Shown: positions 1-64,000 of the stretch, piece after piece
Layout of the letters: each line of letters begins with the position of its first letter
Position numbering within the stretch: the stretch's first letter is position 1
Assembly (NCBI RefSeq): GCF_000150275.1
Contig: NW_002060945.1
Coordinates: forward strand, 1,306,199-1,370,198
Direction of reading: 5' to 3'
DNA: 64,000 bases
Source of the DNA: Trichoplax adhaerens
Taxonomy: Eukaryota; Animalia; Placozoa
Notes under the pieces: generated by a model
What the model was told of the DNA's origin: nothing
The model's input: the letters and a program-made list of their open reading frames with translations, nothing else
The model's database searches: none
Program-made: the position numbers and the translations under genes

Positions 1-1341
1 AATTAATTACAGCATAGGCGTATTTATTTCCCAGTTGTTCACAATCTTAATATCAGAATGCCCCCTCTGTTTACTAAAGTATTTACCTTTTAAGTTGTAT
101 TGATAATTAATTACATAAAGTGAAGCATATTTTATCATGATATCATGATATTTAGCATATAAGTATAGGGAACGGAAAAAATCAATCAGTAGTCAATCTT
201 ATACAGCCTAAACAGTTATTAAGTGGTTTTAGACATTTTTTATAGTAAGGACTAGGATTTTCGACCTATTATCTATTCTATTTTGACAATCAATAATACC
301 CTTATTGTATGGTTAGATGCAATTTCAGGTCTATTCACTTTCATCTTTGCTTCTGGTTAGTCATATAAAAATGTCAACAGTAACTGAACTGGTCATTGAT
401 GGCGTTAAAAGTTCTTAACCCGACTAGATTAATGGAATTATTTAATTTATTCCAATAATCTTGATTTTCTTATTAGAATCGACTACACCACGAAATCTTT
501 ACTGCAGTGATTAGCCTTTACTGCTGTCGTCATGAAACTGAATTTATGAAATTGATCAAGATTTCTGGATCAATCAACTAATATGATCTCATCTATTTTT
601 GTGCCTGTTACTGTAGGAGATTTATCATTACACCCGTAGTTCTTAGTGCTAAAATAATAGCATTACATGCTTAAAATATTGCCACATTTACTTCTCCAAA
701 ATCAATTGTACAAGAATATCTTTGTTGCAGTAATTGCCATTTTGTATTTATTGGTGCTAATGATTTTATTTACGAAATCAGTCAAAACTTATCTGCGATT
801 TCTATCTCATATATTCATATATCATTAAAAAATGCCCTAAATTTTCTTGTAAATCACTGTCATGACGATATATTTATTTGTTTATGTAAGATGGTGCAGA
901 TTATCACATAATAAAATTTAATCAGCCCTCTGCGCATGCAAATTCACTTCAAATTAATTTTCAATAAAGAATAATAACAATTAATCCTTGTATAACTTCA
1001 AAATAATACGACAGGTACAGTTAAATATATAAATATCCCTTTTCTCGGAGATAAAGGTAACAAAAATTGGCAATTAATTGATCTAGGCAATCATTTGTTA
1101 TATTGTACGATACATTTCGAAATTGTTAATATAACAGAGATAATAATATCAGCGATAGAGATGATTCACAATTTAATAATAAATTTATTGTTAACTGAGA
1201 ATTAGTTAAAGTCACGTTGCCGGTAATTAATAAAGTGAGTATGATACTGATTTTTAATAATTAATCTAATAAACCTTTATTATTTGATACTTATTTACTT
1301 TTCTCGCAGCTAGGAGTAGTTGGGCTTTAAACAAAAATAGG

Positions 1342-4300
1342 ATGGAGGATCACGCACAGGTTTGATATTTGTAGAAATTTTCATGGCTTGTATCCATTAA
1401 AGTGGCCTAGAATTGCCTTTAGTAAATTGATATTCTAATATAATAATCACACTAACATTAAAGCCTATTTTAAAAGATATTTAGGCCACGTAATACTTTA
1501 AATAAAACTATTAGCACTAATCTGTTAAGAGTATTTATGCAGATAAAATGTCTATAAGAATTTAAATGCGAGTATGTAGGTAGCGATTAAAGCGAACTTA
1601 TAGCTTTTAATTTAGTTTATTTATTATAACTAATGTCTTTTAATAAAATCTATTACAACTCATAATTATTGTTATAAAATTCGGACAGCTCATTCAATCT
1701 ATTACTTTTCTAGCCATTGGATGTTGAGCCATTATGGTATATTTGGAAGGTAAGAGTTAAAGTTGATATATCATTTTAGCCATTATTATGGTATCTTCCA
1801 TAACGTGATTGGAATTTCACGAGGCTATTGAAAATATTATATGATAATATTATAGAAACTCGAAGATGCTACAAGCCAATCCCTTATTCGACAACATATT
1901 CATTCTTTAAGGTAAAAGTTTATTATGTAGTTATATCACTAAATCCGAATGTATAAAATATGACTAGTGCCGGCAAGTACATTAATTCAATCTTCTTGGT
2001 ACACAGATATTTACTCAGTTTCCCATATTAAATATAGGGAAATCATCATGCAAATGACATTCCATGTTGAATGGAAGTTAAAAGATTGCCAGCAAGGTCT
2101 TGTATCTCATCATATTATCAAGTAAGTTATTAATAGTGAAAAGAGTAAAGCATTCCAGAATGGCATTCTTGAAATTAATACTCACACACTTTATGATGTC
2201 TTATGATGATTTGAGAGTCAAGATTGCATTTTACTTAAAATAAGGCAAATGATGATATTAACAAAGATAAATAACGTAGTATATTTAAAACAAATGCACT
2301 GTTAATATTTTTTACATTACATAATAATTTGAAGATCGATGTTGCATTTGTAAGGAGAGGAGAATAATGATGATAAACAGTATAATTCGTTGGCATAGTA
2401 TTCTTTAAGTAAATGTATACCTATGCAATGTATGTTACAATTAGTGATGTGGCTTTTCCTAAAATTTAGTTACTACAATAAGGATAGTATTAGTGCCGCA
2501 GAACACCTGAATATATTAATCTAAAGATAAATATATGCGCAGATTTATAACTCATTACGATGATTTCAAGATTGATTTTCATCTTACTAGGAATAGGGCA
2601 ATTTTTAATTGTAATCAAACTATATCTCCCGTTAGTGATAGTAGTAAGAAAAATTTACAAGTGAAACCTTACTGTGATTGTAGGTAAGAAATTGGCGATG
2701 ATTCTTTCTATCGGAGGTTATAAAAGATTCTTTATTGTACTTTCTTTAATTATTATTCACTTTTGGTATATTTCTAGGGACAAAGTTATAAGCTATTTAT
2801 TTTATTTACTTGGAAACACTAACGAGTACGATAATTTATAGAATACTGATATAAAGTAAACTTTCTAGAGCATAAGCTGAATGATATTTTAAGATAACAT
2901 CTTACTGTCTTTAAATAATAAAGCTATGACTTGCAATTTGAATCCATGGATATTATTGTCATCTTACTCAACTATGATCTAACAATAAATTGCCATTACG
3001 CAGCCATAACTCCAGGTATTTATAGTATTATCTTATAACCAAGCTATTAAGCCATTTTAATTTCAAAAAGTAGTGTTACGAATATATATCAACTTATTTC
3101 ATATCTTGTGTTACAGCTGAACATGAATTACTAATCCAACTGCTTTCATCGCCATATGAAGAGATTGCTATTAAATCTATTCAGATTTTACAAGTTTATG
3201 CGAGTAAATATTTATAAAAGTACAACATTATCAAATACCCTATCCGATACCATAGTACTCACTAAAGTATATTGAATATTGTATAATAATTATTTAGCTT
3301 ATAATGTACGATGTAAATACGTTTGATTTTGTTTCTTTACTTTCTAAAACAAAAGCAATCGGCGTAATGATTTATAGTACATGATTATTTGATGAAATTA
3401 TTTTCATCCCCATTTGACTAGAAACATTTACCGTTTCAAAACGCCAATTTATACAGGAATTAGTAAAGGTTGTCAATGCTGAAAGATCGGTAAGACTATT
3501 CGAATGCTTTCGCCTTATACTGTAATTTAGTCTAGAGCAAAACTATTATTAAATTTTTTCTGCCTCGATAAACTTACTATTAAAATTATTTTGTAACAGA
3601 CTGAATTTTTGCAAGCAACGGCATCGACTTTAAACATTTGTATTCGATTATTCTATCTTGTACAAGAGAATTTTGCTGCTGTGAGAAGATTTATAGCCTG
3701 CTTAAATTACTTTATTAATCACTGAAGCATGAACAGCATTTTTCTGCATCAATTAAGAGAAAGAATAATAATTTATGCGCATATTTCTTACAGATAATGC
3801 AAATTATCGCTATTTTAATTCAGTCTGATAGCGTTAAGGTAAATTATAATTATTATCGAAAGGAGAGAAAAAGTAGAATTTTCTTATTTATTATCATTCA
3901 AAACCATTCCTAAGAAGTGTCCAAATATTAAATAGATTTTAGAAGAAATTATCGACATATTAAGACTTATTCTACGATTATCGCATTCAATCGGAGGTGA
4001 AGGCAAAGTAAGCTTACTTCTACCAGTAGCTAAATATTTGTCAATTCTTTATGGTTATAACCTAGACATATCAAATCACGCGCCTAAATTTCAATATTAA
4101 GTTTGTTATAATAATGATTCCGATTACTTCTGATCCAATGATAATATTCGACTTTTGTAGACTGTTTTTTACTCTATCATTGGAAGAATATTGGAAATCA
4201 TGTCTAGTCAATCGAAATCTCTTCAGGTCAGAATTGATTACGGTATAAATAATAATCAGACTTAATTATAAGTGTTTTCATATAAATTGAAAGTAATCTC

Positions 4301-7300
4301 GGAAATGTGGAAATAATATGAAAACTTAACTTAGAAGCTATTTACTTTGATTAAATAGCAGTTGTCATTACGTGACATAATCTTGCTGAGCCTTATCGTT
4401 ACTTTATGAAGTAATAGTTTAACTACTACCCTGACGACACTATAGAACGAAAGAATTAGTAACAAACTTAAGTTTTGAAAACAATTTATTAATTAGTTTG
4501 CACTAAATTTGAGGCTGACAGCAATATCTACCATTAGCCTATTAATGTATTATACGTTAAATTTGGGCTCTATACGTGTATAGCAAATTATAAGCTTTTA
4601 TTACCATGCTTAGTACTGCAATATATTCCCTCTCATGCATTGCAAACGTAACTTGTGTTTAGTGGACCAGCCTGGCAATATTAAAGCTAGTTTATCCATA
4701 GATCATATTTTACTTAAGCAATTCTTCATTTGATTTGTTATTTGAGCCATAATTACTGCTTTATATTATCATAGCATTTCTTAGCATGCTCATTGCACAA
4801 CTTATGATTATTTAGGAAGCAACGCTACGTCTTACCGAAGACTTAATCCGAAAAAATGATTTCGTTGGTGTTTCTAAAGTTAGTATATCGTACAATGTAT
4901 TTCATATTTGTTAGGATTGACAAAATATCATAAAATCTGCCTAACATCATTGCTTAAACAGTTAAAACTATTTATAAATTGATGTAAAAGTTATGGATAG
5001 GTGATCAAGTTATTAGCCATCTTAAGGTCATATTGCAAAATCATCAAGATTATGGCATCTACCAAATAACAGTGAGTAGTCGTGTACGAGCTTGAACCCA
5101 ACATCCTTTCCAATTGAGCTAAATAAATTGGCTATTGAATCATTTTGATAGATCGTTTTAGAAACTATCGAAAGAATGATGGACAACCATAGACCCATAA
5201 TACAAGTACTGCCAATACCAGATATGTATTTACAATTTTGTCTATTTCTAAGGGAATCTCGTCTGTTACAGGTGGTCATAGATCAGGATATTATTACGCC
5301 AATTTTAAATTGCACGAATATCGTAAGCTATTGATGTTTCCTTATCTTATTTCAATTTTATACTAACACGATAGAAGAAATAGTAAATTTGTATATGAAT
5401 GGATATTCTAAAGGATAAATCAGCTTTACAACCTATGATACAGCTCATTAGATTGCCGCTAGTTTATATCAGTTCAATGTTTAGTAATAATACTCTGAGA
5501 ATAAGATTTTAATTCCATATAAAATTCATCTAGGTAGAACATAACAAAATACTCTTATAATTCGGAATTTATAAAGTTGCTATCCGACTGCAATAGTTAT
5601 AAGAATTAAGCATCTGATGATATAAGGTTGACGATCGACAAAGATTACCAACGCACATCTGAAAGCTAAAAAATGTTCCAAACTCCTACTCAAACAGTGC
5701 ATGACTTTGAATAGTTAACAATTCAGTAAATAAATAAGGAACTAAGCGATTTTAGATATTCATCTTGTAGCATGTTAATGTGTTTTTAACTAGAATTTTT
5801 TTCATGACAACTACCTGGACGTTGTCTTTAAAGATTATATATTACTATTTTCTTGTACATTGCGTTTCTTTATTAAGATAGCTTATTTATTGTAATTCTC
5901 ATCAGAAGATGCCATTACATCCTATACATATATATAAACAGATGATTTAATAATGAATACAGAGAATAAGAAATATTCTGTGTATAATTCAATTTTAGTA
6001 TTCTGACCTACATTGGATAACCTGGAGGATCATTCTTCGTGCAGTTAAATTTAGGCCAAAAGAGCAGGTTACGAAATAAATGTATATGGCGTATTTAAAC
6101 TTAACTATTGTCATGTGATATTTTAAAATACTGTATATCACTTTAACATCAATTTCTAGGTCCAGTCATTAATGAAGCACTATAACTTGACATATCTCCT
6201 ATGTAATAAATTGCAGACGGAAAATGATTGCAAGGTAAAATTCAATGATATATGGAACTATATCTATATCTATCTTATTTACTATAATGCAAAGCATCCT
6301 GTAGAACTATTACTAAGCAAAATTTTATGATCAATTTTAAATCTACACATACTGCAATACTGTAAATGCTGATAGGGCCGAATATTCTATATTATTTGTT
6401 ACCCATAGTTAAAGAATTAATATAAAATTTAAAATATTCATATACTGTACACCAGAACTTAAATGTAAAAGTTCTAAAACTGAGGAAGTCATGCAGACAT
6501 CATTTGATAGCTTCTAAGATTTTCGTAAGGCGATACATATGAACGTCTATATATTACTGACAGCCTTACTCCTTACAGCACGGATTATCTCTTAGCGTAG
6601 TATGCTGTACTATCGTCAGCATTTTAAAATAATGCTCTACGATAATATAGCCTACAAATTAAATCTTTTAGGAATAACCTTGTATCTGGAAGCCAGAGTG
6701 TTTTCTTATAGTGTGCAATTGTTTTAATAAGAATTTGTAGCCTCGCTTTTTCTTTAGATATAATAGGCTAAAGGAAGAAACGTAGTCATACAGCAATCGA
6801 TTTTTTCAATTCATGTTCTTAGTCATTTTTATATGATATAAATATTAATTGACATATTTTTATATAATGTAGAGCTTAAAAAATGTACTAAAAACCATGT
6901 TGTCATTTACAGAAATCTTAAAGGTAAATATATTACTCATATTAGATACTCTTTTTAAATCTTGTGGAGTGTACGTGTATACTGCAATATCATCGTCTCC
7001 AAGTTGATGCTTTCAGGAAGTAAAGTGCTTAGAATATTGCAAACATAACCTTTTCTATATTTCCTTAGGGCATGCCAGATCTAACATCCAAAATGAAAAT
7101 AGATGGTAAGCTACCTTCGAGCATGTTGTAATAGCTAAATATTCTAGCAATTTGGATTTTTTATCTAATATCCAAGTTCATCATGACATTGTGTTAGTAG
7201 AGATTCAAAATGCAATCAACCTATCATGTTATAATCCGTTGATTTTTTTGGTAGTATTATCTAGGATCGATCTAATATGCAATAAATATAAAGATGATCA

Positions 7301-7373
7301 GAGATTAATACAACTTGCTCAGGAACTCCATCATTTACTAAATCGTAAAAATTCTAACTGCCGATTGATGTAG
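1342..7373 (+). CDS. Divergent importin-alpha-like armadillo-repeat protein, paralogue A (multi-exon; ends in CaaX CRLM)
   Basis: Phase-consistent GT-AG exons: 1342-1359 MEDHAQ, 1714-1749 PLDVEPLWYIWK, 1856-1911 KLEDATSQSLIRQHIHSLR, 2924-3015 YDLQFESMDII, 3117-3203 LLIQLLSSPYEEIAIKSIQILQVYA, 3600-3680 TEFLQATASTLNIC, 3794-3838 IMQIIAILIQSDSVK, 5272-5322 VVIDQDIITPILNC, 6160-6234 VQSLMKHYNLTYLLCNKL, 7255-7373 VLSRID...NCRLM*. These peptides align in order with importin-alpha ARM repeats (LQFEA, LLxSP, FLRN..VNLC, VID, FCNLL). The start codon and the exons between ~2040 and ~2780 are not fully resolved. Confidence 0.75.
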
Positions 7374-7914
7374 AAAAACAATTTGAATTTTCTCGTAAAA
7401 TACTGAGTAATTCGGTTCAATAAATGGAATAATTGTGGCATTGAATATAAATTGAAATTCACTTTTTTTAATAATTATGTAGAAATAGCGACTGATCTGT
7501 CACCCATGATTCCTGTTAAAAAATCATTTCGAAGTAATAAATGCAGAGACGTCTATTACGAGGTTTTGATAATCTTGTTTAACATCATTTGCGATCAGAT
7601 TCTAATTATTACTAATAATAACGTTAGTTATCAGTTCTCAACAGTTTATATCTCGCGTGATTTCTATATGGTGTTAGTATAGTCAACGGAAATGATGTTT
7701 CTTGCAATATTAACCGCTTAAAATTGAATTAGCTTTACTATTACTTATAGCTTACAACGGACAATAGAAACGAGCACGTATGTAAAAGGTGACCATAGAG
7801 TTATCCTAATACGCTTTAATTTGAAAAAATAAAGGAAGATTACGATTATTAAGTTGCGATATTTATAATTCTATGAATGACTGAACCTTGAATAAATAAA
7901 CTGCAACTGAGTAG

Positions 7915-8230
7915 TTATTTTAAAATGTACTTAAAATAATAAGGAAAATGAGATAATTTATTTGCCATTCAGATTCAAAAGCTAGTCGTATGATGAATTT
8001 GAAGGGTATTTTCGTGGAATAAGAATCTCTGAACTTAATACTAAACGAAATGAATGACTAAAACTTTAAATAAATAATCTATTATTGACTAATCATTTTA
8101 AAATGTACTTAAAAATAATAAAGATAAAGAGATAATCTACTCGTTATTCAGATTCAAAAGTTAGTTGTGCGACGAATTCGAAGGATATTTTCTTGGAATA
8201 AGAATATGTAAACCTAATGTTAAACTTGAA
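7915..8230. repeat. ~180-bp direct duplication
   Basis: ttttaaaatgtacttaaaataataa...gagataat...ttcagattcaaaa...gaagg.tatttt..tggaataagaat occurs twice. Confidence 0.9.
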
Positions 8231-10399
8231 ACTCACGGATAGAACCAACTAGGTTTTTCATCTTTACCTTCACGTTCATTAATATTATCGTACATAATAT
8301 ACTCATATAGTCAACCTATTAATCATTTGAAATCTTTATTTTACGTTATATTCATGCTTTACTTGATTTATAGTATAAACTATAAGCGAAATAGACTACA
8401 ATATCAGAGCTCTCATCTAGATTTCATGATTAGTTGTGATTCATTTACAAGGGCACTTTCTCTATCAATTTTTATTTCGATCGATTTCCAGACCAGTCTG
8501 AGGCCACGATAATAATTGTCTTCTTATTGCTTTGTAAAATTTTGTCAATGTAAACTTATCTCCGGTAGAAGGCATTAAATCGGTAAATTTAAGTAGAGTA
8601 GCTCAGATACCCAGTCTTTCTCAGATAGATTAAGTAGCTCGTATTAGCGGTAACTGTTTTGACTAGCCATATGTATTAATGAACATTTTTACTTAAATGG
8701 CTCTTTAACTAAAATCAACTACATCATTAGTGAAATTGAACCGCGGTGATCAAAAATCTAATAAGCTTGTTGATACCGATTCAGAGTATGCCCGGTATAG
8801 GGTTCTAAATTGTTGTTACTCTACAAGTTGAAATAAACTATTTATGGATATTTAATCTTTTACAGAATCACCCTAGTATATTAATGCTTTTCCATGCTGA
8901 TTCTCATTAACTGTAAGTGTTAGTAAAGATTTTTACCAGACCGATTCTTTATTAAATCAATTACCCCATTATTGAAACTAAAAGCTGAAATTAAATCACG
9001 ATGACGACTAATTCAGCAATCCTCTTCGATTACATGTTCCTATACATGACAGATACTCGACAAGCGCTTTTATATGATCGATATATAAATATAAAAATAC
9101 TAATTTTATGTATTTCAATCTCTTCCTGTAAGATTAGTCCGGTAGGTTAATACTTTCTCATGTAGAATTTACAGCTAACTAGAAGCCATGATGAAGATAT
9201 TAACTCGGCAATTTCTTAATTGAAATAAATTACATCATTACCCAATTATTAATAAAACGGAAATTAAATCATGATAAAATAAGTAATCCAATAATCTTGT
9301 TAATTACTTATTCAAATACACGATCTATATGCGTTTTTAAGCGATTATTGTCTATAAATCTAAAGAAATTGGTGTAGTGTTCAGTTCAACACTTTCTTTT
9401 GTAGAATTTATAGCTACTTGTACATATTTGATTGTAATAATTTCTTGGTTCGTGCTTAATACAAACTACGTTGATTCCTTATTTGTATACAATTTTGAAA
9501 AGTTATTGCAAAACTGTTTCAAAGTTCAACATTCATTCTAGATCCTACTTATCCCATATTTATATATAGAGAGTGCGCGCGTTTTATATGCCTTTCCTAG
9601 GATATGTTATTGGATCTTATCAACATGAACTCATGCAAGATGAATGAACTAAAAGTTATTTGTGCTTTTTCGATATCATTGTCAAAATGATCAGTAGAAC
9701 AATGATTCCAACATAACTAGACTATCATAGAAGTAACTTGATCGGTTATGGCGTTATTCAATCGATTACAAGGGTTTTGTCGTTCGAAATAGGACAATAT
9801 TAGCCGCGCATTGAAAAAATAACCCGAAGTACTTGACAACTAACATTAGTCATTATAACAATACTTTCAAAGTATTGCCATCTAACTTATTATTACCGAC
9901 GATAAAAGGCGTTGACATAATTGGACATCAATTGTTGGCTTACTTTACAACTATTGTCTAAAATGAAGGAAAAGCAAGAAAGATCATGGTGATAGCTATA
10001 TTGTCAACAAGAAGTCGTGTTGCGACAAAGCAAATAATCGTAACTTGGTTTTGTATTCATCCTAGACGACCTCCAAGATGCATTGATCATTTGTTTTAGA
10101 ATATCAACAAAGATATTCAACTCTATTCCATTTATTTCTTATCATAAAATCGTGCACTTCGTTTTTAACACTAGCCAGTAAGCCTAGGTAGGAAACTTGG
10201 ATACATCATTTGGGCTTGCTTCCACGATCCATCAACATTAATCCAAAATTACAACTATGGCGTTTATTAGCAATTATACTCAGGTTCGAATCATTTCTAT
10301 CTTTCTTGAAAACTTATTTCGATTTTTATATGCTTTGATAAGACAAGTTCTACCATTCATTTATTCACTCCTTACACAATTCAAACATTGACAATTTAT

Positions 10400-11010
10400 T
10401 TAAATCTCATTTAAAACGAAACTACTATGGGACAAGATGATCCTAAATTATGATTTTACAAATATTTGTTATGGATTTTATAAGTAGGCAGACGGTTACT
10501 TACAAGTAAAATTCGATATGTAGAAGTCTTAGAATCCTACTTCATGAAAAACTAATACACGCGGAATGACCATAAGTTATGATTTTAAAAACACTGTATC
10601 TGTTGCGGATTTTATAAGTAAGCTGACGATTACTTACATGTAAAATTCAGTATATAGAAATCTTAGAATATCAATCAATGTGAAACTACTATAGATGACA
10701 TGATTTTATAGGTAAGCAGACGATTACTTATATGTAAAATTTGATACGTAGAAATCATAAAATCCCACTTCATGTGAAACAACTAAGGATGAAATGGTCA
10801 CAAATTAAGGATTCATCAGTACACGATTGCTTATAAGTAAAATTCGATGTCTAGAAATCTCAGAATCCCATATAATGCGAAACCACCGTGGACGAAATGA
10901 TCCTAAATTGAGATTTTACAAACGCTGCATCTGTTATGCATTTTAAAAGTAAACAAACTATTGCTTACATCTAAAATTCGTTAAATAGAGATTTTAAAAA
11001 CGCTGCAAAA
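10400..11010. repeat. Degenerate tandem array (~100-130-bp units, ~5 copies)
   Basis: Recurrent gattttata(a/g)gta..cagacgattactta..gtaaaattcgat..agaaatc. Confidence 0.85.
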
Positions 11011-12199
11011 AAATTTTATCAATCTATTTTACTTTTAGGTAAAGGTGTTTACTCTATTATATGTAGTAAAATAGCTGTCTAATTCTATCTAATTACCTAT
11101 TACAAGTTATTTTTCGATTCAAATCTCACTTTTAAAAAAGCTTTCTAATCCAACGTGGACGGAAGCAGTTTAACAAGTTTAGGGTAATGATAACAAGTTA
11201 TTTTATTGAATGATTACCTAGTAAATTACTAAACATCCAAGAATTTAGTTATCAATTGTTAGAGGTCAAAAATCGATAAAAACTCACGCAATATAACATG
11301 CTTCTTCGTCACTTACGGAACCTGATGTTATTTTCAGCTATAATTGTGTCTTGAATCCATAGTAAGCCACAGAATTTGTGTTAATTCAGTAAATTCAAAG
11401 AGATAAAATATCGCTATCTTAATTCTTAATCAAGTCGATCACAAGCTGTAATTGCTAGCCTTAGTCTAGAAAATTTTACAGGCTTTTACTGAAAGTACGT
11501 AGTAAGGACTTGAAAATCTTTAGACGTTGCAAGTTAAGCAAGAGCAAATGTCCTTACGTATGTCTAGTGATCACTGATTAATTTATAGGTTATAGTTAAT
11601 TTAGAAATGCACGAATTTTTACTAAAAGTACTATGCAATCTGTACAAACAAGCTCATACCTGAGGCTACTAAATAAGGAACACTGTACCACTGCTTGTAC
11701 ATAACTGACATTTCAAAAATGCTAAGATCAGTGTAATACCTACAGTAAGACATAGAATAGCTATGTTAGGACCATAGAGAAGAACCTCAATGGTTAGGAT
11801 TTCCAAGTGTTGGGAAGGCTTACTGTAGATCCTACAGACATCTTACTACTGTATAATTTGCCGTCGAGGGTATAAAAGCAGAGAGTTTTTAAGGGAGGTG
11901 TTTTAGTATTTCGTAAGGAATGGAAAAATCTCCAAAACTGGACATATTATACTTAAGGGTGCCTAGTAATCATTTCTAGCGTCTCATCACGATATCGCAA
12001 CAAATAGAGGTTCAAGAAAATTAAACTTGCAATCCGAATTTCTAATCAAAGGCTTCTAACCACTATTATACCATCTACTAGTTAAATAATCAAGACAATT
12101 AGCGATACTACGGTATGGTATCAAATACATTAAGAAGTGATCAATATTGTTAGTTTGAGCATAAGTTTAACTTTCGTAAAACATTGAATTATGACTCGT

Positions 12200-12665
12200 A
12201 TTGACAGCTGACGAAGATGGAAGTTCTTGCCCTATAACTTTATTTAGCTACTAAACAAATTAGTTTATCACTCCTGGGTAGAGATCTGTCCAAATATCGG
12301 TTAAAATCCTTAGGGCTATGAAGTAATTGACGAGGTGGTTGCGTCAACATTGTTGATACTCGATTAGGCATAATTTATATTTTCCTCTAATACTTTTATA
12401 TATAGACAGATGACGGAAAGCTTCTTCCGTCAAATTACTCATGATAGCATAAAGACATCGCTTAATTACTCCTATTGCATAGAGATTTGTTCTGGCATTG
12501 GATGTCACCAGTAATGTTGTAATGTCGAAGTACGAAAGAAGAGTAATAAATGTAATTTTATATAGACAGATGACGGAATACCTCTTTCGTCAAGTTAATT
12601 TTGATAGCTTGAAAATATTACTTAATTATCACTGTTGGTCAGATTTATTCTGTCGCTAGACATCA
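12200..12665. repeat. Degenerate ~160-190-bp triplication
   Basis: tatagacagatgacggaa occurs at 12401 and 12561, with a weaker copy gacagctgacgaag at ~12203. Confidence 0.7.
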
Positions 12666-13569
12666 GCTTTGATGGCTATCGGTCATGCATTTTCAAAGCA
12701 TTTACAGTACAGAAACTGATTGTTCAAGGCCATCCAAATTTGTCTTCGCAATGGCTATTATTAATTGCTCGAATTGACAATGGCAGAACGCTATTTCTAG
12801 TCAACTACTTTCTAATAATATGAAAAATACTATTTAAATGATTAATAATGGACGCAATTCTATGCAAGAATGGTTAATAGTCATCAGTACTATCTATAAT
12901 GGCTCAGGTATAACGGCAAGAAATAATCAAGTACAATATAGAGTTTTCTGGCTTCCTGCTAATATCAATTACTGATGTTGACAGATTACAAAATGCCATT
13001 CCCCGATCGATTTACTTTCTAATACTGCGAAAATTATTACTCAGATTGTTATAGACAGAAAGAAAATTGATAATAAAAATTACGAATAAGTTTTATTATC
13101 ATAATATCATAATATGGAGTTCTAGGGAGAAACATATTACTGAAAATCATAGAATGCCGTCCTTGTTAAATTACTTTTAAATAATATGAAAAGCACTATT
13201 GAATTAAGACTAATAGATCAAAATCGATTGTATGAACGGAGCAAGTATTATAACAGTCTTCATATATGTTCAAGTTGCTTACCGTCTATGGTTAGCTTGA
13301 TCAATACCGTAGTTAATGCATTCTTGTTTATAATTGGTCATCACATTAATAATTTATCTCAAATTTTAATGACAAAAATAAAACAGCCGTTTTCCCCTTT
13401 CCATCAAACTATCCTTCAGTTACCAACTTATGAACGTAACATTCGTTCTACTTTCGTTAGCGGAATTTTATGGTTTTGCCTTCGTCTATCACGGCTTAAG
13501 GATTAGTTATTTCCATTTTTTAATAAGCTTTTTAAGGGCACTAAAGCGGCCAAAGTATTCTAGGATGGC

Positions 13570-16500
13570 ATGTTTTTGAGAGGAAATAATGTAATTTACT
13601 AAATCTAATTACACATGCGATATATCATACGTTGTCATAGAGAGTTTAAAACGAGTATTCGTTTCCTTTTTGTAACTCGAATTATTTTCTGTTATTTAAA
13701 CTCCATCAATTTTATTGTAATGACAGTAAACAGAGATTTTCCAATCCATTTATAGGCCTATCCACGTCAGCTTTCAATGGAATTTCAGGTAGAAAACGAA
13801 CAAATATTTTGCTCAGAATTACTTTCTCGAATCCATGAAGCTTTCGATAATTAGATTTTTAGATAAATTTATGACAGATGAACAACAAATTTCTTTGTTA
13901 ACCTTGAAATTGATTCGCGATCGTAGACTCTACAATCGGCAAATAATGGCGATAATATTTTACGGATTCTTCAAAAACTGCGGTAATTTCTGAAGCATCC
14001 ATGTTGATTTCTTTTACTCTTCAACTTACATAACATATTTATAAAAATACAGGAATACAGCAGACCGTTTCCTTCCTAAACCAATCTGGTCTCAAGGGCG
14101 AAATTTGGATAGCCCTCTTTCTCTTCAAATTATGGAGTAAGTTGCCCATAACCATGATTGCCTCAACATGTCCAGTACACTAAGCGCATCTTAATCAGAA
14201 AGTACTTCAGAAAGTATTTTCTATGTCTTTGTTAATTTATCTGATCTCTACTAATTTGGTTCTTACTTTTATTGCAGTGAAAGAGCAAAACCTATCGAGA
14301 TTTGTTTACCTTTGCAACAGTATGTATTTTCTTCTAAAAAGACCGATAGAATCATAACTCAGATTATGTTAGCAATTGACTAATCCATATGTTTCTATAA
14401 ATAATTTCATAGGCCAATCATTAGAAGACTGTTCAGCCTCTTAAAAAATTATGATTGGTTTGTGTACTTGTATAGGCGCTTGTGGATTCATTTCAATAGC
14501 CTAACTATCTTCTGATAATAATATTCTGTTTTCCATTGGGCTATAGTTATGATTTACGTCTAGAAATTATGGATATCTTACAACGTGTAATCAGTTATGA
14601 TATTTATACATGCTACGTCAATAGCTCCATCGACAGCCATAATGAAGGTACAAATAATGTTTCATCCAGCATGATTGATTTATCTACTTTACATCATCTT
14701 TGCCGATTTTCATATTATAATTACAAATAACTTAACTTATCCAACGTGATTAATTTATCTACTTTATATCGTCTTCATTAGTTACTAATTTATAGATATA
14801 AATAAGATCTTTTATTCAGCATGATTGATTTATCCATTCTACATTATCTAGATCAATTTCCATACTATAGTTATAAATAGCTTATTCTTTCTAGCATGAT
14901 TGATTTATCCACTTTGCATCATCTTGGCCAGTCGCCATATTATAGTTCATTCTAATGAAATCTTTCATTACTATTTCACGACTACTCGAGATCTAATCTC
15001 GAAAATGACTGATTCCCAGGATTGACCGTAACAATTATACTGATCTTGTAGAGCAGATCTAATTGCAACAATAAGCACAGCTAGGCACAACACGATGGAG
15101 GTTTATCTGTCGTTATGCTGTCTCATTTCGTATTCCTTTAGTTATACTTCCATATTGACATTGGTCAACAAAGATTCGCTTGTAATCAATGATTGAATAG
15201 AAATGGTTGTCAAGATATTTACGGTTTTACATGATCTATTTGTAATAGAATGTACCTAGCTCCATAATTTGACAAACAGACAAAGCAAATATGGAATGGC
15301 CATCATTTGTCTTTAACGCCTCAGGCAATCTTCGTGGTATACGTCTGTGTTAGTTCTTAATGATAATCTATCTCAATGGATAGTATGGATATAGTCTAGC
15401 CACGATGCTAAGCAACAATGATTATTGGGTTCTATCTGAAGAAAGATTCATTGATACATTTTCATGCTGTGATTAATCAAGTAGATGAAGAAGTTGTTAA
15501 TGACTCTTAACGTTGACACAGACCTTTAGTTGTAAGCTTAAAATCAATCTAAACATGATATTCTCGTAAATAAGCCACCGGTAACGTCATAGCAAAATCG
15601 ATAGACGTATGAAACTAATAGTTTATGATAGCTTGTCACAATCTTCACTTGTGGCAAAGATTTATAAAGACTCTAGAGTAGGTACGATAACTCAGCTACT
15701 TCTCCAGCATTTCCAGTCTCCATGAAAGCGATATTGTAATGATTTCAGCTAATTACAGTAGTGGTATGTTAGGAGTACAGTGATAGTATGCAGTATAGAA
15801 CTGTATATCTTAATAAATGTCAAGAACCCATACACTACAGATATACGAGTATAAGAGAACTCGATTTTTAGACTAATGAATTGATACACTTTTCTTCGCG
15901 TTATGACTCCTGCACACTTTTTTAGCAATTGTCACTTTTATTCTGCAAACTACTCGCGCTTAAATGAATCTTTATAGTGCAACTTTGAGTGTTAATTTGC
16001 TCCTGACTTTTAATTCCTATGGAAATTATTGTAGATAAAGTACGACTACTACTCCATTTCTTGTCATTACCATATGAAGATCTAGCTATTAAATCTATGC
16101 AGCTGCTGTCCGTTTATGCGGGTAAGTTGATTCAGTTGGATCAAAATTTTGTTTTCATCATCCTTAAGACAACTTATATTTCAGTCTCTGTAGTACCTAA
16201 ACTACAGTGGTAAACTATCACATTAATAATGGGAATAAAAGCTGAAAGGAATATTCTTACTAATTAGATTTAAAACTCATTCAAAATCGAGAGCTAAACT
16301 TTGTTAAAATGTTAGCTAAAGCCATTACCCTTGAAAAATCGGTAAGTTCTATTGTGTTATTTTAAATTAAACTAAACTTTTAATCTCGTTAATCATTTAA
16401 TTTTGCCGTAATTTCATTAACAAAAGGTGGAATTTATGCATGCAGCGGCAACTGTTGTTAACATTTGCTTTAAAGATACTTTATTATCTCAGCATGACCA

Positions 16501-18978
16501 TTTAGAAGATGTAAGAAGGCGTCAAATATTGCTAAATCACTCTTAAAAAATTGCTTTCTGCGCTATAATACTCATTTCAGGTCCAACTAATGTTCAGATT
16601 CTGAGTTTAATTTTTATTTTACAGCTGGCTGCGATTGCTTGTGTTCTACTTCAATCTAATGATGTTGCAGTAAGTATTATTATTATTTAGCGAAACATAG
16701 GCACGTATATTGGAATCCTTAAAAATTCCAACCTATAAATTAGGCCTTAAGTATTATACTATCCTGATCGCAGATTTCCGGTGAGATGATTTCATTGTTG
16801 GTGCAAGTATCTTCAGAAACGACATCTAGTAATGGGGTTAGTTAAAGCTATATCATTGCTGAAATTGGGATAGATGATTATTTAGATATTTTAAAATTGG
16901 TTATATATATTGAGTTTGGTAATGGTATTAAAAGTCAATCTTCTATTTGGAATTAGGCGTATATCAAAAAGTTATTTAACCTGATACCTATTGGCAACAT
17001 TTTTGAAGTTCTAGCGGTGGGATCAATTCATCTAAGTGTAGGTTTAATTTTATTATGATATTAAACCGAAGAATAGAACTGGTTTTTAACTAGTGACTAT
17101 CTTTTTCAATTAACTGTCTTAATACAATTTCATTTACATCTAGATATCCGTTGCATCTATGGTCTTCAATATTATTACTTCAAATTCTATTTCTCACTCT
17201 TCTCAGGTACTGAACATTGATTTATTTCTAGATGCAATCTGACTAAAATTTTTTCACTCCTAGTAATGATGGATAAAATTGTATCCTGATCCATCAGATG
17301 TAGTTTGCAGTTTGTACGCTATTTAAGCAATATTATTTTATATACATCATGATGGGATTAAACTTAGTCTGATTACGTTTAATAATATTTTAACCAATAA
17401 ATAATTAAGCAACACTAGCTCATCTTTTTATACCATTACGATTTCATAGTTTCATTTTGGTCGAAAAACGTTAATATACTTGAAAAAAATGTTGAAAAAG
17501 CCTTCCAATTATACTGAATCCCAATTAAAGGTATGTACATTACAGTATGAAAATTGTATTAAGAACTTTGATTAGCGTGAGATACTGAGTGAGAATTTCA
17601 AAGTAATATTATTGTTACGATTATTTTTTAATTCAATAAAATCTACAAAATTATTTCCTATAATGTTTGATACTTTCTTTTTAGAAATTAATTTGGGAAA
17701 TCGGCTGGTTTGCCAAAGCTGATCATGCTTTAGTTCAGGTAATTTGCATCCCTGTATTTAAAATTAATCCCATACATGTATACGTTTGTTAAAACCAATG
17801 CTACCCTGTACTCATTTCAATGGCTATCAAACAACTAATAAATTTCTGTTTAATTTATTTATTCAGGTTATTATCGACGAGGATATTTTGTCAACCGTCC
17901 TTCTATGTGCTGAACAGGCAAGTTTAATTCAAGGATTGATACATTAGGTAGCCCAAATCTTCGAACTTGATTTTTCATCTATTTCTACTACCAGTTTCCT
18001 TACTTGTATGGCAGCATTATTGTACAAACGATTTTCTTTGTCATTGGCTCTGGGAATGAACATCAGGTTAATATCTTGTTTCTGATACTTTAAAAATATT
18101 ACAAAAATTGAGCACTAAGACTTTTTTATATATTGAAAAATCTGAATAGATAAAAGTCTTGATTCCAAGTTGCAATTTAACCCAGTGTTTATGTTCCATA
18201 TTATTACATAAGAATGTTCTTTACGTAAGTTACTACATAAATCAAATCAAATATTATACTGATATTGTGGTGTCATCATCAGTATGATTTATACACTGTT
18301 AATTCCGTACAGATCTAAAATTACCTTACCTACTGTATAATATTAAAATCTTATGTACATAACTATTAGGATATTGTCCGAGTTGTAGAAGTATTATGGA
18401 CAATTTTAAACAAATGCCAGGTACTGTTAATCCTTAACTTTACTGACAAATTTTATAATTAATTTCATATTTTAATATCGCTTATCGATATTGATGTGAT
18501 GGAAATATGAAGGTAATATTAAAATGTATCATACTGTAATTGAATTTTTACGTCAGGAAATACCTGGATTATTGGAATGCAATAATAGCAAAGGTAGGTG
18601 TTTAAGTTTTAACTGATAGAAGTCTATTCATTTTATTGGATAGAGAATGTCTTTTAAAAAGCCCAATAATATGTTTAATTTAGCAATGTTATTGATCATC
18701 TGTATTTAGAACTGATGAAAATGGAAATCATATGCGATTCAATTGTTCGTAATCCAATTGTGCCGAGAGAGTATGAAGGTAAGCCTTTGGTTTTCATGGT
18801 AAACTCAATTTAATTGCGATATATTTGTTTCATTGCAGCTATAAGCTTAATTGGGGAACTAATAATTCAATAAATTCAAGTAATGACTCATAACGTTTTC
18901 TATTTTAATTTTTTCCATATAGATTGCGCAAAAAAACTTGGACGATTCATAAAATACAATGCTATTGCTCAACATTAA
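13570..18978 (+). CDS. Divergent importin-alpha-like armadillo-repeat protein, paralogue B (multi-exon)
   Basis: Exons homologous in size and phase to paralogue A: 13927-13982 (56 nt, TLQSANNGDNILRILQKLR), 14547-14647 YDLRLEIMDIL, 16035-16121 (87 nt, LLLHFLSLPYEDLAIKSMQLLSVYA), 16427-16510 VEFMHAAATVVNIC, 16625-16669 (45 nt), 17685-17738 KLIWEIGWF, 17867-17917 VIIDEDILSTVLLCAEQ, 17995-18066 (72 nt), last exon 18923-18978 ...KYNAIAQH*. The ATG at 13570 is tentative. Confidence 0.7.
14665..14950. repeat. ~75-bp degenerate tandem repeat x4 in an intron of paralogue B
   Basis: Recurrent (ca)tgatt(g/a)atttatc(t/c)actt..atcatct. Confidence 0.85.
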
Positions 18979-19917
18979 TAAAACGTTAATATCGTTTTTG
19001 TGTAATGAAAGGTATTATTTAAAATCATTTTCTTTCGTTACGGAAATATTTACGCAAATTTTAAACGTTCAATCACACTTGAAAGGGTTTAAAAGTTAGA
19101 ATTGATCATAGTCTTTATCATTAATATATTAATAGCTCGAAACTATTATTCCGGTATATATAAACATACAATTAAAGCAAACTATTTTAGTACTGTTGTC
19201 TTTGCTATATCACTATTATCGTCAGACATAGAAGAAAAGCACTGGGATTTCATAATCGTTGGATTGAATCAGTATCGAAATGTATTATTTTTTCTTATTT
19301 CATAGTAGCTAATAATTACCGAAATATTCATCATCTACAAATCTGATATTATATTTGTCTTGTAGGGTAAAATTTTGGGTAAACCTAGATATTTTATAAC
19401 TAATAATGATAATACATTAATGTTCATAAGTAATTTACTAGAGTAACCCAAAATTGGGAGATTATTTACACGTATCCATCCATTAGCTTTGATGAATATC
19501 TTTCTATAATAACAACTATGGGCTTACACATGCAATCTATCAATTTATTATCATGAAATAGAAAAAGACCTCTTAAAGTCAATCTTATACAGCAATATTT
19601 GAATTATCAGCTTTACTAACTCAATTTATGCCATTTATTACTTCTTCCAGTATTCCGATATTTATTTCACTACTTATATCAATTTCGAGACGTAAGCAAT
19701 TTTATACTGATACATACTGTATATCTGAATAATAAAATTGTGTGAATAGAAAACATAAAATTCTTGTTATACACGTATTAAAATAATTTAAATACCATAA
19801 GTAACATAGAACTTTTAACTGCCGAACCGAACTCATAGGCTGTTCATCTCGTGGACTGTAAAATATCGGCAAATTAATAACTATGTGAGATAATTAATTA
19901 ATCCCATTTAATTTATT

Positions 19918-20650
19918 TCATTCTTCCTTATTGCAGTTATTTTCTATCTCTATGTCTATCTGCATGTTTGCAGAGATTAATTGTTTTGCGTAAGTACTGC
20001 TTATATCCAATTTCATTTCATGAGCAATTTTACAATCTTCTATCTGAAGAATACTATTAAATAAGTTTATATTAGTGAAGAATAGAAGGAAATAATTACC
20101 AGATTGTTTATCACTGTAGTGCGCCCCCCCCAAAAAAATATAGCATAGATTAAGATCGAAGATTGTACGAAAATAGTTTAAATTGTAAGCTAGAGTGTAA
20201 GACTGTATTAAGTGTCTATTTGAGATAGTACAGAAATAGTCCACAGATAGCCAGATTGCAGTAAGATAGTCCATGATACTTTTAAGATGAACCTAATTAG
20301 GTATCTTATGTAAGAAAGTGAAGTTTACAAGAAACTGTAGTTCTTGTTGTATTTGTTGGAAGGCACTTTATCACATACTGATAAAGGATCCTCAACATGA
20401 CCAGCTTACTAAATCAATAGTAAAACTATATCAGACAGAACATGTGATATATAATATGTTACGGTCATCCTTAAGTTCGATTTTATTCTTACGAATGGCC
20501 GAATTCCTGGTATTGGACTTGATCAGTCTTAAAGATAAAATCGATTCTAGGGATTGCTGTAACATGTACTGTAAATATATATGAATTAATAATAAGCAAT
20601 CGCGCTCTAGAATGCACAACAGTAAATTATATGCAGTAGTCTCTCATCTT
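19918..20650 (-). pseudogene. Decayed NACHT/STAND NTPase relic (winged-helix region)
   Basis: The minus frame reads NFTFLHK[24-nt insertion containing a stop]SIMDYLTAIWL, matching the NACHT winged-helix consensus FxFxHxS/TxQEYxAA. Flanking sequence has several stops. Confidence 0.5.
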
Positions 20651-22199
20651 AATTGATTGGTAACTTATATAACACGTGTATGGATGCTATAGCCATATAA
20701 AATTTAAATTACTCATCCTTAACTTACTATTGCAGAATGGTATTATCTTTAACTAGCTATCGAGATACGCCTATACAAATATGTTATAAATGTTGAAACT
20801 CTAGCGGATAATAAATAGTGAATTAAATTAAAGCTAGAGCAGCGCATTCTTACTTAGTGTATCCCTAGTATGGTAAATTATTTCTACGAAAAGACGAGGT
20901 CTTTAATCGGCTATATGAGTATTAAGTAAGCTATGGTATTTTATCAACCTCTAGTTAATTAACTGGACATAATCCTGTAACTCTACCCATCGACGAATTA
21001 TAGTTCGTGTAGACTTGCAAACATCCTTATTTAGTTTATTGCACATATAGTAAATTATTGCTTAGAAAGATTATCATCCTCAATTACCTACCTATCTAGG
21101 TACTGTAAGGACTTCAATGCTTCTTTCTACATTGTGGTAATGAATATGATCTTGCCAGCTGATATCGAATAAATTACAATTCTAGCAATACATCGTGCAG
21201 CAATTTGCTACTGTAGTCAAATTAATACTAAGAAGTGAGTCTTTTACAATCCACTATTTAGATATTTAGTAGGTTATTCCACCTAAATCGTAATTATCAA
21301 TGTTGCCTTTTCTATTGGATTTATTGACAAATCTTTGAGTAAATTGAATTCATAATATACGGTATGATATCCTAAATGTTTCAGATCGCCAAATTGTTTC
21401 GAATGAATGATTTAGACTTTAATGAATTACTTTGATACTGTATTAAGCTATACTCGTACTCTTCATTATCTTAATTAATACAATCTTCCCACTCTATCAA
21501 TTAGCAACTTTTACAGCTATATAAATAGAATGATACTTGCCTAATTATATCTACATTGCTTATAGTTATAAAGAAAACTATCGTAGGTCAATAATTTCGT
21601 CTTTAATAAATCTTCTAGATATTAGTAAGCTGTGGTATTTCCTCATTCCTTGACATTAATTTAATGAAATGTGGCAATAAATTGTGGAACTAATTATAGC
21701 AAGAACTAATACATTATAGTTCCTACATTATATTAGTGGGTCGGGCGGTTACTTTACGAAGAAATAATCTCGTTTAGATATGAATTGATTACTATCTCCT
21801 CGCCATAATAATTAGAAAATCTTTCAATTTTATTGATAAATTTTATTTTACGGGAAATATAGCATAGTTACGGTAGATGCAGACGCGTGTGATTTAAACA
21901 GGGACTTACTGTACTATGGAGAAATAATCTCATCTCGATACCAGTAGGTTTCTCTGCTGAAAATCTGACATTTCCACTGATTAATAAATTATGAAACAAA
22001 TTACAGTATCAAGTAACAAATTATCATCGTATGCTTATGGCTCAGACGGCGCAGAATACCTCATGCTAAGACATGATTTCACGCGGATACCGTATACATA
22101 TTAGCAGGTATCTCGTATAAAATATGAATAAAATCTTCCAATTCCATTGATAGTTAAATGGTGCCATAAGTTGCAATATGAAATATCTCTTTAAATTTA

Positions 22200-23000
22200 T
22201 CGGGAAGGAACTTGAACAGAAGGTTCTTATCAGGATATAATTTCGCTTTATCATGCACAGAATATGGAGTAATGCGAAACACCCTATTCTCTCCATACTG
22301 CGGAAGGGGCAATGAATACAAACTGATGCCTCTAGCGATCAATCAATTCCGAGATCAATTCCAGCATTATTAACAGGATAATATGCATAGATCATTAAGT
22401 TCATAGGGAAAGAACTTAGGCAGAAGGTTGTCATCAGTGTATAATTTCGCTTATAATAGATGAATATAGTTTACAGAATATGGAGTAATATGGTATGCCC
22501 TATTCTCTCTATATCGTAGAAGAGTAATAAATACAAATTGATGCCTCGAGCAATCAATCAACTATAGGATAAATTGCAGTACAATCAATAGAATAATATA
22601 CGGATTGGCCGGTCATTCCCGGGATTGGCCGGTCATTCCCGGGATTGGCCGGTCATTCCCGGGATTGGCCGGTCATTCCCGGGATTGGCCGGTCATTCCC
22701 GGGATTGGCCGGTCTTTCCCGGGATTGGCCGGTCATTCCCTGGAATGGCCGATTCCCGGTGTTAGGATTGATTGTAGCATATCATATTCGTACAATTCAT
22801 AGGCATGGCGCTTGGACACAAAGTTATCATCACGGTATAATTTCACTTTCGATGAACAGAATATGAAGTAATACATTATACCCTATTTTCCCCATATTGC
22901 AGAATGGTCATGAATACAAAGTTATACCTCTAGTATAAACCAATTCTAGGAGAAAGTCCTGCATAATCAATAGAATGATACACGTAAATTATTCATTTCC
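22200..23000. repeat. Three degenerate ~200-bp tandem units, the second followed by or interrupted by the 20-bp minisatellite
   Basis: The shared core tataatttc..cagaatatg(g/a)agtaat..ccctatt..aatacaaa..cctc occurs at ~22235, ~22440 and ~22835. Confidence 0.85.
22602..22760. repeat. GC-rich 20-bp minisatellite (gggattggccggtcattccc), ~7-8 copies
   Basis: Near-perfect tandem copies are directly visible; the unit is 16/20 self-complementary. Confidence 0.97.
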
Positions 23001-24099
23001 TACGACAAAAAATACTGTCAAGAATAACATGATCATTCAGTCTCTTCTTTTTCCTTCAGTCTTGAGCCAAATGTTGTTGATAGACTGACGAAGAGGTAAT
23101 AACTTTAGCCAATATTAAGCTACTATATAGTTTATCTACTTGAGATACGATGACGTAAAATTTAAATATTCATGACGGGAAGATCTGTAAACAACTACTT
23201 TATTCCCCGATCCTTTTCATCCATTTTGACAGCCAGTATGATAACTAGGACTATTGTTTAGTAGAATGGAATAGTATGAATAATATTGTTTCAATTAAAA
23301 ACAAATAGAACAATCTACTTATTCCATATTTTCTAACATCATTTCTATACACTTATTCAGGACTGATTCCTACACTTTAGGCTAGATCGAATGAATAGAT
23401 CTAGCCTTCCATGAGTTGTGGGAGTAGTTATAAAAGTGACGAGCCGGCCATGATACAGCATTTTAATTAAAATTCATTAATAAATGACGAAATCTACAGT
23501 ACTTACTGACCTTGAAGATTATAGAGCAATTTTGAATCATCGATTTAGTATTTTCTATCATGAATCCAATCGACGAATCCAATCACCCTCCATCATTGAA
23601 ATAATCTCAGTTATATGCTAGTGGAAATTTGAAGAAAGAAAATTGAATTAACCTTGATAATTCCTCGTTGATCATGGCTACAGTAGGCATGAATATAACT
23701 GTTCAGGTTAGATATTATCCAATTTTAGTTTGTAAGCTTTTTTACGCGTAAAGATGCAGAATAATACTCATTATCACAATCATGACATTGAATCAATAGA
23801 AAGACAGTATAGGAGTAATAAAAAGTCTCTGAAAATATACAGTAAATTCATTTAAAATTATAATGAACAAGGGAGCGAATCTATTGCAGTAAAATCATCT
23901 GAGTCATTTTGGGCCCGTTACATCTAAATAATTTGATGATTGCAAATGAAAGAAATGAATGTTGATATTTCTGTTTCACTTTTTAATTACTATGATAGTT
24001 TTAGCACTTATTTCGCCACAATTTATTAATAATTGGAGATGATTAAGTCGTAAAAATTTCTCAATACTAAAGTTAAATCTTTCGAATTTTTAACCTACC

Positions 24100-25180
24100 C
24101 TTCATATCTAATGTGTAGGATTATAGTTAAGTGGAGAAGTACATATTAATTCTTCTTCCCTTCTTACACAATCTATCACGTTTGCAACAGTAATGGCATC
24201 GATTTTAATTTAGTTAAACTAATCTTAAATGTTACCGTACAATCTTCCTCATTCTATAATGGAAGATGATTCATTCCTAATTTTACAAAGACAAAGATAA
24301 ATCCTTCCAATTTTATTTTATCCATCACGATCAAATCGTCGAATTGCCGCAAGCTGTAAATTTTGATGTTGATTTTTGTCTCACATCCAAGCATTTTACC
24401 ATCAGTTGCAAACAATATTGAAAACTTAGATCAAATTTTTCCCATCATATAAGAGTAAATGATTATTAGTAAAACTTTACAACACTACAGTTCAATTATT
24501 TTAATTGTTCTTTATCTGGCGTATTGAGATAGTTTGGAGATAGAAATTCGGATAAATAAAGAATCTTTGTGTGTATCTGACGAAGATTAGCATGTTAATT
24601 ACAGTAACAGCATCAAATCCACTTTACTTAAACCGATATCGAATATTGATATCAAGCTATTCCTATTAAAAATTAGTAGAAGACTTGTTTCCAAGGTGCT
24701 AAAATGCTACAGTTAAATCATCTTGCTTTTATTGTGCCCATACTATAATTTGATTATGGTGAATTAAACGAGTTTATATTGATTCTTTTTTCGTCTCTTA
24801 TATACACCATTACGCCAACAACAGCAAAGGTATCGATTTTAATACAACCGAGCCTCGGTAGAAATTTATATCCAATCCTTCTTGTTTTACAATTAGAGAT
24901 GAATGACTTAAAGGTCTTACAACACCAAAACTACCTAAAAATTTCGAACGAACATTCCAAGTGGAACATAGCATTCTCTTGAAATCAATTGGCTTATAAA
25001 CTCAATAATTTCAGTAAAAGATAAGTCGAAAGGAGATGATTTCAATTTAAAAGGAATAATTACTCCATAATAGTCTTCAATAATTGATATCTTGCATGCA
25101 AGTATGTTGTAGTGGATAATGACTATAATCACTTTCTATCGCTCAGCCAGTTTGTTAAAGAATATTAAATTCATTTTGGT
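24100..25180 (-). pseudogene. Decayed NACHT NTPase relic
   Basis: Motif remnants occur in the correct order across frameshifts and stops: YGVIIPFKLK (VxxxxLR strand), VVLVL*DL (Walker B LILDGLDE-like), SVVLKSIP (TSRP sensor-like), INSF (IxGF-like), QHQNLQLAA (HxxxQExxAA-like). Confidence 0.4.
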
Positions 25181-26292
25181 TACTTAAATTTAAACGGAAT
25201 TTAGATTTTACTGTCGATGACGTTAGTCGAACTCATTTATTCGAAACTACAAATCATAAGTGATTAGCAGGCGCTTGTGTATTCGAATTAGAGCAAACCT
25301 AATTCAATATTATAGTTATTTTGACAGTGTCCTAACCTCTTGTTCAAAATGATGGTATTCGCTCAATACCTTAATTAAATGGCGAAATTGACATTATCAT
25401 CAATGACTACAGTTTACGGATAGTTTCCGGTTAAGTTTTCGCGGAAGTATCAGAATTTTTAGGCAGTCGTTGACATTTATTAATCAACTCAACTAAAAGT
25501 AAAGCCTTGCCACACAGATGGAGCTTTACTATACTCTCAGTACTTTAATAAGTAGCATTTAAACATCACTTTCAAACTTGCTTGAGATTAAAACTAATTA
25601 AATGCTTGCTCGTAGCTAGAGAAGTCAAATTACAATTATTAGGTCCAGCTAAAAATATTTGCCCAAACTTTTATTTGCATATTTTATGATGTCGAAAGGC
25701 ATTAAGCTACAATTAAGATATTGAACGCTTCTGTTTTGAACGGAAAACATCGCATAATCTTCGTGTACCATTGCTATCTTTCGAGTGCTAAGGCTGATAT
25801 AAGTAGCAAGATTACTTCATATTTAAATATAGCTTTTAAAATTAAATCACTTCATTACCGTGAATAATATCGATATAATAGTGCTTGAGTATCTATCTAG
25901 TTGCTCATACGTATAGTGGAGGAGTAATCGTTACCCATACTCCTAATCTACGAGAATTAAGACTTTAAAATCAAGATCGTTAATAATAATGTAAATTTCT
26001 AAATTTTGATGCAATAATCAGTTGCATTACTCATACGCATAAGTAACGATGTTTAAATACTTTAAGGCATGCATTATGCAAGAACTAATATAAATATTAA
26101 TGGTAAAGTAAGCTTTACTAGTTTGATCATTTATGCAGTTGTTCGTCATGTATTTTAACTCAGATATTTGTGATTGTGGCTACGCAGTTTATAATCGAAT
26201 TAAACAAAATTTAAAGCTATAATCTATCGTTATGCAAAAATACTTATTTATTCTAATCAAAATATTTTCACGGCTGCAATTCTCATCTACAG

Positions 26293-29200
26293 ATACTAAA
26301 TATTAATACACTATGGCAGGAATTAGAGGTAAGAACGATTTAATAATGACAAATCACTATTATCAACTCATCCTATTTTTATATTGATTAGTTGCTTGTC
26401 TTAATCTTACATTTGCAAAATTTGATAGTCTTATAATCCAGCAAATCTTCAACCTGTAATGTTGGCATATGTGGAAAATCTTGGGTAATTTCATGTCTTG
26501 TTATATCTTGCTATAAGTACTACACTATCTAGCTATCTAAGATATTGACAGAAGCAAAATTTAAGCAACTGTATTTTAACAAACAGTATCCTATTAATTA
26601 TGAACTTGTTATGTCTTTAAACACTTCTTAACGTAAATAAATATATTTTAAACTCAAGGAGGATTGTTTCGGAACTGATCTCAGTGGCAATTGATAATAG
26701 CCTAGCTACCTATTGCCATTCCTTAGTAATGGAAGATGTCGTTAGGTTTGCTCTAAGAATCTAACTTCATGTAATGTTTCAACCATAACTACAAGTGAAC
26801 TGAGACAATTGATATATCTGGAGATTCAGTGATAAGTAAATAGCTTTAAATATTTCGTTTGATTATTTTAGTCAAGTAGATCACGACAGCCAGCACGATC
26901 CATTCTTCCTTGTCCGGTAATCATATAGGACATCTGCATATTAATATCGACTTTTTAGTAATTCTTCGGCAATATTTATTGCTACATACGTATTACTTCT
27001 AGTGATCGATTACTGGCTAAACTTATTTCTATTTTGGAAAATTTCGAAGAGTAAGTCAATCCATACTAAATTATTATAAAAATTGGCTGTAATGTATACT
27101 ATCTGAACAATTCATTGACACAAACAAACTGTACTCATTCTCGTTGCGGCTTTCAGTTTCGAATTGCAGATGGAAACTACAAAAGTTATAATCACGTTTA
27201 TCGATTATTACCATGGATATGTGGTCTTTCAATGTCCAAATATTGAATCAGGTAATCGTTTTTAAAATAAAATCGACAAAGTTAATTTTTTAAATATAAA
27301 AACCATACGTCTATATTTCAATGTGAGCTGATGATCTCACATTTATAGTTTACGTTGTTATAAATATGACTGATTGTATTTGCAGTAAGATTTTATGCTA
27401 GAGTCACAATAATAAGTATGGCTAGTGCTAAAAATTCTAATGGAATTGTAATATTTGGTGATGGTTATCTAATGGAATTGTAATATTTGGTGATGGTTAT
27501 CTAATGGAATTGTAATATTTGGTGATGGTTATCGGTACCCTAACCTTGTAACGTAGTTTAAATATGTTTTATTTTAGACGATATGAGAACTCTCATTTCG
27601 CTTATCTCATCTCCATATGAAGAAATAGCCTTAAAATCGATGAAGATTATCCAGACATATAACACTACAAAAACCTATACAGGTTTAAATGCAAATAAAC
27701 TTTTTTAATATCATTAGAATGAAATTATAACTTTCTCAAAGGATACCAGCTAAACTAGAAGTCTTCTTACCATTAATGCGTTGATTTACCAATTAGCCTC
27801 TTATCGCGTGCCATGTTTACATCTAGGAGAGCATCTAGTTCTAAAATGTGGTTTAATGCGAGAATTAGCCAAAGTAGCTACTATCAGTAAATCGGTAAGC
27901 TATAGCTAAATATATTATATGCGTATTATCTTTGGTTATTATACCCGCGAAAGTATCATTTAGCAAAATTAATGAGTTAAGTCTACTTTTTATATTTATA
28001 TTTTTAGACTGCGTTCCTTCAAAGCGTTGCTGCAACCATTAATACTTTGGATTGGACAGTCTTTCGTAGCTTTAAGGATTACCATGCTGACGTAAGATAT
28101 CTCAATTTTTTGTATTCTCTTAGTAAATTCACTTTATATAGTACATGTACCAATGTTTCATAATCCATGGGATAATAAGATTATGATAATTTTATCACTA
28201 TAGCTTGGGATCACTATTTCTATTCTAATGCAATCCAACAATATACAGGTTATTATTTCACTACTTAGAATATTCTATTTTTTCCCCGTATACTCTATTG
28301 TGTGTATTTATACTACAGAAATATATCCATGGCAATGTATTTACTACGGAAAACGCTATTAAAGTAATGATTTAATCTAACAAGCTTATGATAATTGATT
28401 CATTTAGGTCCTACGAATGACAATTAAAGCACTGACTAAAATGACAAAATTTGATTCACAACATGTTAGGGTATGTTGATAACAATTTTCTTGCTGAATC
28501 TTGTATACATATATGTACATGATCATTTCCTTAACTTTGATGCTATGTTTTATATCTGTCACATATAAATGTTGCTTACTCCTATGTTCGCCTTGGATTA
28601 ATATCACTGCATCAAATATTTGCCATCATTAATTTTCCTATTTGATTACATTATCTATAATAGGAAGTTTTTCAGTCCTTGCCAGTGACGTTAGAAGTTC
28701 TAAAAAGCGAATCACCGCGTTTATTTGTAAGAAAAGTGTGAAACGCACGATAGTATCCCTCAAAATCGGATATGACTAACTATATATTTACATTATTTTG
28801 TTAGGATATTACCGTAAAACTACTAGAACTCATTGCAAGAAGAGTTCGATTTCGTTCACAAACGAAGGTGATTAAATAGATTTAAGACTGTTACAGGGTC
28901 AGAGATAATTCTCTGCTGGCTAATATGATAGTGATAGTGAAATTATAAATACATACTAAATTAATGTGTGTTTGATACAAGTATTAATATTAGTCTTAAT
29001 TTACAAACATAATGACTACTGATACATTAATTTTATAATTGTATAAAAATGGCTGCTATTTTATCGTATTTACAGTTATTAATTGGTTCCAAAATCATAA
29101 TTTACCTGAAAACAATGCTACAGAATCCAGGCTTTTGCAATATATCACAATTTCGAGTAAGAATCAAAATACCAATTTGCATTATTATTATCTTTAATAT

Positions 29201-31014
29201 AGAAATAAATATTCCTAAGCTGTCTTTCAATTGGATGGATTACTTATTAATACAATGATCCGTATTGTTTAGGTACTTTTTAAGGTGCTAGATGATTTTT
29301 CCGCAACAAATGATGCCCTATTACAAGTAAGAATGATGTGATAGTACAATATTTAATTGGATGGATATATTTGCATTTTCATAAACTGTATCTTATATTA
29401 ATTAGACTATCATACAAAGATATATATTCAGTCTATTATAATACCTACAGAACATATCAATTTTAAGTTTTTCTAAACTACCAATTTCAAATTATTATTT
29501 GGTACGGCACTTTAATTTAGCTTCTATAAAAGCAGTCAATTTATTCAATTTATATTATAGTAGCTCTGATTTAGTATGTCCTAATGAACAACTTCAAAAT
29601 TTTTGTGGAGCATAGTCCTAGTATTTAGGTTGAATTATAAATACCACTACTAGAACTTAAACGATGCTATAGATATTAACGTCTTATTGAATTCTTACGC
29701 TATAATAAAATTTAGGCCGCTAGGGATTCTGTTTCAAGATTTAAAATCAGTTTACTAAATTAGAATTTAAGCTATATTGTAACAGCTATATTCCGCATAG
29801 CTTCTCTATTAAATTCACTTAGTTAGAATAATCAGCTGTTTATTTTCAAGTATAGTCTATATTGAAATTTCTTTACCTGCTTCAAGAATTTGACTGAAAT
29901 TTATATGATTCACATTTAATATACTTTGCATATATCAATTATATCCCAAAAATACGCTTGTGATTAATTTACTATAAATTTCAGTGCCGTTTAATATATG
30001 ATAATATTCATTTCGTGATCCATTTACAATAATAGAAGCTCATTAGCGATTCTGAAACTTTAACTACAATTCTATCCTGCGCCGAACAAGTAAGATATTT
30101 TTTATTAGTATTGCTAAATTGGCACAGTACGTATTTTAAGCAATATATGTATCCTGATTTACTATAATTATAGGACTTCATCTATTTTCGAACAACGGCT
30201 TGGAGTATTGTATTTCGAATTATAACAACTGCCACCTCAGAACAAGTAATAAATTAGTATTAGATCATCAATGCATGTTTATTACTGTTTTCATAATCCA
30301 CATTATTTATCTAAACGGTTTCTGTATTGAATATCTTGACAGATCCAATATTTGCTAGATCAATCTAATCTGAAATATTATCTTTGTAACCAATTACTAA
30401 ATACAGCTAGCATTGAGGTAAATCATTTCACACTCCTATCCAAATAATCATTTAATCTACTTCTGTACATATATAGTTTCAATAAATATGACGTTATTGA
30501 CAAGCATATGAAAGAAAGTAGTTAAATTGATAAATCAAAAGCATATATCAATAATATAACTAAAAATTACTGCTATTAGAATCTTCGCAAAACCCTAAAT
30601 GCTATGGCTACAATAGCTACCAAGTGCAAGGTAGCATTAATATTTATATCATTTCCTTTATTACCTAATAAAATCCCCATGGTTATGAAATACGTTAATT
30701 ATTTACTTTTTATATATCGATTTAACAGCGATTTCCAAGCTTGTCCGATGATATGAAAGCAACTGGTAATTATAACTTGTAAAACTTATTGATTCAATAT
30801 TAAATGCTTACTTAAGCTTATTGCTCGATTTTGATTTAATTTCAACTTTCTCGGACATATTATTTCATCTATTCGATTAGTAATATCTAGAATTGACGCT
30901 ATATACAAGGAAAACCGCGATATTAATTCTATATCTGAACCAGCTCAGAAATTACGACGTCTCATGAAAACGAAAAAGGTTAAAAAATTCGATATCGGAT
31001 GTACAATAACTTAA
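26293..31014 (+). CDS. Divergent importin-alpha-like armadillo-repeat protein, paralogue C (multi-exon; polybasic tail plus CaaX CTIT)
   Basis: Exons: 26293-26328 ILNINTLWQELE, 26429-26484 (56 nt), ~27157-27251 FELQMETTKVII, ~27578-27682 LISLISSPYEEIALKSMKII, 27827-27894 HLVLKCGLMREL, 28008-28091 TAFLQSVAATIN, 28204-28248 (45 nt), 30174-30245 (72 nt, DFIYFRTTAWSIVFRIITTATSEQ), 30343-30417 IQYLLDQSNLKYYLCNQL, 30881-31014 VISRID...KTKKVKKFDIGCTIT*. The start codon lies upstream, possibly the ATG at ~26100 directly before a GT donor. Confidence 0.75.
27436..27533. repeat. Perfect 32-bp tandem repeat x3 in an intron of paralogue C
   Basis: tctaatggaattgtaatatttggtgatggtta is repeated three times. 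Confidence 0.97.
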
Positions 31015-31239
31015 ATTTTCACCAAGAATATCAACAAAAATTGTATATTAGAATATTTATACTCTTCAAAATAATCTACCGGTCTATTGATGTAATATGT
31101 GACGATAAAATCTCCCATCTATTGTGTAAATTAAACTCTACAGTATCATTTTACCAATTTCGACCATAAACTTTTCAATTCTCATTGTACTATAAATGAA
31201 TCTATTAACATTTTAGATTATATCATGATATCTTGTATA

Positions 31240-31870
31240 TTAAATATGTATAAGAATACATGTAAGAAAGAAGCACTCTGTCCTGCTGTTAATAAAGTTA
31301 TTCCATAGTAAGCCAATTTGAGTATGGTCATTTGATATATGAGTAACAAATTCATCTGCCTGCTTCTTATAATGCTGACCAGTAGAATCTGTATAATGGA
31401 GGAGATATTTATTTATATATCTAATTATTAGGAAGATTGAAGATTTATTAGCTTTGCTCGTATATGCATTTGCTATGACTCTATAATACCGATTAGAGAA
31501 AATCAATTCTACTAATTTATAGTCGATTATTTTTGTAAACAGGTAAATTGCACAGCTTAACATTTAAACTTAGTCCATTATTCCCATTTCTTGTCTAGCA
31601 CTTGCACCGTTGTATTATAGATATAATGGATATAACTTGTCCTTTATGTCATAAGATATAAGGATAATTTATAGCACCTTATCCTGACAGTACAGAAGTT
31701 AGATCCCGTACTTATGATAGCATTCTATGAGTTGACATTCCGTAATATAAGCATTTATAAGTATGCTTTAAGGATGATTAAGCAATCTTCCCAGAGAAAA
31801 GAGGCGAAGAATTTAGAGAAAGAAGCAGTATTTGTAATCAAAATTAATTGTAGTGAATCAATTAATACGG
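31240..31870 (-). pseudogene. Decayed NACHT NTPase relic
   Basis: Minus frames give FASFLWED...MLILRNVN, then ORF 31240-31563 IIRYINKYL...KQADEFVTHISNDHTQIGLL, resembling NACHT helical domain 1 (IxxYIxKYF...A..l...i..n..l..L). Stops are present upstream. Confidence 0.35.
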
Positions 31871-33670
31871 AGAGCTGATTAAAATATTGGTTATGAACAA
31901 GGAGAATCATCAGACTAGCAAATTAAAGTACGAGACTTTAATTTGACATCAAGTTGTCAGTATTACGTCCCATTGGTTCCAAGATAGCTACTACTAGCAG
32001 GCAGTGCAGTATAAGCAGCTATTGGAATGTTGCCAGCCTTCATATATCGGCTAACAGTAGCTTATCTGACGTTTATTTTCTTTTGCGAAATGTGTTCTCT
32101 GATCTTATAGCTCAATCTAAAGCACTTGCCGAAAGCGGAATACTATTCCAACTCTTTTGCTTGCTTAATTTGTTATTAACTAACGATGCATGCAAAACCA
32201 TTTAATGTAATTAGACCAGACTCACTTGCTCGCTATCTAATTCACATAAAGGTGTAAGGCGGTGTAGTAGGATACTCGATATAATCTAATCAAATTATTA
32301 TAGTTGTAATGTTAAGGAGTTATTAATCTATGACAATTTGTCCAGCCATCATATACGTACCTTCCGTATCTGCGATAGGGTATGAATGAAATATCTGAAT
32401 ATGTATTAATACCCGGCTACCATGGAGAAATTTTGTTCACCCACATAGGGAAACTCACTATCAGTCATTCCACCGCTACGAAAAACAAATCTATCTAATG
32501 ATGCAATCGCCTTTTAATACTTCAACATGTCTTTAAAAATTTGAATATGGGAGTTCACGAACCGGTTAGCCAAGAAAATCGATCCGAAATCCTAAATTAT
32601 CAGTCGAATTCCGTTTTACCATTTTGTGTGTAAGTTATAATATTAATTCAGTAGTGTATCACTTACGACAGGCAATTGCATTTTCTAACCTACATATTAT
32701 AAATTTATTTTTCATATCATATAATTAAATCAATCTACAATTCGATTCAATTTGATTAACGTTCCTTGGCAGTAAATACGACATTACATTCTTGATTAAT
32801 GTTAGTAGCGCAAAATAACCACATTATATTATCTATCAGGTATTGAGGCTAAATACTCATAAAGCGTTCGTACAATACAACTTATTTTCTTGTATAATTA
32901 CCGATACTATAAATAATGTCGCAGTGTATTTAAAAATAATAATGCAACATGGCCAATAACGACGGTACAATTGAGGCGCTTCATAGGTACCGTAAAATGT
33001 GATGTAGATTGTACAATATAAATTTTTAAAAATAATGCCACATTATAATTACTGATAGCGTATTATATCAATTCAAAAGTACTAAAAAATCGGCTGATGC
33101 CTATTTGGCAGTATTTTAAACATTACAGTTGATATCTGCGTAAGTGATACAAATAGTATTGGTATAACAATATAAATCACCCAAGCAAACCTAAAGATTA
33201 TGATATACAAAAAATTTTTCTTTCTTGCCGATATAAATTTATAAGGCGCTTATTGAAAATAACCATCTACGCAAAACTTTTAAATTACAATTTATGCCAA
33301 TAAGAATGCCATTTTTAAATTCAGCAACAATCTATTATATGCCAACCTTATACGGTCTTAGTCAGCGACGTCATCGTACAATAGCTAGTATTGGTTATTG
33401 TATAAAAACTAAAGATAGTGCTATATTACAATAATCGTTAGTTAGCTGGAGGAATCATTTATAACAACGGTGCTCGTCTAATCCATTATATTTTCTACAT
33501 TAACAACTCCACACAAAGCATACAATAATATCAGCATTTGCAAAACTACTGCTTGTTTAAAATTTCTCTAGTGAAATAATAACAACAGTAATTTGTAATT
33601 CGCTGCAACGGAGTCATAGCTATATGAAAAATTAAACAATGGCTGGGAATAGCCAATAAGCTTGTAACCA

Positions 33671-36600
33671 TTAACGTACAGCAGTTATGAACTTATATCT
33701 TAGTAAATCTCCTGCACTTGGTCTTGACTTAGTATCTCTAGTAACGATAAAGAAAATTTGTTATAACAGCAATTTAAAATTTCATAATTAGCTGTAAATG
33801 ATATTAATACCGTCTGAATGTTGCCCTTATAAACTCTTTAGCAGATTCTGAACTATGTTCCGGTAATGAAGGATAGATCTGTTCGGTAGCAATCTTGAAG
33901 ACTGCCGCTAACGGTTCATATTCACGCAAAGGAGGATGAGCTGTTAACATCTCAACAACCGTGCAACCGACGCTCCTAAAAACATTTAACACAACACGTT
34001 CAGTATCTAGTATTAACGACATTGCTTTTGTGATATACATACCAAATGTCAGCCTTTCTACCATAGCCTTCGCCTTTTGCAACTTCTGGACTAATCCAAT
34101 ACGATGTGCCATGAAGTGATTTAAGTCCACTCATTGTTTGCAATGACTACGATAAATTAAAGAAATGTAACCATTATACTATACTATCAGCGTTATCAAC
34201 AAATAAAATTACTGAATCAGTAATCATCTGCAAAATCGGTATATTTTATTTCATTTTAACCTTAATTCTTCTTGCAGACCCAAAATCAGCTAATTTCACA
34301 TTTCCGTAACTATCTAATAAAATATTCGCTCCTAAAATAAAGTTAGAGGATTAATACATTAAAATATCACACATGATACCATCATTTGGATATAATATTA
34401 AAATTAATCGATTGCCTTTAATATCGCGATGAACTATCAAATTAGAATGAAGATACGCTACTCCTTCCAGTATTTGTCTTGTATATTTCCTCGTAGTACT
34501 TTCAGGCAAGACACCATTTTTCCGAAGGTACTCAAATATCGAGCCCTAAATTGGAGAAATGCAATTATTTCACAATGAAAAAGTACCCAAAATTTACGAT
34601 ATCCTCACGTACGCCGGGCATATATTCCATTAAGATAGACAACTCTATTTCATTATATTCGGCTCCATAATAAGAAACGATTCTATCATGTCTTAATTTT
34701 CGTAGTAATTCAATCTCTGCTTTTAGAGCTTCTACTTCCTAAAGTCAAAAGATCATGAAAACATTGTAACACCAATGAAAAAAGTATAAAGAAAATTTAG
34801 TTAACTAAATACCTTGCGTGCATGATCATTACTATATGTCTTAACTTGCTTTATAGCAATATAGCGCTTATTGGTCTTGTCATAGCCCAAATATACCTGT
34901 ACAACATTAAATATATGTTAATCTAAAAATATCAACATAGGCAGTGAATAATTGGTATGACTAATGATTTTCCAACTAGACTCACTTGGCCAAACGCGCC
35001 AGCACCTAACAGCTTCTCCTTTTGCCATCTAAATGATTTTGCTGCGAAAATAATCAACAAATATAAGATCTAAATTCGTGGAAGAAAGAAATATATTTGT
35101 TGTATTAAACTTACGATCTGATGTTGTTAAATCACGCAGTCGTTGTAAAGCAACATCAACATCGCTAGGTCTTCTATTACCAATTCCCCCATTCCACTGT
35201 TCATGATCATGTAGGCTACCACTACTACCGTAATATTCACTATTTGATACGCTATTAACTGACAAAAGCTGAGCTCGAGGAAATGTTTGTCTTCCTACAA
35301 AGAAAACATATACAACACTCATAACGTAAGACATAAAACAGCAAATTTAGAAATAATTCTATTGCATGCATAGCCAAGCCTACCGTCAATATAGCTTTCA
35401 TCGGTAATGGTATTATCATATACAAATCTTCTACTAGGAAAAGTACCCGATTTTCCACTTAATTCTAAGAGAAAATTGTTCAATAAAAATCGAAATTGAG
35501 ACAATAATTAAAGTCGTTTAATAGCTTACCTGCATAATCGTAAGACGAATTATCCCACCCTCGATTAACTCTGGAGGTTGATCGAGAAATATTTTCACTT
35601 TAAGGGATAAAGGATAATTGAAATTAAAATCATATTGAACACTTTAGCGTAGTCTATAAGCTAAGGTTTACCCTGAGTGTCCCCCAGTAATTGATAGTTG
35701 GCTGCTGTTAAGAGATGAAGATGATCCTATCGAGCTTAGATCTGAACTTGACACTCCATACTGTCAGTAGTTATGCATAATAGAATCATCAGAACATGCT
35801 TGGAGATTCACTACTTAGCATTAACAATATTTTCTTACCTTACCTCAGTAAGAATTTAATGATTACTGATTTTCGTATCTACTGGCTAATAACTAATAAG
35901 TTAAAAAATTACAAACCTGTCCTGCTACCACTGGAGGCGAAGTTGGAGGGAATTGGTGATGTGAATCGTCCTACAAATGTTAAAATTGAGAAAGGTTTAA
36001 AAATAGCAGATGACTTTTGAGGATGTATTGTAATTTCATGAATAATAGCATACCTTATTAGCATAATTTTCAGGTATAAAAGTTCCTTCACCCTACATAT
36101 AATAACAGTAACCGAAATTTGATTTATTATATCACCGCTAACAGCTAAATTACATTACTAGAGATGTAGCGAGCTAAAATCAAAAGCATACAGCAATTAA
36201 ATGAACAGGTGTCTGAATTTCTTCATCCGGATTAAATCCAGGAGGTGGAGAATCTCTACCAGGTATTTCTTGGACTGCGTTAGTAGACTTTATGTCAAAA
36301 GTTTTCGCTTTCAACGTTCCCTCTTTATCTATATCATCATATAATTGTACGCTATCGCCTTCAGTTGTTCCATCCGTATCATTCTAAAACATCAGAGGGG
36401 TAAATTAAATTGCATGATGCGTATTCGTAAACTGACTATATCATGCAGTCAGGAATAAAAATTTCACATGTACGAATGAGTACCTGAGATTCATCGCAAT
36501 CATTAACAATTACTTCAGATGAGTAAGAATTAGTTTCTGATGTATCTGAAATCGTTAATAGAATCCTGACACACGTGGCATTGGGGTTATTCATAGAGAT

Positions 36601-37554
36601 ATCAACAACTTTGTCGACATGCGACTGTGAAAGAATTGGCGTCATAATCATCTACGAGCATAGAAAAATTATCAAATATTATTAGTTGAGATGTAATATA
36701 AAGTTCGAATCTTTGAAATGTATCATGAAGAATTTTCATATCAAATTACGTGTATTAATGTTGTATAATAGAATAGTTAAAGAAAGAAGTAGTAGTCCTA
36801 GATCAAAAATGCTGATAAGAATATCAACTATACCTCAGCTTCATTCATTACAAAGTTCATCGCTAAATCTCTACCAAACAATTTTCTCACACGAATAGCA
36901 AGATCTTCATATTGTAATGGCCGGGGAAGTTGACAAACTCTACACAAGTTTAACAGTTAATTATTACAATGATACTAATATAGTAATTAGTTTTTTATTT
37001 CCACATATACAACGTTAGAAGCAGTATTAGGCGCCCGATAGATTTAATAAATCAAATATATATTTGCAGACTGTATCTTATAAAATTGAAAAGTTCAAAA
37101 TTTATAGATATAGATTTAAATCAAGTGATAACAGTTTTATTGTACAATGTAGATCACTGTATCTAACATACACTCTTCAAGAACTACAACAGTTACCATA
37201 ATGTACAACACTACTACTGTACTTACCGTTTTTCATATTGGTACTGAAATTTGACCCGGATATCATTCTAAGTATATAAATGAGAATAACAAATAAATAA
37301 TGTCTTGCTAAGATAGAGTAATTTAATTTTGCAATACAATTCCACCATAGTAAATATTAGCTTTGCACTAAAACTCAAGAAAGCTAGTTTATATTTAATA
37401 GCATGTTATAATAACACCGATTTAAATAGGGGAAAATAAATACAAACCTGCCATGGCAATCCATCGTGCCTTATAGTAGGCCTATTTCTTACGCCAACTC
37501 GTATAGCTGGCATTGTATGACTAGGCCTAGATGCTCCCCTGACATGTCTGTCGC
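33671..37554 (-). CDS. MAP3K2/3: Mitogen-activated protein kinase kinase kinase 2/3 (MEKK2/3) orthologue: PB1 domain plus STE11-family kinase
   Basis: PB1 exons on the minus strand: [14 protein letters not shown] (37227-37267), [13 protein letters not shown]...FGRDLAMNF (~36834-36939), [13 protein letters not shown]...VRILL (~36484-36651). Linker motifs [21 protein letters not shown] and GRQTFPR. Kinase motifs LLGAGAFGQ|[80 protein letters not shown]; stop TAA at 33673-33671. The first coding exon lies further upstream (candidate ATG at 39127) and is not resolved. Confidence 0.93.
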
Positions 37555-40500
37555 CTAAATTTAGACAAAACAGAAACACGTTGAGTATAACAATAATTTT
37601 TAGCCTACCGGAATATTAAAAAATAACACTAATATCATAAGACCAGAACATCGATAGTGATTCTTTCCATCATTATAAATTAAAACACAAGATTTATGAA
37701 ATAGGATATTTCAACCCTGGACGACTATCGGATCTTATTCTAGCAATACCGGATTACTTGTAACTATCAGTTACGGTTAAATACAATCCCGATTTAAAAC
37801 TACCAACAGATCGGCTAAGAAAGTTTTAATAATGAAAATGTAAATGTTTCTTCCCTAACTTCAATACAACTAAATATTAAGGTATTGGTTTTTTTATTTT
37901 ACTATTGTATTACTATCATGGTTCACATCAACACATCAACTTTCATTAGCGATTTAACATTAACAATAAAATTAATTATAATCTAGTGCGAATAGAATAT
38001 ATTTATACATCAATAGGACAAAAAGTTAGCGATGCTATCTTTTACTCCAACAAAATATTAAAATAACACGAATTCAAATTTAAGACCGCTGTAGTTCTAG
38101 TTCAATAGATAAGATTGTAAATCTTTTACGTTCGAATACAAGATTTCGGACATTAAAATATCGTTATGATAATTAAATGTACGATTCATGTTAGCGTAAT
38201 TTGAGTCTTGATTATATGATGAAAAATCTTGCCATGTGTGATATGATGAAATCAGATAAATGGTACAGTACTGACTGTACTGTAAAGTATACCGTAGTGC
38301 TGTATATGATATGCGATATCAACCAATAATTATAATTTGAAACATATATTATTACATATTGACTTTAACGATACAGTAGAGCAGCAATTGAGTAAATAGA
38401 AAAGTTTGTCTACGCTCAGTCATAATGACCAAAATAACACAGCCGAGGTAGTAATAGTACTTGTGTATGGTTGATGAGAAAAGAATAACCACCGGAAAAA
38501 GTTATTTTACCAATTCGGCAATAAACAAAATCCTTTTAAATTAGTACATAATGCATATTGTGTTCGATGCCTGTTATAGAATTGAGTTGCCTAGAAGAGG
38601 CAAAAGAAAAGCTCTATAGAATTGCATTTGACATTTCGTAAATAGATCTTTGTCAAATACAATCGTAGATTTTGATATCCTTTCTAGGAGAACGTAAATC
38701 ACTATTTAATGTTGCGTCAAATTAGAAGAATTGCAAGATTTATAATCTTGTAACAGTGGAAAGATTGTTATTGAGCTCATTAATAATATTAAATATATGA
38801 TTATATAAAATAAAGGAGCACTTCTTTATTTAATTATCAACAGTTCTATCATGCTGTATAGCTAACAGGAAACAACAATGTAAAATAATAGCTATCTTTT
38901 AAGACTACCACATAACAACTACGTAAAATGTACGCTTATACTACATAAGGTACTGATAAACTAGAGATATTTCTTAATAAATTCGTTAAATAGATTGTAT
39001 ACTATAGCTGATTAATTATAATTATCAGCAGTGTACTAAATACTACCATTCAATATGCCAAGCTACGATAAGCACTAGACATACATACAGTATTTACTCC
39101 TCTACCTGGTATAATACGATTTAACATGGTAATATTGTCATCAAGTCATTTCCTGAAACATTTATATAGGAGATTAAAAAAATTAAACGACTAGGAAGTC
39201 AATCATTTGAGTTCCTTATTTTGCTACTGCTTATTATTGACTATGATAAGACGATTAAAAAAATATTGTATTTAAACACAATAATTATAATGAATTTTAA
39301 TTACTAATGATGCAATCAGGGACTATTACTGCATAATATGATATCGGAAAGATACCGTGCTTCTGTTATTATTGCAGTTATTTAAAGGTTATGAGAGGTA
39401 GTAGAGATTTTTAAAAAAATAAATTAATCTATTGTTACGTCTGAAATCATCACAAAATTTCTTGACGTAATAGTGTACGTAAAATATGGTACAACAGCAA
39501 TTTCATATCTCTAATAATAATTAATTCCAATTAACTGGAAGCTACTTTTAAATTTAAAGTAAGGATAATACACCAATTTATGCAGTTGAAGATGAAAAAA
39601 TTTTTCCTCTAAAGTCTATACTTGATCCCATTGAATTTAACTGATGGTCATTATGGAAGTAAACACGATGAATTTACGACCTAGGTATGAAAAGTTAATC
39701 TAAATTGGGACGTTGTAATCATTGTCAGAAAACAGAATTAAGTACAAATAAGTGGTTGATATCAGAAATTATAGTAGCAACTATGACTGGGGGGAGGGGG
39801 CACTACAAAATTTTAATCCAAAAGAATTATAATATAATGAAAATAAGCAGATCCAATAGAGTTTGAAATCTTAAAGAGTGGTAATCTTACGACTTTCATT
39901 CTATAATAGTTATAATCAATTGACAAGCCGAGACTGATACGCTAGTGAAAGCTATGGTTAAGGATTTCCGATAAAAACTACGCGTATAATTAGATTTTCT
40001 CGCATACGTCTTTTACCATTAGGAAGCTAGAAAAATATGGATTAAAATGTTCACGATTGAAACGACTGAAAGCACTGAATTATACGATCGATATAATTCC
40101 TATGTGACGATAATAAATCTAAATAACTCTTACAGTCGAACGAAGTACTAGGCCAGTAGAACGTATATGTAGAAGTATTTACAGATCGAAGATGGCATCG
40201 ATGATCTCCGTTGTTGTCCATTTCTATCTAACAGTAGAAAATAACGGGAAAAAAGACCACTTTCTGATTGGGTATTAAAAGAACTTTCGGTTAAGGACCA
40301 ATAGTCTAGTGGGTTTTTTCTTTTTACTCAGAAGGCAGCAATATTACCACTTAATTTTTACGATGGTAATTGAAAATACTCTTACGTTTTACCGATGCCA
40401 AAGTTAGAATTAAGAACTAAATGATGGGGATGATTAATCAGGTTGCAATCGTACTAGTAATCAGATCAGTTGCTCATCGTTTTATAATAAGCTAGCCCGA

Positions 40501-42447
40501 TAAAATACTGGCATTTTTGAAGAAAGAAAAAACATGCAGGATGTGCAGCCCAAATTACCAAGATAGGAAAGTCAATCAGTATAGCACGAGTTCAATAATT
40601 AATATAACAGTAATAGCATTTAGTCAAGTTATGTAACAGGCGTTGAGACAATTACTTGGCAATTGAGGAATTAAGAAAAATGAGTGTCAATTTTGGTATT
40701 GGATTTTCAACGTTCTACGAGTATAAATTGTAAGGCAAAAAGTATGAAAAAGTAAGGGTATCGATTTGGAATGGATCGAAGTCTTTTCGTAAATTCTTCA
40801 AGTATATTAATGCAGTGCTTCTCATTAATCAATCCTTCAACGACGCTTGATTAACCGCCAACAAGTTGTAACACACATTTATCCTTTACATTACTATAGT
40901 GCATTTAACTGTAGATGAATTTTATTCAAAATATACCCACTCGACAAAATCCAATAACAATTGCTGTAATAAGTTATACTTCATTGAAACGTAATAAATT
41001 CAAATAAGCCAAAGGTATAGTGGGTTTTCTTGAACAACATAGCGCGTATACTGTACGCTGTAGCGAAACTGCTGTAAATGATCGATAATTTATACGTATA
41101 TTAAATAGATTTTGTCCGACACGATCTCGATGTCATCGATGAATTAAAGCACCAATAAATTGGTGAGATGCACTTGACAAGATTGTATTCGACTGGTGTT
41201 AATTTGGATTGACTACGGAGGCAAAAGCTACTACTATTGAGATGCGAAAGAAACGTTATCTTCTCCCGATTGTATCTGTTCACCAGTGTTGATCACTGCT
41301 GGAATATTACTAGTATTCAAAGATGGAATAATAGCAAGACAAGCTTATTTACAGCTTTCAATATAGCAATTATGGTGTAGAATATTGCTCAAACGTCATA
41401 AATTGTCAATCGCTGAATGTAACGGTTATCTACGTGTCCGCAAAAAATGAAACCCAGCAGGGGCAAACCAATGAAAGGTTGCTCGACGTTTGACAGTTGT
41501 AATTGAATTACTAGCATGTGCTTGCATCAATGCAAGTTATTTACTCATTACCCAATCATCATCATTGGACTAATTTGCACCCAAAACAACACAAGTCTAA
41601 AGATCGTTTACATCAGATACACATTGCATATTTAAAAGCTTGTCTAGCTTCGCCATGTCCTACAAAGCATCACAGTAGGTTAATACCCTTGACTTAACAA
41701 TTTTAGAGGTTTTCTATCTATGGCGAATAGCTAGCTTAATTCACTTCAAAAGTCATTTTATATACAATCTAATTTATGGCAACATATGCATTGCCAAGTA
41801 GAATAATATGACGCTAAGTGTTGAGTGATAGGTCTTATTATAATCAAGCTACAACTGGAGTAAAATCAATAACGGTAAATGAAAATTAATGGCCTAGCGT
41901 TTGACTCATGAATAATAATTTGTACTAGTTAAGTATTTAGCATGTAATTTATCAAGACACTCAAGTCTTAATTCATGTAAAAGGGTTGTTTCTTTACGTT
42001 TGCAAAATTGTGCTTGAGTGTGGACATGAATATCTATTTCAAGTCTTGTGTTTTTAACATGCTGCTAGATAGTCTATCCTTATCCAATAAGCACATTCAT
42101 TTACAACATTGATGCAAAGTACTGTATACCAGCGACAAAGCTATTTATCAGTTAGTCTAGCTTATTGTAGCGTTATTGGAGATTGCCTACATGCAAAAAG
42201 TGAGAGACCCATTGGAAATGCATTTAGCAGCTTACGTAAGGTGTGTTAAAATTATGCACTAATGAATGAATTCATCAACTATGATCACTTGTATGAAATA
42301 TAGCCAGTATCTCTGGTCAGTAAGTCAGTACCTAGCTAAGCATCAAAAAGTAGCTGTTATTACAATATGCCAAAAGAGAAGTTAACCATTTTGAAAGTGG
42401 CCTCCTATTCCTCAGTCATTTGTTGATATTCCATGCTTATTAATCAA

Positions 42448-42720
42448 TGCAATAAAATCGATTTTTATACACTTTACTGTAGTATTCTATTATTATGATA
42501 GGTAAATGCAAATAAAATCGATTTATTCGACACTCTACTGTCGTATATTACTGAAGTACACAGCATGAAGATGTGTTGGATCGTACTTAATTGAATGGTT
42601 GCAATAAAATCGATTTACTCTACACTCTACTGTCGTATATTACTGAAGTACACAGCATGAAGATGTGTTGGATCTTACTTAATTGAATGGTTGCAATAAA
42701 GTCGATTTTACAGTCTACTG
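42448..42720. repeat. 92-bp tandem duplication plus partial copies
   Basis: aataaaatcgattt...cactctactgtcgtatattactgaagtacacagcatgaagatgtgttggatc occurs at 42511 and 42603, with partial copies at ~42450 and ~42695. Confidence 0.9.
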
Positions 42721-44055
42721 AGTCTGTCATTCATAAAGAAAGATTTTACTGGTTTATGAATTGATAATTAAGTAGTGTTACTTTACCCACATATACCAAC
42801 ATGGTCATACTTCGCTATGTTTCTACAAGGTAGGCAACTTTAATCTCGATGTCTTATTCGATATATATGCATTTGATGCAATTCAATCCAGCAGGAATAC
42901 AACACAGTATCCTCGCTTGCAAATAAATCACCACTACTGATACGTGTTGCACGCATATAGAGTACATGAATGCATGATATGTTCCATTCTTCAACTTCTA
43001 ACACCGAAGAGATCTATCCATCTTTGAAAAATTGGATGCTTATTCACAAATTGACAGTGATAATACAGATGGATACCTTGTCTATCTGTAAGTTAAGCCA
43101 GACATTGCTATTGACGAATAGTACGATAGGAATAATGTAGTGAAAACTACTGCACTTTCAACTGACGACAGTAGCAACTTTAGGACAAGGTAGACCAACT
43201 TGGAAGGTCTTATACCAGAGGCAAGAGTATGGTAAAAAAAAGTGGCCCTGTTGAAAAAGTCAGTCCAAATGCCAGTTGAAAAAGTACTTCACCGTCAAGT
43301 TTGAATGTCATTTTGGCAGAGGCAAGAGTACTTTACCAATGGACGTATTCAGCAAGAACGAATTGTGCTCTATAGGAACATCACTAGAATTTCACGCGCA
43401 TTCTATTTACTCACTAGAAATATTCACTTTCAATACCGATATTTACAGTGATAGCTTGGTTAAAATTTTCGGGAAAAGAAAGCTAGACGTGGCTGATAAC
43501 AATCCCAAAAGTAAGAAATCATAGCGTTTGTGTTGATCGTTACCACTATTATAGAATTAATCCTCTTCAAATAGTGAATATTGGACGAATACCACCCTGT
43601 CAAATGGTGCTTGTACTTAATTTCTTCCATCTCTTGGACATGACGACTACAGTACTACTGTTCGCATACACCTATGGCATTCCTCTATATCCTCTCCAGT
43701 ACAATATAGTTTTAAGGTAGCGCGAGCAGACAGTAGCAAGTCATTATGCGGATCAAACCACTGCCCAATTTAGCATATTGAATTCTCCATCATTAGAGTT
43801 TCAACGCTTTCAATTCTCGTCCTAAAATCAGTCGCACTTGCTTATCGCAGCCATCAAGCTTAGCGGTCATAAAAGGATGTATAGGATCAAGAGAACAATA
43901 TCGTAAAACAATCTAAAATGGTGGGAAAAAAATGGTCTAGTAGGATTTGACAGCACTGTGTACCTACTGCTTGTGTGTTAAGGACTATAGTCGACGCAAT
44001 CATGTAGTGTTATGACAGTGGAGTACAAAAGTCTGATCTATTCTTGGTCTCCCAA

Positions 44056-46300
44056 CTACTTGCTGTATAAGATAAAATATAAATGAAAGTCTAAAGTAAC
44101 AGAGTGGAATGAAATGGTTATGCAGACTACAAAGTATATCAAACAGTAAGCTAATGGATTGATAAATTCACTTTTCCCTAATGTTAACTTCCCTACTGGT
44201 TTTCCTTCCTTGACCCATATGTAAGATGTGAATACTGTCCCAATCACGATGGGGTACACGCACTCCACTGTCCATTTTTATTGACAACTCGATGCCATAC
44301 TGAGCATCTTTTTAACAGCGCCATAACACTAATCCCCAACTACATTATAGGATAGTATCAAACTATCCAACTTGCTTGGTTATATTGATTGACATCATAC
44401 AAAATACTATTTGATTGAGTTATGTATGGTTCCATAGGCAACGCTGAAAGCAATGTTTTCAATGCTGCCATGCAGTGCAACAGCAGTGGTTGAAAGTGCA
44501 AAAGTCCTTTTAAACCTCGTATGGACACAATAATCAATTTTACTTGCATAGTAATCCATTATTTTTTTATACCTTCTTGGAAGAGATTGATGGCCAACAT
44601 CAAGTCTTTCTACAGTAATAACACTGCTACTATGAATGCGACTACAAAAATTACCCACGGAATAATCGATTAGACGCATATGAGTTATTACTATGCAAAG
44701 GATTTCCCGCTCCAGTTAGCCATAAGTATTCTGTTTTAGGTACTTGAATGCATAAAATTGATGGACAGCATTACAATCTACTGTTGGGCATACAGTACCA
44801 ATAATAACAATAATCATAATATTATTACGCCATTGCTAACAAGAAGAAAACAACAAAGTCGATTATACGTTGACAATTTAAAGCCTTGTACTCTTTTTTA
44901 ATAATTGCGCGTTGACTAAAATTGGCCATGAATATAGATAGCACTATCATGCTAAGTCATAAGCATGCTGTAACGGTACTAGGCTTCATCATAATATGGA
45001 TAAATAATTCTACCAAGCGGGGTCCCTCAAGACACCGCCAAAAAAAACCACTATGCTTTAACTTGATAACGCTACAAAGAGAGAAAGTACTGATACTGAC
45101 TCTATCAAAAAAGTGGCATCGTTGTCGTTGGGAGGGATACATTTTAAACGTAGATGATTGGATATTATCATTGCAGATAGGTTATTAGTTCAACATCATG
45201 CGTAACTCGTCTACCATGAAACCAATCGTTCTATCAACGGCAAAAAAGAAACAAGCGTTTCTCATCATTTCGTCATGTTGGTACAGTTCAATTGCATTAT
45301 TATCCTTCAAAGCCAACAGGATACAGCTGCAGTATTCTATTAAATTGATTTTTTATCTTGGGAATAATTTGCTTGATAAATGGTTGAAATGTAGTCAAAT
45401 CGAAAAACGCTATAGGTGTGTAATCATTAATTTCAAGTTGCGACCATCCCATCGCATTGATGTTTTTCAACTATTGGACAGTACTGTAGTTGTAGTCTAT
45501 CCTAGGTCATACTGGTAAGTATGCTATGGGTGAATTGATAGTACAATTTGCATCTTCACTACATTTTTATCACATGTTCAGTTGTTACAAGGCCATCTAG
45601 TAAGTACAGGAAGTGCTTATTACACTATAAGTTGTATCATGACTTGAAAGAAACCTGCAATGCTTGTATATCCCACGATGTGAAGTAATATCATTTTCTC
45701 ATGATGGGTTATAAAAATAAAAAAATGATCAATTCAATCCCTCTCCGTACTCTACTGTACTACTGCAGAACAAGCATCATTTTGCCGATATACACTATTA
45801 TGATCAAGATAAAAATCGTGGAGATGGCAAATAATTGAACATTAGACTTTCATACTACAGTAACTGCAATTTGTACGGCATAACAGCGTGCAGTCGATAT
45901 TGAAGGGCAAATAGCAGCCAAACAGTGTTGTAGTCTCTCTCCTATGTTGCTATTTTGTGAACACCGTGCATGACAGTACACTACAATAATTATAGATTAC
46001 ATAACAATGATATTGTATAATTAATTAAAAGTGAACATGGATGAAATATTAAGTAAAATAAGTTAGTAGCTTTAAAATAATAACAAATCCCCCATATCTA
46101 CACCTATAGTACCATAGGCAAGAAAGGTTAGCAGTCTACTCACCCATGTCGAAGGGCCGCTACCGACTTGAACTGTGATTCGAGGAGCTTTTTTAATCAC
46201 TTGAATGGCGATAAAACATGGACAAAGTGTTGTCGCTGCAGTTGTCGATTCTAGCCGGGCCAGTATCCAAGATGGACTAGTCCAATACACAGTACGTCAA
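44056..46300 (-). pseudogene. Decayed LRR-containing class A GPCR (LGR/GRL101-like) pseudogene
   Basis: Minus-strand remnants in order: LRR-like LKKLLESQFKSVAALRH followed by a gtgagt donor (~46144-46200), FNHLSSKLF/LALKDNNAI, hinge-like FSLC, hydrophobic TM segments, SVITVERL (TM3 ERx motif as in LGR LTVITLER), IVIGTVFT (TM6-like) and INPLAY (NPxxY). Several stops and frameshifts. Confidence 0.5.
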
Positions 46301-47269
46301 CAAATATCGTTGCACGTAAGCCCAATAATTTCTATATACAGTCAAAAAGGGGGGAAAAAAAAAAGATTTACAATCTTGAACGCTTGCTTCTCCTGCTCTT
46401 GATGTAGCAAAATAATTGATTATCCGATTCGTACAGTATGGTGTCAAGCAGTGGAATACGCAGAGTAAAGTAGAAAATTACTGTTGGGTACTCGATGGAC
46501 CGCAACAGATGCAAAGAAAAAAAAAAGTGCCAGCCGCTGTCCATTCTCAATAGAGTGGATGAAATTTGGACCTAGACAATTCTCCAGTACAGTATAATTT
46601 TTGCGGTCATGGTCTCTACTCACTGCTCAGTCAACTTGGATCAAGTAGTTGTGCCAACCGACTAATTTGGCCTTTGCAATGTCTTGCATCAGTAGACTAA
46701 AAGTGCATAGTATCAGTAGAGTAGAGTAGAGTACAAGATGATTTTCTATCCTGTACAACTTGACGCTATCCATCCATCAATTTTACTCTCCAGTAGCACA
46801 CCAACTGCATTCAAAATAATATTCCAGCAAACGCATGCACTACTACATTACTGTGTACCTTTTCTAAGCGATTACCTATTCAATTCTATCCAATTTACGG
46901 CACAAGGGATTTCCGATGTTGCAGCTACAACGACGTTGTCAAGATTTCAATCTTCTCCTGTACTCTAGCAAGGTAAAGGAATTGGATTCCAAACCTGAAT
47001 TAATTAATTACTAAGCAGAATCATGAGAGTGACTTTACCAACACTGTGGCCTGTGTATGTGACCTACAGTACAGTAAAAGGTCCGGTACCAGTTGGGCTT
47101 ACAGTACAGTACACTAGAGTCTCTTTAAAAAAGGGTCTCTACTATACGTTCAGGACAGTGTACGGACAGGGTGCTTACGATCGCAGATGCTAACACCTAC
47201 CTCTTGACTCAGACAGTATTAAACCTACACTCTACTGTACTCTGCTCTACTCTCCGCTGTACTCTACTA

Positions 47270-48110
47270 TACTGTACAATTTTTTTTTTTTTGGGGGGGG
47301 GGGAACCTACTGTACTGACTGTGTGTTAAGTTTTCATCTATTTTATTTGGAATTATTTTATTTTTATTTCAAGTCTTGGGCTTTGGTATTGATTACACAC
47401 CTACTACTGCTTCAATACTGTAGTAGTGGACACTGTACAGCACCGTACATACGATATATGTACTCAGTACGGACTTGACCGTAGGCTCCGATAAAACATA
47501 ACCCGAACCCGAAAAACCCGATCAAATTGTTGATTTTCGAAGCCGAAATGACTGCAGTCGCTATGGAAATTCTGAACCCGAATCCCGACCTCGAGTCGGG
47601 TCGGGTTTGGGGCTGACTTTACAGTATACACTCTTCTGTACTATAGCGCACTACAGTACAGTACTATCTGAGAAAAGGTACAGTACTGACAGTATTCACC
47701 CTACTGTACAGTACAGTACAGTACAGTACAGTACTCTACAGTACTGTACTCTACTCTCCACTGTAGCTACTGTACAGTGTACAGTACTGTACAATTTTTT
47801 TTTGGGGGGGGGGACCCACTGACTGTGTCTGAAAGTGTCTGAAAGTTTTCTTTTTTATTTTATTCTATTTATTTTATTATTTCAAGTCTTGGGCTTTGGT
47901 ATTGATTACACACCTACTACTACTTCCATGGTAGCAGTAATGGACTGTACATAGGATATGTGTACACAGACTCCAGAGTCCGTAAAAACATAACCCCAAC
48001 TCGATCAAATTGTTGATTCTCTAAGCCGAAATGACTGCAATCGCTATGGAAATTCTGAACCCGAATCCTGACCTCGGAATCGGGTCGGGTTTCGGGCTGA
48101 CTTTACCGTC
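47270..48110. mobile_element. Duplicated ~340-bp MITE-like unit within (TACAG)n/(CTGTA)n microsatellite
   Basis: Two copies (~47270-47622 and ~47785-48106) share the polyT-polyG run, caagtcttgggctttggtattgattacacacctactact, cgatcaaattgttgatt..aagccgaaatgactgca.tcgctatggaaattctgaacccga and terminal cgggtcgggttt.gggctgacttt. The duplication is clear; the mobile-element identity is inferred from the inverted aacccga/tcgggtt motifs. Confidence 0.5.
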
Positions 48111-48759
48111 GACTACAGTACTGTACTGTACAGTACAGTATGACATGCTGAATCCACTCCAGTGTACACTATACTGTACTGTAGTAGCGTAACCGCCTAT
48201 CTACGGTGGCTCACAATTGTGGATTTGAGCCACCGTAACTATCACTCCGGCTACGAGTACGAGTACTGTAGTCAGTACTAAACAAATGTTCTTGCTCTTG
48301 TACAAATGCTACCTGATGCCACCACCATGCTACGGATTGCTAGCACAGAAAAAGTGACCATTTTCTTGCCTATTTGTACGAAGCAGAAGCAATGAGACCT
48401 GTAAAAACAGCCAGTTCCTAGAAATATACAGTACTGTACTGTACATCAAAGATTTTCAGATTTGACAAAGTACACTATGATAAACTGTGGGTGTCGTTCG
48501 ATACCCATGCCTATACGACGTCTACAGCACGTTGACACCGTATCCAGTACAAACTTCCTTGCATGCCACATACTGTACTGTACTGTAGAGAGTGCCATAC
48601 GGCGTTTGTGCGCACAATACACGATACGGTAATGAAGCAACAAGTCACAGGGTGGTAGAGAGGAAATGAAAACTCTCACAATCCATCGCACCTGCAAACA
48701 GCCTGTTGCCAACCAGTCATAAAATTGAAATTAATTAAAATACAATCTCTTATTATTTT

Positions 48760-51050
48760 CCAATTGCCAATGAGTCATTATCCTACCACACTTTGCAAGG
48801 AATCGCTGCATACTAGTATAGCCATTATCATATCCCTCCACTTTTATGCTAGATTTTTCTTATAAATGCATATGCAGGAATGGTACTTCCTATATCAAAT
48901 ATGATTACTATCAGACCTCTTCAATTCCTGCCTTGGTAATAATAATCCATCCAAATGCAATAGTGAAATCTGAATGATATCATCCTATTCCATTAATGTG
49001 GGCTTTAATGAACTAATCTAGTATGCTTTTGACCATTTACTCTTTCTTTACTTTCGCTGATATCCAATCGTCACATCAAATCATATTCTTGTATCGAGTC
49101 AAAAAAATGCAAATTACATCAATGCGCATACGAGGATATAGTATTTTATGAATACGTAATGCGTCATAAATGGGTTTAATCAAGGTAAGAAACAGGTTAC
49201 GACACCGGTAAGAGTCATTAGTAAAAAAATTGGATCGATTATCAAGTACAAGTTTAATTTCTTTCCCTAAAAAACCGATCGATGCTACAAGCTTATACTC
49301 TTATCTATTACTATAAGCGATGGATGTATTTATGCGAATGATAAAGCATGAAATCGACAGCAGTATCACGCGCATTATTATAATTATTAGAATCAATGTT
49401 TGTACCCATAAACATGCCAAATGCAATAAAAATGAATTTTTTTTGGTTAACATTTATACTCTTATAGCCACTATCATATAATGATAGTGTTACAGTTATA
49501 TAATAAATAGAATTATTATTTTTATGTCCATTACCTTTCTCTGCCAGGCATAAAACCAATGTGATATGAATAGAAATTAACGAATTTTCTTGATTTTGAA
49601 TAAGTTCGAAATTTATTTTTACTTCCAATTTTATTTCGCATCCTTGGCCATGTATATGACAGTCTTAACCAATTTTGGCTACTCATACTAAAAGTGTTAA
49701 CTTCAAGTTGTGAACTGTCAGTGGTATGTTTGCAATAGATTACTGAAAAGTTATACTGTACTTCTAAATTGTATTAGTGCATTCTATACGAGTATACCTG
49801 CTGTAATGTCGTTCTACTACAAACTAAGCAACAGAATTTAGGAATTCCTTCCTGTGTTATTTCATATTCGATATTCCATGCTCCAAATCTAAGAGAAATA
49901 CAGTCTACTGTAATTCTTCTAATGCTCGTACATAGAACTCCTAGCTGTATTATTTCATACTCGGTATTCTATGCTCCAAATCTAAGAGAAATACAGTCTA
50001 CTATAATTCTTCTAATGCTCGTACATAGAACTCCTAGCTGTATTATTTCATACTCGATATTCTATGTTCCAAATCTAAGAGAAATACAGTCTACTGTAAT
50101 TCTTCTAATGCTCGTACGTAGAACTCCTAGCTGTATTATTTCATACTCGATATTCTATGCTCCAAATCTAAGAGAAATACAGTCTACTGTAATTCTTCTA
50201 ATACTCATATACATATTATGAATAAACTATTTTACCATCAATGGCTCGTAATTGTAATACAAGTGTAGATAGAAATAAGATAGTCAAAGAAAAGTTAAAT
50301 TTTTACCTATAATAATTGAAAGTTTATCGCATATAATTTAAATGTAAAACGTATAGCAAATCGAATCTAATTGTGTTTGAATTAATGCCGTTCAAAATGA
50401 TCTTTGTGGCAAATTTTGATGTAACATGTTTTTCAAGAACAGCGAATGACTATACAGTTTGGGCGACAATTTTATTATGGCAAAAGTCATGAAAGAAGCC
50501 TACAGTAGATCCAATCGAAAATGCATAAATAAGATTTATGCTATTAGTGATAGAACGAAGAATGAATTATTCACCTAAGAATAAACACCAATGTTCTAAT
50601 TTAATCTCCTTTAAAGTTTCTATGTCCTTTTTCAGACAATACTCCTGTGTTCCAGGTGCTGAAATGAACTGTCTACTATGCCACTGACATTAATTCCTGT
50701 CAAAAAATTAGGAACGAATAATTTTATAATAAATATATAATTCCTATGCTGTATGATATCGATAGCAAGTGTCTGTAGTAGCATTGTTACTCTGGGTGTC
50801 TCTATCTACAGCATAGGCGTCTCGATGCTTGGCTTACCGAACAAGGCGTACAATTGTACATTGTTGACGGTGTAATTTTGTGACTTAGAGAAATTTCATT
50901 TTTCCATTGATTAAGTATTGTCAATGTTATTCCTAATATTAATGTGGCATAGTCTCAGGATAGTAGCATTACCAAATATTCTGACTTTCATGACAGTCAT
51001 ATTTGGATGTTGTCTCCATTTGAATAGCTGTCGGACGCCATAATCATCAT
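48760..51050 (-). pseudogene. Possible second LRR-GPCR relic, interrupted by a 93-bp tandem array
   Basis: Minus-strand IFGNATILRLCHINIRNN, DSSFQHLEH and HDFCHNKIVAQTV*SFAVLEK are LRR-like. Downstream are hydrophobic segments in ORF 49311-49628 and LIVIIFDIGSTIP (TM6-like). Very degenerate. Confidence 0.3.
49845..50210. repeat. 93-bp tandem repeat, ~4 copies
   Basis: ccaaatctaagagaaatacagtctact recurs with a 93-bp period (49881, 49974, ...). This explains ORF 49922-50221. Confidence 0.95.
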
Positions 51051-53367
51051 TTCTAGAAAACTTGTTGAATTATGCATTGTTTAAGCTATGGCGCATCTAA
51101 AATAGCTTACTCCAATAATACCTCATCGTAATCTTTTCTAATTATGTTCCGACTATATGAAATAGAAGTCTATATTCGTCGAATAGTATAAAACCTGCTG
51201 ATCAATTCTCATTCTAAATAAATAATAACCGACAGCTCTCAGGTAACCCCACGAGGAGAAGGCGTTCTATGTATCACAAACTGATGACTCATCTCTAATT
51301 AATAAGTAGAAATTATAATTGCAGGAACGTGTAAAGGTATCCTAAAAATTATAAAAGTATACGTACATACTGTATATCTGTTGAATTTCATCATCTATCT
51401 GTAAATAGGTGCATTGTTAATAGATATTAATAACATTGTATGAATGCAGGGAATAAAGTAGGAACTATTATTCATAGACACTGCTTCATATAAAACATAA
51501 CACTGAAGTAAACACTCTGCACCTGACAAAAAGTATTAATAGACGATGTTCTGCATTAAGAATAAAATTTAGTCAACTTCTACCCTCTCAAAGATCAATT
51601 ATTCACCTTTCATCTACCGATCAGATAAAAATTAGCATAAATAATACCGATAATTACGTAAGGGAAAGTCAATAATAAGACTTCTTTATAGCAATTACCG
51701 TTCATGGTCAATTCTTAATTACTCCCAATAACAGTTATTTAAGCTTCACAAAAGAGATCTTTCTGATTATATGATTGCGTTACAATGCTCTATTGAATGT
51801 GTATTATTACCCACTCTTAAAACGCAACGCAGACATACCGTACTCGTTTATAAAGCTATTTGGCAGTACGATAGTAAAATATGGTGTTGTCTCAAATTAG
51901 GCAATATTATGTTACAGGCAAGTTAATATTTTAGCATATCTTGACTTATTTGAAAATTATCTTCATGTATACGAAGCGTAAGCAAATTGATAAGATTCCA
52001 AACTACTTTCTGAATGTTCACTTAATATTTACTAAATAAAGTATCGCTGTTACATATCAGTAGATACTGTAGAATAAACTCATATTGTGTAATATTCTAA
52101 CTGCTTTATATCTCAAAAATTTTTAGTTAAACTTGCTCTCTAATCGCTATCTAACTAACATAAGTAACTATAACTTCGTGAAAGATATCTAGATGCAAAT
52201 GAAGCAATATTAATTATGCTTTTTTCCACCCTATAGATGTGAATTATTTATATGCTAATTACCTTAAGCAAATCTTGAGCGAATTTCCGCTTAAAATTTA
52301 TCTAGACAACGCAATCAAAGCAGATAATAATTGAAATTATTGTTACCCCTCTTTGTGTATCTTTCGATTTTAATAATAACACATAACAAATTTTCAAGTT
52401 CAAACTAACTATGATATCACTATAAACGACCATTGTACATTATATACTTACATAATATAACCTACATCACGTCATATATAGAAAAATTTCAAGTTAAAAC
52501 TACCAAGTAGATTAGTAAGAGATGATGCTATAGTTCATGATTGTAGAAACATTCGAATTGAACTATCACCCCGGAATTTAATTACTAATAAGTGCATGCG
52601 TATTGCTAATCATCACCAACTCTCCTACTTCTTGATTGACTTGATATAGTTACTAATATCAAGAATCTAACGCTTTAGCGTTGCCAAAACGTTTAGGTTT
52701 CTTCAAACTAGAATGAACAATTTAAATGATAATGATACGGTACCGTTCAAACATCCTTTAAGTTTGAGTCATCAATAACTGTTCATTGCAAACTGAAAGC
52801 TACTTTTTTATTGATTTAAACTTAATAAATGTTTCAAGTATCGTAATTGTCAGGTTTACGACAGTCTACTACCGATAAATGATATTGCAACGATAGCATT
52901 CAAACAAAATTTAGGGCCATTACTAAAATTTATAGCTATTTTTACCGTTTACATTCAACGAGACCGTATGTAATAAAAATAATCAAACTTTCGGTGATTA
53001 TTTATTAGTATTTTGTGTTTCAATTACAGTTACAGTCTTAAGAACGCATATGCCACTTAGATAGTTTATTGAGCAGTGCTGTTGCTGACTCAAGTGCTTT
53101 CGGTACCGTACATCTTTAAATGCATGCATGCAATAACTGCAACGAATGTTTATCGTTTATAGATTATTATACGTATTGCCGACAATCTACCTGGAATGGT
53201 GATTTACCACTTTAAAACCTATCATACTAAATATTAAAATAGCGACTTCATACGCGATATTTCCCCTTAAATTTGCATTAAGTTTTATTTAGCCAAGATC
53301 TCTTAAGTACGAGTAAAGTAATTGTTCACTTATACAAGCGCACCCGATTTAAAAGGGTGTATTCCTT

Positions 53368-53560
53368 AAAAAGTTAAATCGATAAACTCATGCACTACAT
53401 TATACTTTGATATGCGGATTAAATTGTCTATTCCAAGAAAAGCTAAATCGCTAAACTCATGCACTGTATTATGCCTTGATATATAGATTAAATTGTCTAT
53501 TCCAAAAAAGCTGAATCATTAACTCATGCACTGTATTATATCTTGATGTACTGATTAAAT
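53368..53560. repeat. ~69-bp tandem repeat x3
   Basis: taaactcatgcact..attat..cttgat....gattaaatt occurs three times. Confidence 0.9.
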
Positions 53561-54269
53561 TAAGTTGCACTACGACTCCTTTTAACCAAGAGTAAAGTAG
53601 TTGCTCAATGGTGTAGACCTGATTGGCGGGCAAAGGAAATTGTATTCATTTAATCAATGCTATTTTTATAAAACGTAAAAATATTAAGTTCTCACGCTAT
53701 TTTCTTTGATATACAGATTAAATTAAGCTATGTCGAAATCTTTTAATCAAGAGCAGAGTAATTGTGTGTTGATGCAGACATGATTGATGAATGGAAAGCT
53801 CTTTGCATATTCCAATGCGGTACTAATTTAGTACTTAGCTGAACAATGTTTAAAATAAATCTAGGCCTTTATAATGAAATCTAGCATACATATTAAGCAT
53901 ACGCCTACAAGAAGTAAATAACCAGTTAACTCTATACGGCTTAGCTACACTTACAATTTACATAATACCTCTGATATAATACAATGACCTTGTATTTTGC
54001 AGGGTCTTATATGTTTAAGTGGTGGTATGATATCATTGTAATATCAGCACAAATTCATTAGATATTTAAAGTTATTTATAAGCTAAAACTTATTTTCGAA
54101 CTTGACGAATTAGGAATGTTCAATGGTTTATAAATTCGAACAGGGTCAGGTCTAATTGTAAAATATAGTCAGTTTACATAATAAATTACCAGCAACAGCT
54201 AGTGAGTGCTGTATAACAACAACTGGCTTATGAATAAAAGCGATCCTGACATATTAATAAATGAAACTG

Positions 54270-55400
54270 GAAACTTCTTAAATTAATCATTTCAGGTCCT
54301 ACCGGAAATATTCTTAAAGCACATTCTGAAACATAAACTTGCAGCTAAAATTTCAATAATAGTTAATTTAATTAGCTGTCACATTTTAATTAATGGCAAT
54401 GCAAATAATAAAGACGGTAGCTTGCTTTCTTTACATGGAGTAGGAGGAAGAAACTTCTTGATAGCCTGAATATTTTTAAATAAATTAACTGCAGTGTAAT
54501 TTATAATACTGAACCAATGATGATGAACAAATTGCTGTCACTGAGGATCTGATTTAGAACCACAGCAGACTCTATTGTTCCTACAGTTGCAAATTAATTT
54601 TGCGTATAGCTTCTAACATGCGTATATAATTAGTTGTGATCAAAACGATTACTAAAGAGTTCATATTAAGAGCAATTCATCTTTCTATGTCCCAAATTTA
54701 TTAATAGCAATGACTATTTTCATGCTTTATGTTAGCCCAAATTTAGTAAGAAGAATAGTATCACTATCCAGTTACTAACTCAACAAGCTTTACTATTATA
54801 TTCTGCACAAACTGTGTTATTGCAAAAATGAAAGAAAACACCCATACTTACCAAATCTGTCGGATCATAATGGTACATATCGGTGAAAGATATCATTAAT
54901 GTACCTCAATTATTACATTATTGAAAAGTTTTACATCAGTGTTACACATCATACGTATAATAATATTACAATAGATCAGAAATAAAATTGCTAAGCTACG
55001 ATATCGATTTATTAATGTATGCTACAATGCATTGAGTTCTGTCTTGCTAGGGAATATGGTATGAGCCTAAAGCTATACAAGCTAAAAAGTTTATAGAGTA
55101 TATCTTCTTAAAAAGATTGTCTCAATAGCTTATAATTGCATTTGCTAGATCTAGCTTTACAAATTTAATTAAGGCAACGTCAGCCAATTTTAAACAAAAC
55201 ATCACGCTTTAGATTTGTCATCGTCCGAGATCTATTGTAGAGTATTTTCTAGCTTCCGCTGCAGCGCTTGTCGACCTATCTTCCGTATTTTAAGGTCAAA
55301 GTATAAGTAAACGAGTCATCCTTTGCAAAATCGAACATTCCTTCCTAACTGTATACTTAACATGCTGCTTTAATTTATGCATCATCATGAAGATAATTTA
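54270..55400 (+). pseudogene. Possible third LRR-GPCR relic
   Basis: Plus-strand FQVLPEIFLKHIL (LRR-like), NCCH (hinge CC), LILRIA, FVIVRDLL...LPL (TM6-like) and LPNCILNMLL (TM7 LPxNSxxNP-like). Riddled with stops. Confidence 0.2.
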
Positions 55401-58400
55401 TAATTCTATCCAGTGATTACCAACATAAGATGTCATTGGATAAAGAAAACGATAACTTATAGTTACTATAACAATCTTCTCCTATAGGAATAGCTAGAGA
55501 CCCTTTTAGGACCTCGCGCGGTAGCTATCAGCTAGTATAACCAATTATTGTATTATATATTGCATATACTTTGTATCTATGGATGATCACATCATTACTT
55601 CTAAATTAGCTAGCCTAAATTGTATTTTAATTGCCTATACTATAGATATGAATCATGGTTGAAAATATAAATTAAGTCCATTTGGATATAGAATATGGTG
55701 GAATGGAGTACAACAGATTGAAAATGACCGCATTATCATGCTAATCTAATCCGTTATAGAGAAAAAATGTGAAAGTCTTATTTGTTTATTTGATTGACAC
55801 ATTGTAACAATAGGGGAGGAGAAGGTAGACCCGGAATAACAAGATAGCATGAATAAAACTAGGCCAGGGGGTATCTCATCCATGTACTATGCAAGGCTTT
55901 AAATAGGAGCGGTAGGCTAGCTAATTTAGGCCAATGTTGGACTACCAGTTGAAAGTTGGGCAGCGTATGGATAGGAAGACAATCATTCAGGCGGTCTATA
56001 GTGGAGTAAAACTATTCAAGGACGAATACTATCGAAGCTAAGGTAATGCTTATTAGCGCTACTTCTATAGTATGAGTATGATTGTATTGAAATGTCAGTT
56101 GATCATTATCCATTTGTATAGATTTGCGTAGTCTAGTCTGGTAGATTGGACAGTTAGCAGCATTTGTTGTCTCTCTTAAGTTATTTTTGTCCAGCCGTAA
56201 GACAAGATAACCACATTACTCATAACAATTATCCAGTCTCGATATTAGCCTTGTCTGTTGGTAATTAATTGAAAGTGTCAGTTTAAACTGATAAGACTGG
56301 CGTCAATCTATCTTTAATCCTGGTAATTAATCTACATTAAATCGGCTCTTGGCGATCCGTTAAGACGAACATTTGGAATTAATAATTAAGTAGTTGATTT
56401 GAGCCTATCTTGTATGACATCCAATTTTGACTCTTTCACCCAAAACTAGTTGATCAACAAACAAGTCCAAGAGAAAATTTTAAACGATTCATTGGAAAAT
56501 TTCAACAATATAAAATACATCTATCAAGACTGAAATACCATTATCTATCTATCTCCTGAATCGACGTCTTCCAAAGGTAAGCTAGAGTGAGCCATCGTCA
56601 TATGAAATAGGATAAACGGATAAAATTGTCATCGTAAGTCATCCTTAAATGTTAAAATCACCTCGTATGGCTTCTAGTCATTAGCTCTAAAAAAAATCAC
56701 GTAGCAATAAAGACCCAAGGCCAAATATTGCTCAAGATGATATCTAGTCATAAATTCAATCAGATAATCTAATATTCTAGAAAGGATTAGTTAAATACCG
56801 ATACTGTATCGATCCTTTATTTAATTCTACTGTCATTTTAATTTACCATTTAAAATATTTTATGACATGTTAAAGTAAACTGTACAGTACGAGTTTACTA
56901 TGGATGAGATTGACAGGGTCTTAAGCGTTATTACTATAAATGTTTTACCCAAATTTAATATCTTATTTTGAGTTTGGTAATCAATCACCATCGATTTCCG
57001 ATCAAGTTAACTGAACTGATTGACCGTTTAATATCGACATTTTACCCTTACGATAGCCACAATTTACTTAAGATATGGTCGTTTTGACCATCTTTTTGCG
57101 TAGACGCCATACTATTTTGAGTTTCATTAGCGTTGTTGATAAATATTACTGGATTATTCATTATCGACTATTCGTAAATACGTTAGGATAATTCTAAACA
57201 TTCTTGATAAACTTTCATTCACCGACAGAATTTGATTTAATCAAATTCTATTTAATCGTTATCTTTCTGTAAAAGAGGCATTGGACTTGATCGAACAGTC
57301 AATGCTACAGTAGTAGTAGACATTATTTTGATCTCTCCGTGACAGTGAATACTTCTTTCTAAAAACGGCTTGCCAAATTCCTTGTTGACTAGATTTATCC
57401 CTGCAGACAATTGTTCACCATAAATCTTAAATTGATTACGATCTTAATATATTGATAGCATATAGCAATCATCAACCGGGTGAAATTAAATTAATAACGC
57501 GTCTCATTATCATTCACTCAGCCTTCATATATTTAGCTATCCAACTAGTAACCATAGTCTGAGCAAGCTACTGTATCAACAATAATAATTGTTTTGGTTA
57601 GCTGAAATGGATCATTTCTTTCGGTAAGAATGCCTACTTACGTCGCCACAATTACCTATTTAATCTGTTATTTACAACAAATTACCTTGGAACAAGCCCT
57701 ATAATCTTCATTAATAATTAGCGTTAACCAAGCGTTTAGCTAAATTTTTTCCTTCTTCATTTAGCAGCTCTTATTATTGATCATTCTACCCTAATAAATT
57801 TTAGTTGTTTTGCATAACTTACAAAAGCAGTTTCTATCGCTCTATCTAATCAATCGATAATAATATCATAAGGAACTGATATAATAACCTTCGTCTTAAC
57901 GTCCGAAAATTTTATAAGTATTTCGTCTTTTCATAGTGAATATTCATATCATCGTCATCGTTAACTAATAGCATTTTTATTTGGCTTGATCAAAGTTCAT
58001 CTATTTACAGCACTAATGTCTTTATAAGCAACAGAGTATCCAACATTTAAACAGTTAATTTCAAGGTATGCATTGTAAAACTGTTAATGAATATGGCATT
58101 TGTGACCTTTTCGTGCCACCAATTCACGTCCTTTTAGACGAAAACAAGAATATGACTGATTTTAAGCGTTAGGGTTAGGGATGTATAGAACTAATTCCAA
58201 TAAAATTCTTTCCATAACATAAAATACTAGGCCTTGGCAACATAAAAAGTAAACTTTTTCCAGCTTATTTGTTTAAATCTTACAGCACCAACTAGATTTT
58301 CCTACCTACTGTACTTCTGTTCTCTTGCAAACTTTGTGATGTTTGCAATAGAAAATCTTTAACAGGTCACCTTTTCGTAAGTAAGTCCCTCAATCTGAAA

Positions 58401-59259
58401 GTATATGACCAATATTCAGCTCATACTGATTGTATGGTTTAGTTATGTTTGCAAAGAAATAGGATTAGGCGTATAGCCTTTCTGGATAAAGCAGACGACT
58501 TGACGCCGGTTTTCAAAACAATAAAACTAACACTTACATACGAGCGTTAACAGCTAGGAAGAATAACAAGAGTTTAACGATTCTTCACTAGCTAGCATTG
58601 ACTTAGACATGCTAATCTTGACGGGCTAAATTAGAAAAGGAGAATTGAATGACCGCTAGAGTAGCAAGTATTAAGACATTCACGACGATCTTTTTCCTTG
58701 GATCTTCTACAATCCTGTTGGAGAGAAGTATAAAGTAGTGATTATACTGTCATGCCATAGAAATTACTATTCGCAAAGTCTATCGTTTCTTCCGCTTAAT
58801 GTAATGTATCATGGTAGATTTTAGAATAGAAAATGAATAAATTTATAGAGAAAATAGGCTGTACTATAAATTCTTTAACAATTTGACGAAGTCGCTTAAA
58901 ATTTTATAAAGGAAAAGTTACTAAAAAGTAATGATAATTTAATCGTTTAGGCATGATGACAGTGATAGCCATATTTTAATGCACTATTTATATCTAGCCT
59001 GTCATGCTGAAAGTATTGGTTATAATTTGTGTACTTATCCTCCATCTGGTCATTACGTTATTTAGCATAGTTGCAATTATATATATTACAGGAAGCATAT
59101 TCAATCGTGCTACCTTCGAAATAAAACTCGTAATAGTAGCCCATATTAATTCATCAATGATTACATTTTCTTGATACTAGTAACTACGTAAAGATTCCAT
59201 TTAACTATATTTCTAACCGAAATTTCTGTTCTATAAAGTGCAGCTCCCTCCTCTATTAT

Positions 59260-60310
59260 TTATCCGTTCGTAATAGTATGACCTTGCTATGAATTTACTG
59301 TAGTCGCTAGCTATAACCGAATTATGACTAACGGTATTTCTCTACAATCTATGTCCTCTTGATCTTTTTCAGCATTTATAACACTAATATAATTATTGCA
59401 CAGCAAATCATTATACTGTGGCCAATATTTCTGCAGAAATAATATTACTTTATTATTGGCTAACAAATTGTTGGCACCGATGTGAGCATGCGGTCAAGAA
59501 TTAAAATTTACTGATCTAATTCTTATTCGTATCGGAGGCAATGTAGTTCAGAATGAGATTTCTCCACTTATGTTGCAATTTTAAGCACATCGTATGTCGA
59601 CCCCAACTAAAATTATTTCATATTGCAATAATGATTTGACTAATTTCCGCTAGATTGGAATACTATCAACCTTACGCTAGTTGATCGCAAAGAATTTCTT
59701 TCTCAACATCAGTTCTGGATCATTATTGACTACCAGCCACGAATTACGTTAACTAAATAATTTTGATGGTACAATAACGATATTAAGCTGTTGATGGATA
59801 ACCATTGTGAAATCTTCTCAATCCTGTATTTTAAATTTATACCCGATATTAAAATTGAAAATTGAGTTTCCACGGTTGTTACATAAACACAAATCTCAAC
59901 AAATTAGTATTTGTTACAGTAGCCAGTAAAGTCTTGTTGATACTAGCCGTAGATTTAATTCCTTCCAGCAGAATAATCATCCAATTTGAGCAGTATTTTT
60001 TGGCTTTCTTTATAATTTAACATGATGTAAAAGCAGAAGCAATTTTAAGCATCGCGCTCTATACCGTATCTTATACAAAATTTATGAATTTTTAATCGAT
60101 AATGAATTGAGTGGTGATATATTAAACAGTTTCACTTTATATGATAAAATCTTGCAAAGATCTCGACATACAAATATGTTGTAAACTAATGACTTTAGAA
60201 GCTGAATTATATCATTAAACTTAAATTTAAGAAAGGCAAAATTCTTTACCCTAGATTATGCTAGGACTTAATAGTATCATGATCACATCATAGATAGATT
60301 TTTCCAGCTT
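59260..60310 (-). pseudogene. Possible decayed NACHT NTPase relic
   Basis: Minus-strand remnants in order: QKILLKLDDY (Walker B-like), FVFM*QPW (TSRP-like), ILISGINLKYRIEKISQWL, FLQKY. Many stops and frameshifts. Confidence 0.3.
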
Positions 60311-62399
60311 TTACTATCTACGCGTATGTTGGTATGTTTATATCATATTCTGAAGTATGAATGATACATTTTTTAAATTTTGTAGATCCAAAGATAATTA
60401 TTCTTACCTTTCAAGATGCAAAATCCAGAAGACAGTCAATATGGCTATCAGCAAGAAGTAAGTACTAGCAATATAATCTAAAATAATTATTACTCTTGCA
60501 AACACCGGAAGGATATCATTTGCTTATGATCACATAGTCATTTAAACTTGAATTCTTGTGTTTTGAAAACCTCATAGATTAAACACTGCATAAAACGGAC
60601 ACTTTAATTTAGAGTTAACAAGAACATACTGTGCACTCGTAGTGAACACCATGTATATGCTATAATCTTTATACGCAAAATTTAACTTTTACTTTTCACT
60701 AATGTACATAATTATCATTACTACACATAGCATTAAATTTTCCTAAAAAAATAATACATTTTTCACATAAACCCAGTCATGGATATTAAAATGCTTTGAT
60801 AATGACCGTTCTATCCTTTGCTCTTCACTTATGTTTCTAACTATCGCTATAATTCGTACATGATATTGAACTTGCTTTAAAAACTGATGTTTTCTTCGTA
60901 CGAAAGGAAAACATCTAGAAATAAGAGCTTTGACAATCACTGTCTCCCTATTTTGACTTGTCAGTAACTTGATGTTAGATGCCAGTTATTAATTAGAATA
61001 ATTTATTTCTGTTTTTAATGTTTGATGTTGCCAATTTAGTACAGTATCAAAGATATTGAACTTGTGGGGTTTACTTTACTTTTAAATCCTATCACGGCCG
61101 AGGATTTCTAATAGTAACATGAATATATCAACTAAAGTCATTTTTAAGACTAGTAATTTTTGTTAACGTTAATACATAATAGAGCAACATTAAATTGAGG
61201 ACATACATATCAATTTTTTTGCTCCATATGCCAAATGTCTAACGCTGTCATTTTACAGTAATCTCATAGCAAAATTTAATTCACCGCTATTTCTACGTTA
61301 TCATTGCAAGAATTAATCACTACCGTTTAATTAAGACTAAGGGCATATCTAGCGTGACTAATTCTATTATTCTACGCTAATTAAAGAGCATAAACGCCTC
61401 TCGAGGGCATTTTTTCAAATTTTTATAACAATAGTAGTGCAGCTTGAGTGAGAGTAAGTTGCGTTCAATTCAACCATTCTTAAAACGAAAATTTGTTGCT
61501 CTATTAAGCAAATCTTGGATTGTATATTGCTATTGATTTTCATCATTCACACTCAAATATTTAATGCAATTGAGTAATTATTTCCCACCACCTTGGTTAA
61601 TTATTAATACTTTCTAAATTCGAATAACACCCGATAATGGATCGACAAATTGAAGCCATGTCTAAATGCCTTGAAATTACCGACGACGCTTTCATGATAT
61701 AGTTAAATCGGTAATAGCTATCAATCTCTTGAGTCTAGTTCCAGTAGACATTAAAATCTTCATAACCTAGTCGACCGTAGATCGTAAAAAATTGCTAAAA
61801 CAGAATATTTCAGCCTAATAGAGGAACGATTGTCCGATTTTTATCATGGTCTTCCAATTGTAATTGAATAGTGAAACAAGTGAAGTAGCAGAAAGTCGTT
61901 GTAAAATCAGTGCATTCTAAGATTTTAGATGCCATCATAAAAAAATACTTCAGAAACATTCGTCTATTCTTTCAGTCAGTAACAATTAAATAGCGATTAA
62001 TTAATTTACGGCAGTCCTGCGTGCACAATAGTAATTTAAGGTTTCACAAATGGACTTGGTAAATATCAGACGTAGCAGTTTTTAAATTCTTCATCATTAA
62101 AAATGAATTTAGTCGATCTTTTCTTGAAGCTGGTAACAATCAAATGATAATTATAGTTATACATACAGCTGATAACAATGAAGACTTTTTGAATCGATTT
62201 AGTAATCCAATCAGTCTATTTTTTGTGCCCCTCTCACCATTAAAACGATTGCAATCTATCTCCTTTAACCTAGTAACAACTAAGTAATAATTTACACGTG
62301 TATTGATCTTATACTAGTAAATATAGTAATACTATAATACGGTACTATTTTAAGGTCCCTGATAAATTAGTATAAAATATCTTCCGGTTAAATATCGTG

Positions 62400-63980
62400 G
62401 TTAAAATGGATAAAGGCTGTTGGAGATCATTAGCATATAGCCTCTGATAACATATATAATTATCGACGTGGCAGTCTCTAATGTAACCCGAATTCATATT
62501 CTAAATGATTAGGACTGTTCAATATTCCTTGGCGTTCTATGTGACGGCAATGCTTTGATTTCTTTTAGCTAATTTTGATTGAAAGAATGATTACTAATTA
62601 ATGTAATCTTATAGCTTTGATGAGAAACTTTCTATAGTTCTTATTGCATTGCATATACGCCTATTTATCCATCAAGTACATGGAACGAAATTTGATTTGT
62701 TTCGGTATTGGCAATGATTGATGGCAAAGATCACATTGTAATAGTTTAGCAGAAGTAATACGCAAAAATTGTATTTAGCATTAGCATTAGCTTGACTCCA
62801 ACTTGTAACTTGGAATTACAGCTTAGATGCATTAGATTAATGAAATGTGGGTAGTTGAATTATTCGATCATTTAATGAAAGAAAAATTCTCTAGCTATTG
62901 CAAATTCAGCGTCGAAATGGTATAATTTTCTACGTCCATTTCTTTTAATACAGATAGAAGGGATTAATTCTGGGTAATTTTACCTAAACTACTTGTATAC
63001 TCGTATGCCCACGTTTTAGCCATGTAATAGCATTATTTTGTAGAGGTTTTACAAATACCCAAAGGCCAAGCAATAATATTGATCCAGTTTTGTTATTGCT
63101 TAAGCTTGCTGACGGCTACGTATTCTATTAGAAATTGGACAACAAAAATGCGTGTCAAAAATAGCTTAAACCCACCATGCTGGAGGCCATTTTCATAACA
63201 AAAGCAACGAGATTATTTTAGCCATCATGGTTAATAATCGCTTAACTTTAATCGTATTGTTTTGACTTTAATTTATGTTTTATGCTCCATTGCACTATAA
63301 CGGCTGCTATTTCCTTCTCTTGTTATTCAATATACCAGTTTAGTCCTTACCTATTGAATAGATACGCTCATTTTATATGAAATAACTTCAATTGATAACC
63401 GCTGGATAAGCATATTATGCGAGTTATGCTGATGGCCGCTTTTGTCCTAATTTAACAAAGGTGGTGATGATTTGGGGGATAGAGATTTAATTTATTCAAT
63501 ACGACAACATGGCATTCAACTCTATGCTAATTTGCAATTGAATGTAAAGACCGATTTTTCTCTTCATAGAGAGGATAATCAATAAGATAATGTAGTCTAA
63601 TCATTATTACAGCAAGTAAATTCGTTAATAATGATAACATAAAAGACGTAGCATAAAATCATAGCCGCTATTGAAGCCTTTTAAATCGACCATCTTTTGG
63701 TCTATACAGCTTGGTCTTATCTCGAAGCTGCTATTTGCAAAACATAACGAAAAGGATTTAACTAGAATAAAAGATGGTTATTGGCTAATCAAAATTAGTT
63801 ATGTCTTATCGATTTAGCTTTAGTATCTTCAAGATAATTAGAGGATGCCCTGCAACATCACAAATTGCCGTCTTGAATAAATTACAATTCGATTAGTATT
63901 CATAGACCACCCAAATCATGTATTGAACGAGGAAATAAATAACAGTTACTAAAGCTTTCTACATCAATATGAATGGTCAC
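62400..63980 (+). pseudogene. Decayed ionotropic glutamate receptor (iGluR)-like pseudogene
   Basis: Ordered remnants across frameshifts: KWIKAVGD...IIDVAVSNVT (S1 WxGxxG...DxAV), WYNFLRPF (pre-M1 FLxPF), KNSL, Y-TAAIS (M3 YTANL-like), LPIE, IDLAL...KSC (late S2). Confidence 0.4.
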
Positions 63981-64000
63981 AAAATAGCTAAAAATAACAA

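What the first reader, a model, noticed from the sequence alone, without database searches (positions are those of the whole stretch)
1342..31014. Tandem cluster of three repurposed importin-alpha paralogues without an IBB domain
Three ~20-exon genes share exon sizes and phases (56-, 87-, 45- and 72-nt class exons) and align repeat by repeat with importin-alpha. From memory, 56/87/45/72-nt exons also occur in vertebrate KPNA3/KPNA4; this needs checking. The paralogues are very divergent from each other and from canonical importin-alpha. In all three, the reading frame seems to begin only a few residues before ARM1, with no Arg/Lys-rich importin-beta-binding (IBB) domain. Canonical importin-alphas are highly conserved, so an apparently intact, fast-evolving, IBB-less triplet suggests a lineage-specific ARM scaffold family that no longer works as a nuclear import adaptor.
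Basis: partly seen in the sequence, partly recalled or inferred. Interest (0 to 1): 0.8.

Follow-up and report, generated by a model that had tools for sequence, protein, structure and literature searches.

The report
IBB-less importin-alpha-derived gene family, Trichoplax
Three neighbouring genes of the placozoan Trichoplax are intact, conserved descendants of a nuclear-import adaptor gene (importin-alpha 3 type) that have lost the importin-beta-binding exons and most cargo-binding residues, so they probably do something other than classical nuclear import.

Summary
The window is Trichoplax adhaerens scaffold C1412. It carries three same-strand paralogues of 22, 23 and 22 small exons: A 1342-7373 (no T. 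adhaerens protein found), B 13570-18978 (TRIADDRAFT_54155) and C 26100-31014 (TRIADDRAFT_54156). Exon order, sizes and phases match, including 56-, 87-, 45- and 72-nt exons.

No Pfam family reaches its cut-off. A family profile nevertheless hits importin alpha-3 in the PDB at E 7.7e-10, and importin-alphas are the only significant natural hits. 13-14 of the 18 introns of Trichoplax's own alpha3-type importin gene recur at the same alignment column and phase (17 within 6 columns). Only 2 of 7 recur for the alpha1-type gene.

The family lacks the three IBB exons and the acidic last exon. It has replaced most of the Trp/Asn NLS ladder.

Two corrections:
- The genes are not evolving fast now. dN/dS is about 0.11 against a divergent placozoan orthologue.
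- The family has at least 8 loci, six of them within about 93 kb.

IBB-less importin-alpha duplicates are already known in Drosophila and rice, so this is a new, very divergent variant. Its function is inferred, not shown.

The parts
1342..7373 (+). Gene A, 22 exons, 466 aa, stop TAG at 7371-7373. No T. adhaerens protein for it turned up in the searches run. The Trichoplax sp. H2 assembly has a called gene of 495 aa over this span.
   Evidence: Exons: 1342-1359, 1714-1749, 1856-1911, 2038-2121, 2636-2683, 2778-2825, 2924-3015, 3117-3203, 3422-3489, 3600-3680, 3794-3838, 3936-4007, 4161-4226, 4816-4878, 4991-5071, 5152-5205, 5272-5322, 5999-6067, 6160-6234, 6873-6923, 7069-7105, 7255-7370. The frame is open. 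A family HMM built without gene A scores it 246.9 bits, E 2e-77, over residues 60-460. Exons 1-5 are the least certain, because the HMM does not cover residues 1-59. The H2 gene call spans this region.
13570..18978 (+). Gene B = TRIADDRAFT_54155 (P0002), orthologue TrispH2_002537 (P0010). 23 exons and 467 aa in my merged model.
   Evidence: Exons: 13570-13590, 13756-13788, 13927-13982, 14053-14136, 14278-14319, 14413-14457, 14547-14647, 16035-16121, 16268-16341, 16427-16510, 16625-16669, 16774-16836, 16957-17016, 17144-17206, 17450-17530, 17685-17738, 17867-17917, 17995-18066, 18150-18224, 18370-18420, 18557-18593, 18710-18778, 18923-18975.
17867..17917 (+). Conserved 51-nt exon of gene B with a GC (GCAAGT) donor. 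Both public gene models omit it.
   Evidence: It is in frame and paralogous to A 5272-5322 and C 30036-30089. It is the same size as the 51-nt exon of the alpha3-type importin gene.
26100..31014 (+). Gene C = TRIADDRAFT_54156 (P0001, a truncated model), orthologue TrispH2_002538 (P0011). 22 exons, 472-482 aa.
   Evidence: Exons: 26100-26102 (ATG), 26293-26328, 26429-26484, 26659-26745, 26872-26916, 27003-27050, 27157-27251, 27578-27682, 27827-27894 (annotated acceptor at 27797), 28008-28091, 28204-28248, 28408-28470, 28664-28726, 28805-28867, 29076-29156, 29273-29326, 30036-30089, 30174-30245, 30343-30417, 30580-30630, 30729-30765, 30881-31011. Against contig L022 from a divergent placozoan, eight of eight compared exons keep their AG/GT sites, and dN/dS is 0.11.
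3117..3203 (+). The most conserved exon of the family (87 nt, phase 1-1; ARM3 helix region), gene A copy. The B copy is 16035-16121 and the C copy is 27578-27682.
   Evidence: 52% identity among the three copies, with 9 invariant residues. A profile search of 1.84 billion proteins found only 7 hits, all Trichoplax proteins or short contigs encoding near-copies of these exons.
28204..28248 (+). 45-nt exon of gene C. The T. adhaerens model P0001 skips it; the H2 model includes it.
   Evidence: It is conserved in A (3794-3838), in B (16625-16669), in L022 with its splice sites, and as a 45-nt phase 0-0 exon in the alpha3-type importin gene.
26091..26093 (+). In-frame stop in T. adhaerens within the 5' extension of the H2 gene C model.
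   Evidence: codon 15 of the mapped H2 model is a stop here. The next ATG (26100-26102) is taken as the start.

Best explanation
Window 1342-31014 holds three intact members of a gene family found only in placozoan sequences. The family has at least 8 loci in this genome, six of them within about 93 kb of this scaffold.

Origin: the family arose by DNA-level duplication of an intron-rich importin-alpha gene of the alpha3 (KPNA3/4) type. The genes keep the whole ARM1-ARM10 superhelix and nearly all of the parental intron positions.

What is missing or changed:
- The three exons that encode the importin-beta-binding (IBB) domain are absent; a short first exon takes their place.
- The last exon, which encodes the acidic tail, is absent.
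- Most of the Trp/Asn residues that grip classical NLS peptides are replaced.

The genes are under purifying selection.

Inferred mechanism, not shown: the proteins act as importin-beta-independent ARM scaffolds. With no IBB they would have no autoinhibition and no coupling to the Ran/importin-beta cycle. They would bind non-classical ligands along a remodelled groove. A and C end in CaaX-like boxes and might be lipid-anchored.
For: Organism and names.

Homology:
- The family profile A2 against PDB sequences gives importin alpha-3 at E 7.7e-10 in one stretch (query 73-368). All other significant natural hits are importin-alphas. The next family, symplekin, is at E 0.07.
- A family HMM scores the alpha3-type Trichoplax gene at 35.7 bits and the alpha1-type gene at 23.0 bits.

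Gene structure:
- The alpha3-type gene (G000:C1410, L019 minus strand) has exons of 42, 56, 48, 48, 86, 170, 87, 45, 132, 57, 72, 54, 51, 72, 84, 42, 58, 89 and 93 nt.
- In an intron-blind MAFFT alignment, 13-14 of its 18 introns fall in the same column and phase as family introns. 15 fall within 2 columns and 17 within 6.
- The alpha1-type gene shares only 2 of 7. The subtype of each canonical gene was checked.

Fold: the AF2 model of P0011, residues 11-486, aligns with importin alpha-3 residues 72-486 (Z 20.4, 384 residues aligned).

No IBB:
- The six-frame Pfam IBB scan hits only C1410.
- No IBB at E up to 10 in P0001, P0002, P0005, P0006, P0008, P0010 or P0011.
- Upstream regions match the canonical IBB exons no better than the opposite strand does.
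- Family exon 2 aligns with the first post-IBB exon of the parent gene.

Constraint:
- dN 0.11, dS 1.03, omega 0.11 over 168 codons, with splice sites conserved.
- Between H1 and H2, coding sequence diverges 0.46% against 0.77% for introns, with 12 synonymous and 5 nonsynonymous changes and no indels.

NLS ladder: in A, B and C, Trp is kept at one of the six Trp positions and Asn at 1-2 of the six Asn positions, out of seven W/R-x-x-x-N/Y ladder sites. Both canonical genes keep all of them.
Against: - No Pfam family reaches its cut-off. Arm scores 13.5 bits against 20.6. Arm_3 scores 16.6 against 28.8, and on an ARM3 exon rather than ARM10.
- Structural Z-scores for other ARM proteins (plakophilin, Vac8, axonemal ARM proteins) tie with those for importin-alpha. 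Fold alone therefore does not discriminate.
- The AF2 models are of only moderate confidence (pLDDT 67-69), and the N-terminal ~90 residues are poorly modelled.
- No transcript data were available here.
- Gene A's first five exons are uncertain. My model has 466 aa, while the H2 gene call has 495 aa.
- Loss of the import function is inferred from residues aligned at under 20% identity.
- IBB-less importin-alphas can still support transport in yeast and Drosophila, according to PMC8645118.
Confidence: 0.8

Rival explanations
1. The proteins are still nuclear import adaptors. They would carry specialised cargo without importin-beta, as proposed for the IBB-less Drosophila alphaKap4/5/6 and alphaKap2 duplicates.
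For: PMC8645118 states that IBB-less importin-alphas function in transport in yeast and Drosophila. The whole ARM1-ARM10 scaffold is retained. Selection is purifying.
Against: Most of the Trp/Asn ladder of both NLS sites is replaced. The acidic C-terminal exon is missing. Two members end in CaaX-like boxes, which would point to membranes rather than to shuttling.
Confidence: 0.15
2. They are a generic ARM-repeat family unrelated to importin-alpha, and the similarity is repeat-level convergence.
For: No Pfam family reaches its cut-off. Many ARM proteins tie in structural Z.
Against: 13-14 exact and 17 near coincidences of intron position and phase with the alpha3-type importin gene, against 2 of 7 for the alpha1-type gene. 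The significant natural PDB hits of the profile are importin-alphas only.
Confidence: 0.03
3. They are decaying duplicates (pseudogenes) or gene-prediction artefacts.
For: The public models disagree with each other. P0001 is truncated, and both B models skip a conserved exon. The 5' extension of the H2 gene C model carries a stop in T. adhaerens.
Against: All three frames are open across 22-23 exons. Omega is 0.11 with conserved splice sites in a divergent placozoan. Coding sequence is less diverged than introns, with a 12:5 synonymous excess between H1 and H2.
Confidence: 0.02

Closest known systems
Importin subunit alpha-3/alpha-4 type (KPNA4/KPNA3). The Trichoplax copy lies at G000:C1410:5916-5921 kb, minus strand.
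   Same: Ten-ARM superhelix. It is the best natural sequence-profile hit. The exon order is collinear, and 17 of 18 intron positions and phases are shared or nearly shared, including the 56-, 87-, 45-, 54-, 51- and 72-nt exons.
   Different: The family has no IBB exons and no acidic C-terminal exon. It has three extra introns. Identity is 17-19%. The Trp/Asn NLS ladder is mostly lost. Pfam Arm, Arm_3 and IBB are not detected at their cut-offs.
IBB-less importin-alpha duplicates of Drosophila (alphaKap4, alphaKap5, alphaKap6, alphaKap2A-H; PMC8645118)
   Same: Lineage-specific importin-alpha duplicates that keep the ARM repeats and lack the N-terminal IBB. Some derive from importin alpha-3.
   Different: The Drosophila genes are retrogenes or partly processed copies with 0-1 parental introns. 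The placozoan genes keep nearly all introns, which indicates DNA duplication. They are far more divergent and form a tandem family of at least 8.
Rice importin alpha2 and alpha4 (PMC12227655)
   Same: Importin-alpha family members without an IBB, with non-nuclear (plasma membrane or plasmodesmata) localisation reported.
   Different: The origin is independent, in plants. Rice alpha4 is about 50% identical to canonical alpha1, whereas the placozoan proteins are below 20% identical to their canonical counterparts.
Designed armadillo repeat proteins (dArmRP), PDB 4d49 and 5mfd
   Same: Top sequence-profile hit (E 2.7e-12) and top Foldseek hits, showing regular ARM repeats.
   Different: These are synthetic consensus proteins. 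The match reflects ARM regularity, not kinship.

Membership tests
Importin-alpha (karyopherin alpha) family | N-terminal importin-beta-binding (IBB) domain, Pfam PF01749 | tested here: not met
   There is no IBB hit at E up to 10 in seven database models. The six-frame scan of the genome hits only the two canonical genes. Upstream DNA matches IBB exons no better than the control strand. Family exon 2 aligns with the first post-IBB exon.
Importin-alpha (karyopherin alpha) family | Ten tandem ARM repeats forming the cargo-binding superhelix | tested here: met
   AF2 model residues 11-486 align with importin alpha-3 residues 72-486 (Z 20.4). The profile alignment runs as one stretch across ARM3-ARM9. 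Pfam Arm itself stays below its cut-off.
Importin-alpha (karyopherin alpha) family | Trp/Asn (W-x-x-x-N) ladder of the major and minor NLS sites | tested here: not met
   each of A, B and C keeps one of the six Trp positions and 1-2 of the six Asn positions. Both canonical Trichoplax genes keep all of them.
Importin-alpha (karyopherin alpha) family | C-terminal acidic tail exon after ARM10 | tested here: not met
   The family genes stop within the exon homologous to the ARM10 exon. The last canonical exon (93 nt) has no counterpart.
Importin-alpha (karyopherin alpha) family | Common descent, shown by shared intron positions and phases with a bona fide importin-alpha gene | tested here: met
   13-14 of 18 introns are exact matches, 15 fall within 2 columns and 17 within 6. 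The figure is 2 of 7 for the alpha1-type gene.
Pfam Arm (PF00514) / Arm_3 (PF16186) | Score above the curated gathering threshold | tested here: not met
   Arm scores 13.5-13.6 bits against 20.6. Arm_3 scores 16.6 against 28.8, on one exon only. There are no Arm hits inside the window in the six-frame scan.
IBB-less importin-alpha duplicates (Drosophila alphaKap4-6 type) | ARM domain retained and IBB absent in a lineage-specific duplicate | tested here: met
.
IBB-less importin-alpha duplicates (Drosophila alphaKap4-6 type) | Origin by retroposition (introns lost) | tested here: not met
   The genes have 21-22 introns, most of them at parental positions.
Prenylated (CaaX) proteins | C-terminal Cys-a-a-X that is actually lipidated | not testable with these tools
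   A ends in CRLM. C ends in CTIT after a Lys-rich stretch. B, P0005 and P0006 have no such Cys. No orthologous C-terminal exon from another placozoan was available to test conservation.

The most novel reading that the evidence does not exclude
A placozoan-specific radiation turned a nuclear-import adaptor into a set of importin-beta-independent ARM receptors, two of them membrane-anchored by prenylation. They would capture lineage-specific ligands at the cell cortex or on endomembranes. That would be a new cellular role for the importin-alpha fold in an early-branching animal.
Probability: 0.15. Interest if true: 0.65.

Novelty: new variant of a known kind. Interest (0 to 1): 0.5.

Why it matters
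These genes are filed as uncharacterised proteins with no domain. Here they are tied to importin alpha-3 by sequence profile, fold and, most tellingly, intron architecture.

They show how a highly conserved transport adaptor can be stripped of its regulatory exons and its cargo-binding residues, multiplied to at least 8 copies, and then held under purifying selection in one of the simplest animals. This gives a natural series for asking what an importin-alpha scaffold can do outside the Ran/importin-beta cycle. It also parallels the independent IBB-less duplicates of Drosophila and rice.

Practical points: two public gene models need repair, and the case shows that intron mapping can rescue homology that Pfam misses.

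Tried and rejected
- Stringent tblastn of window ORFs against the window found only the 87-nt exon as paralogous. Relaxed searches were swamped by AT-rich noise until hits were chained.
- Exon-by-exon Pfam scans gave nothing except one weak Arm_3 hit. It turned out to lie on the ARM3 exon, not on ARM10.
- phmmer of the single protein P0006 against PDB sequences gave only E of about 2. The five-sequence profile was needed.
- Two of my own scripts failed: an exact spliced mapper on P0002 and a seed-based mapper. A DP aligner replaced them.
- A Lys/Arg-density scan for IBB remnants missed its own positive control. It was replaced by direct alignment of the canonical IBB exons with an opposite-strand control.
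- The metagenome scan for further orthologues found none.
- No paper mentions the locus tags, or Trichoplax importin-alpha together with IBB.
I redid that step with coordinates only.
- H1 versus H2 is too close (99.3% identity) for a per-gene dN/dS, so only pooled counts are given.
- Considered and rejected: beta-catenin-type or other ARM ancestry, pseudogenes, and an IBB hidden upstream.
Full report
**Source and setting.** The window is G000:C1412:1306199-1370198 of a 105.6-Mb, 1414-contig, roughly 30% G+C assembly. Exact matches to NCBI proteins identify it as Trichoplax adhaerens, which agrees with earlier notes on this genome. It is not human.

**Observation.** A strict self-comparison of translated ORFs found one clearly paralogous exon at 3117-3203, 16035-16121 and 27578-27682. 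Chaining of weak hits and interval-restricted alignments then revealed about a dozen collinear anchors among three + strand loci.

A profile of the 87-nt exon was searched against 1.84 billion representative proteins and returned only 7 hits. Among them:
- P0001 is TRIADDRAFT_54156, which is gene C.
- P0002 is TRIADDRAFT_54155, which is gene B.
- P0005 and P0006 are two further T. adhaerens proteins on the same scaffold.
- The rest are short ORFs from Logan and ENA contigs.

Word searches added the Trichoplax sp. H2 orthologues P0008, P0010 and P0011.

**Gene models.**
- I mapped the database proteins onto the window with a spliced DP aligner. This gave 21-22 exons for B and C, with canonical splice sites.
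- Gene A was modelled by searching for phase-compatible AG..GT exons that resemble the B and C exons, then curated by hand. No T. adhaerens protein for gene A turned up in my searches, but the H2 assembly has a 495-aa gene call over the same span.
- B has a conserved 51-nt exon (17867-17917) with a GCAAGT donor that both public models skip.
- The T. adhaerens model of C is truncated and skips the conserved 45-nt exon 28204-28248.
- The 5' extension of the H2 model of C carries a stop codon in T. adhaerens at 26091-26093, so I start C at the next ATG, 26100.
- The conserved acceptor of C exon 9 is 27827, not the annotated 27797.
- All three joined frames are open, at 466, 467 and 482 aa.
- A family HMM built without gene A scores my A model at 246.9 bits over residues 60-460. 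The first five A exons are therefore the least certain.

Joined models were built and aligned only inside local scripts. External searches used exons by reference or database proteins.

**What the family is.**
- Pfam finds nothing at its curated cut-offs in seven family proteins. The best is Arm at 13.5 bits against a cut-off of 20.6. The six-frame Arm scan of the genome has no hit inside the window.
- A five-sequence family profile searched against all PDB sequences is decisive. Designed armadillo proteins score E 2.7e-12. Importin alpha-3 scores E 7.7e-10 in a single stretch (profile positions 73-368). Every other significant natural hit is an importin-alpha, and the next family (symplekin) is at E 0.07.
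- Foldseek and VIA-align on an AF2 model of P0006 (pLDDT 69) give an ARM superhelix. Yeast Kap60 is top at Z 20.3, but many ARM proteins lie at Z 17-20.
- The AF2 model of full-length P0011 (pLDDT 67) superposes residues 11-486 on residues 72-486 of human importin alpha-3. That is the whole delta-IBB ARM domain.
- Language-model look-alikes include importin-alpha and ARM clusters. This is a lead only.

**Gene-structure test.** The genome has two IBB-bearing importin-alpha genes, both on C1410.
- One has few, large exons, and its best PDB matches are alpha-7, alpha-1 and alpha-5.
- The other has many small exons, and its best natural match is alpha-3.

I defined the exons of both genes from conserved cores, splice sites and phase compatibility. 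From the first post-IBB exon onward, the alpha3-type gene has exons of 42, 56, 48, 48, 86, 170, 87, 45, 132, 57, 72, 54, 51, 72, 84, 42, 58, 89 and 93 nt.

I then aligned the proteins with MAFFT, which knows nothing of introns, and marked the intron positions.
- 13-14 of the 18 introns of the alpha3-type gene fall in the same column and phase as introns of A, B and C. 15 fall within 2 columns and 17 within 6.
- The alpha1-type gene shares only 2 of its 7 introns.
- With about 21 family introns spread over roughly 480 columns and 3 phases, I estimate that fewer than one exact coincidence is expected by chance.
- The family has three extra introns.
- Its exon 2 aligns with the first exon after the IBB. 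The three IBB exons are replaced by a short first exon.
- It ends inside the ARM10 exon and has no counterpart of the last, acidic exon.

This is what a DNA-level duplication of an alpha3-type importin gene with loss of its terminal exons would produce. The same size classes do occur in the Trichoplax alpha3-type gene.

**IBB.**
- The six-frame IBB scan finds only the C1410 genes.
- No family protein has an IBB hit at E up to 10.
- Aligning the canonical IBB exons to the upstream regions and first introns of A, B and C gives scores no higher than on the opposite strand. An earlier Lys/Arg-density scan failed its positive control and was dropped.

**Selection.**
- Contig L022 (Logan SRR30664516) carries an orthologue of gene C from a divergent placozoan. 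Only the exons align.
- All eight compared exons keep their AG/GT sites. Over 168 codons, dN = 0.11, dS = 1.03 and omega = 0.11.
- T. adhaerens and Trichoplax sp. H2 are 99.3% identical across the region. Coding positions differ at 0.46%, introns at 0.77% and intergenic DNA at 0.70%. The coding differences are 12 synonymous and 5 nonsynonymous, with no indels.
- The paralogues are therefore old and divergent, at 25-29% identity to each other and 17-19% to canonical importins. They are not evolving fast now.

**Family size.** A profile search of the genome finds family exons at the following places:
- C1412 at 1244-1247 kb (P0005);
- C1412 at 1254 kb;
- C1412 at 1298-1301 kb (P0006);
- genes A, B and C;
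- C1410 at 5032 kb;
- C1290.

That makes at least eight loci. No relative outside Trichoplax-like sequences was found.

**Function (inferred).**
- Seven H3 ladder positions (W/R-x-x-x-N/Y) are fully conserved in both canonical Trichoplax genes. A, B and C each keep Trp at one of the six Trp positions and Asn at 1-2 of the six Asn positions.
- Without an IBB there can be no importin-beta coupling or autoinhibition. The acidic tail exon is also absent.
- I therefore favour importin-beta-independent ARM scaffolds with new ligands.
- A ends in CRLM, and C ends in CTIT after a Lys-rich stretch. B, P0005 and P0006 have no such Cys. Any prenylation would be member-specific and is untested.

**Known parallels.** IBB-less importin-alpha duplicates are documented in Drosophila, where they are retrogenes and at least one is testis-enriched (PMC8645118). 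They are also documented in rice, where they are non-nuclear (PMC12227655). No paper mentions these Trichoplax loci.

**Verdict.** This is a new, unusually divergent, intron-retaining variant of a known kind. Its biochemical role is open.

Noticed in passing
window 27436-27533: A perfect 32-nt tandem repeat (3.1 copies) lies in the intron between C exons 7 and 8. The truncated T. adhaerens model P0001 places its start codon just upstream of the array, and its first exon (27418-27463) runs into it. The H1/H2 alignment breaks inside it (27469-27500), presumably through a copy-number difference.
   Followed up: partly
window 22602-22751: A 20-nt tandem repeat, 7.5 copies, 96% matches. It also reads as an inverted repeat in translated comparisons. 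It lies in the spacer between genes B and C.
   Followed up: no
window 49852-50206 and 42511-42708: Tandem repeats of 93 nt (3.8 copies) and 92 nt (2.2 copies), at 95-96% identity. The first is open in one frame (99-aa ORF at 49922-50221).
   Followed up: no
window 33804-34130 (- strand): A 108-aa ORF that by eye resembles the C-terminal lobe of a protein kinase. It is presumably an exon of a minus-strand kinase gene.
   Followed up: no
window 7357-7370 and 30970-31011: Gene A ends in CRLM. Gene C ends in a Lys-rich stretch followed by CTIT. These are CaaX-like tails that B, P0005 and P0006 do not share. The same tail is present in the H2 orthologue of C.
   Followed up: partly
G000:C1412:1375943-1377507 (5.7 kb beyond the window end; L015): Pfam Arm hits just downstream of the window. 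They fit the beta-catenin gene that earlier notes place there. An unrelated ARM gene therefore lies next to the cluster.
   Followed up: no
L017:17136-21991 (Trichoplax sp. H2, NOWV01000018.1): A 396-aa gene with no Pfam hit lies between the P0006 orthologue and the giant LRR receptor gene. I did not check whether it is another family member.
   Followed up: no
L023/L024 (ENA metagenome scaffolds) versus window 14547-16121: In another placozoan-like contig, the intron between gene B exons 7 and 8 is only about 150 nt, against 1.4 kb in T. adhaerens. The T. adhaerens intron contains 75/150-nt tandem repeats (14660-14947).
   Followed up: no

What the first reader, a model, noticed from the sequence alone, without database searches (positions are those of the whole stretch)
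30881..31014. Paralogue C has a K-Ras4B-style polybasic plus CaaX tail (KLRRLMKTKKVKKFDIGCTIT*)
The terminal exon is homologous to that of paralogue A (VISRID vs VLSRID, same phase) and again places Cys exactly four residues before the stop, here after a dense Lys/Arg patch. A polybasic region plus CaaX is the classic plasma-membrane targeting signal. Having C-x-x-x-stop in two otherwise very divergent tails of different length argues for selection. Paralogue B ends in ...AIAQH* after an extra intron, so it would be the soluble member.
Basis: partly seen in the sequence, partly recalled or inferred. Interest (0 to 1): 0.8.

Follow-up and report, generated by a model that had tools for sequence, protein, structure and literature searches.

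The report
Possible lipid-anchor tail on placozoan armadillo protein
A fast-evolving Trichoplax protein, built like the nuclear-import adaptor importin-alpha, really ends in a basic patch followed by Cys-Thr-Ile-Thr. This plausible but untested lipid-attachment signal could tether it to the cell membrane, and only one of its sister genes has such a signal too.

Summary
Window 30881-31014 is the last coding exon of Trichoplax adhaerens gene TRIADDRAFT_54156, which matches TrispH2_002538 (499 aa, 22 exons) in Trichoplax sp. H2. Both public gene models end ...KLRRLMKTKKVKKFDIGCTIT*.

The protein has no Pfam or sequence match. Its predicted fold is an armadillo (ARM) solenoid closest to importin-alpha. 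It belongs to a family of at least 8 very divergent paralogues, found here only in Trichoplax.

I could resolve six C-termini. Only two have Cys at -4: A (CRLM) and C (CTIT). The other four end without it. The chance of two or more in six is about 0.003-0.012.

CTIT contains none of the residues that block farnesyltransferase. Its Ile at a2 is favourable. The last 14 residues are predicted to be disordered. The genome encodes prenyltransferase beta subunits and ICMT.

My best reading, at about 50%, is a farnesylated, polybasic, membrane-anchored ARM scaffold.
- No RNA evidence was reachable.
- H2 is identical in protein and 99.4-99.6% identical in DNA, so it says nothing about conservation.
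- No orthologue outside Trichoplax was reachable.
- The weak internal donor at 30979 cannot be excluded.

This is a new variant of a known kind, of moderate interest. The scan has already flagged many other CaaX ends in this genome.

The parts
30881..31014 (+). Terminal coding exon of paralogue C (131 nt plus TAA). It encodes (V)ISRIDAIYKENRDINSISEPAQKLRRLMKTKKVKKFDIGCTIT*.
31000..31011 (+). CTIT, the candidate CaaX box. Cys 31000-31002, Thr (a1), Ile (a2), Thr (X). The stop is at 31012-31014.
   Evidence: Farnesyltransferase rules from PMC10320760.
30949..30987 (+). Polybasic stretch KLRRLMKTKKVKK (8 K/R in 13 residues). The first half lies in the predicted last helix and the second half in the disordered tail.
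30979..30984 (+). Candidate internal donor AAG|GTTAAA. It scores 5.1 bits on a PWM of this gene's 21 donors, which range from 3.9 to 11.0. An unused exonic GT at 28690 scores 5.3. Use of this donor is neither shown nor excluded.
26054..31014 (+). Whole gene C (TRIADDRAFT_54156 / TrispH2_002538): 22 exons by exact spliced mapping of the H2 protein on H2 DNA, carried over to the window. The last six exons are 30036-30089, 30174-30245, 30343-30417, 30580-30630, 30729-30765 and 30881-31014.
7255..7373 (+). Terminal exon of paralogue A: (V)LSRIDLICNKYKDDQRLIQLAQELHHLLNRKNSNCRLM*. CRLM is a canonical CaaX box.
18710..18979 (+). Paralogue B 3' end. Exon 18710-18777 (ELMKMEIICDSIVRNPIVPREYE) is followed by an extra intron and then exon 18923-18979 (DCAKKLGRFIKYNAIAQH*). 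No Cys at -4.

Best explanation
Paralogue C is an expressed, lineage-specific ARM-repeat protein derived from importin-alpha. It has no Pfam-detectable IBB domain and no W-x-x-x-N motif (NLS-binding residues). Its roughly 14-residue disordered C-terminus carries a working CaaX box. Cys496 (numbering of the 499-aa model) would be farnesylated by FTase because X is Thr. The -TIT tripeptide would then be removed by an RCE1-type protease and the new C-terminus methylated by ICMT. The adjacent Lys/Arg patch would give electrostatic affinity for acidic inner-leaflet lipids. Together these would tether the ARM solenoid to the plasma membrane as a scaffold. Paralogue A (CRLM, weak basic patch) would be farnesylated but directed to endomembranes. 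B, E, F and G would be soluble or nuclear. Shown here: the sequence, the gene models, the fold class, the family, and the enzyme genes. Inferred: the prenylation, the processing, the localisation and the scaffold role.
For: Two independent public models end at CTIT. The H2 models come from evidence-based MAKER prediction using transcriptomes (PMC6057997). In the yeast all-CXXX screen, FTase is restricted mainly by D/E/K/R at a2 and K/P/R at X. CTIT has neither. CKQT was 96% prenylated, and Ile at a2 is a positive determinant in the Ras reporter, which requires the complete three-step pathway (PMC10320760). The last helix is at 475-485 and residues 487-499 have pLDDT below 50. Three prenyltransferase beta-subunit loci and one ICMT locus are present in the genome. 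Cys at -4 is shared with paralogue A although the linker length differs by 5 residues and the exon is only 36% identical. Two of six tails have it, P = 0.003-0.012. No upstream Cys lies in the last 40 residues, which fits the K-Ras4B type rather than the palmitoylated type.
Against: There is no RNA, proteomic or biochemical evidence. No RNA-derived fragments were found. The only orthologue (H2) is identical in protein and 99.4-99.6% identical in DNA, so conservation is untested. Four of six resolved paralogues lack the Cys, and F has a basic tail without it. a1 is Thr and X is Thr, so the box is not textbook. About 1-2% of all proteins end in CxxX (PMC11152559 abstract), and this scan has flagged 21 CaaX findings in this genome, so a look-elsewhere effect applies. 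The structural model is poor (pLDDT 52.6). The internal donor at 30979 is weak but within the range of real donors.
Confidence: 0.5

Rival explanations
1. The Cys at -4 is a coincidence. The conserved, functional feature is the basic C-terminal end of the family, which acts as a classical NLS or as a direct lipid or protein contact. KKVKK fits the K-K/R-X-K/R pattern. CTIT would be a neutral extension that is not modified or does not matter.
For: Basic or His-rich ends occur in paralogues without Cys: F ..LKSKKK*, E ..NKYHK*, G ..IQKFK*, B ..AKKLGRFIKYNAIAQH*. About 2% of residues in this protein are Cys. The family evolves very fast, at 15-46% identity in alignable exons. A polybasic region beside a prenyl-Cys can act as an NLS when unprenylated, as shown for Rac1 (PMC2364699 abstract).
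Against: Two Cys-at-minus-4 tails among six is unlikely by chance (0.003-0.012). Both have an aliphatic a2 (L, I). Most accessible CXXX ends are FTase substrates in yeast, so an exposed CTIT would probably be modified whether or not it was selected for.
Confidence: 0.3
2. The annotated C-terminus is not the one made. Either the donor at 30979 (or another site) is used and a downstream exon replaces VKKFDIGCTIT, or the gene is weakly or not expressed and is decaying as a member of a rapidly turning-over family.
For: The donor AAG|GTTAAA scores 5.1 bits, inside the range of this gene's real donors, 3.9-11.0. B has an extra intron in its homologous exon. No transcript-derived protein fragments of 32-103 aa or 197-628 aa were found in the 5.8-billion-cluster library. 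H1 has a stop (TAA versus TCA) in codon 15 of the H2 first exon. D has a phase conflict at its last exon.
Against: Both public models end at CTIT. An equally good GT inside exon 28664-28726 is not used by the model. The tails of F, E and G end at about the homologous position without further exons. All 22 exons are intact in H1 from Met18 onward.
Confidence: 0.15
3. The tail is an intramolecular ligand. The importin-alpha-derived groove would bind its own polybasic (and prenylated) tail, as the IBB segment autoinhibits importin-alpha or as SmgGDS holds PBR-CaaX GTPase tails. That would make membrane binding switchable.
For: The nearest fold is importin-alpha. The nearest language-model clusters include SmgGDS/vimar at 0.95. 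KKVKK is NLS-like.
Against: P0003 has no W-x-x-x-N motif at all. No Arm or IBB Pfam hit was found. The Atlas feature score is at a level that shuffled proteins reach about 1 time in 100, and the hits are generic ARM families. No model of a tail-groove contact exists.
Confidence: 0.05

Closest known systems
K-Ras4B hypervariable region (polybasic stretch plus farnesylated CVIM)
   Same: Cys at -4, aliphatic a2, a dense Lys/Arg cluster within 17 residues upstream, no nearby palmitoylatable Cys, and a predicted disordered end.
   Different: The tail is attached to an ARM solenoid, not a GTPase. The box is CTIT (a1 and X are both Thr). Four residues (FDIG, including an Asp) separate the patch from the Cys. 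About half of the basic residues sit in a predicted helix. Nothing has been tested experimentally.
Importin-alpha (karyopherin alpha)
   Same: It is the best structural neighbour: Atlas TM 0.60-0.61 over residues 6-488, and top Foldseek PDB hits at E about 1e-4. Paralogue D keeps importin-alpha signature motifs (IWTLKYLTD versus VWALSYLTDG, TPALKTLGNVVAGN, FWVFSNV).
   Different: No IBB domain and no Pfam Arm or Arm_3 hit above threshold. No W-x-x-x-N motif in C. No detectable sequence similarity to PDB importins. C has a C-terminal CaaX-like end.
Lipid-anchored ARM-only scaffolds such as yeast Vac8 and apicomplexan ARO (from my own knowledge, not tested here)
   Same: The concept is the same: an ARM solenoid fixed to a membrane by a short lipidated terminal peptide so that it acts as a docking platform.
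   Different: Those proteins use N-terminal myristoylation and palmitoylation. Here the anchor would be C-terminal farnesylation plus a polybasic patch. No sequence relationship has been shown.
SmgGDS / RAP1GDS1 / vimar
   Same: An ARM-only protein of similar size. It is the nearest cluster by protein-language-model features (0.95).
   Different: SmgGDS binds the PBR-CaaX tails of other proteins and is not itself prenylated. There is no sequence-level match, and the Atlas score is compatible with generic ARM similarity.

Membership tests
CaaX prenylation substrates | Cys exactly four residues from the C-terminus of the mature reading frame | tested here: met
   Two public models end in CTIT.
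CaaX prenylation substrates | No restrictive residue (D/E/K/R at a2; K/P/R at X); ideally aliphatic a1 and a2 | tested here: met
   a2 is Ile and X is Thr. The rules come from PMC10320760. a1 is Thr, which is not aliphatic, but a1 is the tolerant position.
CaaX prenylation substrates | Accessible, flexible C-terminal segment | tested here: inconclusive
   In the AF2 single-sequence model the last helix is 475-485 and residues 487-499 have pLDDT below 50. The whole model is of low confidence (52.6).
CaaX prenylation substrates | Conservation of the Cys(-4) in orthologues and paralogues | tested here: inconclusive
   H2 is identical but only about 0.5% diverged in DNA. Paralogue A has CRLM. B, E, F and G lack it, and D and H are unresolved.
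CaaX prenylation substrates | Prenyltransferase and processing enzymes present in the organism | tested here: met
   Three PF00432 loci and one PF04140 (ICMT) locus in G000. RCE1 was not searched.
CaaX prenylation substrates | Isoprenoid actually attached | not testable with these tools
   This needs metabolic labelling, mass spectrometry or an FTI-sensitive shift.
K-Ras4B-type polybasic plus farnesyl plasma-membrane signal | Cluster of at least about 6 Lys/Arg just upstream of the CaaX Cys, with net positive charge | tested here: met
   The last 20 residues hold 7 K/R against 1 D/E, or 8 K/R in the 17 residues before the Cys. The patch is separated from the Cys by FDIG.
K-Ras4B-type polybasic plus farnesyl plasma-membrane signal | No second-signal Cys (palmitoylation) upstream | tested here: met
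   There is no other Cys in the 43-residue terminal exon.
Importin-alpha family | N-terminal IBB domain and Pfam Arm/Arm_3 repeats | tested here: not met
   Pfam finds nothing significant on P0001. One exon gives Arm_3 at 16 bits, below the 28.8-bit cut-off. None of the paralogues appears in the genome-wide PF00514 scan.
Importin-alpha family | W-x-x-x-N NLS-binding ladder | tested here: not met
   No W...N motif in P0003, which has only 3 Trp. One such motif survives in paralogue D.
Importin-alpha family | Ten-repeat ARM solenoid fold | tested here: met
   Atlas structure search gives TM 0.60-0.61 to importin-alpha clusters. Foldseek PDB top hits are importin-alpha at probability 1.00, but TM is only about 0.35 because the model is poor.

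The most novel reading that the evidence does not exclude
Placozoans turned a duplicated importin-alpha into a family of ARM scaffolds without the NLS-binding motifs. Two members (A and C) acquired C-terminal farnesylation signals, one of them with a K-Ras4B-like polybasic patch. This would create a plasma-membrane-anchored ARM docking platform. I found no such class (a C-terminally prenylated ARM-only protein) in the literature I searched. Its own NLS-like tail might also be held in the groove as a switch.
Probability: 0.3. Interest if true: 0.6.

Novelty: new variant of a known kind. Interest (0 to 1): 0.4.

Why it matters
If the tail is prenylated, it would be a clear example of how a soluble transport adaptor fold (importin-alpha) can be turned into a membrane scaffold by adding a short lipidation and charge module. 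It would come with natural controls in the same genome: a CaaX member with a basic patch (C), a CaaX member without a strong patch (A), and a member with the patch but no CaaX (F). It would also add a non-GTPase member to the short list of polybasic-plus-farnesyl proteins. If the Cys is incidental, the finding reduces to a fast-evolving, placozoan-restricted ARM gene family near the beta-catenin locus.

Tried and rejected
- A phmmer search of the terminal exon against 1.84 billion representatives found only the Trichoplax protein itself, plus a spurious repeat protein.
- Three word-index searches were run: whole P0001; P0003 residues 138-240 at E<=10; and the 59-aa open frame with region 17-59. 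They found only the H1 and H2 proteins, or nothing. So no paralogue models, no other placozoan orthologues and no short RNA-derived fragments came back.
- An exact scan of JGI metagenome contigs with the exon n-1/n junction sequence gave 0 hits.
- The look-up of encoding contigs on P0001 returned no record. On P0003 it returned only the H2 genome scaffold.
- Pfam on P0001 and on ten exon translations gave nothing above cut-off.
- A PDB sequence search gave nothing meaningful.
- MAFFT alignment of paralogue exon fragments to P0003 misplaced the fragments, so it was not used as a search profile.
- Exon-level HMMs were too noisy. I replaced them with a search for the conserved 75/51/37-nt exon chain, which worked.
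- The per-sequence score for CTIT in the all-CXXX screen could not be read because the supplementary tables are truncated in the held copy.
- Comparing H1 with H2 for selection was rejected because only 47 mismatches occur in 13.5 kb.
- Paralogue H's 3' end lies in an assembly gap of 3852 N. Paralogue D's last exon has a phase conflict, so its tail was left unresolved.
Those paralogues were handled exon by exon, by reference or in local scripts, and only the database proteins P0001 and P0003 were used as full-length queries.
- No contig looked human.

Full report
**Where we are**

The window is G000:C1412:1306199-1370198 of a 105.6-Mb, 1414-contig assembly. The gene under the finding is named by NCBI as TRIADDRAFT_54156 of Trichoplax adhaerens. 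Its counterpart is TrispH2_002538 of Trichoplax sp. H2. The DNA is about 30% G+C and carries many short exons with GT-AG introns. Rfam and ARAGORN find nothing in the window.

**The observation**

window:30883-31014 translates to ISRIDAIYKENRDINSISEPAQKLRRLMKTKKVKKFDIGCTIT*. The exon begins at 30881 behind an AG. It completes a Val codon whose first base is the last G of the 37-nt exon 30729-30765, so the intron is phase 1.

A phmmer search of this exon against 1.84 billion representatives returned a 359-aa protein, P0001, ending in the same 43 residues. A word search with P0001 added the 499-aa H2 protein, P0003. The two are identical over all shared residues, including the tail.

Exact spliced mapping of P0003 on its own genome gives 22 exons, and all of them are present in the window. 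The H2 model is the better one. For example, it includes the exon LGITISILMQSNNIQ (28204-28248), which has homologues in A and B. So the reading frame, the Cys at -4 and the basic patch are all real features of the annotated gene.

**What the protein is**

- Pfam gives nothing on P0001. One exon touches Arm_3 at 16 bits, below the cut-off.
- The PDB sequence search is empty.
- The ESM Atlas holds the sequence. Its model (pTM 0.60) superposes on importin-alpha clusters at TM 0.60-0.61 over residues 6-488. By language-model features the nearest clusters are generic ARM families: vimar/SmgGDS, ARMC8 and UNC45.
- My AlphaFold2 run without an alignment is poor (pLDDT 52.6) but all-helical. Foldseek still ranks importin-alpha structures first, at probability 1.00 and E about 1e-4.
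- P0003 has no W-x-x-x-N motif.

C is therefore an ARM solenoid with an importin-alpha-like fold that is no longer recognisable as importin-alpha by sequence.

**The family**

Searching the genome with A's conserved exon (..LLSSPYEEIAIKS..) finds eight loci:
- A, B and C in the window.
- Three more on the minus strand upstream on the same contig. I call them E (about 1246.7 kb), F (about 1254.2 kb) and G (about 1300.7 kb).
- D on contig C1410 at about 5032.5 kb.
- H on the small contig C1290.

The paralogues are extremely divergent, at 15-46% identity in alignable exons. A, C and D are somewhat closer to each other, and E and F are sisters.

D still shows importin-alpha signature motifs:
- IWTLKYLTDYRDENVQV against VWALSYLTDGSKQQVQV, which lies at one of the genome's strongest Arm-repeat loci, taken here to be a canonical importin-alpha gene (C1411:~936-938 kb).
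- TPALKTLGNVVAGNSKQ.
- EIFWVFSNV.

This supports an origin from importin-alpha. None of the eight loci is picked up by the Pfam Arm model in a genome-wide scan. That scan does hit the beta-catenin locus just beyond the window's end.

**The tails**

The 3' end of the gene has a conserved architecture: exons of 75, 51 and 37 nt, followed by a phase-1 terminal exon. Searching for that chain located it in A, B, C, D, E and F, and the 51/37-nt part in G. The terminal exons chosen by similarity give these ends:

| Paralogue | C-terminal end |
|---|---|
| A | ..LAQELHHLLNRKNSNCRLM* |
| C | ..PAQKLRRLMKTKKVKKFDIGCTIT* |
| F | ..PANQLVRLLNLKSKKK* |
| E | ..LAMELIHLLHPMENKYHK* |
| G | ..LAEELYSFIQKFK* |
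| B | ..PREYE, then an extra intron, then DCAKKLGRFIKYNAIAQH* |

- The H2 annotation of B ends at that stop, to within about 3 nt after carrying coordinates over.
- Nothing resembling a decayed CaaX follows the stops of E, F or G.
- D has a phase conflict at its last exon, and H runs into an assembly gap, so both are unresolved.

Two of six resolved tails carry Cys at -4. At a Cys frequency of 1.5-3% (2.0% in this protein), the chance of two or more in six is 0.003-0.012. Both boxes have an aliphatic a2. The distance from the conserved A-x-x-L motif to the Cys differs by five residues between A and C, while the distance from Cys to the stop is the same.

This is real but post hoc evidence for constraint. 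The scan has flagged 21 CaaX ends in this genome, and 1-2% of all proteins end in CxxX (abstract of PMC11152559). The basic C-terminus is a family trait, seen in F without a Cys. It is strongest in C, with 7 K/R and 1 acidic residue in the last 20.

**Is CTIT a plausible substrate?**

The complete yeast CXXX screen finds that FTase accepts most CXXX sequences. It is restricted mainly by D/E/K/R at a2 and K/P/R at X, and a1 is tolerant. CKQT was 96% prenylated. Ile at a2 is a positive determinant in the Ras reporter, which needs farnesylation, proteolysis and methylation. The natural CTVA box of Atr1 is fully prenylated in the Ydj1 reporter (PMC10320760).

CTIT therefore passes all the known sequence rules. 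I could not read its individual score, because the supplementary tables are truncated in the held copy.

The model places the last helix at 475-485 and leaves 486-499 unstructured. The genome encodes three prenyltransferase beta-subunit loci and one ICMT locus.

**What could not be tested**

The H1 and H2 regions are 99.4-99.6% identical in DNA, so identity of the tails says nothing about selection. No other placozoan protein, and no transcript-derived fragment, was found in any search.

The possible donor at 30979 (AAG|GTTAAA) scores 5.1 bits on a matrix built from this gene's 21 donors, whose scores range from 3.9 to 11.0. An exonic GT at 28690 that the model does not use scores 5.3. The site is weak but cannot be dismissed without RNA data. 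The H2 models come from an evidence-based MAKER run with transcriptomes (PMC6057997). That run is indirect support for the annotated end.

**Verdict**

The sequence observation is confirmed. The interpretation (polybasic plus CaaX membrane targeting) is plausible and internally consistent but unproven. I give it about 0.5.

The rivals are:
- An incidental Cys on a basic or NLS-like family tail (0.3). Polybasic regions next to a prenyl-Cys can double as an NLS, as in Rac1 (PMC2364699).
- A wrong or unused C-terminus (0.15).
- A self-binding tail (0.05).

I found no report of a C-terminally prenylated ARM-only protein in two literature searches. The nearest functional analogues I know of are N-terminally acylated ARM scaffolds such as Vac8; that comparison rests on my own knowledge. 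I class this as a new variant of a known kind, of moderate interest.

**Procedural note**

They were treated exon by exon. Only the database proteins P0001 and P0003 served as full-length queries. No contig looked human.

Noticed in passing
G000:C1412:~1244-1255 kb (-), ~1298-1301 kb (-); window 2900-7373, 16000-18979 and 26054-31014 (+); G000:C1410:~5032.4-5035 kb (+); G000:C1290:~7000 (-): A family of at least 8 very divergent importin-alpha-derived ARM genes. Six lie within about 95 kb on one contig, next to the beta-catenin locus. No homologue outside Trichoplax was found in the libraries searched. The 3' exon architecture (75/51/37 nt plus a phase-1 last exon) is conserved.
   Followed up: partly
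window 26096-26098 versus L002:10043-10045: H1 has TAA where H2 has TCA in codon 15 of the H2 model's first coding exon. In H1 translation would have to start later, for example at the ATG that is the last codon of that exon, or else the H2 first exon is really 5' UTR.
   Followed up: partly
window 27436-27532: A tandem repeat of about 32 bp lies in the intron between exons 7 and 8 of gene C. H1 carries one more unit than H2, and the H1/H2 alignment breaks there. The truncated NCBI H1 model (P0001) takes its first exon from this repeat.
   Followed up: partly
L003+L005 (G000:C1410:5034.0-5035.1 kb): Paralogue D: the homologue of the VISRID terminal exon (VIILIIDYHITDLKIKNFCNSYSL..) is out of phase with the 37-nt exon before it. 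A strong GTGAGT donor lies inside it. D may be frameshifted or decaying, or it may have a different 3' structure.
   Followed up: partly
window 17866-17925: In paralogue B, the exon ..VIIDEDILSTVLLCAEQ is followed by GCAAGT, which may be a GC-AG intron.
   Followed up: no
window ~33670-39120 (-): The neighbouring gene downstream of C on the opposite strand is a 621-aa protein kinase (Pfam Pkinase in the H2 annotation).
   Followed up: no
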